Source: Nitrosopumilus sp. (GTDB lineage: Archaea; Thermoproteota; Nitrososphaeria; Nitrososphaerales; Nitrosopumilaceae). From it: 64,000 nt of DNA. The notes beneath the pieces were generated by a model. The model was not told where the DNA came from. It worked only from the letters and a program-made list of their open reading frames with translations, and ran no database searches. A program made the translations under genes and the position numbers. This document shows, piece after piece, positions 1-64,000 of the stretch. Positions within the stretch are counted from its first letter, which is position 1. Each line of letters starts with the position of its first letter. The stretch lies in the NCBI GenBank assembly GCA_965207075.1, contig CBDBLO010000002.1:1920001-1984000 (forward strand). Direction: 5' to 3'.

Positions 1-2827
1 GGGACAGACCGAGCCGGGCTGGTTCGGGCCGCCGGGGCCTGACTGCCAGATATTCGACGTGGGCACGCGCCACGGACACTATTCGACGGTCTTTGACAGG
101 GCCAGGGCGCACCACCTCATGAGCAGGGTGGCAAGGCTGGTTCAGCTGTCCAGAAGCGCCTGGATACAGTTCGTGTTCAGGCGCCACTCATTCGACTCCT
201 TCCTACGCGGGCACGTGAGCCGCCTCGACGCTAGGGCGCTCGAGATCAAGCAGGGTAACTATCTCAGCACGGCCGAGCTCATCACGCTTTCGGACAAAAA
301 GCCGCACGACCACCCGGAGCTGGGGTACGACTTTGCCAACAATTATGCGGGCCTCCAAAAGCACGCCACGCTCAAGACGCAGTCCGCCCAGGTCATCATG
401 AGCGTCCGCGGCATGATCAGGGGCGACCGCGAGATCAACCTCAACTTTGACGAGATCGAGTCCCTCCCGGTGGAGAACATATTCTCGGGGCACGAGCACC
501 TGACCAAGTTTCCATACAGAAACCAAGATTTCTGGGACGAGAAAAAGCCCAAGAAGGTGGAGATCCGCATAACCGACAGCAGGGAGCGGTTCCCCCGCAT
601 GGACGTCTTTGCGCGCAGGCTGCTGCCAGATCCCGACAAGCTGCTGGGTGCCGCCCGGGGGAGGTACTTTGACAAGGGGCTGCTGGGCGGGTACCGCGAC
701 CGCCCCCCGCTGCCGTTCCTCATACTGAACCTCTCGGAGATCCCGCTGCTCGTGCACCTGCCGGATCCCGTGGACACCCCGAACATAGAGGCCACCCGGG
801 GTGTTACGATCCCCTCGAGGTCATCTGCAAAGGCGGGCGCGCCGCTGGGGTTCTTCAGGCCCAAGCCAAGAGACTTTGACTGGGGCAAGACATGGGGCGT
901 CGTGGTGCCCTCCAAGGACGAGGACGCCGCGGTGATATCACCCGCGGATTTCGCCACCCACGTGTATGCGGTCGGCGCGTCAGGCTCGGGCAAGACCTCG
1001 CTTGTCAGGGTTATCGCAAAGCACTTGGAGGTGTGGAACGAGAACGGAACCATGCGCAACGCGTTCATTTACGTGGATCCCAAGGGGGACGACTCCCACA
1101 AGTTCGTCAGGCAGTGCGGTCCGGGCCCCATATCGGACGGGCGGATCCACTTTCTGGACCCCCAGAAGACAAAGTTCTCGATAAACCCGCTGGAGCTGCC
1201 GGACCACTCGCCGTGGGAGCGCGAGGAGGTCGTGTCTAGGCACGTCGGATATTTCATGAAGACCATAGAGGAGTGGTACCAGCAGTCTGCCAGCTACGTG
1301 CAGATGGAGCGCATCTTCCGCGCGCTTTTGTTCTACATGTACATGAAGCACGACGCGCCCACCTTCCTTGACATCCACCACGTCATACTCCGGCTCCAGG
1401 ACAGCGGACAGCAGGCCATGCCGGAAATCATACAGACGTACGGCACCCCCGAACCCGAGATGAGGCAGGCGCTCGACAGTATCGCCACCCTCAAGGGCGA
1501 CGCGTTCACACCCCTGCTCAACCGCGTCGAGCAGTTTGCGACAGACCCGGTGCTCAGGCGCATGTTCTCGGTCAGGAACGGCACCGTCGACTTTGGCGAG
1601 CTCATACAACCGGGCCACCAGACCATAGTCCGCATATCGCCGCTGAACATGCCCCACCACGTGCAGCCCCTGGCGATGCAGGCGTTCATACTGAAGCTGT
1701 GGTTTACGATACAAGAGCGGGCCAACCGCACGCCCGACGAGTCGGAGCGCACGCAGGTAGTACTCGCGTTAGACGAGTTCCAGATTGTAAAGGACCTGCA
1801 GGTGCTGCAGCTTATGCTGGAGCAGGCAAGGTCGCTGGGGCTCGGACTCGTACTGTCACACCAGACCACCGAGCAGATAAGCGACAAACAACTGGGACTC
1901 ATCACAGGCAACTCGGGCACGCAGCTGGTCGGCAAGGTGAACGGCAAGGACGCCTCCCGCATCGCCCAGATCTGGGATCCTCAGTTCCTGAAAGAGCTGC
2001 AGCAACAGCTCTCAAGCCAAGAGTACTTTCACTGGACGATCCGCGAAAAGGCGCCGCCGGGACTCGAGCAGCCTCCCCCTGTCCAGTTCTGGCTCTCCAG
2101 ACCGCCGGACATGATGACGGGTGACGCCGAGTATGACGCGTTCGTCAGCAAGCAGCTGGCCAAATACGGCGCAGGCGTAATCGGCCCCGACGCAATCGCG
2201 CAGGCGGCCAGGGAGAAGAGCATGTGGCTTGGGAACATCACGGTAGAGCTGCCCCCAAAGCTGGAGTGGGGGATAATGCGCCTCCTGCACGAGAACTCTG
2301 AAATGCAGCAGGGGGAGCTTGCCAAGGGACTCAGGGTCCAGAACCGCGACGAGGTGGCCGCGGCGCTCCGAGACATGGAAGGCAGGGGGATAGTGGAGCG
2401 TACAGGTACGGTGCGCACCTCGCCGTACAGGCTTTCCAAAGAGATAGAGCGGACGTATTTTGAGCTCGACCATGCGGAGGTGGGCACCGCGCCCGACGTT
2501 GCCGAGGTGGCAGATAAGGCGGTCTCGGCATACCTCAAGGAGGGACTGTTCGTGGCCGCCGCCTCCCAGCGGATCAAAAAAGGCAGAGACCGAACCGACC
2601 TGGTGGCCTATGACTATGCCCGGGAGGTTCCGATAAGCGTCGAGATAGAGTCGGTCAGCGAGGTGGACAGCCACCCGGAGCACGTCATGTACAACATGAC
2701 AAAGTGGGCCAAGATGGGCTTTGTCGAGTGCCACGTCTGGTCCAAGAGCCCCAAGATAAAGGGCATCAGGGAGCAGCTTGACGGAGAGCAGAAAAAGAGG
2801 GTCTCCGTGATTGTCATTTCATCCTGA
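1..2827 (+). CDS. HerA/TraD/VirB4-like P-loop ATPase with C-terminal winged helix and PD-(D/E)XK-like domain (copy A, 5' end outside window)
   Basis: Walker A GASGSGKT, YVDPKGD, Walker B LALDEFQ, EQARSLGLGLVLSHQ. C-terminus has RTDLVAYD...SVEIES. Near-identical to 21413..24547, whose homology extends upstream of position 59. Confidence 0.85.
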   Translation, partial: GQTEPGWFGPPGPDCQIFDVGTRHGHYSTVFDRARAHHLMSRVARLVQLSRSAWIQFVFRRHSFDSFLRGHVSRLDARALEIKQGNYLSTAELITLSDKKPHDHPELGYDFANNYAGLQKHATLKTQSAQVIMSVRGMIRGDREINLNFDEIESLPVENIFSGHEHLTKFPYRNQDFWDEKKPKKVEIRITDSRERFPRMDVFARRLLPDPDKLLGAARGRYFDKGLLGGYRDRPPLPFLILNLSEIPLLVHLPDPVDTPNIEATRGVTIPSRSSAKAGAPLGFFRPKPRDFDWGKTWGVVVPSKDEDAAVISPADFATHVYAVGASGSGKTSLVRVIAKHLEVWNENGTMRNAFIYVDPKGDDSHKFVRQCGPGPISDGRIHFLDPQKTKFSINPLELPDHSPWEREEVVSRHVGYFMKTIEEWYQQSASYVQMERIFRALLFYMYMKHDAPTFLDIHHVILRLQDSGQQAMPEIIQTYGTPEPEMRQALDSIATLKGDAFTPLLNRVEQFATDPVLRRMFSVRNGTVDFGELIQPGHQTIVRISPLNMPHHVQPLAMQAFILKLWFTIQERANRTPDESERTQVVLALDEFQIVKDLQVLQLMLEQARSLGLGLVLSHQTTEQISDKQLGLITGNSGTQLVGKVNGKDASRIAQIWDPQFLKELQQQLSSQEYFHWTIREKAPPGLEQPPPVQFWLSRPPDMMTGDAEYDAFVSKQLAKYGAGVIGPDAIAQAAREKSMWLGNITVELPPKLEWGIMRLLHENSEMQQGELAKGLRVQNRDEVAAALRDMEGRGIVERTGTVRTSPYRLSKEIERTYFELDHAEVGTAPDVAEVADKAVSAYLKEGLFVAAASQRIKKGRDRTDLVAYDYAREVPISVEIESVSEVDSHPEHVMYNMTKWAKMGFVECHVWSKSPKIKGIREQLDGEQKKRVSVIVISS

Positions 2828-3152
2828 GCTTTTCCATCCGGCTGGGCCCCCGGTCCGGCTTGCGCTCTAGAGCCTCGGCGAGATCCACCATGTAGCCGCC
2901 GTCACCTCCGCCCGCGTCTTCCGGCGGCCCGTCATACTTGTCAAGCGCGGCGGAGTCCTTGTCGGCTTCCGCGATGTCCTTCTTGGTGATGTCGGACTCG
3001 ACGGGCTTCATGATGACCTTGTTCTTTGATACGGCGAATCTGACGTACTGGTTTCTGCGTATACCGAGCGCGTGGACTATCTGGAGCGGTATTGTCACGG
3101 TATAGGAGCCCTGCCGGAACTGGACCTTTCTCTGCACATCTTTGAGTTCCAT
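2814..3152 (-). CDS. AbrB/MazE/SpoVT-fold DNA-binding protein (copy A)
   Basis: RKVQFRQGSYTVTIPLQIVHALGIRRNQYVRF...KVIMKP is the swapped-hairpin signature. ATG at 3152 lies 17 nt below a TATA-like motif. Confidence 0.85.
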   Translation of the reverse strand: MELKDVQRKVQFRQGSYTVTIPLQIVHALGIRRNQYVRFAVSKNKVIMKPVESDITKKDIAEADKDSAALDKYDGPPEDAGGGDGGYMVDLAEALERKPDRGPSRMEKLRMK

Positions 3153-3169
3153 GCAGCATGTGCCCTCGT

Positions 3170-3182
3170 ATGCATAAAAGGC
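3170..3182 (-). promoter_or_regulatory. GCCTTTTATGCAT TATA-like promoter motif of AbrB copy A
   Basis: Same 13-mer, 17 nt before the start codon, at 21049-21061 and 25439-25451. Confidence 0.65.
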
Positions 3183-3192
3183 AAGAAGAAAG

Positions 3193-3342
3193 TGCACAAT
3201 ATGCCCAGACGCCTCATTTCACATGCATTTTATGCAGCCAGAGGATGCATGATATGCACTTTTCGGGTTTTGGGGCATGCAGAATATGCATGTAGGCAAT
3301 ACAGAATATGCATGTAGGCAATACAGAATATGCATGTAGGCA
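3193..3342. repeat. Phased TGCA-N5-TGCA array, including a 22-bp tandem repeat (CAGAATATGCATGTAGGCAATA, ~3 copies, 3280-3342)
   Basis: Units start at 3193, 3224, 3246, 3278, 3300 and 3322 (some with one degenerate half-site). Confidence 0.85.
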
Positions 3343-3384
3343 TGGTTCGGGCCGCCACCCACACCCGTCTACGAAGGGAATCTG

Positions 3385-3546
3385 ATTCGCATTTACTCAT
3401 AGACTAACAAAACGAACCAACTCGCACACACAATCCTGAAGATCACGGGGGCCGCCTGGCGGCGGCCCCCTCCCACCTCTTGTCAGGCCTGACGGCCTGA
3501 CCACCCACAAAAAACATGGCCGGCCAACAGAGTCGGCGGCTTTCAT
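3385..3546. other. Conserved non-coding element with two hairpins (copy A)
   Basis: Reverse complement of ~20685-20844. Stems GGGGGCCGCC/GGCGGCCCCC (3447-3470) and GTCAGGCC/GGCCTGAC (3482-3501). Confidence 0.75.
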
Positions 3547-3687
3547 ATACGTACTAGTCACACGATCGGCCTTGATTTCTGAAATTATTAAGAAGACGTT
3601 CTTAGAACATAGCATCAGAAGCCTCTGGATCCTTTTGAATAGCCGTAGTGTTCAAAACAAATTATCATTATCAGTATGTTTTGAAGT

Positions 3688-4299
3688 CTAGGAGAATCTG
3701 GTCTGGATAGGTTTTTTCTTTGCTGGTCTGTATTTCTGGCGTAGCTCTTTAGCATCGCACACCGCCTGCGCAAGCATCTTCCTGTAGTTGTTATATCCCG
3801 GAAGATTCCCATCAATGCCCATCTTGTTTAGCTTTTCTAGCTCCTGTTCAAAGATCCCATAACGCTTCAACGTTTTGTGTTTTCTAAGAAGTCTTCCATA
3901 ATAATAGTACGGAACTTTATCGATTACTTGTTTCTCTTCTAGATATTTACCAAAAGCCATTACCTCATTAGGATAGCTTATTCCTGTATCTCTCTTTATC
4001 GCAGTTGAATAGTTGGTTACAAAGAAGTCATCCTCAGTCGTGTTATTGAATACATACAATACTCTTCCTATCTTCCACCACATAGTTGAAGTCATCCTAG
4101 AGTATTGCTTTGGAGTATTTTGAGCCTTTACGCGCTTGATCTTCTTAATTGTCTGGATGTACTGTCCGTTAAATTCTAATAGCTTTTCATGAGTATCTTC
4201 TCGGACCTTGAAATAATACATACTGTTTAGGCCCATCGTGATGTTTTCGAATCCTTCGCTGTCCTTTATCAGCGCTATTTTGACAGGTATCTTGTTCAT
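3688..4299 (-). CDS. Hypothetical basic protein, coupled to the MORC-like ATPase
   Basis: 203-aa AT-rich ORF with a 4-bp overlap with the upstream gene. WWKIGRVL loosely recalls DUF1016 N-termini. Confidence 0.65.
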   Translation of the reverse strand: MNKIPVKIALIKDSEGFENITMGLNSMYYFKVREDTHEKLLEFNGQYIQTIKKIKRVKAQNTPKQYSRMTSTMWWKIGRVLYVFNNTTEDDFFVTNYSTAIKRDTGISYPNEVMAFGKYLEEKQVIDKVPYYYYGRLLRKHKTLKRYGIFEQELEKLNKMGIDGNLPGYNNYRKMLAQAVCDAKELRQKYRPAKKKPIQTRFS

Positions 4300-5852
4300 T
4301 CCAACATCTGATTTAGTATGGCTCTGGAGAAATTCAGGGCTTTTTCAGCGGTTATAGTTTCATCATTTTTAGCGCCGTATGATACAACAGCACTTGCAAT
4401 AACTCTAGCCTTGTGGTAATTGTAAACGGGGCTTGCCTCCTTGTATTTCTGATTAAGTGGATGAGCAGTGTTATAGACAATCGCCATTTCCGGAGTTTCT
4501 TGCACCCAGCATTCCTCGGCACTGTGAGGATCATTCAAATCGAAAATATCAATACCGCCGCTTCGTCTTCTCTTAATTTTGGCCTTCAACGGCGCATCGT
4601 TATCGTCGTCTTTTAAGACACCTTCCTCGTGTTTTGCATCTTTGGAATTTTCATCATTAACACTCCAATCATCGACATCAACGCTCGTCCTGTCTATTGG
4701 GGGAGGATCTATAGTTGGAGATGATGGTGGATCAGCATCGGGATCCAAATCAGCATCTACATCTCCATCGGAGTTCAGCATGGGGATTCTCTGCTGGGCA
4801 ATCTTCATAAGCGGACCCAAAAATTTGTATTCTTTGTGCTTCAAAATCTCGTTTAGTCTTTCAGTGAGTCTAGAATCAATCGCCTGTTTTCTACGAGTGT
4901 TGTGTATATCACCTGATATCAGGTTCCGTTCTTTCAGAAAGTCATAAAAACACTGTTTGACTGTTTTAAGAACTTCATTTACCTTTGGCAATTTCTTAAA
5001 ATCTTCTTTGTTACTTGTAAGTTCGGCCGCCAAAACATTAACTTCGACGATTCCAAACACTTTGTTGTTCATACCATCCTTAATGTTGTCGGAAAAGCTG
5101 ACGACTTCATTTTTTATTCTCTTTCCAAATACCGAATATGTAAGATGAAGATACCCGTCGGGAGCAGGATCATCAGAAATGTAAAAGTAGCAGTAAATTT
5201 TGTGTGACTTGTACTTTACAGTTCTTTTAAATTTCTGCCCTTTTGGCTCCCATGCGTCTATTTTCCTGCCGTCTACGAATATCGACATTTGGTTTGTCAA
5301 GATTCTCTGACTGAACCAGAACTGGATTATGCTTATTATATACTCATATAAATTGTTTAGGATTAGTACCGGAAGCTTAACCCTGTATATGGTTCCTTTC
5401 GGTTGGTAGTAATGCGCAGGCAGTAGTTTTTTGACTTTCGGAGTTTTTAGACTTGTCTCATATTTGATGAGATGGCCTTTTTTATACATTCTCGAAACAA
5501 AGAAATTTTTTCCCTCACCTGTGATGGTAACTATCTCTTTGCCATAATCTGAACCCAAGAATATCTTTGCACCAACACCAGCAAAACCGATTGATCCTCC
5601 TTTCGACTTGCTTGACAACGATATTGTATGATAATTTTTAAAATCTCTCGGACTCATAGGAGCGCCATTGTTATGGATTTCTATAAAATTATTGTTTTCT
5701 TCCTTGTGAAAATTGATTTTTATTTTTGTAGCTCCTGCATCGATTCCATTAGCCACAGCCTCAAGTATCAGAACCTCTTCCTCATCAGAAGTATACATTC
5801 CTAAAAGATTTACAAGAGTCTGTTCAATGCGAATTGGCAAATCATCATCCAT
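4296..5852 (-). CDS. GHKL (MORC/HATPase_c_3-like) ATPase
   Basis: EAVANGIDAGA (N box), IHNNGAPM (G1) and IGFAGVGAK (G2). Confidence 0.8.
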   Translation of the reverse strand: MDDDLPIRIEQTLVNLLGMYTSDEEEVLILEAVANGIDAGATKIKINFHKEENNNFIEIHNNGAPMSPRDFKNYHTISLSSKSKGGSIGFAGVGAKIFLGSDYGKEIVTITGEGKNFFVSRMYKKGHLIKYETSLKTPKVKKLLPAHYYQPKGTIYRVKLPVLILNNLYEYIISIIQFWFSQRILTNQMSIFVDGRKIDAWEPKGQKFKRTVKYKSHKIYCYFYISDDPAPDGYLHLTYSVFGKRIKNEVVSFSDNIKDGMNNKVFGIVEVNVLAAELTSNKEDFKKLPKVNEVLKTVKQCFYDFLKERNLISGDIHNTRRKQAIDSRLTERLNEILKHKEYKFLGPLMKIAQQRIPMLNSDGDVDADLDPDADPPSSPTIDPPPIDRTSVDVDDWSVNDENSKDAKHEEGVLKDDDNDAPLKAKIKRRRSGGIDIFDLNDPHSAEECWVQETPEMAIVYNTAHPLNQKYKEASPVYNYHKARVIASAVVSYGAKNDETITAEKALNFSRAILNQMLE

Positions 5853-6207
5853 GTCGTAATTTCGGAGATGCGAGATTTAAGTATAGCTCATAACGTAATC
5901 TGGTACATAATTCTCCAATCTGACCCGATTGAAAGGCATTGTTTTGCAATGTATCACAAGCCACTCTACTGCCACACAAATTGGACAGGATGCGCTACAG
6001 TGCTTCCAAATCATCGTGTTAATGAATGTACAATTCACCTACAGCAAGCCGGCCGCGCTTCCAAGTCTACGGATAACGGTAAGACTCGATACCTTGCATG
6101 TTTTGACACCTTGCAGACATCAATACGCATTCCACAGTGATGGGAGTGACTTTTAGAAAGTTCTGCTTTTTGAAAAGAATAAAAACACTATATTCGATAG
6201 GTATGCA

Positions 6208-8553
6208 ATGAACCACATCAATACTGCCTTCCCAGAGGAAAAAAGACCCATGATGTACAAGATGATGAAGTGGTGGGGCGGGAAACCTCACAACATCTGG
6301 TCTGCATACATAGATCGCTATTCAGACCAAGGAGATATAATTCTTGATCCATTCTGCGGTCGTGGAGTAGGCATAATCGAATCCGTGAGGCTCGGAAGAA
6401 AAGCCATAGGAGTAGATCTAAACCCAATCGCAATTTTTCAAACACAGATGATTTCCATGGACATAGACACAAGAAAAATCAAAGACATGTGGCAATCCAT
6501 CAAGAAGGATCTGAGAGATCTTGAAGAGTCATCCGGCCTGTTCAAAACCAAATGCATTCAGTGTCATAAATACGCACGGCTTGGCACTATGAACCGAGAG
6601 AACGGCATTCCATACAAGATATTCTATCAATGTACATGCAATAAAAAACCATTGGGCAAAGAACCCACATCCAATGATCTTGAACTTTGTACAAAATCTG
6701 ACGATATTGACATAAAATGGCCCTATCCTAATAACAAATTTCCACAATCAGAATCCTTCAGCATGGCAGTGAATAATTTTGGCGAATCGTATGACAAGTT
6801 GTATACTCGGAGAAACCTATATGCACTGGCAGGTATCTTTGACAGGATCAACCGTATAGAACCAAAAGAGATGAGGTTTATGTTCCAATTCGCATTTGTC
6901 TCAATGGTGCATCTGGCAACAAAGATCCCAAGTGTTAGGGAGAATTCAGACCGAGTGATGTCTGGAAGCTGGGGGAGACCAGGTTTCCTCAAGGTGAGAA
7001 AGAACATGGAAATGAACCCGTTTATTCTGTTTGAAAGAGCAGTGGAAAAAAACCAAGGCATACTAAAGGGAAAGGCAAGTTCTGCAGAGCGACTACAGCG
7101 CAAGATAAAACCCGCGAGAGACGTCCAAGAATTGTTAGATGGCGAGAAAAATATGCTCCTTTTAAAACACAACACTGCTGAACTGTGCGATGTCATACCT
7201 GAAAACAGTGTGGATTATGTAATCACGGATCCGCCCTATGGGGGCTTGATACAGTACTTTGACCTCAGCTCTATATGGAGTGTGTGGCTAAGGCTCACGG
7301 ATCCTTCTTTTGAGATGATGTTTGAGGACGAGATTACAATAGATGCCAAAAAGGCCAAACCATTTACTGAATATCACAGGATGCTGTCACTGGCATTTGG
7401 GCAGATCTATAAAATTCTCAAACCCGAGAAATACATGACTGTCACGTTCCACAATGATAAACCCATTATATTCAACTCGATCTTGAGAGCATGTCAAGAT
7501 CAGGGTTTTGTTCTTGAAAAGATACTCTTTCAGATGAACCGTAGAGCCGGAGAGACCGGGGCGTCCTCACCCTGGGGCACGTCGGTCAGTGATTTCTACA
7601 TCCGTTTCTTCAAGCCTAAAGAAAGACCCAGTGTACTGTCTCAATACATTTCCACCAAATTTGAAAATATCGTGAAAAATGAAGCCAAGAAAGTAATTGC
7701 TGAAAGAGGAGAGCCGACAGAAATTTCAGCCATGATTCCTCACATATACACCGAGATGGGCAAATCTGGAATGCAAATTGACTTTACGGGTGATGACCAA
7801 ATCTCCACCATCTTGCATGGAGACGGGGATTTTGTTGAGATGGTGAAAAACCAGTGGTGGTTGTCCGACGGTGCTCAGACGCAGCACAAGTTGCAAACTC
7901 CCCTATCCGAAAGGGTTGAAACATCCGTAATATCTATTCTACAGTCGCGGTACAAAGTATCTTATGATGAGGTTCTGCAGTCTCTGTTTGAGAAATTCCC
8001 GAATTCTCTTACGCCAAACACCGAAAATATAAAAGAATATCTGCAACAATACGCAGGCAAGACTTCAGATGGTAAATGGAAGATAAACCCCAACATGGGC
8101 AAGGAGGAGGTTACCCGTGAGCACACCGAGCTGGAGAAAATCCTATGTAAACTAGGAGTACAATTTGGCTATAAGGTGTGGTCACCGGACCATGCAAAAG
8201 ATCAGGAAATGAAAGAGATATGCGAGGATTTTGACCTAGACGTTCCAAATGCGGACCGGGTCAAGAACATAGATGTGTTGTGGATAAAAGATGGTATTGT
8301 AAAGTATGCATTCGAAGTTGAGAATTCCACGAGTATAACTTCTGCTCTTGAAAGGTGTTCAAACATCAAAGATGTGACGGTGAAGAGAATAATGGTCGTA
8401 CCGCAGGAACGGAAGAATTTCCTTGAGAGGAAGAAGAAAGAGCCAATGTTCATAGACTACTTTACAAAGGACAACTGGAAAGTTATCTGGTATGACAAAC
8501 TTAAAAGCCACAGGTATGGAACAGAACAGGCGTTTTTGCAGCTTGTGCGTTAG
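6208..8553 (+). CDS. DNA amino-methyltransferase with C-terminal restriction-endonuclease-like domain
   Basis: DPFCGRG (motif I), TDPPY (motif IV), Cys cluster CIQC..CTC, and C-terminal IDVLW...FEVENS. Confidence 0.8.
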   Translation: MNHINTAFPEEKRPMMYKMMKWWGGKPHNIWSAYIDRYSDQGDIILDPFCGRGVGIIESVRLGRKAIGVDLNPIAIFQTQMISMDIDTRKIKDMWQSIKKDLRDLEESSGLFKTKCIQCHKYARLGTMNRENGIPYKIFYQCTCNKKPLGKEPTSNDLELCTKSDDIDIKWPYPNNKFPQSESFSMAVNNFGESYDKLYTRRNLYALAGIFDRINRIEPKEMRFMFQFAFVSMVHLATKIPSVRENSDRVMSGSWGRPGFLKVRKNMEMNPFILFERAVEKNQGILKGKASSAERLQRKIKPARDVQELLDGEKNMLLLKHNTAELCDVIPENSVDYVITDPPYGGLIQYFDLSSIWSVWLRLTDPSFEMMFEDEITIDAKKAKPFTEYHRMLSLAFGQIYKILKPEKYMTVTFHNDKPIIFNSILRACQDQGFVLEKILFQMNRRAGETGASSPWGTSVSDFYIRFFKPKERPSVLSQYISTKFENIVKNEAKKVIAERGEPTEISAMIPHIYTEMGKSGMQIDFTGDDQISTILHGDGDFVEMVKNQWWLSDGAQTQHKLQTPLSERVETSVISILQSRYKVSYDEVLQSLFEKFPNSLTPNTENIKEYLQQYAGKTSDGKWKINPNMGKEEVTREHTELEKILCKLGVQFGYKVWSPDHAKDQEMKEICEDFDLDVPNADRVKNIDVLWIKDGIVKYAFEVENSTSITSALERCSNIKDVTVKRIMVVPQERKNFLERKKKEPMFIDYFTKDNWKVIWYDKLKSHRYGTEQAFLQLVR

Positions 8554-9386
8554 ATCTTTCTAAAATTCAGTAAATATTGATGCACGTGGTTTATCTTGAA
8601 TGCGTATGGATACCCAAACGGATACAGCGGCTTGCTGTCCTGTACTAGAATAATGTTTCCTACGAACTCAAAACCTGTTTTTTGCATAAGGGTTATCATA
8701 TCACCGTGGGCATTGGTCTCTTTCTTGGCTACCGTAAAGTCGCTGATCACCACTGTACAATATTTCTTTTCATTAAGTTTTTTGTATAGCTCTGCCATTA
8801 TTTTCTCAATAGATTTTAAGTATGCCATGTATGTCTTCTTGTTGCCCACATCATTTGATTCATCCGAGTAGTATTCCACACCTTGTCTTCTCTGGCTTCC
8901 ATCGTGACGGATTCCACGACCTTTGTTTTTCAATATGTTGTGGTATGGAGGGGATGTAACGCAATAGTCAATGGCATCCAGCTTTCTAATCTCCTTTAAT
9001 GAATCTCCAGGGATTACAGAATACATGCGTCTTGGAATCTTGAGCTTACGAAGTCTTTTTCTAGCGAGAGTACAATATTGCTTGTTAAGTTCTATACCTG
9101 TACTGTGCCGGCCCGTCATAGCAGCAGCGATCATGCTTGTGCCACTACCCATGAAAATATCTAATACGTTGTCATTCTTTTTGGTAAACAGAAGGATTAG
9201 CCTCTTGATGTCTTCGACCAAAAATGGAGCGGGGTGTTCAAATGCATCCTTGTCTATGGCGTTTCTCTTGCTCATCCACACACTCTTGGACATTTGGAGC
9301 CATTCCTTACCCGTGAGATCGTTCAACGTGTTGCGTCCGTCGTAGATTCCTTTCTCACCCATGTCTGTTTTCAATACTGTTGCCAT
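8550..9386 (-). CDS. DNA methyltransferase, probably N4-cytosine
   Basis: HPAPF, DIFMGSGT (motif I) and TSPPY (motif IV). Confidence 0.85.
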   Translation of the reverse strand: MATVLKTDMGEKGIYDGRNTLNDLTGKEWLQMSKSVWMSKRNAIDKDAFEHPAPFLVEDIKRLILLFTKKNDNVLDIFMGSGTSMIAAAMTGRHSTGIELNKQYCTLARKRLRKLKIPRRMYSVIPGDSLKEIRKLDAIDYCVTSPPYHNILKNKGRGIRHDGSQRRQGVEYYSDESNDVGNKKTYMAYLKSIEKIMAELYKKLNEKKYCTVVISDFTVAKKETNAHGDMITLMQKTGFEFVGNIILVQDSKPLYPFGYPYAFKINHVHQYLLNFRKI

Positions 9387-9988
9387 GATACAATCACTTT
9401 GTTCGATTTCTTCATTATCAGAATGTCGGTTTTGGTTCTTTTTACGTTTTTCTTAAATCTGGCTTATATACCGTATCTGAGAATCATGTCACTTCGGATT
9501 CTATACACAACATGTACATGCTGTACCTGTTCGTATTGTCAGACATGCTAAAGGTACCAAATGGCATCTTACCGAGAAGGAACCTCTACACGTAAGCTCT
9601 GATATATGATGTCAATCAGTACAATGACCACAACGTCTTTCCAGCGAGAGCCATCGGTTTGAACAAGTAGTTTACAAACAAGATCTATGAAAGCAGTTTC
9701 TGAAATCAAAAAATTGGTAATAGATAGAAATACTCCTCACACTAGAGCAAAAGCACTTTAGTTGTTGTCTCTGCTGCCACCGGATGGCTTGCCGGGTTTC
9801 TTGCTAGGCCAGCCGCCGCCCCCACCTTTTTTAGCTTGTATCATATCATTACATCAACGTGCTTCTTATTATGTTGTGCCTATCCCGTATCTGAAGGTGC
9901 CACAAAATCCTTTTGAACAAGCATGTGATACAACCGAACATGTTGCAAAGTCATTGTGCAAAACAAGAACCACGGGAGTAACAACACT

Positions 9989-11686
9989 ATGTTTTTGGAA
10001 CGGATTGACATAGCTTGGTTCAGGGGGATTCGGCAATTGAGCATAAGGCTAGATCAGACTACCGTCTTGATCGGCGAGAACAACACCGGAAAGTCAACAA
10101 TCTTGGATGCCGTACAGCTAGCTTTGGGCGGTACTGCTACCAACGAAAGGATCAGGTTTACAAAATACGATCACTACCTTGCTGCAAGCGACAGTCACGC
10201 ATCAGATAGTGACCCAATTGAGATAGTCCTACATTTTTCTGAACAAATCGATAAAGAATGGCCGGATAACGTAATTCAGAAACTAGGTGACGTAATTCAA
10301 CAGGATGATATCACTGATCGGCATAGTGTGACACTGCGCGTGCGAAGCAAATACGATGCTACCACGGATGACTCCGTTCCAGAGTGGGATTTTCTGAACT
10401 TAAACAAAGAATCACTAGGTAAACACACGTTTCGCTACAAAAAAACATTACAGTCACTGGTTCCAGTCTTTTCCCTAAAGTCAAAACGCGATTCTGATCG
10501 TGCGTTCAAGCCAAACTCCACATTCTGGGGCCCATTTGTACGCGCAGTGTCGATGGATCCAGGCTTGCTGCAGAGTTTGGAGCACGAACTGGCCAGTCTT
10601 AACCAGAGAATCATCAAGGCCCACAAGTCTTTTTCCGCGGTCAAGGAATCTCTTCAAGATATTACCAAGCTGGTTCCACTTGCAAGTTCTGATCCTGTAA
10701 GCATAGCAGCGCTTCCAAGTAAAGTACTCGACATCTTGTCCCAAACGAGGGTGTCTCTTTCGTCGATTACCGGCGCGAAGATTCCGGTTGAAAAACATGG
10801 TGAGGGGACGCAAAGCTTAGCGACAATTTGCCTGTTTGTGGCGTTTCTCAAAAACAAGATTGATGGGCAAGACTCTGATCTTGTATCTGCTATTCTTACC
10901 CTTGAAGAACCAGAGGCGCATCTTCATCCTTCTGCAATCCACTCTGTCACCAACTTGCTTGAAAGCCAGTATGGGCAGAACATAATCGCTACTCACTCTG
11001 GTGATCTTGTCTCAAGTGTTGAAATATCTGCTCTGCGGTGCCTTCGCCGCAAGGACGGAGAGGTTGCTGTCTATCCGGTTGATAGGAATACCTTTAGTCC
11101 CAAAGACAGGAGCACAATTGACCACCACATCCGGATGGCTCGTGGAAATATGCTCTTCGCACGGTGCTGGTTGCTAGTGGAGGGAAAAACCGAGAGTCTA
11201 GTTTTTGAACGATGCGCTGCCATTTGTGGAATAGACCTAGCTCGTGAAGGAGTATACTGTGTCGAATATCCTCACATAAGCAGCCCTCGGACACTGATCA
11301 AGTTTGCCAAACAAATTGGGATCGAATGGTTCGTTGTTGCAGATGGTGATGATGCAGGCAACGGATACGTCCAAAGCGCAGAAGGTGAGCTCCACGGTGA
11401 GGACAAAGAGAAGCGCATATGCCAGCTGAAATACACTTTTGATGTCATGCTTTGCATGGAAGGCTACGGTCACCATTATGAGCGACACGTCTCCAGTGAC
11501 ACCGACAACCAAACATTCACAAAAGACGCGGCATACTGGAAGGCTGTAGTTGGCAAGAAAAGTCAGTTAAAAACTGCGGCGGCGTCCTCGGCTGTTGAAG
11601 AGATGTGTGAAACGGGCAAAGACAGTGTTCCAGAGATCATATCACGAATCATCACCACGTCGATTCAGCTTGCTAGAGGGGCGTAA
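9989..11686 (+). CDS. OLD-family ATP-dependent endonuclease (ABC ATPase + TOPRIM; GajA/YbjD-like)
   Basis: FRGI, GENNTGKS, HGEGTQS, LEEPEAHLHP, THS, LVEGKTE and DGD. ATG at 9989 is preferred over the GTG at 9956. Confidence 0.85.
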   Translation: MFLERIDIAWFRGIRQLSIRLDQTTVLIGENNTGKSTILDAVQLALGGTATNERIRFTKYDHYLAASDSHASDSDPIEIVLHFSEQIDKEWPDNVIQKLGDVIQQDDITDRHSVTLRVRSKYDATTDDSVPEWDFLNLNKESLGKHTFRYKKTLQSLVPVFSLKSKRDSDRAFKPNSTFWGPFVRAVSMDPGLLQSLEHELASLNQRIIKAHKSFSAVKESLQDITKLVPLASSDPVSIAALPSKVLDILSQTRVSLSSITGAKIPVEKHGEGTQSLATICLFVAFLKNKIDGQDSDLVSAILTLEEPEAHLHPSAIHSVTNLLESQYGQNIIATHSGDLVSSVEISALRCLRRKDGEVAVYPVDRNTFSPKDRSTIDHHIRMARGNMLFARCWLLVEGKTESLVFERCAAICGIDLAREGVYCVEYPHISSPRTLIKFAKQIGIEWFVVADGDDAGNGYVQSAEGELHGEDKEKRICQLKYTFDVMLCMEGYGHHYERHVSSDTDNQTFTKDAAYWKAVVGKKSQLKTAAASSAVEEMCETGKDSVPEIISRIITTSIQLARGA

Positions 11687-11689
11687 GTC

Positions 11690-13588
11690 ATGGTGGACGT
11701 GTCATCACTGAATGCCAACCAGCTCAGGGCGGTCAATTGGGAGGAAGGACCCCTCTTGGTTCTTGCTGGACCTGGTTCGGGCAAGACCCGCGTTCTCGCC
11801 TACCGCATAGCGCGCCTTATGGAAGAATCTGTGGGACAGAGTTTTCGCATTCTGGGACTAACGTTTGCCAACAAAGCTGCCATGGCAATGCAAGAACGCG
11901 TCAGAGGCTTGGTTCCAAACTCGGATGAGCGGGTTCATCTTACTACATTTCACGCGTTCAGTACCGCCGTCCTGCGCCAACACGGCCACCACTTGGGTAT
12001 TCGTCCCGACTTTGCCATACTGTCACAGAAGGCAGACCGCCTAGCCGTCTTGAATAATGCCATGTCAAGAGCTGGAATGGAGCACTCGGTGAATCATGCC
12101 GACGAACACATGCTGTCTCTTGTAGCAAGAATGACAAAGAAAAACATTCCAATCGATACGAACGTTGAGTTTTTTCAAGGAGATTCCCACTACAGCGCGC
12201 AGCAGATTAAAGATGTTTACGTGCATTATCGGCAACTGATGATTGAAAACAGCGAGCTAGATTTTGATGCGCTGATAGCCGAAGCTCTGAGACTGCTCTC
12301 GAAGCCGGGCAAGGCAAACTTGATCAGGCGCATATACCCGTATATATGCGTGGATGAATTCCAAGACACCACCTTGGCGCAGTATGGTATATTGTGTAAA
12401 ATAGTTAATCCAGCCACAAAAAATCTGTTTGTTGTGGCCGACAATAACCAGACAATCTATGAGTGGCAAGGCGCCAGCTTAATGGGAATTAAATCCCTTC
12501 AGGAGGACTTTGATACAAAAATTCTCGAACTTCCAGAGAACTATCGATGCCCATCAGGAGTGGTCGAGATGGCCAACATGCTCATCGCGCACAATTCCCA
12601 CCGCATGGTGAATTCAGTTTCAAGCAAATCAGATGGCCCAGATCACATCATCCGAGTCAGAGCGTTTGATACGGCCGAAGAGGAGGCAGATTGGATTGCA
12701 AAAGATATAGCGGAGAGGCACACAGGTTCCAAGGATGGCCACGCCGTCCTTGCTAGAACGCACAAGGCTCTGGAACAAGTTGCCGTCGCGTTGAACAAGT
12801 ACGGCCTACATGGGCATTTATCCACAAACAAAAAAGAATTTACAAATGAGCGAATGGTGTGGCTGCATTCCATTCTGAGACTGGCAAACTCGAGACAGAG
12901 TGGCATCCAGCTACACAGAGTCTGCAAGTGGTTTTATACACTTGAAGGCGTAAATTTGATCATGAGTGATGTACTATCTGAAGCTGTAATAATTAAAGGG
13001 GACTATCTTCGTGCATGGGTGCGAGTGGCGCTACAAAAGGATCTAGATTCGACCACAAGAATGTTTTTGCAGACATCGATGCCCAAACTGGCTGACAATC
13101 TAGATGTTCAAAATTTTGTACAAGATTGCTTCGAATGGTTTGAGCGTAGACAGGAAGCTAATCCAGATCCTGACTATGAGACCGATTACAAAGAAGAGAG
13201 AGACATCTGGGATGCACTAGTACATGAAGCCGTAGGTAATATTGGACGCGAGCAGGTGACATTAAGCGCATTGTTGCAACATATTGATCTCTGTCCTAAA
13301 GCGCCACCGATGCCGGCGGGAGCTATACCCTGTTACACAATACATGCTTCTAAGGGTATGGAATTTAATCATGTATACCTGATCCGATTGGCCGAAGACG
13401 AACTACCCAGCTGGCAGGCTGTTAAAGAAGGAGACGAAAGCAATCAAATGCAAGAGGAGAGGAGAGTTTGTTTTGTTGCTATCACTCGTACACACAAGAG
13501 TCTGACGCTTACTTACCCGCTTAGTATATCCGATCGTGAAAGAAAACCATCTCGGTTTCTATCGGAGATGGGCATAGGACAATCTTAA
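11690..13588 (+). CDS. UvrD/PcrA-like SF1 helicase (GajB-like)
   Basis: AGPGSGKT, TFHAF, VDEFQD, ENYRC, TIHASKGMEF and EERRVCFVAITR. Starts 3 nt after the OLD gene. Confidence 0.88.
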   Translation: MVDVSSLNANQLRAVNWEEGPLLVLAGPGSGKTRVLAYRIARLMEESVGQSFRILGLTFANKAAMAMQERVRGLVPNSDERVHLTTFHAFSTAVLRQHGHHLGIRPDFAILSQKADRLAVLNNAMSRAGMEHSVNHADEHMLSLVARMTKKNIPIDTNVEFFQGDSHYSAQQIKDVYVHYRQLMIENSELDFDALIAEALRLLSKPGKANLIRRIYPYICVDEFQDTTLAQYGILCKIVNPATKNLFVVADNNQTIYEWQGASLMGIKSLQEDFDTKILELPENYRCPSGVVEMANMLIAHNSHRMVNSVSSKSDGPDHIIRVRAFDTAEEEADWIAKDIAERHTGSKDGHAVLARTHKALEQVAVALNKYGLHGHLSTNKKEFTNERMVWLHSILRLANSRQSGIQLHRVCKWFYTLEGVNLIMSDVLSEAVIIKGDYLRAWVRVALQKDLDSTTRMFLQTSMPKLADNLDVQNFVQDCFEWFERRQEANPDPDYETDYKEERDIWDALVHEAVGNIGREQVTLSALLQHIDLCPKAPPMPAGAIPCYTIHASKGMEFNHVYLIRLAEDELPSWQAVKEGDESNQMQEERRVCFVAITRTHKSLTLTYPLSISDRERKPSRFLSEMGIGQS

Positions 13589-13718
13589 GTGCCATTCTCC
13601 CTCATGCCACAATTCTCCGAATAGGAAAGCCATTCAAAGTTGGTAGTACTACCTTATGAATCAGGTGTCGTGTCTGGAAAGGAATGGATTTGACGCGATT
13701 ATGTAGAACGAACCATCT

Positions 13719-13922
13719 TCACATGTGGTATCGTGCCTGACTATAAGTATTGGGCATCGGGAGGAGGAGAGGGACAGGCACGCATCCAGTACATCGGAAG
13801 CTGCAAGAGATCGCTGTCCACGAGCCGCTTGCAAGAAACAGCACGGTGGCCTGCGGGCCGAACGTTTGAATGACCATACGAATCTTCTCGTCCGTACTCC
13901 ATCGGGTTTTCCTGCCTGTCAT
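13719..13922 (-). pseudogene. Transposase N-terminal (IS3 orfA-like HTH) remnant
   Basis: MTGRKTRWSTDEKIRMVIQTF resembles IS3-type OrfA starts; similarity ends after ~28 codons. Confidence 0.45.
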
Positions 13923-14123
13923 GCCCCCATGTGCTAAAGTGTGCATCGCTGATCAGTCCTATTCTAGCGGGGCCCCCACCAAGTGGTCTGCAAGCGCGGC
14001 CCTTGCCTGCCGCTCAAACTCTGCATAGGCCGTCATGCCTTGCCTGACGGGTATAGAGTTATCAGCGTTGTGGTTTCGGAACCGTCCAGTTCGTACATAT
14101 TTCACGAATTTACAACGGATCAT

Positions 14124-14489
14124 TCAACACACGCCCAAAATGGGGTCCAGTACCGAGTAAAGCCATCCAAGTGCAAGCAATCCAATCAATGCAGCGGTAA
14201 GAAGCCAACCGACATTCCGTACATACGTTGCAGGCCCTGGCGACTTGTTGCGATATATACCGTAGACTACTAGTCCTACAATCATAGGCATCAGCATAAG
14301 TATCCAGAGGCCAAAGTTTGCCCAGTTAGTGCTTAGGTATATTATGACAGTGAAGGGAAACTCCGTACAATCGAACATAACATCACCTATCTTCAGTTCC
14401 AAGTATAAAATGCATAGCTTTACTCGATTCCCTCCCAAGAGTTCGAAATACATCTTGCAAACCCGATCATGCACAAAGTGAATGTTCAA
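14124..14489 (-). CDS. Small hypothetical membrane protein (true start probably further downstream)
   Basis: Two or three hydrophobic segments (GLWILMLMPMIVGLVVYGIY; VGWLLTAALIGLLALGWLY). Confidence 0.45.
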   Translation of the reverse strand: MNIHFVHDRVCKMYFELLGGNRVKLCILYLELKIGDVMFDCTEFPFTVIIYLSTNWANFGLWILMLMPMIVGLVVYGIYRNKSPGPATYVRNVGWLLTAALIGLLALGWLYSVLDPILGVC

Positions 14490-14647
14490 GTAGTTACAGC
14501 TTAATGCTCCTGTTGTATACCTTGCAGAAATATCCCTTCAACACAGTGAACTCAAGTATTACCCCGGAATTACGGATCGAAGCATTAATTAATAGTACTA
14601 CCGTACTATAACTAAGAGCTTAAAATTAGTACCGTATTGGGACGGTT

Positions 14648-14792
14648 CCCTTTAGACCCGCAATCATCCTTTGCGAGTCGATTTCAGCTCGAATTTTGCC
14701 CTCCGGATTCGTGCCTGTCAACATGCAGATTCGGGGCAAAGTGAGATTTAACCCTGCTGGTTGAGTTCGAGTTACTTCCAACTCAAACTCTC
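14648..14792. repeat. ~145-bp integrase-5'/att-like repeat, copy 1
   Basis: Aligns with 31765-31908 (CCCTTTAGACCCGC core; CAGATTCGGGGCAAAGTGAGATTTAACC; TGCTGGTTGAGTTCGAGTTACTT). Confidence 0.85.
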
Positions 14793-15023
14793 CAAAGCAC
14801 AGATTACCAGCGATACGAGCACCAAGCGTACGGAGCCACAATGCAGAACTCAGGGCCGTCGTAGGACCCGCAATCATAACAGGTAACCGTTTGACCCCCC
14901 ACCCACCCACTCCCCGAATCTAGATACAAGTTATGCCATACGTATCCGGATACAAGCAGAGCGATAAACGGTTACACCACATTCAACAGAGTATTTTTAA
15001 CAGTAGTGCAGATCTCGTGATCA

Positions 15024-18000
15024 TTGGATATACGACACGTTGTGTTGATGCCCATTGCCTGCGCCTTGGTCTTCTCCCTAGCCAATTATGCAGAGGCACA
15101 AACATACACCGGGGTCTTGGTGCTTGATCCAATTGCCTCCAAGATCAATACGGGAAGCACCGTGATCTTTTCCGGACAGCTAAGTACCACTTCGGGGCAC
15201 GCCATACAGGACGCAACGATCTACATCAAAGACGACGTGAGCTTTGGACGGGATGATGTTATTGGGACGCTTACGACCGACGACAACGGCGAATTCTATG
15301 GTACGTGGACCGCACAGCCACGCAGTAGCGGAGCATGGGACTTTTACGCCGAATACGAGGGCAGCTCACAAGTCACAGAGGCTCGTAGCGCAACCTACAG
15401 CGTCCAAATCTCCTCTTCCGGCTCCACGCATGTGACTCTTGACAGAATTCCCTCGTCAGTTTACGCAGGAGACTCCGTCACTTTCACCGGCACGCTTACG
15501 AGCGGCGGCTCCCCGCTATCCGGAAGGACCGTCTGGATATACGAGGACGACTTCGGGCCGGACGACCCCTTGGCGAGCGGGACGACCGACAACGCGGGAA
15601 GGTTCTCCATAAAATGGACGGCCAATGCCGGCACCGTGAATACCGGCTCTGAAGAAATCTACGCCAAATTCTTCGGAGACGGACAACACTCGGGCGACGA
15701 AAGCCCTAGGCAGACTACGAGCGTCTACGACAAGCGCGGCAGCTCCCTGACGTTGGATCCGATACCGAACCGGGTATACGCCGGCGATACGGTCACCTTC
15801 ACCGGCACGCTTACGGGCGGCGGCTCCCCGTTATCCGGAAGGACCGTCGCGATATACGACGACGACACGCTCAGACCCGACGATTACTTGGCGCGCGGGA
15901 CGACCGACAATGCCGGAAGGTTCTCCATAGACTGGAAGGTCGAGGCGGGTACCGTGGAGATCGAATTTGACATCTACGCCGAATTCGACGGGGACGGGAA
16001 ATACTCCGACGACCAGAGCCGCAGGCAACCCATGAATGTCTACAAGCGCGGCGGCTCCCTGACGTTGGATCCGATACAGACCTCGGCCGCGCTCGGCGAG
16101 GCGATTCCGCTCTCCGGCACGCTGATGCTGGACGGCCGCAGTCCGGAAGGGTCCATCGTCTACATCAAGGACGACGACACGCTGGGATTTGACGACCTGC
16201 TCGCCACCGCATACGTAGATTCGTCAGGACGCTTTGCGACATACTGGATAGTGGAGGATGTGGATACTTTTGACTATACGATCGAGATACAAGCCGTCTT
16301 TGAGGGAGACGACCTGTACCGCAGGCTGGCAACCCCCATTGAGGAGCTGGACATCGACCCGCTGGCACCGGCCCCAGGCCCCACCGACCCGCTGGCACCG
16401 GCCCCAGGCCCCACCGAAGGCGAAGGTTACATGGAACTCTACTACTCGCTGGACTTTGAACGGGCCCCTCGCATGCTGATAGTGCCCAGCCCATACTCGT
16501 ATGATGAAGTAAGGGAGTACATCTACCCTGTCCGAGAGGGCATACAGCTGCTCACCAGTATGTTGGAGCAGGAGTACGGCGACGGGAACTGGAACGTAGG
16601 GGTCGAGGTGGTAGCGCCGGGGGAACGTACGACCCACAAGCCCGATATCATAGTCAATGTGGTTACAAGTGACGACGACTATGAGTGCCGTGACACTGTG
16701 TTGGGTTACGCTCTCCTCACTGGCCATAAACCTGTGCAGGCCGCCGTCTGCTACAAAGACGGCCGGACCAACAAGGACGTTGAGGCAACGGCCGTACACG
16801 AGTTCATACACGCCGTCGGTGTGGGGCACACGTTCAACATAAGAGGGGACAGGATGTGTAGCGTGGAGGATGGTGTTCCCACCTGCCCCGACTTGAGATC
16901 TAGATCCAAAACGCCCTCGGGCCTCAACCTTGCCGCCATCGTGGCCATATATGGGACGGACGGATTTCAAAACCCGAACAATAACCACGTCAGTTGGGGA
17001 GAAAAGCTAACCGTGGCCGACTACCGAAGCAACAAGCACCTAAGCTCATTGCAGAACCAAAACTCTCCGGCAGCCGTTACCGGGTTTGATGCTACCCCCA
17101 CCGCGCCGATCGGCGCACCGATGCCTCCGCTTGAGAGGGTTTTTGTCCCGGACCTGTGGATAATGGACGTCTCCGGAAACGCCCTTGACACCATATCCAC
17201 GAACCAACAGGTACAGATCGCGTCTGGCCTGACCAATCGTCAGGACCGCACGCAGACGTTCGTCTACCTTGTCCAGATCTCGGACTCCGACGGAATCACC
17301 ATGGCCCTAGCAGGGATCTCTGGCACGCTAGAAGCTGGGCAGACGCTCCGTCCCTCGGTATCATGGGTACCTACCGAAGCAGGCACGTATAGCGCCACGG
17401 CGTTCGTGTGGGAGTCGGCCGACAATCCGGCCGCGCTGTCACCGCCTGTAACATCCACCGTCATTGTAACTTTCCCTCCGCTGACGACTGAACCGCCTGT
17501 AACATCAGATCCGCCAGCTCCACGAGGACCAGAACCAAATCAAGACGTGCCACGGACACCAACAGATACAATAGAGCCAATGCCGGGCTCATCAACTGTG
17601 GGATGCGAGGCAACCATTGAGGGTTGCTCAATACCCGGGATATTGACCGTGGATCCTGGAACCGCCATAACATTCATGAACACCGACGATGCGGCCCACA
17701 CGCTTACTGCCGGTACAGCGATAGACGGACTCAGCGGTACGTTTGACAGTGGGCTTGTTATGCCGGGCGGGTCATACACATTCAGCCTTGACTCCTCAGG
17801 TACATACGATTGGTACTGTCTAGTGCATCCTTGGCGCACGGGACAGATCATAGTAGGAGATCCGCCAGCTCCACGAGGACCAGAACCAAATCAAGACGTG
17901 CCACGGACACCAACAGATACAATAGAGCCAATGCCGGGCTCATCAACTGTGGGATGCGAGGCAACCATTGAGGGTTGCTCAATACCCGGGATATTGACCG

Positions 18001-18563
18001 TGGATCCTGGAACCGCCATAACATTCATGAACACCGACGATGCGGCCCACACGCTTACTGCCGGTACAGCGATAGACGGACTCAGCGGTACGTTTGACAG
18101 TGGGCTTGTTATGCCGGGCGGGTCATACACATTCAGCCTTGACTCCTCAGGTACATACGATTGGTACTGTCTAGTGCATCCTTGGCGCACGGGACAGATC
18201 ATAGTAGGAGATCCGCCAGCTCCACGAGGACCAGAACCAAATCAAGACGTGCCACGGACACCAACAGATACAATAGAGCCAATGCCGGGCTCATCAACTG
18301 TGGGATGCGAGGCAACCATTGAGGGTTGCTCAATACCCGGGATATTGACCGTGGATCCTGGAACCGCCATAACATTCATGAACACCGACGATGCGGCCCA
18401 CACGCTTACTGCCGGTACAGCGATAGACGGACTCAGCGGTACGTTTGACAGTGGGCTTGTTATGCCGGGCGGGTCATACACATTCAGCCTTGACTCCTCA
18501 GGTACATACGATTGGTACTGTCTAGTGCATCCTTGGCGCACGGGACAGATCATAGTGGAATAG
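15024..18563 (+). CDS. Large secreted/surface protein: Ig-like repeats, metzincin metalloprotease domain and three cupredoxin (plastocyanin-like) domains
   Basis: Signal peptide, repeated VTFTGTL..G.PL / TTD..GRF motifs, HEFIHAVGVGH zinc motif, and three copies of AAHTLT...YCLVHPW. Confidence 0.85.
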   Translation: MDIRHVVLMPIACALVFSLANYAEAQTYTGVLVLDPIASKINTGSTVIFSGQLSTTSGHAIQDATIYIKDDVSFGRDDVIGTLTTDDNGEFYGTWTAQPRSSGAWDFYAEYEGSSQVTEARSATYSVQISSSGSTHVTLDRIPSSVYAGDSVTFTGTLTSGGSPLSGRTVWIYEDDFGPDDPLASGTTDNAGRFSIKWTANAGTVNTGSEEIYAKFFGDGQHSGDESPRQTTSVYDKRGSSLTLDPIPNRVYAGDTVTFTGTLTGGGSPLSGRTVAIYDDDTLRPDDYLARGTTDNAGRFSIDWKVEAGTVEIEFDIYAEFDGDGKYSDDQSRRQPMNVYKRGGSLTLDPIQTSAALGEAIPLSGTLMLDGRSPEGSIVYIKDDDTLGFDDLLATAYVDSSGRFATYWIVEDVDTFDYTIEIQAVFEGDDLYRRLATPIEELDIDPLAPAPGPTDPLAPAPGPTEGEGYMELYYSLDFERAPRMLIVPSPYSYDEVREYIYPVREGIQLLTSMLEQEYGDGNWNVGVEVVAPGERTTHKPDIIVNVVTSDDDYECRDTVLGYALLTGHKPVQAAVCYKDGRTNKDVEATAVHEFIHAVGVGHTFNIRGDRMCSVEDGVPTCPDLRSRSKTPSGLNLAAIVAIYGTDGFQNPNNNHVSWGEKLTVADYRSNKHLSSLQNQNSPAAVTGFDATPTAPIGAPMPPLERVFVPDLWIMDVSGNALDTISTNQQVQIASGLTNRQDRTQTFVYLVQISDSDGITMALAGISGTLEAGQTLRPSVSWVPTEAGTYSATAFVWESADNPAALSPPVTSTVIVTFPPLTTEPPVTSDPPAPRGPEPNQDVPRTPTDTIEPMPGSSTVGCEATIEGCSIPGILTVDPGTAITFMNTDDAAHTLTAGTAIDGLSGTFDSGLVMPGGSYTFSLDSSGTYDWYCLVHPWRTGQIIVGDPPAPRGPEPNQDVPRTPTDTIEPMPGSSTVGCEATIEGCSIPGILTVDPGTAITFMNTDDAAHTLTAGTAIDGLSGTFDSGLVMPGGSYTFSLDSSGTYDWYCLVHPWRTGQIIVGDPPAPRGPEPNQDVPRTPTDTIEPMPGSSTVGCEATIEGCSIPGILTVDPGTAITFMNTDDAAHTLTAGTAIDGLSGTFDSGLVMPGGSYTFSLDSSGTYDWYCLVHPWRTGQIIVE
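17507..18556 (+). repeat. Three identical 351-bp tandem repeats (cupredoxin domain plus linker)
   Basis: Units start at 17507, 17858 and 18209; translations are identical. Confidence 0.95.
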
Positions 18564-18564
18564 T

Positions 18565-18673
18565 TTTGACTCGAACTTTAGCGTCCAAACTCGTGCCTGC
18601 CAACATGCAGGTTCAAGAGCAAATGGAGTTTAATCCTGCTGGTTGGGATCGAGATACTTCCGATTCGAACTCT
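18565..18673. repeat. Integrase-5'/att-like repeat, copy 2 (diverged, lacks core)
   Basis: TCGTGCCTGCCAACATGCAGGTTC...TTTAATCCTGCTGGTTG...TACTTCCGATTCGAACTCT matches copies 1 and 3. Confidence 0.7.
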
Positions 18674-18707
18674 GCAAGAAGTGGATTGAGACGTCAGATA
18701 CGCTAGC

Positions 18708-19805
18708 TATAGTGACGATCAAAAGTTTTTGCTGGGCAGAGACGTTCTATTGATGAATTTCATTGCATCGAGTTTGGGGCGCGCCGTCCTAAAATACTCT
18801 GACAAGGCACGGCGCATATGCACCACCGTCGAGTAATATTCGCTGACCAGCAGATCACGCTTTGACTGGTGCCAGTACTCCTCGACCACGCTGAGTTCCG
18901 GCGTCGCCTTGGGAAGCCATATGATCCTCGCGTTTGGCTCCCCCTCCAGGTATTCCCGTACGATTCTGGCCTTGTGCTGCGGCGCATTGTCCATGATTAC
19001 CGCGGTCCTGCCAAAGTGGCCGACCAGCGCCTTCAGGTACTTCAGGAACGTCTCCTTGTCGAATCCCTTGTACGTCCTGACAAACTGCCTGCCGTCCGTC
19101 GTGAGCGCGCCGTACGCCACTACCCTGTCGTGGCTTCCATTGTATGCGGTTATGACGGGGACGCCCCTCGGCGACCAGTATTTCACGCCGCTTCCCGGGT
19201 CGTTGATGAATATGGACTCGTCAACGACCGCGGTGACAAATCCCCGCGATTTCAGGTACGCGATCCGCCTTTTTGTGTCCCGCTGCCACTCCCTGATCTC
19301 CTCCATCTCCGCCCGGTTGACGTGCACCGCCTGGGACGTCTTGGCCGACATGCCGAGCCTGTGCATTATCTTCCTGACGTTTGTTATGTGGTACTCCACC
19401 CCGTGCCTTTCGCGTATGGCATTCTTGAGCACCCTTGGCGTCGTGATGCCGCCTCCTCCCGCAACGATCTTCCTGATCCTCTTCATCGCCACCTTTGGAG
19501 GCCTGCCCGAACGGGGCCTGTCCTTCAGGCCTGCAAGGCCGTCCTTGTCAAAGCGCCGAACCCAGCTGGAGACGGTGCGCGCGTCGCAGTAGCACAGCGA
19601 GGCGACCTCGGATGCCTTCAATCCGTTGATCTTGACCATGCAGACTGCGTGGATCCTATTTCCTATGAGGTGGTCTTTTTCTGCCTTGTAGGCCCGAATG
19701 AGCAGGTCCCTGTCTTTCTCATCCATGCCGGGCGATGTGTTCGGTGATCAAAAAAGGTTGCGCACACAGTTCTGACAGCCGCGAAGACTTTTGCGTCACA
19801 CTATA
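18708..19805 (-). mobile_element. IS630-family insertion sequence
   Basis: Imperfect terminal IRs CTATAGTGACGATCAAAAG / CTTTTGCGTCACACTATAG with TA ends, enclosing an intact transposase. Confidence 0.85.
18719..19726 (-). CDS. IS630-family DDE transposase
   Basis: HTH plus RPRSGRPPK; VVDES, IMDNAPQH and PELSVVEEYW. Confidence 0.92.
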   Translation of the reverse strand: MDEKDRDLLIRAYKAEKDHLIGNRIHAVCMVKINGLKASEVASLCYCDARTVSSWVRRFDKDGLAGLKDRPRSGRPPKVAMKRIRKIVAGGGGITTPRVLKNAIRERHGVEYHITNVRKIMHRLGMSAKTSQAVHVNRAEMEEIREWQRDTKRRIAYLKSRGFVTAVVDESIFINDPGSGVKYWSPRGVPVITAYNGSHDRVVAYGALTTDGRQFVRTYKGFDKETFLKYLKALVGHFGRTAVIMDNAPQHKARIVREYLEGEPNARIIWLPKATPELSVVEEYWHQSKRDLLVSEYYSTVVHMRRALSEYFRTARPKLDAMKFINRTSLPSKNF

Positions 19806-20265
19806 GACTACGACAGGATGAGGCTTGTGGGTGCCATGTTCATCACCCCGCCGTAAAATAGCAGGTCAAGTGACGGCCTTGACAGTCATACGTAACGTGT
19901 TGACGTCATCTCCCACACGCCGACACCTGAGACCCGTCCATGTCTCATGAGCAATGAAAAAGCTGGCGCGAAGAGCCCCAAGAACAGTTTCCATGTCCAG
20001 CGAACAATCGGCAATCCAGCCGTCCCGGGGCGAGGAAGCACAGGGCCAGGAACCGACAGATGACCGGTTCACACCAAAGAGATGCTTCGGATCATCCATA
20101 AAGCGTGAACTAAGAGAAGAAAGGATGGTGCCCGAGCGTATTCTCGATTTGCCCTTCTGAAGGGTACCGCGACTATGATGGGAAATTAGCCCGTCAAAGC
20201 ACTGCTGGGTTCTCTTCGCTTGGCGGGGGTGCTCTCCTGTGGGAAGGGCGTATTCGTGTACTCGC

Positions 20266-20289
20266 GGTTCAAATCCTACCCTCGGCGCC
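20266..20289 (+). other. tRNA 3'-end fragment (probable att direct repeat)
   Basis: GGTTCAAATCCTACCCTCGGCGCC reads as T-loop, 3' T-stem, acceptor strand and G discriminator; no tRNA 5' half upstream. Confidence 0.7.
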
Positions 20290-20684
20290 GCGTTCCACCA
20301 CCGGCTCTGATATTTTCCGAACCAGATCTGTCGTCACTCGATACATGACAGCCAAACCTCCTTGCCGATCCCATCATGACCCGGCCGGCCGTACGGTCTG
20401 GATCCTTGGGAGCGCACGGGTTGGCTCCGGACGAGACCCAAGGGAGCGCGGGTCGCTAGACTGAACACGCCGGATCGGACAATGCCCGCGTGAATGTCGT
20501 TGTTGCGCCCGTGAGTGGCCGGGGGGAGTGGGGAGAACGGGAGGCCGAAAAATCAGAGCCTCGTAGTTTTTCGCGCATGATCATGTGGATGTTGCCTATG
20601 CTGCCGGTTCCGATACCGTGGCCCCCAAAGGTCTTTCTGGATGCCGTCGCCAAGGCCAAGGCTCGTCGCGGAGGCCGATGCGGG

Positions 20685-20844
20685 ATGAAGCCTGTTGACC
20701 CCGTTGGCTTGGTGTGGTTTTTCGCGGGCAGTCGGGACGATAGCCCCGACTGTATGGTGGGAGGGGGCCGCCGCTAGGCGGCCCCCGTGATCTTCTGGGT
20801 TGTGTGTGAGTTGGTTCGTTTTGTTAGTCTATGAGCAAATGCGA
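20685..20844. other. Conserved non-coding element with two hairpins (copy B)
   Basis: GGGGGCCGCC-GCTA-GGCGGCCCCC (20763-20786) and CAGTCGGG/CCCGACTG (20729-20752); inverted match to 3385-3546. Confidence 0.75.
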
Positions 20845-20903
20845 GTCCGGTTGACAGCATAGATGGACATGAAGTGTCGATCTAGGATAACCAAAGTGAA
20901 TAA

Positions 20904-21038
20904 TATGCATATGCCATATGCATATCATGCATTATAGACATGCATGTTATGCATGCCCGAAGACCTTGAAAGTGCATATCATGCATGCCACAGATGCATA
21001 TCATGCACGTAAGATTGGCGGGACATGCATATCATGCA
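20904..21038. repeat. Phased TGCA-N5-TGCA array (copy B)
   Basis: TGCATATCATGCA at 20919, 20973, 20995 and 21026; TGCATGTTATGCA at 20941. Confidence 0.88.
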
Positions 21039-21048
21039 CTTTTTTCTT

Positions 21049-21061
21049 GCCTTTTATGCAT
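21049..21061 (+). promoter_or_regulatory. GCCTTTTATGCAT promoter motif of AbrB copy B
   Basis: 17 nt upstream of ATG 21079. Confidence 0.65.
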
Positions 21062-21078
21062 ACGCGGGCCCATACTGC

Positions 21079-21426
21079 ATGGAACTGGAGGACATGCAGA
21101 GAAAGGTGCAGTTCCGGCAGGGCTCCTATATGGTGACCATCCCGCTCCAGATAGTCCACGCGCTTGGGATACGCAGGAACCAATACGTCCGGTTTGCCGT
21201 ATCAAAGAACAAGGTCATCATAAAGCCCGTCGAGGCGAGCATCACTAAGAAAGACGTGACGGAGGCAGACAGGGATTCTGCCGCGCTTGACAAGTACGAC
21301 GGGCCTCGGGCGGCGGATAACGAGGATGCCGGCTACATGGACGCTCTTGAAGAAGCCCTGTCTAAAAACAGGCCAGATGGCAACGGCGGCGCCAGCAGCC
21401 GCATGGAAAAGCTCAGGATGAGATGA
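21079..21426 (+). CDS. AbrB/MazE/SpoVT-fold DNA-binding protein (copy B)
   Basis: Paralogue of 2814..3152; same 14-bp convergent overlap with the ATPase. Confidence 0.85.
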   Translation: MELEDMQRKVQFRQGSYMVTIPLQIVHALGIRRNQYVRFAVSKNKVIIKPVEASITKKDVTEADRDSAALDKYDGPRAADNEDAGYMDALEEALSKNRPDGNGGASSRMEKLRMR

Positions 21427-24400
21427 CTATCACAAAGACTCTCTTTTTTTGCTCCTCGTCTAGCCGGGCCCTGATGTCCTTTATCCGGGGGCTCTTGGAC
21501 CAGACGTGGCACTCGGCAAAGCCCATCTTGGCCCACTTTGTCATGTTGTACCTGACGTGCTCCGGGTGGCTCTGGACCTCGCTTACGGACTCGATCTCCA
21601 CCGATATCGGGGCCTCCTTGTCGTAATCGTACGCGACCAGGTCGGTCCGGTCGGTGCCCTTTTTGATGCGCTGCGACGCCATGGCCACGAACAGGCCCTG
21701 CTTGAGGTACGCCGCAACCGCCTTTTGCGCCACCTCCTCAACGTCTGATGCCGTGCCCACCTCCGTGTGGTCAAACTCAAAGTATGCCTTCACCGCTTTT
21801 TTTGACAGGATATATGGCGACGTGCGCACCGTGCCTGCGCGCTCGACCAGTCCCCTGCCTTCCATGTCCCGGAGGGCGGAGGCCACCTCGTCGCGGTTCT
21901 GTACCTGCAGATGGTCTGCAAGCTGTCCCTGCTGCATGTCCTCGTTTTTTAGTAGGCGCATGATTCCCCACTCCAGCCTGGAGGGCAGCTCAACTGTTAT
22001 GCTCTCAAGCCACCTGCTCTTCTCGCGGGCCGCCTGCGCCATGGCGTTTGGGCCCACGACACCGGCGCCGTACTTGGCCAGCTGCGCCTTGACATACCTG
22101 TCGTATTCCGCGTCCGTGACTATCATGTCTGGGGGCCTGGCAAGCCAGAACTGGACGGGCGGGGGCTGCTCCTGCCCCGGTGGCGCTTTCTCGCGCATGG
22201 TCCAGTGGAAGTACTCCTGGCTTGAGAGCTGCTGCTGCAGCGCCTTTTGGAACTGTGGATCCCAGATCTGCGCGATGCGGGAGGCATCCTTGCCGTTGAC
22301 CCTGCCCACCATCTGCGTGCCCGAGTTGCCCGTGATGAGCCCCAGCTGCTTGTCGCTGATCTGCTCGGTGGTCTGGTGTGACAGCACGAGCCCCAGCCCC
22401 AGAGACCTTGCCTGCTCGAGCATCAGCTGCAGCACCTGCAGATCCTTTACAATCTGGAACTCGTCGAGCGCGAGCACCACCTGCGTGCGCTCCGACTCGT
22501 CGGGCGTGCGGTTGGCGCGCTCCTGTATGGTGAACCACAGCTTCAGTATGAACGCCTGCATCGCCAGCGGCTGCACGTGGTGGGGAAGGTTCAGCGGCGA
22601 TATCCTGACAACGGTCTGGCGCCCCGGCTTGATCAGCTCGGCAAAATCCACCGTGCCCTGTCTTACCGAGAACATGCGCCGGAGTACGGGATCGGTTGCA
22701 AACTGCTCTATGCGGTTGAGCAGCGGCATGAACGCGTCGCCCTTGAGGGTGGCGATGCTGTCGAGCGCCTGCCTCATCTCGGGCTCTGGGGTGCCGTACG
22801 CCTGTATGATCTCGGGCATGGCCTGCTGCCCGCTGTCCTGGAGCCTGAGTATGATGTGGTGTATGTCAAGGAACGTGGGCGCGTCGTGCCTTACGTATAT
22901 GTAAAACAAGAGGGCGCGGAAGATGCGCTCCATCTGCACGTAGCTTGCAGACTGCTGGTACCACTCCTCTATCGTCTTCATGAAGTATCCGACGTGCCTG
23001 GACACGACCTCCTCGCGCTCCCACGGCGAGTGCGCGGGCAGCTCCAGCGGGTTTATCGAAAACTTGGTCTGCTGCGGGTCCAGAAAGTGGACGCGCCCCC
23101 CGGACACGGAGCCGGCGCCGCACTGCCTGACGAACTTGTGGGAGTCGTCCCCCTTCGGATCCACGTATATGAACGCGTTGCACGCGGTCCCGTTCTCATT
23201 CCACGCCTCCAGGTGCTTTGCGATGACCCTGATCAGCGAGGTCTTGCCGGAGCCGGACGCGCCGACCGCATACACGTGGGTGGCGAAGTCCGCGGGCGAT
23301 ATCACCGCGGCGTCCGCGTCCTTGGAGGGAACCGCGGCGCCCCATGTCTCGCTCCAGTCAAATCCTGCCGGCTTGGGCCTGAAGAACCCCAGCGGCGCGC
23401 CCGCCTTTGCAGACGATTTCGAGGGGATTGTAACGCCTCTCGTGGCCTCTAGGTTCGGGATGTCCACCGGATCCGGCAGGTGCACGAGCAGCGGGATCTC
23501 CGGCAGGTTCAGTATGAGGAACGGCAGCGGCGGGCGGTCGCGGTACCCACCCAGCAGCCCCTTGTCAAAGTACCGTTTTAGCGCGGCGCCCAGCAATTTG
23601 TCGGGGTCCGGCAGCAGCCTGCGCCCGAACACGTCCATGCGCGGGCACCGCTCCTCGCTGTCAGTTATGCGGACCTCCACCCTCCTTGGCTTTTTCTCGT
23701 CCCAGAAATCCCGGTTCCTGTATGGAAACTTGGTCAGGTGCTCGTGCCCCGAGAACACGTTCTCCACCGGGAGGGACTCGATCTCGTCAAAGTTGAGGTT
23801 GATCTCGCGGTCTCCCCTTATGATGCCCCGGACGCTCATTATTACCTGGGCGGACTGCGTCTTGAGCGTGGCGTGCTTTTGGAGACCCGCGTAGTTGTTG
23901 GCAAAGTCGTACCCCAGCTCCGGGTGGTCGTGCGGCTTTTTGTCCGAAAGCGTGATGAGCTCGGCCGTGCTGAGGTAGTTGCCCCGCTTGATCTCAAGCG
24001 ATCTGGCGTCGAGGCGGCCCACGTGCCCGCGCAGAAAGGAGTCAAAGGAGTGGCGCCTGAACACGAACTGTATCCAGGCGCTCCTGGACAGCTGGGTCAG
24101 CCTTGCCACCCTGCTCATGAGGTGGTGCGCCCTGGCCCTGTCAAAGACGGTCGAGTAGTGCCCGTGGCGCGTGCCCACGTCGAATATCTGGCAGTCCGGC
24201 CCCGGCGGCCCGAACCAGTCCGGCTCGGTCTTCCCCATTGCGGAGAATGACGCGTTCGGGTACATGTTCAAGAACGCCTGCTTGTAGGCGTCCAGGTCGC
24301 CCTCCTCCGCCACCAGGACGAACTCCATCCTCTTCTCCACAGCATCCCACCACACCTCAAAGCTGCGGGTGCGGGTGCCGGCAAGGTCGCCTGCGGCCAG

Positions 24401-24547
24401 CACGGCCTTTTTTGCGTCCATCTCGATCGGTATCATGACCGAGCAGGCGGCCAGCCTGCCGGTCCCGGCCGCAAGGAAGTGTTTCGTGCGGTCCAGCTGC
24501 CCCTCGGGCTTTTTGCGGTTGGCCAGGCGCCAGCGTCTTGATCCCAT
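21413..24547 (-). CDS. HerA/TraD/VirB4-like ATPase with C-terminal wHTH and PD-(D/E)XK-like domain (copy B, full length)
   Basis: 1044 aa; GASGSGKT, DPKGD, LDEFQ, QARS, SHQ; RTDLVAYD...SVEIES. Confidence 0.88.
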   Translation of the reverse strand: MGSRRWRLANRKKPEGQLDRTKHFLAAGTGRLAACSVMIPIEMDAKKAVLAAGDLAGTRTRSFEVWWDAVEKRMEFVLVAEEGDLDAYKQAFLNMYPNASFSAMGKTEPDWFGPPGPDCQIFDVGTRHGHYSTVFDRARAHHLMSRVARLTQLSRSAWIQFVFRRHSFDSFLRGHVGRLDARSLEIKRGNYLSTAELITLSDKKPHDHPELGYDFANNYAGLQKHATLKTQSAQVIMSVRGIIRGDREINLNFDEIESLPVENVFSGHEHLTKFPYRNRDFWDEKKPRRVEVRITDSEERCPRMDVFGRRLLPDPDKLLGAALKRYFDKGLLGGYRDRPPLPFLILNLPEIPLLVHLPDPVDIPNLEATRGVTIPSKSSAKAGAPLGFFRPKPAGFDWSETWGAAVPSKDADAAVISPADFATHVYAVGASGSGKTSLIRVIAKHLEAWNENGTACNAFIYVDPKGDDSHKFVRQCGAGSVSGGRVHFLDPQQTKFSINPLELPAHSPWEREEVVSRHVGYFMKTIEEWYQQSASYVQMERIFRALLFYIYVRHDAPTFLDIHHIILRLQDSGQQAMPEIIQAYGTPEPEMRQALDSIATLKGDAFMPLLNRIEQFATDPVLRRMFSVRQGTVDFAELIKPGRQTVVRISPLNLPHHVQPLAMQAFILKLWFTIQERANRTPDESERTQVVLALDEFQIVKDLQVLQLMLEQARSLGLGLVLSHQTTEQISDKQLGLITGNSGTQMVGRVNGKDASRIAQIWDPQFQKALQQQLSSQEYFHWTMREKAPPGQEQPPPVQFWLARPPDMIVTDAEYDRYVKAQLAKYGAGVVGPNAMAQAAREKSRWLESITVELPSRLEWGIMRLLKNEDMQQGQLADHLQVQNRDEVASALRDMEGRGLVERAGTVRTSPYILSKKAVKAYFEFDHTEVGTASDVEEVAQKAVAAYLKQGLFVAMASQRIKKGTDRTDLVAYDYDKEAPISVEIESVSEVQSHPEHVRYNMTKWAKMGFAECHVWSKSPRIKDIRARLDEEQKKRVFVIVISS

Positions 24548-24584
24548 CAGCCGGTCACCTGTCCGTATTTCAGATGCATCGCAG

Positions 24585-25421
24585 TCACTCCACCAGCAGC
24601 TTGTAGAGGCCCGCTGCGTTGCTCATGACCGGGTCGGCCGGCACGCTGATCTTGAACCTCTTTTTGAGCCTCGACTCCAGCTCGTCGCGCACCCCCGGGA
24701 TGAGCAGCCCGCCGCCTGAAAGCACGACATCGTACGCGTGGCCGTACCCGGAGGACATGTCCGCTATCTCGTCTGCCAGGTTGCCTGCAAGCACCCTTGC
24801 GTATTTTTTGCACGTCTCCCTGCGCCGGTGCAGCAAGTCCTTGTCCAGATGCGCAAACTTGCCTATCTTGCGAGTTATGAATTCCGAGGCCCACCGGGAG
24901 CTCTCCCCGTCGATCACCTGGTTGTCCTCTATAACCACGATCTCGCTGGTTCCCTGCCCTATGGAGACCACCATGCCGGTGCTCCGGTCCATCTCGACCA
25001 GCGTCCCCACGGCCTGGGCCACCACGTCACACCGGTCCGCCGGGACGCACCTTTTGACCGTCTTGGATATGGCCTCGCGGCAGTCTGAGGCCTCGTACGG
25101 CAGGCCCACGGCCATCCTGGCCTTTTCATTGCAGTCCGCGGCGCGGCCTGCCGCGACGCGGATCCGGGACACTGCCTCCCGGATCAGCATCTCCACCTGC
25201 TTCTGGTACCTGGGATCGGGCCTCCCGCGTACGATGGGCCGCACGGTGGCCGCCCCTGCAGTATGCAGCATCTTGGTTGCCCTCTCGCCTATGGCCTCGG
25301 AATCCGCGTCGGCCCAGTCCCCGTGCGTCCTCTTGACGTACAGCGACGGGAACACAACGGAGCCGTGGTCTGAGACGCACTTTACAAAGCCGGTCCCGAT
25401 GTCAAGCCCTATCCTTAGCAC
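24585..25421 (-). CDS. ParM/StbA-like actin-fold ATPase
   Basis: Phosphate-1 IGLDIGTGFVK, connect-1 VVAQAVG, phosphate-2 SIGQGTSE, adenosine SGGG and connect-2 PVMSNAAG. GTG start at 25421 inferred from promoter spacing. Confidence 0.85.
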   Translation of the reverse strand: MLRIGLDIGTGFVKCVSDHGSVVFPSLYVKRTHGDWADADSEAIGERATKMLHTAGAATVRPIVRGRPDPRYQKQVEMLIREAVSRIRVAAGRAADCNEKARMAVGLPYEASDCREAISKTVKRCVPADRCDVVAQAVGTLVEMDRSTGMVVSIGQGTSEIVVIEDNQVIDGESSRWASEFITRKIGKFAHLDKDLLHRRRETCKKYARVLAGNLADEIADMSSGYGHAYDVVLSGGGLLIPGVRDELESRLKKRFKISVPADPVMSNAAGLYKLLVE

Positions 25422-25438
25422 GCCGTCAGACACGCGGG

Positions 25439-25451
25439 ATGCATAAAAGGC
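25439..25451 (-). promoter_or_regulatory. GCCTTTTATGCAT promoter motif of the actin-ATPase operon
   Basis: 17 nt upstream of GTG 25421, the same spacing as in both AbrB promoters. Confidence 0.65.
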
Positions 25452-25684
25452 GGATTTTTCGCAGAATGGCAACCGCCTGAGAAGCCGCGCAGAACACAAG
25501 ACGCTTCCAGCGCACACAGTTGCTTGGGCGGTACGGCATGCCAGGGTCCGTCAGACCAACTGCCAGCCAGTGATGCTCCAAGAGAACCACTCGCAACCGG
25601 GCCAAGCGAGGCCAGCTCTGGATAGTTGCTACAGGCGCCTGTCAAGACGCCGGATATACAACGATCCAAGCGTGCACGCACGAC

Positions 25685-25976
25685 GCACAAGAGAGGTCAG
25701 GACCGCAGAATTCCACATGCATAGCCATCCCTCGAGCATAGCCACGCCGGGCGTCTACTACAGTTACCCGCAAACTGTCATAAAGATCTATGACAGTTTG
25801 CGGGTAACCGCCACCGCGTGCGCTAGTCATGCCGCCGCGAAAGAGATCAAGACTGCCGAATGCCCCGCGCATGGTCATCTCGCGAGCATAGCCACGCCAG
25901 ACGTCGACTATACTTACCCGCAAACTTTCATAGAGCTCTATGAAAGTTTGCGGGTAACCGCCACCGCGTGCGCCAG
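25685..25976. repeat. Two 150-bp tandem repeats, each with a long palindrome
   Basis: 25763-25808 has 20-bp perfect arms around AAGATC; 25914-25957 is a perfect 44-bp palindrome. Confidence 0.92.
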
Positions 25977-26168
25977 CCAACCACCACACTGGCGTCCTTG
26001 CCGCATGCCGGTATAAGCACGCATGGAGGCATGCGCCAAACGTAGCCCATATCGTAACATGCCGGATTTCTGAGGCCCGTCCGCAACCCTTGCCCAAGAG
26101 GAGGTTGTTCGTGTCAGTAGTACCAAAGACCAAGCATGCAGTCGTACGCGCCGTTTGGCGCCGGTAAG

Positions 26169-26208
26169 TGTGAGATGGTAACAAAGATTTCTTTGTTACC
26201 ATCTCACA
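26169..26208. repeat. 18-bp perfect inverted repeat
   Basis: TGTGAGATGGTAACAAAG-ATTT-CTTTGTTACCATCTCACA. Confidence 0.9.
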
Positions 26209-26566
26209 GTTATGGGGACGTAGGTGCGGGACTCGGGGCGATCCGTTCCGTCCAAGGCTGGGGCCCTGCCATTCCATGCCATGACGTCCTGCCATGACGT
26301 GTGGTCATACGGGACTGGTAACTTAGCGGGAGCTGGCTTCTCGTGGAAAGCGTTGGGAGCTGGCAAGGTACCGCTACAAGTTCGTGAGCTACACACAGCA
26401 GGCACAGCAGGCACAGGCACTACAGACAGGGGAAAAGGACGAGAAAGTGGGCTCCCGCTTTCATCAGAGTCAAATCCGTGGATTCGCAACGGAACACGAA
26501 TTGAGCTATATATACTCTTTCATTTAGCACTTAACTTAAATTGTTATTTCGATTAATTAATTTAGA

Positions 26567-26821
26567 ATGGGAACAACCCGTATTAAGATTGGATCACTGG
26601 TGCTCTCGTCTGCAGAATTGGAGGCGCTTAGGACATTCCGAGACTACAAGCGCTTGCGCGACAATGCGGGCTGGCACGCCGAGAAAGTTACTTCATTGAA
26701 AGGTTTATTGGACAAGGATACTCCACTACAGAAGAAGAAGAATGTCCGAATCAGAGGGAGACAATCCCAACCAAGGCGACGCCATGCCCGACATAGTTAC
26801 TACCATACAAGCACACATTGA
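26567..26821 (+). CDS. Small hypothetical protein
   Basis: ATG follows an AT-rich promoter-like tract; overlaps the next ORF. Confidence 0.35.
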   Translation: MGTTRIKIGSLVLSSAELEALRTFRDYKRLRDNAGWHAEKVTSLKGLLDKDTPLQKKKNVRIRGRQSQPRRRHARHSYYHTSTH

Positions 26822-27668
26822 CAACATTCAAGCGACGCGCAACTCAAAGGTGTTGGTGCTGTTTTCATTTAGTCCTCTTGACGAATCAGTAGCCTTGTCC
26901 TTAAACAACGTATTGAGGAGAATGGGAAATATGGAAAAATTAGACGTCGTTCTGGAGTCTATGGGCGGAGACCTTGATTCTGCCTACAAGATGCTTCTAT
27001 TGCTCAAGTCATACGCCAAGACTGTCACAGTAATCGTTCCATTCTATGCCAAGAGTGCCGCCGCATTGATTGCATTGGGCGCTGATCAACTGCAACTGTG
27101 TCGGGCGGGTGAATTGGGACCGCTTGATCCTCAAATATTAGATACTACCTCCGATCAAATGGTTCCATCTTTTTCGATCAAGAAGATGGTTGACTTCATC
27201 ATAGATGTTGGCAACCCACTTGTACAAGTAAGTTTGGTTGACAAGCTCTCTCCCCTCCTGATTGGGGCCTACAGAGTTTCTGAAGAAACTTCAAAACAGT
27301 ATCTTCGTGAAATTTTTATGTCTAAGGAACTCAATAATGAAAAGATAGATGCACTAATCCCCGTATTTACCGAAAAACTGCTATCACATGGATACCCTAT
27401 AACTGAAAAATTTTTAGAGATGCATGGTGTACCCATAGTCAAGTTAGACGAATCAGAAGAGGCCGCATTTGCTGACATACACGCTAATCTAATCACATAC
27501 TACCGGAATGCGATGAAGAGTCGCAAGGATATGCACCTAGTACTACTAACGAATGACATGGTGTCTATAGACATAGACGGTACCAACATAACGTTTCCTT
27601 CGTATGATGTACCGCTGATCATGCAGGACAGTTCTTCCACGCAACAAGAACAAGCGCCCGAATCATAA
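26742..27668 (+). CDS. ClpP/crotonase-fold serine protease (SDH/SppA-like)
   Basis: LESMGGD, PFYAKSAAALIALGAD, GELGPLDPQ and SHGYPI. Confidence 0.8.
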   Translation: MSESEGDNPNQGDAMPDIVTTIQAHIDNIQATRNSKVLVLFSFSPLDESVALSLNNVLRRMGNMEKLDVVLESMGGDLDSAYKMLLLLKSYAKTVTVIVPFYAKSAAALIALGADQLQLCRAGELGPLDPQILDTTSDQMVPSFSIKKMVDFIIDVGNPLVQVSLVDKLSPLLIGAYRVSEETSKQYLREIFMSKELNNEKIDALIPVFTEKLLSHGYPITEKFLEMHGVPIVKLDESEEAAFADIHANLITYYRNAMKSRKDMHLVLLTNDMVSIDIDGTNITFPSYDVPLIMQDSSSTQQEQAPES

Positions 27669-28040
27669 GTACACATCAATACTAGGCTAACAAATGCCCG
27701 ATTCTTGTGAATCCGGTTGCTAGACACATACTACCTACTCAAGGAGGACGTAGAGTCACTTCATCTTGACGGACAGGATAAATCGGAGTCTGGTCGTGTC
27801 AGTCAAGTTAAGTACTATGTTCTGCCTTGTCGCAGGCAGCTCGCATATGCAGAGCCATATTCCGTATACGCGTGCCCTTCAGAGAAGCCGCGCACGAGAC
27901 GTCAAGCATAGTCTGTGCGGTGGTTGGGGTGGAGGATCATGTTGGGATTGATCATGTCCGCGGCTTAGTCTCCCGCGATTACAGGAGCCCGCTCTTTGGG
28001 AAGGACGAAGGGTTGTACCACAGGCGCGCTCGCAGCCACG

Positions 28041-28493
28041 TCACGAATATTTCCGTATAATGTCGGATATGTGCATGTGGCATTTTTCATGTATGAGCGC
28101 ACGGCCCTTTCCGTAGATCTCCACCTTAGTTACGGAAAGCATTATCCGAGTCTCGTCACTAATGGATTTGGTTAAGACGATCGGAAGCACGCTTGGCCTG
28201 AGTCCCCCCAGGCAGTCTGTGCACATCTGTTCTGCGAATTTTGCGCCTGCGTTCAGTTGTTTTTGCACCTGCGTCGGGTCGACGTGTCCACTCTTAAGCT
28301 CACAGACACCCACCACGAGTTTCCCGTAGTCTGCAAACACAATGCAGTCGCACATGCTCTCTTGCTCACCAGAGCGATGTTCTTCTGCTTTTATGGCGAC
28401 GCAATGCGATCTGTCTGTCTTCAGCCCGCAATTCTGTTCCTTGCAAGATGCCTGCCACCCCCCATACTTTTCGCGTACCTGCTCAAGCGACAT
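28041..28493 (-). CDS. Putative PD-(D/E)XK-fold nuclease partner of the AAA ATPase
   Basis: CDCIVF...CELKSG...QKQL; directly downstream of the ATPase. Confidence 0.6.
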   Translation of the reverse strand: MSLEQVREKYGGWQASCKEQNCGLKTDRSHCVAIKAEEHRSGEQESMCDCIVFADYGKLVVGVCELKSGHVDPTQVQKQLNAGAKFAEQMCTDCLGGLRPSVLPIVLTKSISDETRIMLSVTKVEIYGKGRALIHEKCHMHISDIIRKYS

Positions 28494-28505
28494 TTCCGCG
28501 TCCCC

Positions 28506-29993
28506 TTACGATGCGTTCTGTTCTATGATTATACGCCTGCGGTGCATCTTTTCAATCACTTTTACGAACTCGTCCAGGGATATTCCGTTGTCGACGGAGA
28601 ATTTTGTGGGCTTTGCGATGCTGCCGCCCTTGTCTGAGACTGCAAAGGTGTAGGGGGCCACCTCGTCCTCCAGCAGGTAGTCGTCCCTGTCAAAGCCGAG
28701 TTTCTTGCTTGTGGCCGCGTTGTCCTTGCCGCTCATTAAGAATTGGCTCAGTAGGCTCTGTACGAAAAAACTGTGCGTCGTGATCAGCACGTTGAGTCCT
28801 TTCCGTATCATCTTTACTATGTGGCGGGCCAGAATCATCTGCGCCTCCGGGTGCAGGTGCGCCTCCGGTTCCTCGAGTATGACAAGGTCGCCCTCGCGGA
28901 CCACGTGCTTGAGGTACAGAACCAGGATTGCAAGCTCGGACACCGTGGAAGACGTCCGGTGCAACGATATCGCGCTGTCGTTGTGATCATACGTTATCGT
29001 AGGGAACCGGGTTCGGGCGTCTGCAGTGTGGCCGATCCTTCCGTCCAGTATGGTCTCTTCGAGGCTGCTTGCAATGTCGCTGAACGGGCCCGTGGAAGAT
29101 GGCATTTCAATGATTGACGATATAAAGTCAGATGCGGCCCCGGGCAGTGTGGGAATTGCCATTCCTTCCACTCCTGCGTACGTCGCATTGGTGACGATGC
29201 CCGAGGTAATCGCCCGGTGTCCTTGTAAAATGCCCGATCTTGCAGCGGGAAGATAGTACGAGGCTGACGGCAGCTCGTAATCCACGTACTTTGATATGGA
29301 AAGTCCGAGGCGATAAACCACTTCTAGTGCTTGCTCCTCCGGGGATTCGGTGGGATCAACCCTGATCATCGAGAGTTTGTCCGAGTTATCGTCCATGGAA
29401 ATAGTCCGCCTGCGCCCTGCGCCTTTGAACGTTATTCTTCGCTTTAACTGGATCTTGGGGCAGTTTACGGTTGCGCTCTTCTTGCTGTGTATGCGAATCT
29501 CAACTCCGTTACTGGCGGCGATCTTCACGGAGAACGATCTTTTTCCCGTTCTGACCAGTTTGTCGCTGGCGTCACCGAAATTGCGCTCAATTTCGAGTTT
29601 TAGATCTTTGGCGTCCATCTCAAAATGCCCCCGTACCATTTCCTCGATTGTGTCTCCCGGTATCTCCGTGTCTTTTCCGGCATTGATCAGGCTGGACATC
29701 TTGGCCATCATGCGCTCTACGTCGTATTGCACGCTATAGCGCCTCGCATAAGAGAAGAGGGGCATATTGCTCTTTCCAGGCGAGGCACATGTCGACACGA
29801 TGGAGTGCAGGAGTAACGCCGCATAGGATTTGCCCGAGTTGTTTGGGCCACAAAATATGGTAAGCGGTTTGAGGGAGATTGACGCTTTTGCTATGGGGCC
29901 AAAGTCGCGTATGTCCACGGTCAGGTTCAGACGCGAGGATTTCTGCCCCGTTTTACCGGACAATGCATTTGCCATACGTTGGCGCCGTGCCAT
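28506..29993 (-). CDS. ABC/AAA_15-21-type ATPase (defence-associated)
   Basis: DFGPI, GPNNSGKS, LPAARSG, SSTVSEL, LEEPEAHLHP and TTHS. Confidence 0.85.
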   Translation of the reverse strand: MARRQRMANALSGKTGQKSSRLNLTVDIRDFGPIAKASISLKPLTIFCGPNNSGKSYAALLLHSIVSTCASPGKSNMPLFSYARRYSVQYDVERMMAKMSSLINAGKDTEIPGDTIEEMVRGHFEMDAKDLKLEIERNFGDASDKLVRTGKRSFSVKIAASNGVEIRIHSKKSATVNCPKIQLKRRITFKGAGRRRTISMDDNSDKLSMIRVDPTESPEEQALEVVYRLGLSISKYVDYELPSASYYLPAARSGILQGHRAITSGIVTNATYAGVEGMAIPTLPGAASDFISSIIEMPSSTGPFSDIASSLEETILDGRIGHTADARTRFPTITYDHNDSAISLHRTSSTVSELAILVLYLKHVVREGDLVILEEPEAHLHPEAQMILARHIVKMIRKGLNVLITTHSFFVQSLLSQFLMSGKDNAATSKKLGFDRDDYLLEDEVAPYTFAVSDKGGSIAKPTKFSVDNGISLDEFVKVIEKMHRRRIIIEQNAS

Positions 29994-30053
29994 GGCGCGT
30001 ATGGATGCTGCTGTTATTTATCTTAGCGTGCGAGGCGGGACGATCCCACACCA

Positions 30054-39609: not shown

Positions 39610-41136
39610 TTATACGCTCTTGGCCTGCTTGTTGAGGGACGCGAATGCCTCGTCAACACTTTTTTGGCGCTCCCCAAGCGCGCTCCGGAGCCTTGTGATG
39701 GCCCTTTTGCGGGCAGATATCATGCGTTTTTGCTCCGCGTACCCCGACGAGCCCTTCGAGACCCGGCCGCGCAGGGACGGGACAGGCCCAAGGGACGACG
39801 TGATGACATGCAGTATCTTTGGATCAGATGCGGTGGGGGACAATTTTGCATCAACTAAGCCCCCCTTCCTGAGCGCGCCCCTGACATCGCTTGCAGTCAT
39901 CTTGCGGACTGATTTTCTTATCGCATGGGCGTGCTGTACAAGCAGGGCCGCCGTGCCGTGCGCCGTCCGGAACGGCACGTCATGCTCAAGCACGAGTCGC
40001 TCGGCCACGTCTAGCGCCACCAGGTCGCTTGCCTCCGCCACGCGGCGCATACGGGTCTTGTTTACGCGCATGCCGCCGAGCACTGACTGGACTGCAAGCA
40101 GGGCCGATACTCCGGTATCCGATATCATCCACAGGAGTGGCTTTGTACGCTGCAGGTCTCGCCCGTACCCGGAGGCAAGCCCCCCCACTATCCCCAGTAT
40201 GGCGCCCGTGTATCCGGCCGCCTCGGCCGCCCTGGCGCGCGTGATCTCCAGCACGTCTGGGTTCTTCTTCTGGGGCATTGCGCTCGACGGCGAAGATATG
40301 TCGTCCTCCAGCTCCACAAATGAGAACTCCGACGTGGACCACACCACTATATCCTCGGCCAGTCGACTTAGGTTGGACATCATTATGGAGACCGCGGCCG
40401 CGTACTCGGCCGCAAAGTCGCGGGTGCCGGTCGCGTCAAGTGAGTTCTCCAGTATACCATCAAAGCCCAGCAGCTCTGCTGTATAAGCGCGGTCAATCGG
40501 CAGGCTTGTCCCGCCCACGGGCCCCGCCCCGAGCGGGCTCTTGTTCACGCGCCCGTAGGCGTCAGACAGCCTCTCATAGTCCCTGAGCAGCGCGTCGGCG
40601 TGGGCGAGCAGCCAGTGCGAGAACAGCCCCGCTTGGGCCTGCTGCATGTGCGTGTACAGCGGCATGACGGTGCGCCTGTGGTTTGACGCGAAGAGTACCA
40701 TGGACTCGGCTACATCCAGGATGTGGCCACACATCACATTGATGTCGTCTCGGACCTTCATGCGTATATCGAGCGCCACCTGGTCGTTCCTCGAGCGGGC
40801 CGCGTGCATCCTGCCGCCGTGCGCGGCCCCCGCCCTTTCGACTACGAGCGACTCGACGAGCTCGTGTATGTCCTCTGCGGCGCCCGCGTTCTTCCCGTCA
40901 TACGTGGAGCCGCTCCGCGCAAACAGGCTCCGCCGTCTCCGCAGGATCTCGGATAGCGCCCCCAGTATGCGGCGGGCCGACGTCCGCGATATGATCCCCG
41001 TCTTTAGCAGCATAAGCACGTGGGCCTGGCTGCCCAGTATGTCATAGCGTATGATCTCCGCATCCTCCTCTGCCGAGGACAGGTAGCCGAGGATCCTGGG
41101 GTCGGGCCCGCCGTCCCCCATGCGCGCACGGTACAT
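39610..41136 (-). CDS. argH: Argininosuccinate lyase
   Basis: EDIH, RSRNDQ, YTHMQQAQ, SPLGAG and SSAMPQKKNPD. Confidence 0.95.
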   Translation of the reverse strand: MYRARMGDGGPDPRILGYLSSAEEDAEIIRYDILGSQAHVLMLLKTGIISRTSARRILGALSEILRRRRSLFARSGSTYDGKNAGAAEDIHELVESLVVERAGAAHGGRMHAARSRNDQVALDIRMKVRDDINVMCGHILDVAESMVLFASNHRRTVMPLYTHMQQAQAGLFSHWLLAHADALLRDYERLSDAYGRVNKSPLGAGPVGGTSLPIDRAYTAELLGFDGILENSLDATGTRDFAAEYAAAVSIMMSNLSRLAEDIVVWSTSEFSFVELEDDISSPSSAMPQKKNPDVLEITRARAAEAAGYTGAILGIVGGLASGYGRDLQRTKPLLWMISDTGVSALLAVQSVLGGMRVNKTRMRRVAEASDLVALDVAERLVLEHDVPFRTAHGTAALLVQHAHAIRKSVRKMTASDVRGALRKGGLVDAKLSPTASDPKILHVITSSLGPVPSLRGRVSKGSSGYAEQKRMISARKRAITRLRSALGERQKSVDEAFASLNKQAKSV

Positions 41137-41186
41137 GGCGTTACTTCTCTAATGGTTATATATAGCATAAATGGGAGTGATGCCAT

Positions 41187-41672
41187 ATGAGCCAGCAGGA
41201 GATCAAGCAGAAGAGGGTCAAGATATTTGACGAGCTCTCAAAGATCGTGGATCCGGAGATAGACATGTCCATAGTGGAGCTGGAGCTCATAGACGAGGTC
41301 GACATAAGCGACAGCGACGTGAGGGTGGACCTTCACCTCACAAGCCCGTTCTGCCCCGCGATATACGGGTTCAAGATATGCCAGGACATACACGACAACC
41401 TGCTGATGGTAGACGGCGTCGACGACGTAAAGGTGAACGTCTCAAACCACTTTATGGCAGAGCAGATAAACCAGCAGGTCAACAACTCGCCGAACCCCAA
41501 AAAGGCGGCCGGTGGGAGTCAGGGCGCGTCGCAGGCAGGCGAGCCGGCAAAGGGAGCGGAGGGTTCCGATTCATCAACGTCAACAACATCACCATCGCCA
41601 TCAACATCACAGCCAGAGGCATCCACGCCCCCGCCACAGGCGTCATCGTGGTCCACTGACGCGCCGAAATAG
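41187..41672 (+). CDS. DUF59/SufT-like Fe-S cluster assembly protein
   Basis: IVDPEIDMSIVELELI and LTSPFCP. Confidence 0.88.
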   Translation: MSQQEIKQKRVKIFDELSKIVDPEIDMSIVELELIDEVDISDSDVRVDLHLTSPFCPAIYGFKICQDIHDNLLMVDGVDDVKVNVSNHFMAEQINQQVNNSPNPKKAAGGSQGASQAGEPAKGAEGSDSSTSTTSPSPSTSQPEASTPPPQASSWSTDAPK

Positions 41673-41785
41673 TTGGCGGCGGCAACCGCAGCACCCACCA
41701 CAATTACCAAGCATCCTTGTCTTGCTGTGTGACGGCAACGGATCCGTCAATCTCTTTTGCGCCGCACCCGGCACAATAACCATTG

Positions 41786-42586
41786 TCACTTTTGGTTATT
41801 GCCGCTGCCGCCGCCAAAACCCAGCATGTACCCGCGGAGCATCTGTATGCCCATCGCGGGATCCACCCCCTTCGGGCAGACCTGGCTGCAGGAGCCCGCA
41901 AAGTGGCACCGCCATATGCCGTGCGAGTCGTCTATTACCTTGAGCCTCGAGTCCTTGCCCCGGTCCCTGCTGTCGCCCACGTAGCGGTACGCTTGGGCTA
42001 AAGCCTGCGGCCCCAGAAACGAGGAGTCCGTCGCCATCGTGGGGCAGGCCGCGTTGCAAAGCCCGCACTTTATGCAGTTTGCAAACTGTATGTATTGCTC
42101 CAGCTCCTCCGGCGACTGCGGGTACTCCTTTAGCTCGCCGTCCGCGACATCGTCAAGCTCCGTGTCGTCCCTGTCCAGGTACGGCCTGACCTCGCGGTGA
42201 TTCTCAAACAGCGAGTCAAACCCGACTGCAAGGTCACGTATCACCGGAAAGTTCTGCAGCGGCTCCACCGTAACCACGGAGGAGTTCAGCTCGTCGATTT
42301 TAGTAAAGCAGGCAAGCCCGGGCCTGCCGTTTATCATCATGCCGCACGAGCCGCAGGTGGCCTGCCTGCACGAGTACCGGACTGCCACGGAGTGGTCCAG
42401 CCTCTTCTTGACCTCCAGTATGGCGTCCAGGACTGTGGTCCACTTTTCGTACGGGACCTCAAAGTCGTCGAACCCGACTGTGCTGCTGTCGTGCGCGGGG
42501 TTGCTGCGGGCTATGCGGAGCGTGATTGAGCGCTGCGTGCCCGGCCGCTGCGCGGAAGCCGGACCAGATGCTGCCTGCAATGCCAT
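41786..42586 (-). CDS. sdhB: Succinate dehydrogenase Fe-S subunit
   Basis: SCRQATCGSC, CIKCGLCNAACP and CHFAGSCSQVCP. Confidence 0.95.
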   Translation of the reverse strand: MALQAASGPASAQRPGTQRSITLRIARSNPAHDSSTVGFDDFEVPYEKWTTVLDAILEVKKRLDHSVAVRYSCRQATCGSCGMMINGRPGLACFTKIDELNSSVVTVEPLQNFPVIRDLAVGFDSLFENHREVRPYLDRDDTELDDVADGELKEYPQSPEELEQYIQFANCIKCGLCNAACPTMATDSSFLGPQALAQAYRYVGDSRDRGKDSRLKVIDDSHGIWRCHFAGSCSQVCPKGVDPAMGIQMLRGYMLGFGGGSGNNQK

Positions 42587-42588
42587 GA

Positions 42589-42951
42589 TCAGACCATCCC
42601 CATGTTGGTCATAATAATGGTTCTAGACCCGTACGCGATCAGTGCGAACATGGCAGCCACGCAGCCGTAAGATACTGCCTTCTCGTATCTGGGCCCCTGG
42701 CGCAGCTCCAGCAGTATGACGCGCAGCCCGTTGAACCCGTGTATTGACAGCAGCACCAGTATGATCTCAAGCATAAGCGCGTACGGCAAAAACCTATAGT
42801 TTGCAAGGACGGTCTCGTACTCCAGCGATTCGGCAAACCCTCCCGAGGTAAGCCTCATCAGCACGTGCACCGCGACCAGGGCGACTGCCGCGAGCGCCGT
42901 GCCATAATGGATCTTCATTATGGTCGATTCCCGGAGTATCGCAGACGCCAT
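42589..42951 (-). CDS. sdhD: Succinate dehydrogenase membrane anchor
   Basis: Three TM helices, HGFNGLRVIL and operon position. Confidence 0.85.
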   Translation of the reverse strand: MASAILRESTIMKIHYGTALAAVALVAVHVLMRLTSGGFAESLEYETVLANYRFLPYALMLEIILVLLSIHGFNGLRVILLELRQGPRYEKAVSYGCVAAMFALIAYGSRTIIMTNMGMV

Positions 42952-42953
42952 TG

Positions 42954-43478
42954 TCACACCCCGAACATTACGGCAAGGCCGTACATCATCGCTATCGCGG
43001 CAAGCACGATTGCCGTGTATATCCCCAACTTGTGCCTATAATTCTGGGACGCCGGCACGTACGGATAATCGGGGCGCGCCGCCCTGCCCACGCCGACCCC
43101 GCCGTGCCCGAGCATGACACGTATGCCGTTTACCGTATGGAACACGCACATCCCTATCACGATTGCAAGCAGGATGTGCCCCTCCGTAGTCTGCGTGATG
43201 GCCAAAAACTCGTCCCACCCCATCTTGCCCTGCAAGATGCTGCTCGTCTCGTAGATGTGCCCGATAAAGTACGCAAGCAGCCCGAGGCCCGTCAGGCGCA
43301 TCAGCCAGTACGCGACGCGCTCTATCCCGTACTTGCCGGGGTTTGCCATGCCCCCGATGCCGGCCCTGTTGCCGTCGGCCTTGGCGCCGCTGTCACTGCT
43401 GGCGCCGTCATAGCGGCCCTGGGAATCTGTCCCGGCCTCTACACCCGCATCCCCCTCCTCTTGGTCCACGGAAGCCAT
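42954..43478 (-). CDS. sdhC: Succinate dehydrogenase cytochrome b subunit
   Basis: MRLTGLGL and FHTVNGIR. Confidence 0.85.
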   Translation of the reverse strand: MASVDQEEGDAGVEAGTDSQGRYDGASSDSGAKADGNRAGIGGMANPGKYGIERVAYWLMRLTGLGLLAYFIGHIYETSSILQGKMGWDEFLAITQTTEGHILLAIVIGMCVFHTVNGIRVMLGHGGVGVGRAARPDYPYVPASQNYRHKLGIYTAIVLAAIAMMYGLAVMFGV

Positions 43479-45199
43479 TAGTACTTCCTCTCCACCGGCT
43501 TGTATTTGGTGATTGTGACCGGGTGCGTCTTCATTATGGGGCCCTGCGGGTCGTAATACGCGAGCGTGTGGTGCAAATAGTTCTCGTCGTCGCGCTTTGG
43601 ATAGTCGGTGCGGGCGTGAGCTCCCCGCGACTCCTTGCGGTTTATGGCGCCCACCAGCACGATCTCGGCCACCCTGAACATCGAGTCCAGTTCCATGACG
43701 TTCGTAAAGTTGGTATTGTACTCGGCCGCCTTGTCATCCACATGCTTCCATGATTCCTTGCGCAGGGCCCGCACGGTGCGCAGTCCCTCTGCAAGCTCGT
43801 CGCCGTTCCTGTACACGTACGCGTTGGAGTTCATGGCATCGGTCAGTTCCTGCCGTATTTCGTACGGGTTTGCGCCCCCGCCGCCCCGGAATATGCCGTC
43901 GTAGATGCGCTTCTCCTCCGCATTCACCACGTGGTGCGGCCACGGGGGCCTGGACGCGGAGGACTGCCGTTCCGCATACATGGCCGCCTGCTCGCCGGTT
44001 ATCTTACCCCATACGATACACTCGGACGTCGAATTTGCGCCCAAACGGTTTGAGCCGTGCACGCTGTTGCAGGCGGCCTCGCCTGCGGCCCACACGCCCT
44101 GTATCTCTGTCGCCCCATCAATGTTGGTGTGCAGCCCCCCCATCATGTAGTGGCACACGGGCCTGACGTCAAGCAGGTCCTTTGCCGGGTCTATCCCGGA
44201 GAACTTTATCGATATCTCGCGTATGCCCCCCAGCTTCTCCTTTATGCGCTCGTCCCCTATGTGGCGTAAATCAAGCTTCATGCAGTCCACGCCGGTCTCG
44301 TGCTTGAACCCGCGGCCCTCCCGGATCTCGGACATTATAGACCGCGACACTATATCGCGTGGGGCCAGCTCCATCTTTGAGGGCGCGTACCGCTTCATGA
44401 ACCGCTCGCCGGCGCTGTTCAGCAGGTATCCGCCCTCGCCGCGGGCCCCCTCGGTAATCAGGATGCCGGAGGGCATTATCCCGGTGGGGTGGAACTGGAC
44501 GAACTCCATGTCCTTGAGGGCCATGCCGGCCCTCAGCCCCATGTCAAGCCCGTCGGGGGTCGACGACAGCGCGTAGGTCGAAAAGCTGTACAGCCGGCCT
44601 GCCCCCCCGGTCGCGATGATTAGAGCCCTTGCCCTTATCGAGTAAAAGGCGCCCGTCTTCAGCTCTATGGCGGTAAGCCCCAGGAACTTGCGGCCGTCAT
44701 GAACTATGCAGGTGGCAAACCACTCGTTCAAATATGATATGTTCTCAAACTTTTGGCACGTGTCGTACAGGGTCTGCATCTCAAAGAACCCCACCTTGTC
44801 TGACGCGTACGTGGCGCGCGGAAAGCTGTACCCCCCGAAGTTGCGCTGGTCGATGCGGCCGTCCTTGCGCCGGGACCACGGCATGCCCCAGTGGTCGAGC
44901 TGGTGTACCTCGCGGGGCATCTCGACGCAGAGCCGCTCGGCCACGTCCTGGTCGGCCAAAAAGTCGCTTCCCTTTACAGTATCGTACACGTGCGACTCTA
45001 TCGTGTCGCCCTCGTCCTCGAACATCACCGCGGCGGTGCCGCCCTCGGCGGACACGGAGTGCGAGCGCATCACCTGCAGCTTGGAAACGACGGCTATCTT
45101 CAGGTTGGGGGCGGTCTTGGCCGCCGATATGGCAGCCCTGAGCCCCGCTAGACCGGAGCCGCATATAAGCAGGTCATACTCGTCTATGGTATCGACCAT
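43478..45199 (-). CDS. sdhA: Succinate dehydrogenase flavoprotein
   Basis: GSGLAG, RSHSVSAEGG, QFHPTG, TEGARGEG and HGSNRLGANS. Confidence 0.96.
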   Translation of the reverse strand: MVDTIDEYDLLICGSGLAGLRAAISAAKTAPNLKIAVVSKLQVMRSHSVSAEGGTAAVMFEDEGDTIESHVYDTVKGSDFLADQDVAERLCVEMPREVHQLDHWGMPWSRRKDGRIDQRNFGGYSFPRATYASDKVGFFEMQTLYDTCQKFENISYLNEWFATCIVHDGRKFLGLTAIELKTGAFYSIRARALIIATGGAGRLYSFSTYALSSTPDGLDMGLRAGMALKDMEFVQFHPTGIMPSGILITEGARGEGGYLLNSAGERFMKRYAPSKMELAPRDIVSRSIMSEIREGRGFKHETGVDCMKLDLRHIGDERIKEKLGGIREISIKFSGIDPAKDLLDVRPVCHYMMGGLHTNIDGATEIQGVWAAGEAACNSVHGSNRLGANSTSECIVWGKITGEQAAMYAERQSSASRPPWPHHVVNAEEKRIYDGIFRGGGGANPYEIRQELTDAMNSNAYVYRNGDELAEGLRTVRALRKESWKHVDDKAAEYNTNFTNVMELDSMFRVAEIVLVGAINRKESRGAHARTDYPKRDDENYLHHTLAYYDPQGPIMKTHPVTITKYKPVERKY

Positions 45200-45287
45200 A
45201 ATCGTTCACGGACGCTCCGCACAGAGATATTAAAAATGTAATAACCGGCGCGGCAAGACTAAAATATATCGCTAGCGATATAACGTC

Positions 45288-45842
45288 ATGAGCTCGGCCT
45301 GGTTTGAGAGGGTGAAGAGCGCGATTCCGAGGGGCTTTTCGAGGTATTACATCATAAGCATACTGCAGGAGGGGCCCCACACGGGCAAGGAGATCATGGA
45401 CAGGGCGGCAGGCGAGAGCGGCGGGGAGTGGAAGCCCTCGCCGGGCCTGATATACCCGCTGCTCGGCAGGCTGCTTGACGAGGGGCTGATCGAGGAGTCC
45501 GAGGACAGCGGGGGCGGCAGGTACGCACTCACGCAGAAGGGGGCAGACACGGCAGAGGACATGAAGAGGATCAAGGACGGCATAGACAGGCAGATCGACG
45601 TGCTCTCCAGGCTGGGCAACGCCGGCAGGTTTGTCGCGGCAGACGTGATAGAGCGCATCGCCTCGATTGCGGCCATACTGGGCCAGAACGCGGCAAGGAT
45701 GACTGCAGAGGATGCCGAGCGGTACAGGCAGTTTCTGAGGGACGAGCTTGCCAGGATGGGGGAGCCTGCCGAGAGCGACGGAAGCCCGGAGGAGGATTCC
45801 AAGGACGAAGACGTGGACGAGACAAGCATCCCCGTAAAATAG
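45288..45842 (+). CDS. PadR-family transcriptional regulator
   Basis: WKPSPGLIYPLLGRLLDEGLI...YALTQKG. Confidence 0.9.
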   Translation: MSSAWFERVKSAIPRGFSRYYIISILQEGPHTGKEIMDRAAGESGGEWKPSPGLIYPLLGRLLDEGLIEESEDSGGGRYALTQKGADTAEDMKRIKDGIDRQIDVLSRLGNAGRFVAADVIERIASIAAILGQNAARMTAEDAERYRQFLRDELARMGEPAESDGSPEEDSKDEDVDETSIPVK

Positions 45843-45852
45843 CGCGGGTGAC

Positions 45853-47102
45853 GGCGCTGTCCAACTTTTCACCGCCAAAGTCACGAAAAGCTTAAAGATC
45901 ATGACGCGCCCCGGTGGCAAAGCTTATTGATCATATTGTAATCGCCACGTCAATGGCTTCCAAAAGAAGCAGGAAGGACGACAAGAGAAGACAGGATGCC
46001 CATGTGCGGGCGTACAAGGCGGAACGGCGAAGGCAGAAGATCAAGGAGTGCCGCGACTACAAGACGTATGAGAGAAAGCGAAGGGGCGAGGGCAGGGTGA
46101 AAAGGATCAGGATCAAGCAGCTAGCAAAACTGATCCGCGACACCCTGCCAGACGCCACCGATACGAACGTTTCCAGGATCGTGTGCGTCGTAGACATGAC
46201 ATACCGCGGCCACTCGTACCGCAGACACGTCGAGTACCTGGATGAGCATTCAGGCTCCGTAAGCATGTACGGGCTAAAAAGAGTTCCCTCAAAATCCGGC
46301 CTCCACGGCTGGGCAGGAGAGCTTGCAGACGACATGGAGTTCGTGCTGGGGCTCCTCGCCGGACAGGCAGGGGACGACGCGCGCGGTACCCTGCTGGGCG
46401 ACTCGTCGGGGTTCTCCATAGTGAAATACGAGGACTGGGAGGACGCCAAGCGCGGGATCATATCCCGGCGCGAGTTCAACAAGCTCCACATACTGGTCGC
46501 GCCGCACGGCAGGATCGCGACGTGCGCGATAACCGCGGGGCGGCGGCACGACTCGCCGGTGTTCCGGGAGATGTACGGGCGCATACCGCAGGGAAGTGGC
46601 CGCACCATACTGGACGCCGCGTACCTGTGCAAGGCAAACTGCAAGGTGATCGCGCGCAGCGGGCGCAGTCCGGTCATATGCCCAAGGAGGAACTCCCGGG
46701 CAAGGGGGCTGCATCCGATGGGCCAGATGCTGAAGTGGTACGAGAGCGACCGTGACGGGTTTGACAGGGCATACCACCAGCGGAGCCTGGTAGAGACCGC
46801 GTTCTCCGTCATCAAGGAGAGGTTTGGCGCCGTCGCGCGCGCAAAGACGTTCCGCATGAGGCAGCTGCAGCTCGCGCTAAAGTGCGTCTGCTACAATCTC
46901 GTCGCCTGATTCTGCATCCGTCCGCAGGGGAGCAGTGCACCCCCCAGCGTACGCTGCAGACTGATGCGCCACACGCAATCAAAAACCGGAGACTTGCCGC
47001 CGGACATGCCACAATTGCGGCAGAAACGGACCCGCCCATCGCCCAAAGCCTGCTTAATTGTCCATAAAATTGGGGCGCGGCTTACAAGAGTTGGACAGCG
47101 CC
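45853..47102 (+). mobile_element. IS5-family (IS903-like) insertion sequence
   Basis: 14-bp perfect TIR GGCGCTGTCCAACT and 9-bp target duplication GCGGGTGAC (45844-45852, 47103-47111). Confidence 0.95.
45914..46909 (+). CDS. IS5-family DDE transposase
   Basis: GDSSGF, KLH, HDS, LDAAY and YHQRSLVETAFSVIK. Confidence 0.92.
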   Translation: MAKLIDHIVIATSMASKRSRKDDKRRQDAHVRAYKAERRRQKIKECRDYKTYERKRRGEGRVKRIRIKQLAKLIRDTLPDATDTNVSRIVCVVDMTYRGHSYRRHVEYLDEHSGSVSMYGLKRVPSKSGLHGWAGELADDMEFVLGLLAGQAGDDARGTLLGDSSGFSIVKYEDWEDAKRGIISRREFNKLHILVAPHGRIATCAITAGRRHDSPVFREMYGRIPQGSGRTILDAAYLCKANCKVIARSGRSPVICPRRNSRARGLHPMGQMLKWYESDRDGFDRAYHQRSLVETAFSVIKERFGAVARAKTFRMRQLQLALKCVCYNLVA

Positions 47103-47147
47103 GCGGGTGACGTCAAGCATAAATAACAACCGGGACGCTCCTGCGCT

Positions 47148-48068
47148 GTGTCAGGTTCCGCCGACAAACCCGGAAAGAAGAAGAAGAGCATCCGCAGGAT
47201 GGTAAGGAGGGGCGGCTCGCCCCTGGTCATACCCGGCGTGTACGACGCGCTGGGCGCAAGGATAGCGGAGAACGCGGGGTTCGACGCCATGTTCCAGACC
47301 GGGTACGGCACGTCCGCGTCGCTTCTGGGCATGCCGGACTACGGGTTCGTCGGGGCCGCCGAAACGGTGGAGAACGCGAGGCGCATATGCGCGGCGACCA
47401 AATCTCCAGTAATAGTGGACTCGGACACCGGGTACGGCAACGCCCTGAGCGTCTGGAAGCTGGTGGGGGACCTGCAGGCTGCCGGCGCGTCGGGGATGTT
47501 CCTTGAGGACCAGAGGTGGCCCAAGCGGTGCGGCCACATGCAGGGCAAGGACGTCATATCGCAGGAAGAATATACAGAAAAGCTCGGGGCCGCGGTGGAC
47601 GCCAGGGGCGACTCTGACTTTGTCATAGTGGCGCGCACAGACGCCCGCGCGACGCTGGGGCTCGACGAGGCCATAGAGCGCGGCAGGCAGAACAAGAAGA
47701 CGGGTGCGGACGCCGTGTTCATAGAGGCCCCCAGGGATATAGGCGAGATGAAGAGGATAGGGCGCGAGATAAGGGCCCCCCTCGTTGCAAACATGATAGA
47801 GGGCGGCGTCACGCCCATAAGCCCGGCGCAAAAGCTGCACGGGATGGGGTTCAACATGGTACTGTACCCGCTGTCGGTGCTCTTTGCAAGCGCGTACGCG
47901 GCATCAAGGATACTTGCGGAGCTGCGGCAGACTGGCGCCACCAGAAAGTCGAAGAGGAGCGCGGTGAGCTTTGACCAGTTTAACGAGATCGTAAACCTCT
48001 CAAAGTTCAGGAGCATGGAGAGCAAATACGGCGGCGGTGGCAAAAGCAGTAACGACAAGGGTCACTGA
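47148..48068 (+). CDS. Isocitrate lyase/PEP mutase family enzyme (methylisocitrate lyase-like)
   Basis: DSDTGYG, EDQRWPKRCGH and ARTDA. Confidence 0.9.
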   Translation: MSGSADKPGKKKKSIRRMVRRGGSPLVIPGVYDALGARIAENAGFDAMFQTGYGTSASLLGMPDYGFVGAAETVENARRICAATKSPVIVDSDTGYGNALSVWKLVGDLQAAGASGMFLEDQRWPKRCGHMQGKDVISQEEYTEKLGAAVDARGDSDFVIVARTDARATLGLDEAIERGRQNKKTGADAVFIEAPRDIGEMKRIGREIRAPLVANMIEGGVTPISPAQKLHGMGFNMVLYPLSVLFASAYAASRILAELRQTGATRKSKRSAVSFDQFNEIVNLSKFRSMESKYGGGGKSSNDKGH

Positions 48069-48154
48069 CCGCCCGCGATAGTAGCAATAGGCGCGGCATG
48101 CGCGCAGCCACGCCGCCAAAAATAGTATAAAAAATGCCAAAAAAGAGGGACTCG

Positions 48155-48439
48155 CTAGGAGTTTCTCTTTACTTCGATCTCGATCGTCGATACGTTTCGC
48201 GTTCGTCCGTCTTGAGACTTGAGGGACTCGGAACCTATGCGGATCTCTCCGATAGAGCAGCCAGCAATCTCGGTCTTTCTCAAGACGAGCTGGGCGACGT
48301 CTACGGCGTGCCCGATGCTGAGCCCCCGAGCCTTGATGTTCACTTTTGGCAGGTTTACCAGCTGAATCGCCGTGGCAGTCACGTACGTCATCAGTGGCTT
48401 CTTGCCTATGAATATGGTGTCCCTTGCTTCGGTAGACAT
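48155..48439 (-). CDS. albA: Alba chromatin protein
   Basis: IFIGKKPLMTYV, IKARG and RNVSTIEI. Confidence 0.92.
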   Translation of the reverse strand: MSTEARDTIFIGKKPLMTYVTATAIQLVNLPKVNIKARGLSIGHAVDVAQLVLRKTEIAGCSIGEIRIGSESLKSQDGRTRNVSTIEIEVKRNS

Positions 48440-48547
48440 TGCAGCTCGACAGGCTGTGTATTATTTATAGTTAAGATGCGGTGCCGGAAGAGCGCTACGA
48501 TGACAATAGTAGCGGTGGCAACCGTACTGCTCGAGCGCGCCCGTGCC

Positions 48548-50002
48548 TCAGGGAAGGTGTATGGTGCCAAAGCCGTACTCGCTACACGTCTGGTAGTGGG
48601 CGTGAATCTCTGCCTCCCACCCCCTGCCGCGGTCAAGCATGTCAAGCGATTCTCTCAGCTTGGGGATCTCGTCGCGGTGCCTGCGGTTTCTCTCCACGAG
48701 CCCGTCACGAAACTCGTCCTCCGGAAGCGAGTTGCTCTTTTTGCAGTTGCACGGCTGGCAGGCCAGCACCATGTTCCACGCGTTGTCGTCGTATATGTAC
48801 GTCCACGGGATCAGGTGGTCCACCTGTATGCAGCCGGGCTCGAGCCTGTCGCGGCAGTAAAAGCAGCAGTCCGTGAACGGTCTGAACATGTTGTGATACT
48901 CGGTCAGCGCCTTCCTCTTGGCGTCCATCATCTCGATCTTTGTCATGAGCCTCGGCAGGGTCGGGTTTATCGGCTCGAGGAACCTTGTCCACTCTACGAG
49001 AACGGCCTTTGAAAGCAGCGCGTAATACTTTTGGAAGAACTCAAACGCCTCGGGTTTCAGCGTGATGGCTTGCTCGTCGTCGTCATAGTCGTAAAACGAC
49101 CGCACCTCCACCGTCCGGTTTCCGACGGGGACCCTCTGAAAGCGTGGCACCACTATTGAGGTCTTGGATCTGGCGTGCCCGAACACGTTTTTCAGTACGA
49201 GCCTCCTGGCCCTGTCCTTGTCGTTTCTGTCAAGGAGCGAGTAGTCGCTGGGCGTGCTCTCCCCGAACACACCCCTGAGCTTTGTTATGGCGTGTGGCAC
49301 GTGCTTTGCGTCATAGTTCTGGCGCATGTGCAGCACGTACTCCTGGTGCCAGTAGTACCTGAGGAACTTGTCGGCCAGGTACTCGTATGGTATGCGCAGG
49401 ACTGACTGCCTTTCTTCCCCCTCTTCCTCCCGGCCCGCGCCGCGGTAGTCGCCCCGGCAGTACTCCAAGATGGCGCGTGCGAGTGCGAACTTGTACGTGT
49501 TGGCCTTTGAGCCGTGACTCAGTATGGACAGAAAGCTCTTGGCCAGTCCGGCGTACGACGTGGCCGGAGACGCCCTGGCGTACGACGCGGGGCGCAGCCC
49601 GCCCGGGTCGATGGCTGGCAGCCTCGAGGGATCCGCTAGGCGGAAGACCCCTAGGCGTCCGCCGGCCCTCCAGTCCGCGATGCACCCCCTGGCGCGTAGC
49701 GCCGAGATCTGCGCCATGACGGACTGGTAAAAGTCGACTGCCAGTATGCCGCCCCCGAGCACCATGTTGCGGTCAAGGTTCAAGAGATCGGCTACCTGCT
49801 CGATAACGCTGCCGGCGCCGTGCCACACGGCGTCATCTCTGTGGATGCGCTGCGTCAGGTCCCCCCTGCCGCACGTCCTGCCCCGCGCATCCTCCATTTT
49901 GGAGATGGTGCTGCCGGGCCCGCGCACGACCTGCGCGAGTGCCCACATGACCATCTTTCCGGAGGGCAGTACCGGGGGGCTGCCCGTAGCAGGGCCGTGC
50001 AT
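48548..50002 (-). CDS. HNH endonuclease domain protein (start uncertain)
   Basis: ANTYKFAL; CFYC...VDHLIPW...WNMVLACQPCNCKKS. Confidence 0.8.
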   Translation of the reverse strand: MHGPATGSPPVLPSGKMVMWALAQVVRGPGSTISKMEDARGRTCGRGDLTQRIHRDDAVWHGAGSVIEQVADLLNLDRNMVLGGGILAVDFYQSVMAQISALRARGCIADWRAGGRLGVFRLADPSRLPAIDPGGLRPASYARASPATSYAGLAKSFLSILSHGSKANTYKFALARAILEYCRGDYRGAGREEEGEERQSVLRIPYEYLADKFLRYYWHQEYVLHMRQNYDAKHVPHAITKLRGVFGESTPSDYSLLDRNDKDRARRLVLKNVFGHARSKTSIVVPRFQRVPVGNRTVEVRSFYDYDDDEQAITLKPEAFEFFQKYYALLSKAVLVEWTRFLEPINPTLPRLMTKIEMMDAKRKALTEYHNMFRPFTDCCFYCRDRLEPGCIQVDHLIPWTYIYDDNAWNMVLACQPCNCKKSNSLPEDEFRDGLVERNRRHRDEIPKLRESLDMLDRGRGWEAEIHAHYQTCSEYGFGTIHLP

Positions 50003-50033
50003 GTCTAGTCACAACAGGACGGGCCGCAATATC

Positions 50034-50330
50034 TTAAGGATTACGATCTTGCGCGTTCCCGCCTGCCCCGGGCCCGTCCGCGCCGCCTGCAGGCGCCTCC
50101 GCTATGGCACCCCTCGAGCGGTTCTCCCTGTACGCTGCAAGGTGCTGCTCGTAGACGTCTTTGGGGTCCACGTCGGGGCCGCAGTACTGGGCATAGTACT
50201 CGCGCCTCGTCAGGGGCGAGCCGGCGCCGCTGTTGTCGGACCTGGCCGGATCCGAGTTTATCATGATGAACTCGTCGAGCCACTCCTCGTAGGACGACGT
50301 GATGCCGAGGTTTTCTTCCATTGGGGTCAC
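50034..50330 (-). CDS. Small acidic hypothetical protein
   Basis: 98-aa ORF, co-oriented with its neighbours. Confidence 0.45.
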   Translation of the reverse strand: MTPMEENLGITSSYEEWLDEFIMINSDPARSDNSGAGSPLTRREYYAQYCGPDVDPKDVYEQHLAAYRENRSRGAIAEAPAGGADGPGAGGNAQDRNP

Positions 50331-50452
50331 CTGCTACTGTCGCCGCGCACTATGCCGCGACAAACGAGCCACGCGCCAGAACCACGCCCCCCACATGTAT
50401 AATCAGCCATCATAATTACCAGCCACCATCACAACAACGACGTAAATGGCAG

Positions 50453-51040
50453 TCACGCGCCCCTCTCCTTGAGTCGGCCGAGCAGCACACCGAGGTCCGG
50501 ATCGTCCTGCACGTCCCCGGCCCACAAGTCCGACACCCGCTCGACCACGTCCGGCGCTATATCGATACCAGTAGTGATTACGGCGTGGGCCGCGCTCTTC
50601 CGGACCTCCGAGCTGTCATCAAGCAGCGATTCGGCCAGCACCCTCCCCACTTCGGGACCACCCGCGTGCATGTGCCCCAGGGCTCCCACGGCGCACGACC
50701 TTACCATGGACCGCTTGTCGCGCGCGAGCTTTACCAGTTCCGGAATCGAATCGGTCTCATTCCTGTTTGCAAGTATCAGCGACGCAAAGCCGCGCACGTT
50801 CTTGCTTGCGGAGTCCAAGCCCTTTATCAGGTGCTCGTATATGCGGTTCTCGTTGAGTATCAGCGAGCTGAACGCCTCGCCCCTCACCCGGATGTCGTCG
50901 TCGTCGAGCCTTGCAATCATCTTTTCTATTATGTCGGGGCGATCCGTGGCGGCAAGCCCCTCAAGGACGCTTATCTTTTGCGCGCTGTCACCTGTCTCCA
51001 GGATCCGTGCAACGTCGTTCAAGTCAAGGCAGATTGGCAA
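50453..51040 (-). CDS. HEAT-repeat protein
   Basis: Repeated LDD...VR..A motifs. Confidence 0.85.
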   Translation of the reverse strand: MPICLDLNDVARILETGDSAQKISVLEGLAATDRPDIIEKMIARLDDDDIRVRGEAFSSLILNENRIYEHLIKGLDSASKNVRGFASLILANRNETDSIPELVKLARDKRSMVRSCAVGALGHMHAGGPEVGRVLAESLLDDSSEVRKSAAHAVITTGIDIAPDVVERVSDLWAGDVQDDPDLGVLLGRLKERGA

Positions 51041-51154
51041 CGCAGGTTAATAATGGTAACAGTCAGCGGTCCTGTTGTGAATTCATGAGCTGACTAGAGA
51101 CGGCCGACAACTCACGAATTTGCAACAGAAACCAGAAACTGAAAAGCCCAACGC

Positions 51155-51550
51155 TCAAGGCGTTTTGCCTACCAACGTCCAATCCAACCAAATCCAAGAA
51201 TTAATGCTGGCGCCGGCCGCAGCGATGGAGCCCAGCAACGCCAGAAAGATTACTCTACCGGTGAGCCCCTCCGCCCGGATCTTGACGCCCAGCATATCTA
51301 GGCGAAACGGCTCTTGCTTGCCGCCCTTGTTTTCCTTGACCTGTTCAAATTTCCGGTCCATCACGATCCTTGCGCATTCGAATATCTTTTCGGTGGGCAA
51401 TCCCGCCACACGGCCGATCAGACGAATCGCTCCGATGACGATTACGGCAAGCAACACGGCAGCACCAATCCAAATGACAATGTCCGCTACCACAAGGATC
51501 GCTGATTGCAGCATGACAACAACTTCGGCTAGCGTATCAGTCAGATTCAA
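51155..51550 (-). CDS. Hypothetical membrane protein
   Basis: Two hydrophobic stretches. Confidence 0.5.
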   Translation of the reverse strand: MNLTDTLAEVVVMLQSAILVVADIVIWIGAAVLLAVIVIGAIRLIGRVAGLPTEKIFECARIVMDRKFEQVKENKGGKQEPFRLDMLGVKIRAEGLTGRVIFLALLGSIAAAGASINSWIWLDWTLVGKTP

Positions 51551-51618
51551 CCCATGACCATGCGGGCTATGTTTATTTCAACGTAGCGTTCACCAGTATG
51601 GCAAGATCCACATTTGGC

Positions 51619-51927
51619 CTAGGACGTGACCGGCTTGATGATGTAGATTGGTGGGCCGGATTTTTTGTTTGTACCGTATTCGTATATCTGGACGGACCTT
51701 ACGCCGCGTTTTTTCAGCATGTGTGTGTACGCCTCCTTGTCGCACGTCATCAGGTCGCAGCCGCGTTCCAGACAGAATGATGCAAGTTCCGAGTCGGAGC
51801 TGTCGGCGGCAAGAACATCCGGTTTGCCCACGCGATGAATGTCGGAGTAATCTTTGCGGATTTGCGATTCGTTATCGGTTGACCATCCCGCCAATTGATA
51901 GTCGATCAACACGCCGCGGTTCATCAA
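51619..51927 (-). CDS. Small PIN-like (DUF5615/Mut7-C type) protein
   Basis: VLID...SSDSELASFC...LMTCDK pattern. Confidence 0.6.
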   Translation of the reverse strand: MMNRGVLIDYQLAGWSTDNESQIRKDYSDIHRVGKPDVLAADSSDSELASFCLERGCDLMTCDKEAYTHMLKKRGVRSVQIYEYGTNKKSGPPIYIIKPVTS

Positions 51928-52196
51928 CGGTGCATGCTCGACACGTCATTTATTGGTATGTCTAATCGGCTCTCGCAAATTCGTGAGTTGTCAGCAGTCT
52001 CTGGTCAGCTCACGGATTCGCAAGAACCCAGCCGGTATCGCGTTTCTCGGCACGGCGGGCGGCATAGCCGGCACCGGCGGCATGCCTGCATGCTTGCCGG
52101 GCGTCAAACGGCCGCGCGGCAAGAAAGGCTCTCAACACTTTTAAAACCAAAGTCTAGAGCCCAGTCTGAGAATGATCCAAAAGGTGACTACAGGCA

Positions 52197-52583
52197 ATGG
52201 CAAAGGCATATTACGTTAAGTTCGAGACGCCCGAGGATCTGGTAAGCCCGATTCTGGAGGCCGTCCGCGTGGCCGCGACAAGCGGCAAGGTTAGAAAGGG
52301 CACAAACGAGGCCACAAAGGCCATAGAGCGCGGCACCTCAAAGCTGGTGGTTATAGCAGAGGACGTGGAGCCCCCCGAGGTGGTGGCCCACCTGCCCATA
52401 CTGTGCGAGGAGCAGGGCGCGGCGTACGCGTTCGTCCCCTCAAAGGACGACCTGGGCAAGTCCATCGGCATAGACATCACGTCCGCGGCGGCAGCGATAC
52501 TAGACCCCGGCGATGCCCAGCACATAGTCGACCAGGTGGTCGCATCCATAGCCAAGATAAAGGACGGCGCTGACGGCAAATGA
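52197..52583 (+). CDS. rpl7ae: 50S ribosomal protein L7Ae
   Basis: [13 protein letters not shown] and [15 protein letters not shown]. Confidence 0.97.
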
Positions 52584-52828
52584 GCGCGGCGGGCTCGTCC
52601 AGTGGTTCAAAGCAGGCCATGGCCTCGGCTGACGACGTGGTCCAGTCAGAGGTGATACAGATAGTGGGCAGGACCGGCATAGCAGGCGAGGTGATACAGG
52701 TCAGGGTGCGCATACTGACGGGCAAGGACAGGGGGCGCATACTGACTAGAAACGTAAAGGGCTCCATCAGGACCGGCGAGATACTCATGCTCAGGGAGAC
52801 GGAGCGCGAGGCCAAGAAGATAAAGTAA
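52580..52828 (+). CDS. rps28e: 30S ribosomal protein S28e
   Basis: [17 protein letters not shown] and LRETEREA. Confidence 0.95.
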
Positions 52829-52847
52829 CACAGGGGGTAATGACAGG

Positions 52848-53048
52848 ATGAGCCTACTTGTAAAGCCGTGCAGCTTTTGCGACAGGCCGGTCCCAAAGGG
52901 CTCCGGTACGATGCTTGCAAAGAACGACGGCACCGTCCTGTGGTTCTGCTCCTCCAAGTGCAAGAAGAACGCGCTGGAGCTGAAGAGGGACCCGCGCAAG
53001 CTAAAGTGGACGAAAAAGTACGTAAAGGGCGGAATCAAAAGAAAATAA
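52848..53048 (+). CDS. rpl24e: 50S ribosomal protein L24e
   Basis: CSFC, FCSSKC and PRKLKWT. Confidence 0.96.
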   Translation: MSLLVKPCSFCDRPVPKGSGTMLAKNDGTVLWFCSSKCKKNALELKRDPRKLKWTKKYVKGGIKRK

Positions 53049-53087
53049 TAGCCATGCATGGCGGCACCACGCGAGGGATGATACAAG

Positions 53088-53495
53088 ATGACCACTGAGA
53101 AGACACTGTTCATAGTAAAGCCGGACGCGGTATCCAGGAACCTTACGGGCTCCATCATAGCCAGGTTCGAGCAGAAGGGCTTCAGGATCACGCACCTGAA
53201 GATGTTCCAGTTTACAAAACAGCAGGCCGAGCAGTTCTACAAGGTGCACAGCGAAAAGCCGTTCTTCGGCGAGCTGGTCTCGTTCATATGCTCGGGGCCG
53301 GTGGTGGCGGCCGTCATGGAGGGCGGACACGCGGTCCCGGCCGTGCGCACCATGATAGGGGCCACAAAGTCGTTTGAGGCCCAGCCGGGCTCCATACGCG
53401 GCGACTACGGCCTGGGATTCACGGACAACATCATACACGCGTCGGACTCGGGGGAGAGTTTCGAGCACGAATCGAGGGTGGTCTTTGGTGGGTGA
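53088..53495 (+). CDS. ndk: Nucleoside diphosphate kinase
   Basis: IVKPDAV, PGSIRGDY and NIIHASDS. Confidence 0.96.
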   Translation: MTTEKTLFIVKPDAVSRNLTGSIIARFEQKGFRITHLKMFQFTKQQAEQFYKVHSEKPFFGELVSFICSGPVVAAVMEGGHAVPAVRTMIGATKSFEAQPGSIRGDYGLGFTDNIIHASDSGESFEHESRVVFGG

Positions 53496-53564
53496 TGCAG
53501 TACGTCGCCAGCCACGCAGAAAGGACAGCAGTCCCCGGAGAGCAGGGCCGTACGCCAGCCCATA

Positions 53565-55346
53565 GTGGCCGTCCTGGGCCACGTCGACAGCGGCAAGACC
53601 TCGCTGCTTGACCGCATACGCGGCACCGGCGTGCAGGGCAGGGAGGCAGGCGGCATCACGCAGCACATCGGCGCGAGCTTTCTGCCAATCGAGGTCATAC
53701 GAAAGATGTGCGGGCCCGCCCTGTACGGGCGGCTCGAGTCGCAGGCAGGCAGCCTGATCCCGGGCATACTCGTGATTGACACGCCCGGGCACGAGGTGTT
53801 CACGAACCTGAGGTCCAGGGGCGGCTCGGCTGCAGACATAGCCATACTCGTGGTCGACGTGAACAGGGGCTTCCAGCCGCAGACCACCGAAAGCCTCAAG
53901 ATACTCGGCGAGCGCAAGGTTCCGTTTGTCGTAGCCCTCAACAAGTGCGACCAGATATCCGGGTGGCGGCAGACGGAGTCGCCCTACATATCGCAGGCCC
54001 TAAAGGAGCAGGACCCGTCGGTGCAGGCCGACCTGGACCAGAAGATATACGATGTCGTCGGCACGCTGTCAGTCAGGGGGTACAAGGCAGAGGCGTTCAG
54101 CCGCGTGCGGGACTTTAAGAGCGAGGTCGCGATCGTTCCGATATCGGCCCGGAGCGGGGTCGGGATACCCGAGCTGCTCGGCGTGCTCGTGGGGCTGACC
54201 CAGCAGTACCTGCAGAAAAAGCTGGGCGTCTCCGGCAAGGAGACCCGCGGCATGATCCTCGAGGTCAACGACGAGGTGGGGCTTGGGCCCTCGGCCAACG
54301 TCATACTCATCGACGGGTCCATGGGAAAGGACGACATTATAGTGGCCGCCAGGCGCGACTCCGTCGCGGTGGCAAGGCCCAAGGCGATCCTGCTGCCAAA
54401 GGCGCTCGACGAGATGCGCGACCCGCGAGACAAGTTCACGCCCGTCAGCCGCGTCGACGCGGCGGCGGGCCTGAAGATAACCTCGCCGGAGCTCGACGGC
54501 GTGCTGCCCGGCAGCACCCTGTACGTGGCGTCTGGGGACTCCGCGGAGTCCGACGCCGAGAGGTACGCGGAAATGATCAAATCCGAGATGGAGTCGGTGT
54601 TCGTTGACGACACGCAGACCGCGAGCGGCGTCATACTGAGGTGCGACACCATAGGGTCCCTGGAGGCCACGGTGTCCATGCTCCGGGACGCGGGCGTCGC
54701 CGTCTCAAAGGCCGACATCGGGCCCGTCAACAGGCGCGACATCGTGCAGGCAAAGGCGATAAAGGAGAAGGACAGGCACCTTGGCGTCATACTCGCGTTC
54801 AACGTGAGGGTGCTTCCGGACGCGAGGGAGGAGGCCGACACGGCGCACATACGGATCTTCGAGGACAAGGTGATCTACAGCATGATAGACTCGTACAGCG
54901 CGTGGGTCACCGAGGACACGGCAGACCAGGAGAACGCCGTGTTCTCCGAGACGACGCCGGTCGCAAGGTTCACCTTCCTCAAGGACATGGCGTTCCGCAA
55001 CAGCAACCCGGCCGTGTTCGGCATACGGGTCGACGTGGGGACGCTCCGCCAAAAGGCGCCGTTCATGAGCGAGTCGGCAAGGAGGATAGGCACCATACAT
55101 CAGCTGCAGCTTGACAAGAAGACCGTGCCGGCCGCCTCGGCGGGCCAGGAGGTGGCGTGCTCCGTCAACGACGTGGCCATAGGCAGGCAGGTGACGGAGG
55201 GCTCGACATACTATACTGCCCCCTCCTCAAGGGAGGCAAAGGAGCTGCAGAACAGGTTCTGGGGCAGGCTGAGCCCCGAGGAGCAGCAGGTGCTCGAGGA
55301 GATAGTGCGGATGCAGCGCGAAAAGGATCCCGCGTACGCGTACTGA
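53565..55346 (+). CDS. infB: Translation initiation factor aIF5B/IF-2 (true start unclear, see findings)
   Basis: GHVDSGKT, EAGGITQHIGA, DTPGHE and NKCD. Confidence 0.95.
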   Translation: MAVLGHVDSGKTSLLDRIRGTGVQGREAGGITQHIGASFLPIEVIRKMCGPALYGRLESQAGSLIPGILVIDTPGHEVFTNLRSRGGSAADIAILVVDVNRGFQPQTTESLKILGERKVPFVVALNKCDQISGWRQTESPYISQALKEQDPSVQADLDQKIYDVVGTLSVRGYKAEAFSRVRDFKSEVAIVPISARSGVGIPELLGVLVGLTQQYLQKKLGVSGKETRGMILEVNDEVGLGPSANVILIDGSMGKDDIIVAARRDSVAVARPKAILLPKALDEMRDPRDKFTPVSRVDAAAGLKITSPELDGVLPGSTLYVASGDSAESDAERYAEMIKSEMESVFVDDTQTASGVILRCDTIGSLEATVSMLRDAGVAVSKADIGPVNRRDIVQAKAIKEKDRHLGVILAFNVRVLPDAREEADTAHIRIFEDKVIYSMIDSYSAWVTEDTADQENAVFSETTPVARFTFLKDMAFRNSNPAVFGIRVDVGTLRQKAPFMSESARRIGTIHQLQLDKKTVPAASAGQEVACSVNDVAIGRQVTEGSTYYTAPSSREAKELQNRFWGRLSPEEQQVLEEIVRMQREKDPAYAY

Positions 55347-55409
55347 CGGGAGTCCAGAAAGGGAAGTGTTGCAGGTGCGGCGGGAGTGTCCGCGCGCAGG
55401 GCGTATGGG

Positions 55410-55919
55410 TCAGCCCGCATCGCCGGGGCGGGCCGCGGCTGTGGCAGCGGCGGCTGCGGCGGCGCGGCACATCGAGTCGAGCGCGTCGCGTCCCACCGCG
55501 CCGGCCACGCGTGACACCGGGGCGCCCGACCTGAACATGACAAAGGTCGGAATCGAGCTGATGGAAAGGCGGGCCGCCACGTCCGGGCACTCGTCCACGT
55601 TGACGCGCGCAAACGCGATGCCCGGGTACGAGCCGGACAGATCCTCGAATATAGGGTGCATTGCCCTGCAGGGCCCGCACCACTGGGCCCAAAAGTCGAC
55701 GAGCGTCGGGCGGGGGGAGGACACCGCGCCCGCAAAGGTGGCAGACGACAGGTTTGCAACGCCGCGGGAGGTTTCCGGGTGCTGTTGCTGCTGTTGCCCC
55801 CGCTCCCTGCTGCGCTGCGCGCTTATCATGTCCTGCAGTTTCTTGCGCTTTAGCCTCTCAAGCTCGGGATCGTCCGCGCCGCCGCCGTCCGGACTAGCAC
55901 CGCTCGCCATGGCAGCCAC
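55410..55919 (-). CDS. trxA: Thioredoxin
   Basis: DFWAQWCGPC and SIPT; archaeal DPELERL N-terminal extension. Confidence 0.92.
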   Translation of the reverse strand: MAAMASGASPDGGGADDPELERLKRKKLQDMISAQRSRERGQQQQQHPETSRGVANLSSATFAGAVSSPRPTLVDFWAQWCGPCRAMHPIFEDLSGSYPGIAFARVNVDECPDVAARLSISSIPTFVMFRSGAPVSRVAGAVGRDALDSMCRAAAAAAATAAARPGDAG

Positions 55920-55927
55920 GCACCGTC

Positions 55928-56077
55928 CTAGTCGTCATCCTGATCCTTTATGGGGATCTGCTCGTACCGCCGCGACTTGCATATGGGGCACTGGTCGATA
56001 TACTTGGTAAAGCTCACAGAAGAGTACACGATTCCGCAGTTGCCGCAGACGCGCAGGTTCCTTGAGAGCTTGCCCAT
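55928..56077 (-). CDS. 49-aa zinc-ribbon protein (not in the ORF track)
   Basis: MGKLSRNLRVCGNCGIVYSSVSFTKYIDQCPICKSRRYEQIPIKDQDDD; TTTTAA ~24 nt upstream. Confidence 0.7.
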   Translation of the reverse strand: MGKLSRNLRVCGNCGIVYSSVSFTKYIDQCPICKSRRYEQIPIKDQDDD

Positions 56078-56154
56078 GACGCGGCGGCCACGCATTGTGA
56101 TTAAAAGCTACTGGTTTGGGCAGGGGGCGGCCGTTGCCGTTGTCGCGTATGCGC

Positions 56155-59100
56155 CTACCCATTATTTACGATCGTGCAGACGCCCTCGATCAGCTTCGTG
56201 CCGGGCCCGCATATGCCATACTGCTTTGCAGGCGGCTCGGGTTCCTCCACGTCGGGTTCGGGCAGCCCCACGGCGTGGTATATCGAGAAGTATTCCGCAT
56301 AGTTCTGGTCAAACCACTCCTTGTACGAGGGCTCCGCGTTGTACCGGTCCACGTAGGTCTGGGGGTCGACTGACTCGTCGACGAACGGCGCGGGGATCTC
56401 AAACAGTCCCACCGCCCTGTATATGGTGCCGTATTCGGCCGCATAGTTCTGGTCAAACCACTCCTTGTACGAGGGCTCCGCGTTGTACCGGTCCACGTAG
56501 GTCTGGGGGTCGACTGACTCGTCGACGAACGGCGCGAGTGGGACATCAAGCCTGAGTTCAGGGCGCGCGGGCTCATCCGGCGTCTCCCCTGAGCCGGTTT
56601 CATCCAGAGCCGGCTCGGTGGTGTCGGCGCCATCATCACCATCACCGCCAACAGCGCCACCAGAAGTGTCGTCCACTGCGGCAGGATCGTCGAGTCCCAC
56701 GGCATGGTATATGGAATCATACTCCGAGTAATGCGCGTCAAACCACTCCTTGTACGAGGGCTCCGCGTTGTAGCGGTCCACGTAGGTCTGGGGGTCTACT
56801 GACTCGTCTACAAAGCTGGCGGGCACCTGCAGCACGCCCACCGCGTCGTATATCGAGCCGTACTCTGCAAGGTAGTTTGCGTCATACCACTCCTTGTACG
56901 AGGGCTCCGCGTTGTAGCGGTCCACGTAGGTCTGGGGGTCGACTGACGGGTCGACGAACGGCGCCAGGCCGGTGCCGGCATCGGGCTGCTGCGCGTCCCT
57001 TGGCTCCTCAGACCTTGTCTGCTGTTGCTGCTGCTGTTCCACATCGGCATCCTGCACGTCGTTGACCTTTATGCGGACGGTCTTTTTGTCGCTGTGCTCG
57101 CCCCGGGCCGCCACGACGTCAAACGTGTACGTCTTGCCGCCCTGGTCGTATGAAGGCGTCCATGAAAAGGCCCCCGTCCCCGGCACGATGCTGGCCCCCT
57201 CCGGCTCGTTGGCAAGCGAGAGGGCGGCGCCTGAGGAGGCGTCGCCTGACACCGTCACTATGAACGTCGCCGGCTTGCCCTCGTCGACTGTCAGCGAGCC
57301 GACGGAATTTATCACCAGTCCGACTATGCGCGCCTCGGTGGTGCTCTCGTTTGAGGCCCCGCTTGACCCCTGCGCGTTTGTCGCGTATACGCGGTAGGTA
57401 TACTCGGAGCCGGGATCGAGCCCCCTGTGCGCGTACTTTGTCCCAGTCACGCCGCTGGCAAGCTCCGTAAACGAGGACGAGCCCTTCTTTTTGGCCTCTA
57501 CCGTGTATCCGGTGACGGCCAGGTTGCCGTCGTCGGCCGGCGGGCTCCAGGTTACGTCTATGTGCCTGTCGTTTACCGGCTTTGCGCTCACCTTTATCGG
57601 CGGGCTGGGCGCCGACAACGACACAAGCTCCACGGTATCGGGCTCGATTACTCCGGTATGGAACGACGAGTCGATCGCCCTGATCGTGACGGGATCCGAG
57701 GGCAGCGAGTTTGCATTTCCAATCTGGGCGTACACGTGGAACGAGTTCTCCGTGTTCGTATCCACCCTGTACATGAACGAGCGCTCACTCCTGCCCACCT
57801 CGCCGTCATCTACCGTGAAATAGGTCCTGCCAATCTTCTCTTGCACGACGTAGCCGTTGATCGGCAGATCGAACGTGTCTGAGGGAGGCAGCCACGTCAT
57901 CTTTACATGGGTTGGGGACATCGCCACGATGTCCACCATGGTGGGCTTGTCGGTCCCCTCAGGCTGTGTCGGTGCAGTCGCAGACGGGGCGCTGGCGGCG
58001 TCCGCGCCGCTCGCGATTGCAGAGACCCTGTAGGTGTAGGTGGTGCCGGGGTCAAGGTTGGTGTGGTAGAGCGCAGTCGCATTCGTGCTGGTTCTTGACG
58101 TGAGCGTTGTAAAGTCGATCACGGAGGATCCCGTGACGGCCTTGTACTCTACTGCATATCCGATTATGGGTAAAACGGTACCGCCCCTCTGCCTCGGCGC
58201 CTCCCAGTCGACTAGTATGGACGTCGGGGAGATTGGGACCGCCCGGACGCTGCGCGGCGAGTCCGGCTTTGTGACGGTGGTGCCGGAGGAGGAGGAGGAG
58301 GAAGTGCCTGACGACGACGATGATGAAGATGAAGATGAAGACGATGAAGAGGCGGACTGCGCGTCAAGCTCTATCACCTGCACGCGGTCGTTGCCGGTGT
58401 CTGCCACATACAGCAGTCGCTCCTTCGTGTCGATTGCAATCCCATGCGGCGACCTGAACTCGCCGTCGTCCTCGCCGAAGGAGCCGTACTTGCCCACGTA
58501 GCATACCACGTCAGTCAGGTTCTGCGTCCCGTCGGGACACGACTCGCCTCCCCCCCTCTCAAGGAAGCTGAAGATCTGTATCCGGCCGTTGACGGTGTCT
58601 GACACGTACAGCTCCCCCCTGTTGGGCGTGGTCTTCTTGTCTATCGCGAGCCCGGTCGGTCCGTTAAATGTGCCGTTCGCGGTGCCTATAATGCCTGCGC
58701 TGCCGAACTCCCCCACGTAGCAGATCCCCTTGGCCGCCTCCACCGTGTAGCTGTGACATCTTTCCCGCTCAGTAAGTATTTTGAATATGCCTATACGGTG
58801 CTTTTCGGTATCCGACACGTACAGGTATCTGCCTATCTCGTCTACTACGAGGCCCGAGGGGTTCGACATGTCGGTCGTGTTGAACTTTTTAATCGCGTCC
58901 TTGTACGTGCCGTCAGTGGAGAACACGTGGATCCTGTCCCCGTCCTCATCCGATACGAACACCCTCTGGGTCGCCGTGTCCACCGCGATGTCAGTAGGCG
59001 ATGACAGCTCGTCCGAGCCGAACTCGCGCACAAACTTGTTGTCCCTGTCCACCACCTTGACTCGCTGGTTGCCCGCATCAAGAACAAAAAATTCGAGGTC

Positions 59101-59469
59101 ATACTTCACGATTGATACCGGGTCGGAGAACTGCGAGTCGCCGCTGCCGGCAGAGCCGAACCGCTTGTCAAACTTGTCGTGAGTCCGGAATATGCTGACC
59201 CGATCCTTGTCCTTTTCCACGACGTAGATGTCCACGACATTGCCCCTGAGGTTCATGTTCAGCTCGACATCATAGGGGCCGTCGATTGCCCCGCCGGCTA
59301 TGTCTTCATCATCAAATATGTGGGCAAATTCCGGCGCGGCATAGGCGCCGGATGCCAGCGATGCGGCCGCGAGCGCAACTGCGGCGACGGCTACTGTAGC
59401 CGCGAGCGCGTAACTCCCAGGGATCGGCAGGGCCCGCCCCGTGCCGCCGCGGCCGGCCTTCATCAGCAT
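56155..59469 (-). CDS. Surface protein: NHL beta-propeller, Ser-rich linker, fibronectin-III domains, Ig/cadherin-like domain and four PFVD..YVDRY repeats
   Basis: FxxPxGIAID / YVADTGNDRVQ; W.AP..GY.VEY..LDPGTTYTYRVSA. Confidence 0.88.
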   Translation of the reverse strand: MLMKAGRGGTGRALPIPGSYALAATVAVAAVALAAASLASGAYAAPEFAHIFDDEDIAGGAIDGPYDVELNMNLRGNVVDIYVVEKDKDRVSIFRTHDKFDKRFGSAGSGDSQFSDPVSIVKYDLEFFVLDAGNQRVKVVDRDNKFVREFGSDELSSPTDIAVDTATQRVFVSDEDGDRIHVFSTDGTYKDAIKKFNTTDMSNPSGLVVDEIGRYLYVSDTEKHRIGIFKILTERERCHSYTVEAAKGICYVGEFGSAGIIGTANGTFNGPTGLAIDKKTTPNRGELYVSDTVNGRIQIFSFLERGGGESCPDGTQNLTDVVCYVGKYGSFGEDDGEFRSPHGIAIDTKERLLYVADTGNDRVQVIELDAQSASSSSSSSSSSSSSSGTSSSSSSGTTVTKPDSPRSVRAVPISPTSILVDWEAPRQRGGTVLPIIGYAVEYKAVTGSSVIDFTTLTSRTSTNATALYHTNLDPGTTYTYRVSAIASGADAASAPSATAPTQPEGTDKPTMVDIVAMSPTHVKMTWLPPSDTFDLPINGYVVQEKIGRTYFTVDDGEVGRSERSFMYRVDTNTENSFHVYAQIGNANSLPSDPVTIRAIDSSFHTGVIEPDTVELVSLSAPSPPIKVSAKPVNDRHIDVTWSPPADDGNLAVTGYTVEAKKKGSSSFTELASGVTGTKYAHRGLDPGSEYTYRVYATNAQGSSGASNESTTEARIVGLVINSVGSLTVDEGKPATFIVTVSGDASSGAALSLANEPEGASIVPGTGAFSWTPSYDQGGKTYTFDVVAARGEHSDKKTVRIKVNDVQDADVEQQQQQQTRSEEPRDAQQPDAGTGLAPFVDPSVDPQTYVDRYNAEPSYKEWYDANYLAEYGSIYDAVGVLQVPASFVDESVDPQTYVDRYNAEPSYKEWFDAHYSEYDSIYHAVGLDDPAAVDDTSGGAVGGDGDDGADTTEPALDETGSGETPDEPARPELRLDVPLAPFVDESVDPQTYVDRYNAEPSYKEWFDQNYAAEYGTIYRAVGLFEIPAPFVDESVDPQTYVDRYNAEPSYKEWFDQNYAEYFSIYHAVGLPEPDVEEPEPPAKQYGICGPGTKLIEGVCTIVNNG

Positions 59470-61106
59470 GACTCCCTCCTATCACTCCCGTGCGCAACCG
59501 CGCCGTCTTCCCGGCATCGCGCGTAATACCTGTGCATGTACGACGCCGCCAGCACGGGCGCCCCCACGTATATCATCAGGATTGCAAGCAGCGCGGCAAT
59601 GCCGTACGCCAGCACCTCGGACTCGGAGCCGGCGTGATCCATGATGCCCAGCGTGTAGAGCATCGGGGTCAGGAGCGTCCTGACCATGTCCCTGAATACT
59701 GGATTCTCGCGCTCATAGTCGGCCACGTGCGGCGAGAACGAATAGTACACGACGTTGAACCCCTCCACAAACGACGAGCCGGCCTGCGTCTGCGCGAGTT
59801 GGTTGTCCCGTATCTCCCGGAGCAGCTGAACCTGGGGCGCCATCTCAGAGCCGTACGCGGCAGTCGCGATGAGGCATCCCCCGCCCCTCTCGTCGTCACT
59901 GCCGGCCGCGTCAGGCCCCGTCGTGGAGATTACTGGGGGCGGGGGCGGCTCGGTCCCGATTATGACGCAGTATCCGTTGGCAAGCTCGGTCCCCTCGCCG
60001 CACTCGCCGTACTCTTGGCCCGGCTTTAGCTCAAGCCCGGGCGGGAGCTCGACTCCGGGGGCCACCACGGGAGGGGGCAGCTCCGGCTCGGCCGGGACAC
60101 CGCCGCCGCTGCCGCCGGCAGGATCAGGCAGCCCGACGGCGTGGTATATGGAATCATACTGCGCGTAGTTCGTGTCAAACCACTCCTTGTACGAGGGCTC
60201 CGCGTGGTAGCGGTCCACGTAGGTCTGGGGGTCGACTGACAGGTCTACAAAACTGGCAGGTATCAAAAGTATGCCCACCGCGTCGTATATGGAGCCGTAC
60301 TCTGCAAGGTAGTTTGCGTCATACCACTCCTTGTACGAGGGCTCCGTGTGGTACCGGTCCACGTAGGTATTGGGGTCGACTGCCGGGTCGACGAACGGGG
60401 CGAGCGCCGAGAGATCCCTTGCGGGCTGGGACGGTTCCGGCTCATCTAGAAACACGTCGGGGTCGGGAATCCCCACCGCGTCGTATATGGAGCCGTACTC
60501 TGCAAGGTAGTTTGCGTCATACCACTCCTTGTACGAGGTGTCGGTGAGGTACCGGTCCACGTAGGTCCAGGGGCTGACTGTCGGGTCGACGAACGGGGCG
60601 AGCGCCGCGATGTCCCTTGACGGGGGCGGTGCCATCTCGTCTACAAACGTGTCGAGGTCGGGAATCCCCACCGCGTCGTATATGGAGCCGTACTCTGCAA
60701 GGTAGTTTGCGTCATACCACTCCTTGTACGAGGGGTCGGTGAGGTACCGTTCCACGTAGGTGATGGGGTCGACTGCCGGGTCGACGAACGGGGCGAGCGC
60801 CGCAGCATCCCTTGCAAACGGTGGTGCCGGTTCCGGGGCCGCGTTGGGGTCGGCAAGCCCCACAGCGTGGTATATCGAGTCATATTGTGAATAGTTATTG
60901 TCAAACCACTCCTTGTACGAGGGCTCCGCGTGGTAGCGGTCCACGTAGGTCTGGGGGTCGGTGCCGGGCTCTACGAATCCGGCGGGGACAGGCGGGGACC
61001 CGGCGGCCTGCGCGTGGGCGGGTATGGCGGACGGCACGAGGCAGGCGGCGGCGATCGCTGCCACTGCCACCACGGCGATCATATGCGGGATGCTTGCGTG
61101 CATCAT
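59463..61106 (-). CDS. Surface protein with five PFVD..YVDRY repeats and a CFI-box-CTERM domain
   Basis: GGGCLIATAAYGSEMAPQVQLLRE..YYSFSP followed by a C-terminal TM helix. Confidence 0.88.
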   Translation of the reverse strand: MMHASIPHMIAVVAVAAIAAACLVPSAIPAHAQAAGSPPVPAGFVEPGTDPQTYVDRYHAEPSYKEWFDNNYSQYDSIYHAVGLADPNAAPEPAPPFARDAAALAPFVDPAVDPITYVERYLTDPSYKEWYDANYLAEYGSIYDAVGIPDLDTFVDEMAPPPSRDIAALAPFVDPTVSPWTYVDRYLTDTSYKEWYDANYLAEYGSIYDAVGIPDPDVFLDEPEPSQPARDLSALAPFVDPAVDPNTYVDRYHTEPSYKEWYDANYLAEYGSIYDAVGILLIPASFVDLSVDPQTYVDRYHAEPSYKEWFDTNYAQYDSIYHAVGLPDPAGGSGGGVPAEPELPPPVVAPGVELPPGLELKPGQEYGECGEGTELANGYCVIIGTEPPPPPVISTTGPDAAGSDDERGGGCLIATAAYGSEMAPQVQLLREIRDNQLAQTQAGSSFVEGFNVVYYSFSPHVADYERENPVFRDMVRTLLTPMLYTLGIMDHAGSESEVLAYGIAALLAILMIYVGAPVLAASYMHRYYARCREDGAVAHGSDRRESC

Positions 61107-61176
61107 ACGATGCTCGCGCTAACTGTTTAAAAGCGTGAGCAGTCCGCCGCGCGCTGGGTGTACGCCTGCCTGCAGG

Positions 61177-61659
61177 TCACAGATCAAGCAGAAATCGCAC
61201 AGACGCGCCCGCCTCCGACCTCTTGATGCTCATCTCATGAAAGGTCGGCGCCTTTATCTCCAGCTTGAAGCCGTGCCGTTTCAGGTCAAGCGGCTCGCCG
61301 TAGGCTCGCGCGCGTATGGAAAGGGGCTCCGCGGCGCTGCTGCCGCTGCCATCGCCACCGGAGGCGGCCGCGGCGTCCAGGTCAGACGACGCCCCCTCGT
61401 CAATCTCGACCCGCCTTATCGCAAACCCGCGCGTTATCAGCGCGAATATTATCTCCTCAAGCCAGCTGTACAAGAGGTACGACAGGTCCTCGCCCTCCGC
61501 CCTTATCTCCACATAGTCACACTCGGCCACCGAGCCCCGGTCAAGCGTCAGGTCGACTGCCGCGTCGGCGGCCGCGGCAAAGGCCTCCCGCATGCTCTTC
61601 CCCTCCGCCTCGACGACCGCGTCGGTGGCGTGCTCCAAGAACCGGTAGCCTCGCTCCAC
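61177..61659 (-). CDS. Archease
   Basis: YRFLEHATDA, EIKAPTFH and FLLDL. Confidence 0.92.
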   Translation of the reverse strand: MERGYRFLEHATDAVVEAEGKSMREAFAAAADAAVDLTLDRGSVAECDYVEIRAEGEDLSYLLYSWLEEIIFALITRGFAIRRVEIDEGASSDLDAAAASGGDGSGSSAAEPLSIRARAYGEPLDLKRHGFKLEIKAPTFHEMSIKRSEAGASVRFLLDL

Positions 61660-61714
61660 GCGGTTGCCTGAGTTGTGCCACTATTAACGTCTCACGCGCG
61701 GCAAAGCCGGGGCG

Positions 61715-62254
61715 TCACCGGGCGGAGAGCTCCGCGCTCCCGAACAGGACGCTGAACGGCTCGCACCATATCAGCACGTGGTCGTACTTTTCAAGGTCGA
61801 GCCCCTCTGGAATCTCATAGTTCTGGTTTCCGCGGTTTGCCTTCAGGTCGCCCAGGGATACGTAGTCCGTGGCCCTTGTGTCGGTGGCAAGGTAGACGCG
61901 CAGTCCGGGGCCGTTCGTGGAGTAAAAGTCCTCCAGGCGCAGGACGTTGCTGCCGTCCCCGAGGGGTATCGTGTAGGCGCTCCCGCCGGCGTCGTGTATC
62001 CCGTCTCCCACCCCGACAAAGGTCCCGGCGTACGATACGGGAGTCATCATATCCTGCAGATCGGACGGGCCTGCACCGCTGCCGTCGCCGCCGCCAACAA
62101 CTGGGACGGCAGGATCCGCGGGCGGCATCACCGTCACGCCCTGCGGCATCGGCTCGTCGATTGTAGATTCCGTGAAATATGGGGATACGGCATAGCCGAC
62201 CCCGGCCCCCACGATGACGATCGCCGCAATCGCGGCGAGCTTTTTTGCTCCCAT
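61715..62254 (-). CDS. DM13-domain membrane-anchored protein
   Basis: HDAGG, NGPGLRVYL, LKANRGNQNY and IWCEPFSVLFG. Confidence 0.88.
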   Translation of the reverse strand: MGAKKLAAIAAIVIVGAGVGYAVSPYFTESTIDEPMPQGVTVMPPADPAVPVVGGGDGSGAGPSDLQDMMTPVSYAGTFVGVGDGIHDAGGSAYTIPLGDGSNVLRLEDFYSTNGPGLRVYLATDTRATDYVSLGDLKANRGNQNYEIPEGLDLEKYDHVLIWCEPFSVLFGSAELSAR

Positions 62255-62341
62255 GCGGTCACGGCGTCCTCTCCATATATAGCAGATTGTCCTATTCTGG
62301 GCATCGGAAAGGTAGTTAGTGAGGCACAGGGGCCGCACAGC

Positions 62342-62887
62342 ATGGAGCCGTTTGAGGAGTTCCTTGCATGGATTGCGGAGATTCTCGGCGGTCACCTGTA
62401 CGAGGGCATATTTCTGGCCGCCCTGATAGAGACCATCGTGCCGCCCGTCCCGACGCTTGCCGTGTTCCCGACGGCCGGGTTCATCGCGTCGCAGAGCGGC
62501 GTTCCGCCGGAGGGCCTCATCCCGCTCGTCATGCTGGGGGCCGCGGGCGCCACGATAGGCTCCACTGCAATATACGCGGTGGCGCTAAAGCTCGGCAGGG
62601 CCGTGATGCTCAGGTACCTCGGGCGCCTCCGCATATCCGAGGAGAAGCTAGAGCGCGTCGAGGAGTGGTTTGGGAGGCACGGCGACAAGACCGTGTTCAT
62701 ATGCAGGATGATGCCCGTCATGAGGGAGATGATATCCATACCGGCGGGACTGTTTAAGATGAGGGCGCTCAAGTTCGTCACATACACGTACGCGGGCTCG
62801 GCGGTCTGGGCGTGCGCGACCATACTGGCGGGGTACTACTTTGGAGAGGCCATCGGGCTTGCCGGCGCGGCGGCCGGCGGGCCATAA
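62342..62887 (+). CDS. DedA-family membrane protein
   Basis: IETIVPPVP, AGF, GSTAIY and FICRMMPVMREMISIPAG. Confidence 0.9.
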   Translation: MEPFEEFLAWIAEILGGHLYEGIFLAALIETIVPPVPTLAVFPTAGFIASQSGVPPEGLIPLVMLGAAGATIGSTAIYAVALKLGRAVMLRYLGRLRISEEKLERVEEWFGRHGDKTVFICRMMPVMREMISIPAGLFKMRALKFVTYTYAGSAVWACATILAGYYFGEAIGLAGAAAGGP

Positions 62888-64000
62888 CCGGGGCGCGCGC
62901 CCGCGCTGCGCGCGGCACGCAGCGCGCCGTGCGCCAGCGACTGCGGGGCTGCCGCGGCAAGGACAAGGGTCGCGACGACGGCAACTGCGGCCGCGGCCAT
63001 CACGAGTATCGCGCTCGGATACTCCGGCACCACGTGCTCCCCGATTATCGCAACGCGCCCGCTCTCCAGTCCCGTGCCGACCGTTATGATGTAGTGGTCC
63101 GGCCCGTGCCGTACCGCATAGGCGGCCGCGGGATCTGCTGCGTCGCCGTTGCCGTTGTCACCTCCATCCAGATAGCCTGCATGCCCAGAGGCCTCCGAGA
63201 CGGGTATCATGTCCCCGGACTCGTCATATATCACGACCTCAAAGGGGGCCGAGACCAGCGGCCTCTGCACGTACAGGGAGAGGGACGAGCCCGCATGCCC
63301 GTGGCCGCTGTCCGTGCCGGATTTGGCAAACCCAAAGTCCAGGCTCTTCTGTCCTATGTCAAATGTGAGGGACGGGACCTCGTATCCCGGATGCCGCAGC
63401 GCGGCCGTTAGCGGCCCCGTGTCGGCCGTCTCTGGGCCGTCATACGTGAGCACGCGAAGCTGTTGTTGCTGCTGCTCTGGGGCCGCGCCGCTGTGCGCCG
63501 CCTCGTACAACGGTTCGATGCGCAGTATGCGGTCATCCTCCGGAACCGGGGCCCCCCGGCCGTCCCTGTTGCTTGTGAGCACGTACAGGTGCCCGTCGGG
63601 GCCCGTCTGGACGTCGCGCAGCCTGCCAAACTCGCCCCCAAACAGCGGCGTGTGCGACACTATCGCGCCGTCGGGGTCCAGCTGTACCATCTGGAGCGTG
63701 CGCCCAAGCAGCGTCGCCACAAAGTAGCGGCCCTGCCACTCGGGTATCACGTCGGACTCGTAGAACTCGGCGCCCGACGGGGCCCACGTGCTGCCGCCCG
63801 TGTGGAACGCGGGGTTCTCGTACGGCGCTCCGTCGCCGCCGTTGTCGGTACTGTCACCGATTACGACGGGCCAGCCGTAGTTACCGCCCTTTGCAATCAC
63901 GTTTATCTCGTCGTGCCCCACCCCCAGGCGCCCGGACGGCCCGTGCTCCGTTATGATCATGCGCCCGTCGCGATCCCAGTCCATGCCCTGCGGGTTCCTG
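62836..64000 (-). CDS. PQQ-dependent aldose/glucose-sorbosone dehydrogenase with PEF-like C-terminal sorting segment (5' end outside window)
   Basis: RNPQG, TEHGP, DEIN, GGNYGWP, APSG, GRLRDV..GPDG and VVPEYP followed by a TM segment. Confidence 0.85.
   Translation of the reverse strand, partial: RNPQGMDWDRDGRMIITEHGPSGRLGVGHDEINVIAKGGNYGWPVVIGDSTDNGGDGAPYENPAFHTGGSTWAPSGAEFYESDVIPEWQGRYFVATLLGRTLQMVQLDPDGAIVSHTPLFGGEFGRLRDVQTGPDGHLYVLTSNRDGRGAPVPEDDRILRIEPLYEAAHSGAAPEQQQQQLRVLTYDGPETADTGPLTAALRHPGYEVPSLTFDIGQKSLDFGFAKSGTDSGHGHAGSSLSLYVQRPLVSAPFEVVIYDESGDMIPVSEASGHAGYLDGGDNGNGDAADPAAAYAVRHGPDHYIITVGTGLESGRVAIIGEHVVPEYPSAILVMAAAAVAVVATLVLAAAAPQSLAHGALRAARSAGARPGYGPPAAAPASPMASPK

Follow-up and report, generated by a model that had tools for sequence, protein, structure and literature searches.

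An Identical 13-Base Core Promoter Precedes the Actin-Like and AbrB-Fold Genes of a Candidate DNA-Segregation Cassette in Nitrosopumilus

The 64,000-nucleotide stretch of Nitrosopumilus DNA analyzed here (the window) carries two inverted 4.7-kb cassettes, M1 and M2, which are 86% identical and contain genes for an actin-like ATPase and an FtsK/VirD4-like ATPase, a convergent AbrB gene, and an iteron array. Because the FtsK/VirD4-like ATPase starts 37 nt past the actin stop codon, these two genes probably form one operon. The features of the locus are:

2..2827, + strand: M1 FtsK/VirD4-like ATPase, truncated at the window edge, its own start lying upstream of the window
2814..3152, - strand: M1 AbrB paralogue, 112 aa long and sharing 74% identity with the M2 copy
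3153..3342, - strand: M1 iteron array, with TGCA cores between -182 and -3
3170..3182, - strand: core promoter of the M1 abrB paralogue (13-mer)
3478..20755, no strand assigned: cargo between the inverted cassettes, 17.3 kb, of lower GC
20906..21079, + strand: M2 iteron array, with 13 TGCA cores between -173 and -3
21049..21061, + strand: core promoter of M2 abrB (13-mer), its TGCA at -22 in register with the array
21079..21426, + strand: AbrB/SpoVT/MazE-fold protein of M2, 115 aa, convergent with the ATPase gene with a 14-nt overlap
21413..24547, - strand: FtsK/VirD4-superfamily P-loop ATPase of M2, a soluble 1044-aa protein that bears a MarR-like winged helix in its C-terminal part
24585..25421, - strand: actin-like ATPase of M2, 278 aa, with a predicted leaderless GTG start
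25439..25451, - strand: core promoter of the M2 actin-ATPase operon, comprising GC, the TATA box CTTTTAT, and a solitary ATGCAT
C2:1918816-1919649, just upstream of the window: M1 actin gene, with promoter GCCTTATATGCAT

The cargo encodes a HATPase protein, two DNA methyltransferases, the Gabija proteins GajA and GajB, a large Ig/cupredoxin protein, and a DDE transposase. No integrase or tRNA borders were found in the window or in the 20 kb upstream of it, and no known RNA family reached its gathering score in positions 1-30000. The host genome holds four actin cassettes, and the order actin, ATPase, convergent abrB is held in 19 cassettes; a metagenome scan added one usable cassette (L115). 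In eight more distant loci an actin gene and an AbrB-like gene are directly convergent, and abrB-plus-array units occur also without an adjoining actin gene. A viral origin of the cassette was set aside, as IMG/VR contained no relatives. We also rejected a defense-system reading of the trio, for which PADLOC returned a match to the ATPase at the P-loop level only (mad8, 7.5e-15) and none to actin or AbrB.

One 13-base sequence, GCCTTTTATGCAT, recurs exactly at 3170-3182 (-), 21049-21061 (+), and 25439-25451 (-). The first-pass annotation had placed it at these positions, each 17 nt from a start codon (ATG 3152 (-), ATG 21079 (+), and GTG 25421 (-)), and direct reading of the sequence agrees on both points. 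Across the whole genome (2,231,187 bases) these three are the only exact copies, all inside the window that holds the two cassettes, and four more versions carry one mismatch. A one-mismatch version, GCCTTATATGCAT, lies outside the window at C2:1918786 (window position -1214), 17 nt upstream of the GTG of the second actin paralogue. Within the window, eight matches with at most two mismatches were found where 1.13 were expected, and none of 100 shuffles reached eight; the shuffles and the genome count together rule out a chance origin of the recurrence. Since both abrB copies lie within one 86%-identical inverted duplication, the sole independent coincidence is that between the abrB promoter and the actin promoter.

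The recurrence could reflect recombination ends, with the 13-mers acting as inverted terminal repeats of a mobile 4.7-kb cassette. Although the motifs are indeed inverted at the two cassette ends, the cassette is multicopy, and M1/M2 homology on the actin side begins just 9 nt outside (upstream of) the motif, homology on the abrB side runs about 300 bp past the motif and through the array, and the two ends are unlike each other in other clades. Moreover, each motif is placed at precisely the promoter distance from its start codon, Pfam scans of the window and flanks found no transposase or integrase belonging to the cassette, and no examined cassette has homology that ends at both 13-mers with target-site duplications. 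We consider terminal repeats a very improbable explanation.

In archaeal leaderless promoters, where transcription begins at the start codon itself, a TATA-like box stands ~24-30 nt upstream. In the 19 cassettes, every one of the 38 promoters carries a TATA-like hexamer (CTTWWR in 37, TTTAAA in one), 26-29 nt ahead of the start. The same geometry is evident throughout the host: for ORFs of 100 aa or longer, start codons are most frequent 28-31 nt past CTTWWA (47, 36, 41, and 32, versus a background of 2-27), and 24 of 59 CCTT[AT]TAT sites have a start 25-32 nt downstream, with a mode of 29 that equals the spacing of the 13-mer. These findings support the identification of the 13-mer as the TATA-type core promoter of predicted leaderless genes, in keeping with the original proposal of a leaderless TATA promoter. 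The actin start is likewise upheld, as the starts of 18 homologues fall at GTG 25421 in an alignment (12 ATG and 7 GTG among all 19). None of the public runs listed as RNA contained the locus. For annotation, the leaderless CCTT(W)(W)AT promoters of this lineage, 29 nt before starts, fix the starts of both actin and abrB.

The promoter result also separates the informative part of the 13-mer from the ordinary part. Eight of its 13 bases (CCTTTTAT), together with the spacing, represent the host's generic leaderless TATA geometry, and CCTTTTAT at this spacing precedes many unrelated host genes, including those for small Cys-rich and pilin-like proteins. Beyond that geometry, specificity is confined to the leading G and the trailing GCAT. 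Hence, the concern that the motif is a common host promoter sequence is justified for CCTTTTAT and its spacing and is ruled out for the full 13-mer. Outside the hexamer, the 143 host leaderless-type promoters are almost devoid of information, and TGCAT directly follows the hexamer in three of them, which appear to be the cassette's own. ATGCAT occurs 368 times genome-wide versus ~320 expected by arithmetic from base composition; with no avoidance of the site, a restriction-modification reading was dropped. Most of the 13-mer is thus ordinary promoter, and only its final bases may be a shared control site.

At abrB, these final bases adjoin an array. The M2 array is made up mostly of palindrome pairs of the form ATGCATATCATGCA(T/C), spaced 9, 13, 22/23, and 19 bp apart. 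In the M1 array, a 22-bp unit recurs 2.9 times (3280-3342), the only repeat within the iteron arrays that TRF reported in a search for tandem or CRISPR-like arrays. TGCA cores from -173 to -44 are spaced 9, 13, and 22/23 bp apart, and in both M1 and M2 the TGCA of the 13-mer, at -22, lies 22 bp past the -44 core; in cassette L018 an equal 22-bp step leads from -62 to -40, with the promoter TGCA at -21. The ATGCAT of the abrB promoter is therefore the last, promoter-proximal in-phase member of a TGCA lattice with 9/13/22-bp spacings. Throughout the family, each abrB is accompanied by a separate array that adjoins the TATA box and whose repeat unit differs per lineage, and a solitary abrB with an array but without an actin or ATPase gene, at C2:2063469, indicates that arrays travel with abrB. 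Among nine related abrB copies the 13-mer is exact in seven and has one mismatch in two, despite a differing spacer to the start; this conservation and the in-phase ATGCAT make autoregulation of abrB likely. AbrB would probably act by occluding the TATA box and start site, and the TGCA array is most likely an AbrB binding array, serving as a candidate operator and centromere-like site.

The element next to the TATA box might have another reader, either the winged helix of the ATPase or a particular host TFB/TBP paralogue, for which it would be akin to an element immediately downstream of TATA, and would then mark a promoter class of mobile-element genes. We find this improbable. While the ATPase bears a C-terminal MarR-like winged helix, and a small ORF homologous to its C-terminal region adjoins abrB also at loci that lack both the ATPase and the actin gene, the arrays accompany abrB rather than the ATPase, as seen at C2:2063469, and a TGCA lattice would suit a small dimeric or tetrameric binder. 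Similar cores (GTCTTTTATGCATCCCGCG, and CCCTTTTATACAT twice) do precede Cys-rich/pilin-like genes in an island at C2:1146-1183 kb that has a VirD4-like gene and lacks an abrB of the cassette type. A survey of integrated thaumarchaeal elements (PMC6563490) reports TFIIB homologues encoded by the conjugative elements that it identified, but Pfam scans of our window and flanks did not find a TFB gene.

The first-pass annotation had viewed the motif as a TATA box joined to an array half-site, ATGCAT, a description that fits the abrB promoter, where the site is in phase; at the actin promoter the site is solitary. The M2 actin core promoter is preceded by a putative A-rich BRE (GAAAAATCC) and has one site without an array; in the close clade this site reads ATGCAT in three of five copies and ATACAT in two, and the actin-promoter motif drifts at one or two positions in four of the five, twice within the TGCA core. 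Furthermore, in L018 and L019 the recognition segment of AbrB (QFRQGSY) is the same and TGCA arrays are present, but their actin promoters read TTAAA and TCCAT at this place. The same annotation inferred that the two transcription units are co-regulated, probably by AbrB. The array supplies a candidate site at the abrB promoter; at the actin promoter the site is solitary, drifts, and is absent in sister clades, so co-regulation by AbrB is plausible without being compelling. A single TATA-adjacent ATGCAT could give AbrB a weak handle on the actin-ATPase operon, and damping through it is the least supported step of our reading, one to which we would give somewhat less than even odds.

Promoter consensus and common descent could produce the 13-base identity without such a handle. 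The family-wide consensus is sC-CTTWWA-TGnAW, and at each of its positions the 13-mer has the most frequent base or one nearly as frequent. The consensuses of the 19 actin promoters (A.AT.C.C-CTTAAA-T.CA.CC.G) and the 19 abrB promoters (.TT....C-CTTAAA-TG.A..CG.G) both contain CTTAAA; at -8, -7, and -6, where a purine-rich BRE would adjoin the TATA box, A occurs in 13, 11, and 13 of the 19 actin promoters and T in 8, 14, and 16 of the 19 abrB promoters. Two near-consensus promoters can thus coincide over 13 bases without a shared operator. The identity would then descend from an ancestral (G/C)C-CTTWWA-TG(C/G)A(T/A); AbrB might still regulate itself, and the actin operon would not be under its control. 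This account is favored by the drift of the actin promoter and by the unrelated host genes driven from CCTTTTAT, and over all cassettes flank identity is barely higher within a cassette (8.4/20) than between cassettes (7.6/20). It is also favored by the retention of (C/T)GCA(A/T) at actin promoters in clades with unrelated abrB arrays: M3, M4, L023, and L029 have one actin-promoter form (GCTTAAACGCAA) versus three abrB arrays (M3/L029, M4, and L023). It nevertheless leaves the family-wide TGnAW in need of a cause, given the rarity of TGCAT among host promoters (3/143); TGnAW coincides with the iteron core in six cassettes, and with CCTTTTAT shared, a chance match of the five other bases is expected about once in 1000 by a base-composition estimate. 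We regard consensus and descent alone as a real but minority possibility.

The actin-like protein matches Pfam MreB_Mbl at 48.3 bits (cutoff 27), and its structural model (pLDDT 92.9) aligns in Foldseek with MreB, MamK, and actin at TM 0.6-0.78 and probability 1.0. It falls outside the ParM/Alp family, with an ALP_N score of 20.7 bits under the 26.3 cutoff. No ParM is among the 50 Foldseek matches listed for the model, and a PDB profile search returned a single ParM chain (3js6, E 1.2e-4), ranked behind Arp2 and MreB. The FtsK/VirD4-like ATPase matches Pfam TrwB_AAD_bind (27.2 bits) and MarR_2 (at 857-904) and has no match among PDB sequences; its VirD4-like NCBIfam score is 23.6 bits versus a cutoff of 250. 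VirD4/TraG coupling proteins are recognized by an N-terminal membrane anchor and an accompanying type IV secretion system (VirB4), neither of which was seen here: no 19-residue window has a mean hydropathy >1.6, and Pfam scans of the window and flanks contain no VirB4-type or other type IV secretion genes.

The M2 AbrB protein comprises an N-terminal swapped-hairpin domain, an acidic linker, and a C-terminal tail, SR(M/L)EKLR(M/L)(K/R), that is kept in 19 of 19 sequences, with Leu112 invariant. On PF04014 the M2 copy scores 20.5 bits, under the 24.7 cutoff, and paralogues score 30.4 and 33.8 bits; family profile matches to 7d2n (2.9e-5) and MazE (1ub4, 3e-4) identify the swapped-hairpin domain. 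A toxin-antitoxin reading was rejected, as AbrB has no toxin-like neighbor and the arrays far exceed a single operator. Structure prediction of the AbrB-actin complex gave a score of 0.81 (runs 0.79, 0.83, and 0.81) compared with 0.01 for the best control. The mark of the AbrB-actin pair was attained by 116 of the 157 solved complexes and by 2 of the 215 mismatched pairs; because ParM-ParR-type complexes are in the solved record, the score may partly reflect likeness to them. At least 90% of contacts agree between runs, with a partner pLDDT of 51. The predicted contacts join AbrB 108-115 to actin 104-115, 132-142, 164-169, and 275-278, a region that we take, from known actin structures, to be the cleft between the two halves. 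The functional link between actin and AbrB that had been proposed from their shared motif is well supported on other grounds, namely the synteny conserved across the 19 cassettes and eight further loci and the predicted tail-to-cleft complex.

Actin-driven (type II) DNA segregation is a paradigm of bacterial plasmids, and in archaea the segregation systems known so far are mainly of the ParA type, such as SegAB, pNOB8, and HpaAB. The cassette looks like a plasmid-style DNA-segregation kit. In our reading, the 13-mer would drive both convergent units, the one carrying the actin and FtsK/VirD4-like ATPase genes and the one carrying abrB. The AbrB protein is built like a segregation adaptor, with a flexible linker joining its DNA-binding domain to a conserved C-terminal peptide; this peptide is predicted to insert into the actin cleft, and the cassette would act as a ParMRC (type II) partition system in which an AbrB-fold adaptor replaces ParR. 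Taken as a whole, a leaderless core promoter, an array-autoregulated abrB, a ParMRC-like cassette, and weak damping of actin have a probability of about 0.55.

More speculatively, this may be a previously undescribed Nitrosopumilaceae segregation cassette in which the AbrB-fold adaptor couples lineage-specific iteron centromeres to the 278-aa actin by way of its conserved C-terminal peptide, the ATPase is a third component, and the adaptor feeds back on both leaderless promoters via ATGCAT; arranged as an inverted pair around a Gabija/methylase island, it might stabilize such islands or move them, whether in place or in excised form. We advance this extended proposal tentatively and think it rather unlikely to hold in full. 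If true, a minimal actin, an AbrB-fold adaptor, and phased iterons would constitute a new solution to DNA segregation in ammonia-oxidizing archaea, an environmentally important group that includes sponge symbionts. Our literature searches turned up neither such a cassette nor an AbrB-type adaptor paired with an archaeal actin, and nothing usable on Nitrosopumilus leaderless promoters; a text search of the thaumarchaeal mobile-element survey (PMC6563490) gave 0 occurrences of actin, ParM, and AbrB.

Compared with the BRE/TATA leaderless promoters generally known from archaea, the cassette promoters are alike in the hexamer 26-29 nt before the start codon, a putative A-rich BRE at the actin promoter, and the presumed start, which falls on a pyrimidine-purine step (C|A, C|G). 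At abrB, however, the BRE place is taken by a T-rich tract that is the end of the last iteron, and unlike host promoters, both cassette promoter classes keep TGnAW directly after the TATA box. The FtsK/VirD4-like ATPase shares the P-loop domain of the FtsK/HerA/VirD4 superfamily with VirD4/TraG coupling proteins and FtsK/TraB translocases and, like FtsK-gamma and TraB, has a C-terminal winged helix; in contrast to VirD4/TraG, it lacks a membrane anchor and a nearby VirB4 and scores far under the NCBIfam cutoffs. The cassette AbrB resembles B. subtilis AbrB and MazE, as commonly described, in its N-terminal swapped-hairpin DNA-binding domain, in candidate sites within its own promoter, and in a C-terminal part for a protein partner, here a predicted one. 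It differs in having no adjoining toxin gene, in facing five to eight or more phased repeats over 150-300 bp rather than a single operator, and in its predicted partner, an actin-like ATPase.

Set against the familiar actin-based partition systems (ParMRC of plasmid R1, pSK41 ParMR, and AlfAB), the cassette likewise encodes an actin-fold ATPase. A small, putatively dimeric DNA-binding adaptor is encoded in all 19 cassettes and lies directly convergent to the actin gene in the eight further loci. As in ParMRC, short iterons overlap the adaptor gene's own promoter, implying autoregulation through putative AbrB binding, and the adaptor has a C-terminal peptide predicted for the actin cleft. The differences are equally specific. 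The adaptor has an AbrB/MazE swapped-hairpin fold rather than the ribbon-helix-helix of ParR, and its gene is convergent to the actin gene instead of lying downstream in one operon. The array is at the adaptor promoter, ~4.4 kb from the actin promoter, and the actin and adaptor genes are separated by that of the 1044-aa FtsK/VirD4-like ATPase. Finally, the actin is minimal (278 aa) and no nearer to ParM than to MreB, MamK, or actin, and the host is an archaeon whose cassette copies are chromosomal and multiple.

The 13-mer GCCTTTTATGCAT occurs at 3170-3182 (-), 21049-21061 (+) and 25439-25451 (-), and reading of the three regions confirmed the first-pass annotation's claim that it lies 17 nt from both abrB starts (ATG 3152 (-) and ATG 21079 (+)) and from the actin start (GTG 25421 (-)). 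When up to two mismatches are allowed, the window contains eight matches compared with 1.13 expected, a number reached in 0 of 100 shuffles. A genome-wide count, proposed earlier as a check of specificity, found three exact copies in 2.23 Mb (60% GC), all in the window, and four copies that differ by one base. One of the latter, GCCTTATATGCAT at C2:1918786 (C2 being the contig on which the window spans 1920001-1984000), is situated 1.2 kb upstream of the window and 17 nt ahead of the GTG start of a second paralogue of actin. This site and the three exact ones belong to two 4.7-kb cassettes that are inverted and 86% identical.

Cassettes, their parts and related genes in the same genome
Cassette M1: window -1223 to 3477
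Cassette M2: window 25460 to 20756
Cassette part 1: promoter
Cassette part 2: actin-fold ATPase, 278 aa
Cassette part 3: FtsK/VirD4-superfamily P-loop ATPase, 1044 aa, with a C-terminal MarR-like winged helix
Cassette part 4: convergent abrB, 112-115 aa, with a 14-nt overlap with the ATPase gene
Cassette part 5: abrB promoter and array of ATGCAT-containing repeats
Full cassette M3: actin gene at C2:1782964
Full cassette M4: actin gene at C2:711237
VirD4-like gene without actin: C2:1147420
Solitary abrB with its own array: C2:2063469

Homology between M1 and M2 begins, on the actin side, just 9 nt upstream of the 13-mer. Because M1 and M2 are duplicated cassettes, the abrB copies of the 13-mer are paralogous, and the independent coincidence is therefore that between the abrB promoter and the actin promoter. 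Of two hemA-like glutamyl-tRNA reductase genes, one (361 aa, L094:8972-10057) lacks the dimerisation domain and is found ~9 kb upstream of M1; the other is a full form (463 aa, L095:16803-18194), ~4 kb away from the actin gene of M3. The pair may represent an integration-site duplication.

Records from Nitrosopumilaceae and other Nitrososphaerota supplied the related loci, in MAGs of 'Thaumarchaeota RHO2_bin_25', Cenarchaeum, Nitrosopumilus, Nitrosotalea and Nitrosotenuis. The complete order of actin, ATPase and convergent abrB was found in 19 cases among 77 loci plus the genome's own four cassettes; at eight more distant loci, the actin gene and an AbrB-like ORF converge directly, without an intervening ATPase. 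Five window-type abrB genes in two other genomes (L110-L114; G377 and G405) lack an actin gene and adjoin a small ORF with homology to the large ATPase's C-terminal 100-160 aa. At these five loci, abrB also stands back to back with a different second abrB bearing its own GC-rich array. No relatives were found in IMG/VR.

Could the motif simply be a common host promoter sequence? Throughout the host genome, starts of ORFs of at least 100 aa peak 28-31 nt after CTTWWA (47, 36, 41 and 32 starts, against a background of 2-27). Similarly, such a start follows 24 of 59 host CCTT[AT]TAT sites at a distance of 25-32 nt, with a mode of 29 that equals the spacing of the 13-mer, and the genes behind these sites are unrelated (e.g., pilin-like and small Cys-rich proteins). 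A TATA-like hexamer lies 26-29 nt ahead of the start in 38/38 promoters of the 19 cassettes, where starts were picked no more than 10 codons from the N-terminus projected by homology and the TATA-bearing one was preferred; before this TATA-guided choice, the projected actin start was already a start codon in 15 of 19. The host-wide peak and the cassette promoters thus support the leaderless reading of the motif and indicate that eight of its 13 bases, the TATA part, and the fixed 17-nt distance represent the lineage's generic leaderless geometry, which in turn favors GTG 25421 as the start of actin. The aligned position in the 19 homologues, ATG in 12 and GTG in 7, agrees with this assignment. 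Outside the hexamer, host leaderless-type promoters hold almost no information, and TGCAT follows it in only 3 of 143, which appear to be the cassette's own. Hence the common-promoter explanation holds for the TATA part and the spacing and fails for the full 13-mer, which is not a generic host promoter.

At abrB, the ATGCAT tail of the motif fits into the iteron array. TGCA cores in M2 are located at -173, -160, -151, -138, -129, -106, -97, -84, -75, -53, -44, -22 and -3, with spacings of 13, 9, 13, 9, 23, 9, 13, 9, 22, 9, 22 and 19, and a common 9/13/22/31 lattice is shared with M1 and with the related loci L017, L020, L018 and L019. With its TGCA at -22, the 13-mer extends this lattice, and its ATGCAT tail is thus the last iteron element at abrB, as the earlier assignment of the tail to an array half-site implied. 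Among nine window-type abrB genes, the 13-mer is exact in seven (M1, M2, L017, L020, L110, L111 and L112) and one base off in two (L113 and L114), and the 17-nt spacer varies despite the kept 13-mer. Across the wider family, the TATA box of each abrB is abutted by an array whose unit is lineage-specific, such as a 38-bp unit repeated ~8 times in M3 or a unit containing CCACGCGTGG in M4. The solitary abrB (C2:2063167-2063469; L097:8164-8913) has ~6 copies of a roughly 33-bp unit and is neighbored by a DprA-like gene, a PLD-SNF2 helicase and an Eco57I-type methylase, without an actin or ATPase gene; that it carries an array indicates that arrays go with abrB. The natural reading is that abrB would be autoregulated through promoter occlusion.

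The actin promoter combines a canonical A-rich BRE (GAAAAATCC) with a single ATGCAT and has no array; a second TGCA, at -44, is present only in L020.

Actin-promoter forms of the 13-mer
M2: GCCTTTTATGCAT
M1: GCCTTATATGCAT
L020: GTCTTATATGCAT
L017: GCCTTTTATACAT
L115: GCCTTATATACAT

The TGCA core is retained in three of these five close copies, and ATACAT is also found as a variant within arrays. L018 and L019 share the window's AbrB recognition segment and TGCA arrays, yet have TTAAA and TCCAT, respectively, at the actin-promoter site. One actin-promoter form (GCTTAAACGCAA) is common to M3, M4, L023 and L029, although these carry three different arrays (M3/L029, M4 and L023). Identity across 20 flanking positions in 18 cassettes was 8.4 within and 7.6 between cassettes, and the 13-mer matches almost perfectly a family-wide consensus of both promoter classes, (G/C)C-CTTWWA-TG(C/G)A(T/A). 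Together these results weigh against a conserved shared operator, and AbrB co-regulation of the actin operon through the 13-mer, as originally proposed, is therefore possible but at best clade-specific; we assign it a probability of roughly 0.35-0.4.

Two further promoter observations were made. GTCTTTTATGCATCCCGCG at C2:1182288 (+) shares 18 of 19 bases with the M2 actin promoter and precedes, by 17 nt, a Cys-rich ORF of 60 aa. This ORF belongs to another island (C2:1146-1183 kb), which also carries pilin-like genes, a VirD4-like gene of 1345 aa and several GCCTTTTATGC-type promoters; the match may reflect a class of promoters for mobile-element genes, or a target in trans. In addition, the L018 actin promoter and the L019 abrB promoter, from different genomes, both continue from the TATA region straight into the 14-mer AACCGATATTATAC, which hints that promoter segments may be exchanged between the two ends of such cassettes.

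A functional link between actin and AbrB is well supported by the conserved gene order in 19 cassettes and by predicted docking of the AbrB tail. In the AbrB family alignment, the N-terminal swapped-hairpin domain is followed by an acidic linker, which varies, and by a C-terminal tail that is almost invariant, S(R/K)LE(K/R)LR(M/L)K; the family profile matches 7d2n (2.9e-5) and MazE (3e-4). When the actin alignment was paired with AbrB residues 66-115, complex prediction scored 0.81 (runs 0.79, 0.83 and 0.81; best control 0.01), a mark reached by 116/157 solved complexes and 2/215 mismatched pairs, although likeness to solved complexes could inflate it. The runs agreed in at least 90% of contacts, with pLDDT values of 51 for the partner and 92-93 for the other chain. 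AbrB residues 108-115 are predicted to contact actin residues 104-115, 132-142, 164-169 and 275-278, which we take to correspond to the cleft separating the fold's two halves; in ParM, this cleft is the binding site of the ParR tail. The prediction supports binding of the AbrB tail to actin. The actin model itself (pLDDT 92.9) resembles MreB, MamK and actin to about the same degree (TM 0.6-0.78, 15-19% identity), with no ParM among the matches listed. The large ATPase lacks a membrane segment and has no solved relative by sequence, and no type IV secretion genes were found near it in the window and flanks; it is not a classical coupling protein.

The 17.3 kb between M1 and M2 (window 3478-20755) has lower GC and encodes a HATPase protein, two DNA methyltransferases, a large Ig/cupredoxin protein, a DDE transposase and a Gabija pair (GajA 3.4e-181, GajB 5.7e-225). 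Such inverted 4.7-kb repeats bracketing a defence island form a layout that could allow the island to invert. The Ig-like/transthyretin-like/cupredoxin gene (15024-18563, 1179 aa) contains a 351-bp tandem repeat (window 17507-18556; 3.0 copies, 100% matches). McrBC genes lie directly upstream of M1 (L094:15869-18684), and a 495-aa AAA_15/AAA_21 ATPase at window 28506-29993 (-) matches PD-T4-4_A in PADLOC (4.6e-40), indicating that defence content reaches past M2.

Literature searches found no published description of such a cassette, and a term search of a thaumarchaeal mobile-element survey (PMC6563490) returned no actin, ParM or AbrB. Closest in logic is the actin-based partition system ParMRC, as the cassette likewise combines an actin, an adaptor and iterons that overlap the adaptor's promoter. 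The cassette differs from ParMRC in the fold of its adaptor, in gene order and orientation, in its extra ATPase, in the minimal form of its actin, and in its archaeal, chromosomal and multi-copy setting.

What the first reader, a model, noticed from the sequence alone, without database searches (positions are those of the whole stretch)
25685..25976. Tandem 150-bp repeats carrying 44-46-bp palindromes with compensatory changes, upstream of the actin gene
Seen: GTTACCCGCAAACTGTCATA-AAGATC-TATGACAGTTTGCGGGTAAC and TTACCCGCAAACTTTCATAGAG|CTCTATGAAAGTTTGCGGGTAA, the latter a perfect 44-mer. The G to T change in the left arm is matched by C to A in the right arm, so symmetry is maintained while the rest of the repeat has drifted. 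Known: long perfect palindromes are rare and mark cruciform origins, hairpin-telomere resolution sites or recombinase sites. Inference: a functional cis site for replication, resolution or linearisation of the element. The 150-bp period also keeps a frame open (25570..26016), so coding cannot be excluded.
Basis: partly seen in the sequence, partly recalled or inferred. Interest (0 to 1): 0.8.

Follow-up and report, generated by a model that had tools for sequence, protein, structure and literature searches.

The report
Conserved palindromic sites in archaeal mobile elements
The two long palindromes are real, non-coding and strongly conserved: they belong to a family of protein-binding-type DNA sites in the control region of integrated conjugative-type elements of ammonia-oxidising archaea, next to genes for an actin-like filament protein and a DNA-pumping ATPase, and are not hairpin-telomere sites.

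Summary
Observation confirmed. Two 150-bp repeats (25692-25829, 25842-25979; 83% alike) each carry a 44-46-bp palindrome, here called F1. A third, unrelated palindrome (F2, 26165-26212) follows.

F1 is a family. There are 14 copies in this 2.2-Mb Nitrosopumilaceae genome, all in mobile-element regions. A further 14 lie in three other genomes and one on a metagenome contig. None was found in 40 relatives.

The palindromes are far better conserved than their flanks (88% vs 53%). Dyad symmetry is kept through two-sided changes. No coding signal was found.

The "actin" is a ParM/MreB-like protein. Downstream lie a VirD4/FtsK-like ATPase with a MarR-type winged helix and a nuclease-like end domain, then an AbrB-fold protein. 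A complex model docks the AbrB tail onto the actin.

The window copy lies in a 17-kb element integrated at a tRNA-Lys att site by a tyrosine integrase. Another genus keeps the same gene order and ~150-170-bp repeat layout with different palindromes.

Best reading: cis-acting binding sites of an element-encoded protein that organise the control region of the segregation/transfer operon (parC/parS- or oriT-like). The binder is unidentified. Hairpin-telomere, recombination-site, host-type origin and coding readings are poorly supported.

The parts
25692..25829 (.). 150-bp repeat unit, copy 1 (carries palindrome F1a)
   Evidence: the repeat finder family D1, reference copy
25842..25979 (.). 150-bp repeat unit, copy 2 (carries palindrome F1b), 83% identical to copy 1
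   Evidence: The 33 differences over 150 aligned bases fall 12/9/12 over codon positions.
25763..25808 (.). F1a palindrome: GTTACCCGCAAACTGTCATA-AAGATC-TATGACAGTTTGCGGGTAAC (20+6+20)
25914..25957 (.). F1b palindrome, a perfect 44-mer (TTACCCGCAAACTTTCATAGAG | CTCTATGAAAGTTTGCGGGTAA)
26165..26212 (.). F2 palindrome (core GGTAACAAAGA-tt-TCTTTGTTACC). This second family sits in the same arrays elsewhere and takes F1's place in a sister element.
25441..25448 (-). TATA-like box TTTTATGC, 20 bp upstream of the likely GTG start of the actin-like gene. The same arrangement is seen in locus L055.
   Evidence: read; inference
24585..25421 (-). Actin-like (ParM/MreB-type) gene. The likely start is the GTG at 25421, giving about 278 aa; the longest ORF runs to 25517.
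   Evidence: Pfam MreB_Mbl 1.4e-12 and ALP_N 7e-4. Homologues are mostly 273-281 aa, and one source names a relative ParM/StbA. Invariant DxGxG phosphate motif.
21413..24547 (-). 1044-aa VirD4/FtsK-HerA-type P-loop ATPase. Its domains are an ATPase (about 22283-23281), a MarR/ArsR-type winged helix (about 21770-21994) and a restriction-endonuclease-like C-terminal domain (21416-21742).
   Evidence: TrwB_AAD_bind 2.3e-6 and MarR_2 0.002. CD1115-type VirD4 2e-5. Winged helix Z 10-12, rmsd 1.2-2.5 A over 65-75 residues. C-terminal domain pLDDT 91, with best matches PaqCI Z 8.5, AF1548 8.3 and NucS 7.9; this last assignment is tentative.
21079..21426 (+). AbrB/SpoVT-fold protein (115 aa) with a conserved C-terminal tail ...RMEKLRMR. 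It is the candidate ParR-like adaptor.
   Evidence: Homologues are named AbrB/MazE/SpoVT by a source, some with PF04014. Alignment. Complex model with the actin-like protein scored 0.72, best control 0.00.
20890..21045 (.). Iterons ATGCATATCATGCA (5-6 copies) directly upstream of the AbrB-like gene
   Evidence: Read. Every AbrB type has its own iterons.
30054..31856 (-). Tyrosine recombinase (integrase) of the element. The true start probably lies inside the ORF, after the att core.
   Evidence: Invariant R258, K303, R388, H415, Y423. Profile against PDB hits XerA 4a8e at 5.5e-10. 11 of 46 family members match Pfam Phage_integrase.
31765..31784 (+). att core (3' end of tRNA-Lys, CCCTTTAGACCCGC); right end of the element that holds the palindromes
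14647..14661 (+). att core (same 3' end of tRNA-Lys); left end of that element and right end of the neighbouring element, which starts at tRNA-Lys(ttt) 7.7 kb before the window
25570..26016 (+). Open frame over the repeats. It is judged non-coding.
   Evidence: GC by codon position is 0.56/0.53/0.63, against GC3 of 0.82-0.85 in neighbouring genes. Repeat differences are spread evenly over codon positions. No Pfam match.

Best explanation
The two palindromes are copies of a 44-46-bp dyad-symmetric site, here called F1: GTTACCCGCAAAC-NN-TCATA-N6-TATGA-NN-GTTTGCGGGTAAC. Together with a second palindrome type (F2), F1 makes up the long non-coding control region of a family of integrated conjugative-type elements of Nitrosopumilaceae.

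That control region lies between the integrase/cargo end of the element and an operon. The operon encodes a ParM-like actin and a VirD4/FtsK-like ATPase that carries a winged helix and a nuclease-like domain. An AbrB-fold adaptor gene lies convergent to it.

Mechanism I commit to (inferred, not shown):
- Each palindrome is bound sequence-specifically by a dimer, or dimer of dimers, of an element-encoded protein.
- The several sites, 150-440 bp apart, nucleate a higher-order nucleoprotein complex upstream of the operon.
- This complex acts in cis on the element's own DNA. It marks the DNA for the segregation/transfer machinery and probably also sets the operon's expression, as parC/ParR or parS/KorB sites do.

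The binder is not identified. My split within this reading is: transfer/processing locus for the ATPase-winged-helix-nuclease about 0.25, centromere proper about 0.2. A purely transcriptional operator is listed as a rival.

Shown: anatomy, conservation, symmetry, gene context, integration.
Inferred: protein binding, the complex, and its role.
For: 1. Selection on the site.
- In 17 aligned repeat units the palindrome is the only block at 90% conservation or more.
- Mean pairwise identity is 0.878 in the palindrome and 0.53 in the flanks. The palindrome is the higher in 136 of 136 pairs.
- 25 of 44 columns are invariant in 24 copies from 4 genomes and a metagenome contig.

2. Symmetry is kept.
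- 93.4% of cells are paired.
- 7 of 22 pairs show changes on both sides, in 25 cells.
- The covariation score is 0.140 against 0.051 in shuffles; 0 of 500 shuffles reach it.
- Slid controls give 0.016-0.040.

3. Restricted to mobile DNA.
- This genome has 14 copies at 6 loci that share element genes.
- None was found in 24 same-genus and 16 same-order genomes.
- G190 has 7 copies, G191 has 5 and G192 has 2; one metagenome contig has 1.

4. Linked to the operon.
- All 4 actin-like genes of this genome have F1 and/or F2 upstream.
- Locus L055 of another genome has array-actin-ATPase-AbrB in the same order.

5. Same architecture with other sequences.
- In genome G101 the actin is 57-62% identical. 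The order integrase-palindromes-actin-ATPase-AbrB is kept, but with palindromes CTTAACGGGGC-N8-GCCCCGTTAAG and ACAGTCGGGACGC..GCGTCCCGnCTGT.
- These lie in tandem units 171 bp apart (L063) or 148 and 159 bp apart (L064), 0-1 kb upstream of the actin gene.

6. Retained without the genes.
- Elements E2062 and F2133 lack actin and ATPase but keep the arrays next to AbrB.
- Their palindromes are 86-98% alike while their flanks are 48-74% alike.
- This fits a cis site served in trans.

7. F1 and F2 are interchangeable in place.
- Sister elements A (703-762 kb) and G (1722-1792 kb) are syntenic at 77-91% identity.
- They lose homology at both palindrome positions. A has F1 at both positions and G has F2 at both.

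8. The machinery is there.
- The complex model docks the AbrB tail (residues 109-116) onto the actin-like protein.
- The score is 0.72 and the best of 3 controls is 0.00. That mark was reached by 58 of 80 solved complexes and 2 of 110 mismatched pairs.
- The runs agree in at least 45% of contacts; partner pLDDT is at least 42.
- The ATPase has a MarR-type winged helix and a nuclease-like domain.
- Element A carries T2SSF/TadC, T2SSE and VirB4/HerA-like genes. This matches the thaumarchaeal ICEs described in PMC6563490 (passages).
Against: No binder is identified, and each candidate has a problem.

- AbrB. Every AbrB type has its own iterons just upstream of its gene, so those iterons are the more natural centromere. 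The same F1 occurs with AbrB proteins that are only 30% identical.
- The ATPase winged helix. Its recognition helix is identical in element A (F1 only) and element G (F2 only).
- The integrases. F1 sits beside two different integrase families.

Other points against:
- Known parC sites are short direct repeats, not 44-bp palindromes (recalled).
- In the window the sites lie 340-490 bp from the actin start, too far for simple promoter occlusion.
- Two G041 loci with the same operon (actin 60-73% identical) show no palindrome with arms of 13 bp or more, nor convincing repeats.
- The symmetric variants at positions 13-14 are not what independent half-site contacts predict. They could come from hairpin-templated correction instead of selection.
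- The complex model may pass by likeness to the solved ParM-ParR complex (recalled), and the partner's own fold is uncertain.
Confidence: 0.45

Rival explanations
1. Pure transcriptional operator or upstream activating sites. A regulator, element-encoded or host, binds F1/F2 only to switch the promoters of the element's operons. There is no role in DNA segregation or transfer.
For: - All sites are in non-coding promoter-bearing regions.
- In elements A and G the palindrome centre lies about 163-165 bp upstream of the TATA box of homologous promoters.
- In G101 the proximal palindromes lie within about 100 bp of the actin start.
- F1 and F2 swap together at two operon-upstream positions of sister elements, as a regulon would.
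Against: - Elements E2062 and F2133 keep conserved arrays although the downstream operon is gone and the array abuts the 3' end of a convergent gene.
- Up to 5 sites spread over 1.4 kb, and distances of 340-490 bp from the promoter in the window, are unusual for an archaeal operator.
- A 44-bp site is about twice the size of usual dimer operators (recalled).
Confidence: 0.2
2. Target sites of the tyrosine recombinases: multimer resolution, inversion or cargo exchange. In this reading the site is a 19-bp arm, a 6-bp crossover spacer and a 19-bp arm, like an enlarged loxP or dif.
For: - The most variable, often asymmetric part is the central 6 bp: GAGCTC, GAACTT, AAGATC, GATCTC, GAATTC, GTGCAC and others.
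- F1 lies 66 bp after the integrase gene in element A.
- It lies 234-470 bp after a second integrase family at C1914 and L052.
- In G101 a 13-8-13 palindrome lies about 200 bp from the integrase gene.
- Gene order around the arrays is rearranged: the array is inverted relative to the actin gene in the window, McrBC is inserted at C1914, and the operon is lost at E and F.
Against: - Homology breakpoints lie 80-360 bp from the palindromes, not in them.
- Neighbouring sites have different central spacers, which would block exchange between them.
- The integrases already have a different target, the tRNA-Lys core CCCTTTAGACCCGC, which shares only ACCCGC with F1.
- Arms of 19 bp, and several sites in tandem, are atypical (recalled).
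Confidence: 0.08
3. Cruciform or hairpin structure as such is the functional form. This covers the first reader's idea: a replication origin, a single-strand initiation site or a hairpin-telomere resolution site.
For: - The hairpins are very stable: -21.6 to -22.7 kcal/mol, z about -10.
- Symmetry is maintained through two-sided changes at 7 of 22 pairs, with three base-pair types at pair 14-31. Intrastrand pairing explains this more easily than two independent half-sites.
Against: - The sequence, not only the pairing, is conserved: 25 of 44 columns are invariant.
- No replication initiator or protelomerase was found in the 17-kb element.
- The element is integrated through att repeats, not linear.
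- There are several sites per element.
- The host origin repeats (CTGGAGTGGAAATGAAGGGGT beside orc1) are unrelated to F1 and F2.
Confidence: 0.07
4. Selfish or neutral palindromic repeat (REP/MITE-like) that spread within the elements, with no function for them.
For: It is multi-copy, palindromic, intergenic and embedded in longer repeat units.
Against: - There are only 14 copies, all in element DNA, and none elsewhere in 2.2 Mb.
- Positions are conserved between genomes.
- The palindrome is much better conserved than its surroundings in 136 of 136 unit pairs.
- No target-site duplications were noticed in the printed flanks, though no dedicated search was made.
Confidence: 0.05
5. The repeats are part of a protein-coding gene (frame 25570..26016, or 25642..26295 on the other strand).
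For: Both frames are open. The 150-bp period is a multiple of three, and only one frame per strand passes the palindrome without a stop.
Against: - GC3 is 0.63 and 0.56 against 0.82-0.85 in neighbouring genes.
- The 33 differences between the repeats fall 12/9/12 over codon positions.
- There is no Pfam match.
- Translated similarity between loci is limited to the palindromes themselves.
Confidence: 0.01

Closest known systems
parC centromere of type II (ParM/ParR) partition loci of plasmids such as R1 and pSK41, and the srpMRC locus of SXT/R391 ICEs. The first two are recalled. For the last, only the search listing and abstract start of PMC4489591 were seen.
   Same: - A cluster of repeated binding sites lies directly upstream of an actin-like NTPase gene on a mobile element.
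- A small adaptor protein's C-terminal tail is modelled into the actin.
- The element is integrative and conjugative-type.
   Different: - The sites are 44-46-bp palindromes 150-440 bp apart, not 11-20-bp direct repeats.
- The adaptor has an AbrB fold, not ribbon-helix-helix. It is encoded convergently after an ATPase gene and has its own iterons.
- Binding of the adaptor to F1 is untested and doubtful.
parS sites and the KorB operators (OB) of IncP plasmids (recalled)
   Same: - Palindromic sites occur in several copies, some clustered and some tens of kb away in the same element (710224 and 751777 are 41.5 kb apart).
- They lie in promoter regions.
- They could serve both control and partition.
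   Different: - No ParB/KorB homologue was seen.
- The sites are about three times longer.
- The motor is actin-like, not ParA.
clt locus / TraB of Streptomyces plasmids, and oriT of conjugative elements (recalled)
   Same: - A cis site lies beside the gene of an FtsK/VirD4-type DNA-pumping ATPase that carries a winged-helix DNA-recognition domain.
- The site is retained in derivatives that lack the ATPase (E2062, F2133).
   Different: - No relaxase was found.
- There are several long palindromes instead of 8-bp repeats or one nick region.
- The ATPase here also has a nuclease-like domain.
- Its recognition helix does not change between the F1-only and F2-only elements.
loxP/FRT/dif-type core sites of tyrosine recombinases, and the telRL/TelK target of protelomerases (recalled)
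   Same: - The layout is inverted arms around a 6-bp variable centre.
- Recombinase genes are nearby.
- The length is about 44 bp.
   Different: - Arms are 19 bp.
- There are many copies per element.
- Breakpoints do not lie at the sites.
- The element integrates at tRNA-Lys.
- No protelomerase family match was found.
Palindromic centromere bound by AspA in Sulfolobus plasmid pNOB8 (recalled)
   Same: An archaeal mobile element has a palindromic site upstream of its partition cassette.
   Different: pNOB8 uses a ParA/ParB-like cassette with a single 23-bp site. Here the motor is actin-like, the arrays have two palindrome families, and the phylum is different.

Membership tests
Type II partition centromere (parC) | Lies directly upstream of the actin-like NTPase gene | tested here: met
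   In the window F1 lies 343 and 493 bp, and F2 about 750 bp, upstream of the GTG at 25421. All 4 actin-like genes of the genome have F1 or F2 upstream. The same holds in L055 and at G101 loci.
Type II partition centromere (parC) | Array of short direct repeats (iterons) bound cooperatively | tested here: not met
   The sites are 44-46-bp palindromes 150-440 bp apart. True iterons exist elsewhere, upstream of the AbrB gene.
Type II partition centromere (parC) | Bound by the adaptor that also binds the actin-like filament | not testable with these tools
   Only the adaptor-actin half could be modelled: score 0.72, best control 0.00. Indirect evidence is against AbrB as the F1 reader.
Protelomerase (hairpin-telomere) target site | A protelomerase gene in the element | tested here: inconclusive
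   The 600-aa protein has no Pfam match of its own. Its family profile hits XerA-type recombinases, and 11 of 46 members match Phage_integrase. No protelomerase family appeared, but none was searched by name.
Protelomerase (hairpin-telomere) target site | One site per replicon; replicon linear with hairpin ends | tested here: not met
   There are 2 sites in the window and up to 5 in one array. The element is bounded by tRNA-Lys att cores within the chromosome.
Tyrosine-recombinase core site (lox/dif/res-like) | Inverted binding arms around a 6-8-bp spacer | tested here: met
   The layout is 19-6-19 with a variable centre. The G101 analogue is 13-8-13.
Tyrosine-recombinase core site (lox/dif/res-like) | Rearrangement joints fall in the site; partner sites share the spacer | tested here: not met
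   Homology ends 80-360 bp from the palindromes. Adjacent sites differ in the spacer, AAGATC against GAGCTC.
Origin of transfer (oriT) or clt | Beside the gene of the coupling/translocating ATPase | tested here: met
   The arrays lie upstream of the operon holding the VirD4/FtsK-like ATPase in D1945, C1914, A710, G1782, L055 and G101.
Origin of transfer (oriT) or clt | Relaxase and nick site, or recognition by the ATPase's DNA-binding domain | not testable with these tools
   No relaxase appeared among the proteins scanned, but the scan was not exhaustive. The winged helix does not co-vary with the F1/F2 swap.
Archaeal chromosomal-type origin (ORB repeats with Orc1/Cdc6) | ORB-like sequence and an adjacent orc1/cdc6 gene | tested here: not met
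   The genome's single Cdc6_C match is at 199.9 kb. Its repeats, CTGGAGTGGAAATGAAGGGGT, do not resemble F1 or F2.
REP/MITE-like dispersed palindromes | Many copies scattered through host intergenic DNA | tested here: not met
   All 14 copies lie at 6 element loci. The other matches with up to 2 mismatches to a half-site are single half-sites.
Known RNA families (Rfam) | Match to a curated covariance model | tested here: not met
   There was no match at E <= 0.1 in window 20000-32000. Only tRNAs and chance-level hits appeared in four array loci.

The most novel reading that the evidence does not exclude
F1 and F2 are the long-sought origin-of-transfer equivalents of archaeal conjugative elements. 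The VirD4/FtsK-like ATPase would recognise the palindromes through its fused MarR-type winged helix, perhaps through the GTTACC/GGTAAC hexamer that F1 and F2 share. It would cut them with its fused restriction-endonuclease-like domain and pump the DNA out, with no relaxase involved. The actin-like protein, the AbrB adaptor and the iterons would partition the excised circle. Derivatives that keep only the arrays (E2062, F2133) would be mobilised in trans.
Probability: 0.2. Interest if true: 0.85.

Novelty: new variant of a known kind. Interest (0 to 1): 0.6.

Why it matters
No cis-acting site has been defined for the integrative-conjugative elements of ammonia-oxidising archaea, whether centromere, origin of transfer or operator. 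For archaeal conjugation in general, no relaxase or oriT is known (recalled).

The passages I read of the survey of these elements (PMC6563490) mention neither actin-like genes nor palindromes. No paper in the searched library holds the F1 half-site strings.

This finding gives three things:
- a sharply defined, conserved, testable DNA site;
- a conserved module around it: integrase, palindrome array, ParM-like actin, ATPase with winged helix and nuclease-like domain, AbrB-fold adaptor with iterons;
- a natural experiment, because the palindrome sequence changes between lineages while the layout stays.

If the sites prove to be the loading or cutting sites of the ATPase, or a palindromic centromere for an archaeal actin, that would be a new mechanism for a known task. 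If they are only operators, the interest is modest.

Tried and rejected
- Tandem Repeats Finder did not list the 150-bp repeat.
- The actin-like protein found no match in the plasmid collection.
- The F1 pattern found nothing in viral contigs.
- Rfam gave nothing relevant.
- Sequencing runs: no RNA holder was listed. Laid contigs only show that the sequence exists in two studies, and they break at the repeats. They cannot show starts, ends or fold-backs.
- Candidate small genes 'B121' and 'B136' beside the solitary F1 at 751777 were dropped as probably spurious. They are R/G/P-rich and their relatives contain stops.
- No conserved small gene was found downstream of the actin gene in elements A and G.
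- The host-origin mimic idea was rejected.
- Co-variation of the ATPase winged helix with palindrome type was rejected for the A/G pair.
- The resemblance of F1 to the att core is limited to ACCCGC, which I judge to be chance.
- The PADLOC hit of the ATPase to mad8 (7.5e-15) was followed to passages of PMC13662399. It reflects only a shared ATPase class.
- Foldseek on the 285-residue C-terminal model found only the winged helix. The nuclease-like domain needed a separate model, and its Z of 7-8.5 is at the edge of what chance gives.
- Palindromes seen in L030 come from the unpublished genome G117. No claim here rests on them.
- Supplementary annotation tables of PMC6563490 were closed. They might already list these gene families.
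Full report
1. THE OBSERVATION

- A direct repeat of 138 nt lies at 25692-25829 and 25842-25979 (83% identity, spacing 150).
- Each copy carries a long palindrome. One is 25763-25808 (20+6+20, arms fully complementary). The other is 25914-25957, a perfect 44-mer.
- The two palindromes differ at TGT/ACA against TTT/AAA, that is, by a change on both arms.

None of this is expected by chance. The site pattern with up to 3 mismatches is found at 2 places, against 0.00 in 100 shuffles. As single strands the palindromes fold with z of -9.5 to -11.4.

A third palindrome of unrelated sequence lies at 26165-26212. In a whole-window scan for close inverted repeats, these were the only perfectly or near-perfectly matched long palindromes (96-100% complementary; all other pairs listed were 74-88%).

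Contigs of public runs from two studies hold 25386-26195 without a single difference, so the sequence is not an artefact of one assembly.

2. NOT CODING

The open frames over the repeats have GC3 of 0.63 and 0.56, while the neighbouring genes have 0.82-0.85. The 33 differences between the two repeat copies fall 12/9/12 on the three codon positions. Neither frame has a Pfam match.

3. WHERE WE ARE

The window is positions 1920001-1984000 of a 2.19-Mb contig. The genome is a 2.23-Mb, 60% GC prokaryote genome. Homologues of the local proteins carry Nitrosopumilus / Nitrosopumilaceae / Thaumarchaeota names.

The genes around the palindromes are as follows.

- Actin-like gene, 24585-25421, minus strand.
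  - It is a ParM/MreB-like protein: MreB_Mbl 1.4e-12 and ALP_N 7e-4. One source names a relative ParM/StbA.
  - Its likely start is a GTG at 25421, 20 bp after a TATA-like TTTTATGC. This is read, and the same arrangement is seen in L055.

- A 1044-aa ATPase immediately downstream.
  - Its P-loop domain is of VirD4/TrwB/FtsK-HerA type.
  - It has a MarR/ArsR-type winged helix (Z 10-12, rmsd 1.2-2.5 A over 65-75 residues).
  - Its C-terminal 109 residues model at pLDDT 91. The best structural matches are restriction-endonuclease-fold domains: PaqCI Z 8.5, AF1548 8.3, NucS 7.9, also AspBHI, FokI and Hjc. These Z values are borderline, so the nuclease fold is tentative.

- A 115-aa AbrB/SpoVT-fold protein, 21079-21426, convergent with the ATPase.

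- Right of the palindromes: an SDH-type protease gene, a PD-T4-4/AriA-like AAA_15 ATPase and a 600-aa protein.
  - The family of the 600-aa protein has the invariant R, K, R, H, Y set of tyrosine recombinases.
  - Its profile hits XerA structures at 5.5e-10.
  - 11 of 46 family members match Phage_integrase.

4. THE ELEMENT

The 3' end of tRNA-Lys(ttt) lies at genome 1912214-1912288, 7.7 kb before the window. Its core, CCCTTTAGACCCGC, recurs at window 14647-14661 and 31765-31784.

So the palindromes lie in a 17-kb element (window 14647-31784) integrated in tandem behind another element. That other element begins at the tRNA with a second integrase, followed by an array of five F1 palindromes. 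The integrase assignment rests on atlas score 0.99 to integrase clusters and hhalign probability 93% to the first family.

The two elements carry the actin-ATPase-AbrB block as a 4.7-kb inverted repeat of 86% identity. Defence genes lie in and around it: two methyltransferases, a GajA/GajB-like pair and McrBC.

A third copy of the integrase-plus-array arrangement sits at tRNA-Lys(ctt) at 2129 kb, with its att repeat at 2155389.

5. A FAMILY OF SITES

The palindrome, called F1 here, occurs 14 times in the genome. Every copy has the same 44-bp register.

| Genome position | Copies |
|---|---|
| 710224 | 1 |
| 751777 | 1 |
| 1914211-1915572 | 5 |
| The window | 2 |
| 2062599-2062893 | 2 |
| 2133096-2133768 | 3 |

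Elsewhere:
- None was found in 24 genomes of the same genus and 16 of the same order.
- It is present in three other Nitrosopumilaceae genomes: 7, 5 and 2 sites.
- One metagenome contig has it.
- It was not found in the viral collection.

Conservation:
- Across 24 aligned copies, 25 of 44 columns are invariant. Variation is concentrated at the outermost base, at positions 13-14 of each arm and in the central 6 bp.
- Symmetry is kept through change. 7 of 22 pairs have changes on both sides, in 25 cells. Pair 14-31 occurs as A-T, T-A and G-C. The covariation score of 0.140 is reached by 0 of 500 shuffles, and slid controls give 0.016-0.040. The copies are related, so these are not independent events.
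- Hybrid sites with two different half-site variants also exist (3 in this genome), so symmetry is favoured but not obligatory.
- In 17 aligned repeat units the palindrome is the only strongly conserved block. Mean pairwise identity is 0.878 inside it and 0.53 outside it, and the inside value is higher in all 136 pairs.

6. A SECOND FAMILY

The third palindrome of the window, F2, has the core GGT[A/G]ACAAAGA-NN-TCTTTGT[T/C]ACC. It has six full copies in the genome and three half copies.

In the arrays, F1 units are followed by F2.

F1 and F2 can take each other's place. Elements A (703-762 kb) and G (1722-1792 kb) are syntenic at 77-91% identity. They lose homology over about 0.6 kb at two places. 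At both places A has F1 (710224, 751777) and G has F2 (1783938; 1733324 and 1733450).

In A and G the palindrome centre lies about 163-165 bp upstream of the TATA box of the homologous pilin-like/actin operon.

Element A also carries T2SSF/TadC, T2SSE and HerA/VirB4-like ATPase genes. That is the gene set reported for thaumarchaeal integrative-conjugative elements in PMC6563490 (passages).

7. LINK TO THE ACTIN OPERON

All four actin-like genes of the genome have F1 and/or F2 upstream. At 1914-1919 kb, McrBC is inserted between them.

In another genome (L055) the order is F1, F1, F1, F2, actin, ATPase, AbrB.

At 2062 kb and 2133 kb the arrays are followed directly by the AbrB gene. The actin and ATPase genes are missing, and both loci share the same junction (95% identity). 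Even so, their palindromes stay 86-98% alike while their flanks are 48-74% alike. This argues for a site that works in cis, with the proteins supplied in trans, and against a mere operator of the lost operon.

In genome G101 the actin is 57-62% identical. The order integrase-palindromes-actin-ATPase-AbrB is kept with other palindromes. In L063 and L064 these lie in tandem units 171, 148 and 159 bp apart, just upstream of the actin gene. That is the same layout as in the window with a different sequence.

Two loci of G041 with the same operon show no such palindromes. In the first scan, with 1.5-kb flanks, most of the 27 loci had none with arms of 11-13 bp or more. The feature is therefore lineage-restricted.

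8. WHO BINDS?

This could not be settled.

- AbrB-fold protein. It has an N-terminal DNA-binding domain, a variable acidic linker and an invariant tail. A complex model places residues 109-116 of that tail on the actin-like protein.
  - The score was 0.72 and the best of 3 controls was 0.00. That mark was reached by 58 of 80 solved complexes and 2 of 110 mismatched pairs.
  - The runs agree in at least 45% of contacts, and partner pLDDT is at least 42.
  - This supports, but does not show, a ParR-like adaptor. The pass may owe something to the solved ParM-ParR complex (recalled).
  - Every AbrB type has its own iterons directly upstream of its gene: ATGCATATCATGCA x5-6 in the window, and 33-bp units x4.7-7.9 or 55-bp units elsewhere.
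  - The same F1 goes with AbrB proteins only 30% identical.
  - So the iterons, not F1, are the more natural AbrB target and centromere.
  - Against this, AbrB is the one strongly diverged core protein between elements A and G (50%, against 78-92% for its neighbours), which parallels the F1/F2 swap.

- ATPase winged helix. It is a plausible reader of palindromes, but its recognition helix is identical in A and G. F1 and F2 do share the hexamer GTTACC/GGTAAC in opposite arrangements. This is seen in the sequences, and its meaning is unknown.

- Integrases. Two families lie next to F1: 66 bp away in A, and 234-470 bp away at C1914 and L052. They share a different target, the tRNA-Lys core.

9. 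WHAT IT IS NOT

- Not a hairpin-telomere site. The element is integrated, has several sites, and has no protelomerase match.
- Not a host-type origin. The repeats beside the only orc1/cdc6 gene are unrelated.
- Not a known RNA.
- Not a dispersed selfish repeat. It is absent from the rest of the chromosome.
- Probably not a recombination core. Homology breakpoints lie 80-360 bp away, and adjacent sites differ in the centre.

10. VERDICT

I read F1 and F2 as binding sites of an element-encoded protein that build a nucleoprotein complex in the control region of the segregation/transfer operon (confidence 0.45). Within that reading, a transfer-processing role and a centromere role are about equally likely. 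The rivals are:
- a purely transcriptional operator (0.2);
- recombinase sites (0.08);
- structure-based origin or telomere functions (0.07);
- a selfish repeat (0.05);
- coding (0.01).

The site family and the module around it were not found in print. Passages of PMC6563490 hold no 'actin', 'ParM', 'MreB', 'AbrB' or 'centromere'. The F1 half-site strings have 0 occurrences in the library. The ParM/Thaumarchaeota search gave no relevant paper. Supplements were closed.

Comparisons with parC, KorB/parS, clt/TraB, loxP, TelK and AspA rest on my own knowledge, not on calls.

Noticed in passing
window 20890-21045 (also L050 3572-3837, L046 9506-9746, L048 14933-15087, L055, L058, L061, L062): Every AbrB-like gene has its own iteron array just upstream. 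The window has ATGCATATCATGCA x5-6. Elsewhere there are 33-bp units x4.7-7.9, 55-bp units x2.3, or ATGCGGATCATGCATG-type repeats. The sequence differs with the AbrB type. This is the best candidate for the real centromere or auto-operator of the actin system.
   Followed up: partly
window 21079-21426 (+) with 24585-25421 (-): A complex model places the invariant C-terminal tail of the AbrB-fold protein on the actin-like protein (score 0.72, best control 0.00). This would be an AbrB-fold analogue of ParR in an archaeon.
   Followed up: partly
window 21413-24547 (-): The VirD4/FtsK-like ATPase carries a MarR-type winged helix and a highly conserved C-terminal domain with a restriction-endonuclease-like fold. 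That domain has invariant D..D, ExE, H and K residues. In elements A and G the protein is split into two genes.
   Followed up: partly
window 20729-20753; L055 (about 5090-5120, upstream of AbrB); G101 loci L061, L062: A short palindrome CAGTCGGG-N9-CCCGACTG lies upstream of the AbrB iterons in the window and in L055. It has the same core as the ACAGTCGGGA palindromes that lie upstream of the actin gene in genus g30.
   Followed up: no
window 1-3515 and 20717-25460: A 4.7-kb inverted repeat (86% identical) holds actin-like, ATPase and AbrB genes. It belongs to two tandemly integrated elements. Between and around the copies lies a low-GC defence island: a HATPase protein, two DNA methyltransferases and a GajA/GajB-like pair at 3688-13588.
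   Followed up: partly
window 14647-14661 and 31765-31784; genome 1912214-1912288, 2129094-2129168, 2155389: There are tandem integrations at tRNA-Lys genes by two different tyrosine-integrase families that use the same att core. The 145 bp to the right of the two window cores are 86% alike. The flank after 2155389 repeats the flank of a third tRNA-Lys(ctt) at 8292.
   Followed up: partly
window 17507-18556: There are three perfect 351-bp tandem copies (100% identity) inside the gene of a 1179-aa protein that has Ig-like, transthyretin-like and cupredoxin domains (15024-18563).
   Followed up: no
window 18719-19726 and 33193-34470: Two DDE transposase genes (DDE_3 with HTH domains; DDE_Tnp_4). 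The first lies inside the element that holds the palindromes.
   Followed up: no
L058 and L059 (G041), upstream of the AbrB-like genes: Perfect 19-bp tandem repeats (GGCCTTGGTGACCTGTACG), 12.2 and 14.7 copies, lie a few hundred bp upstream of the AbrB gene in both G041 loci.
   Followed up: no
genome C2 712728-713011 (outside the window): Perfect 60-bp tandem repeats lie inside a 375-aa gene with a weak nicking-endonuclease match. ARAGORN miscalls them as four odd tRNAs.
   Followed up: no
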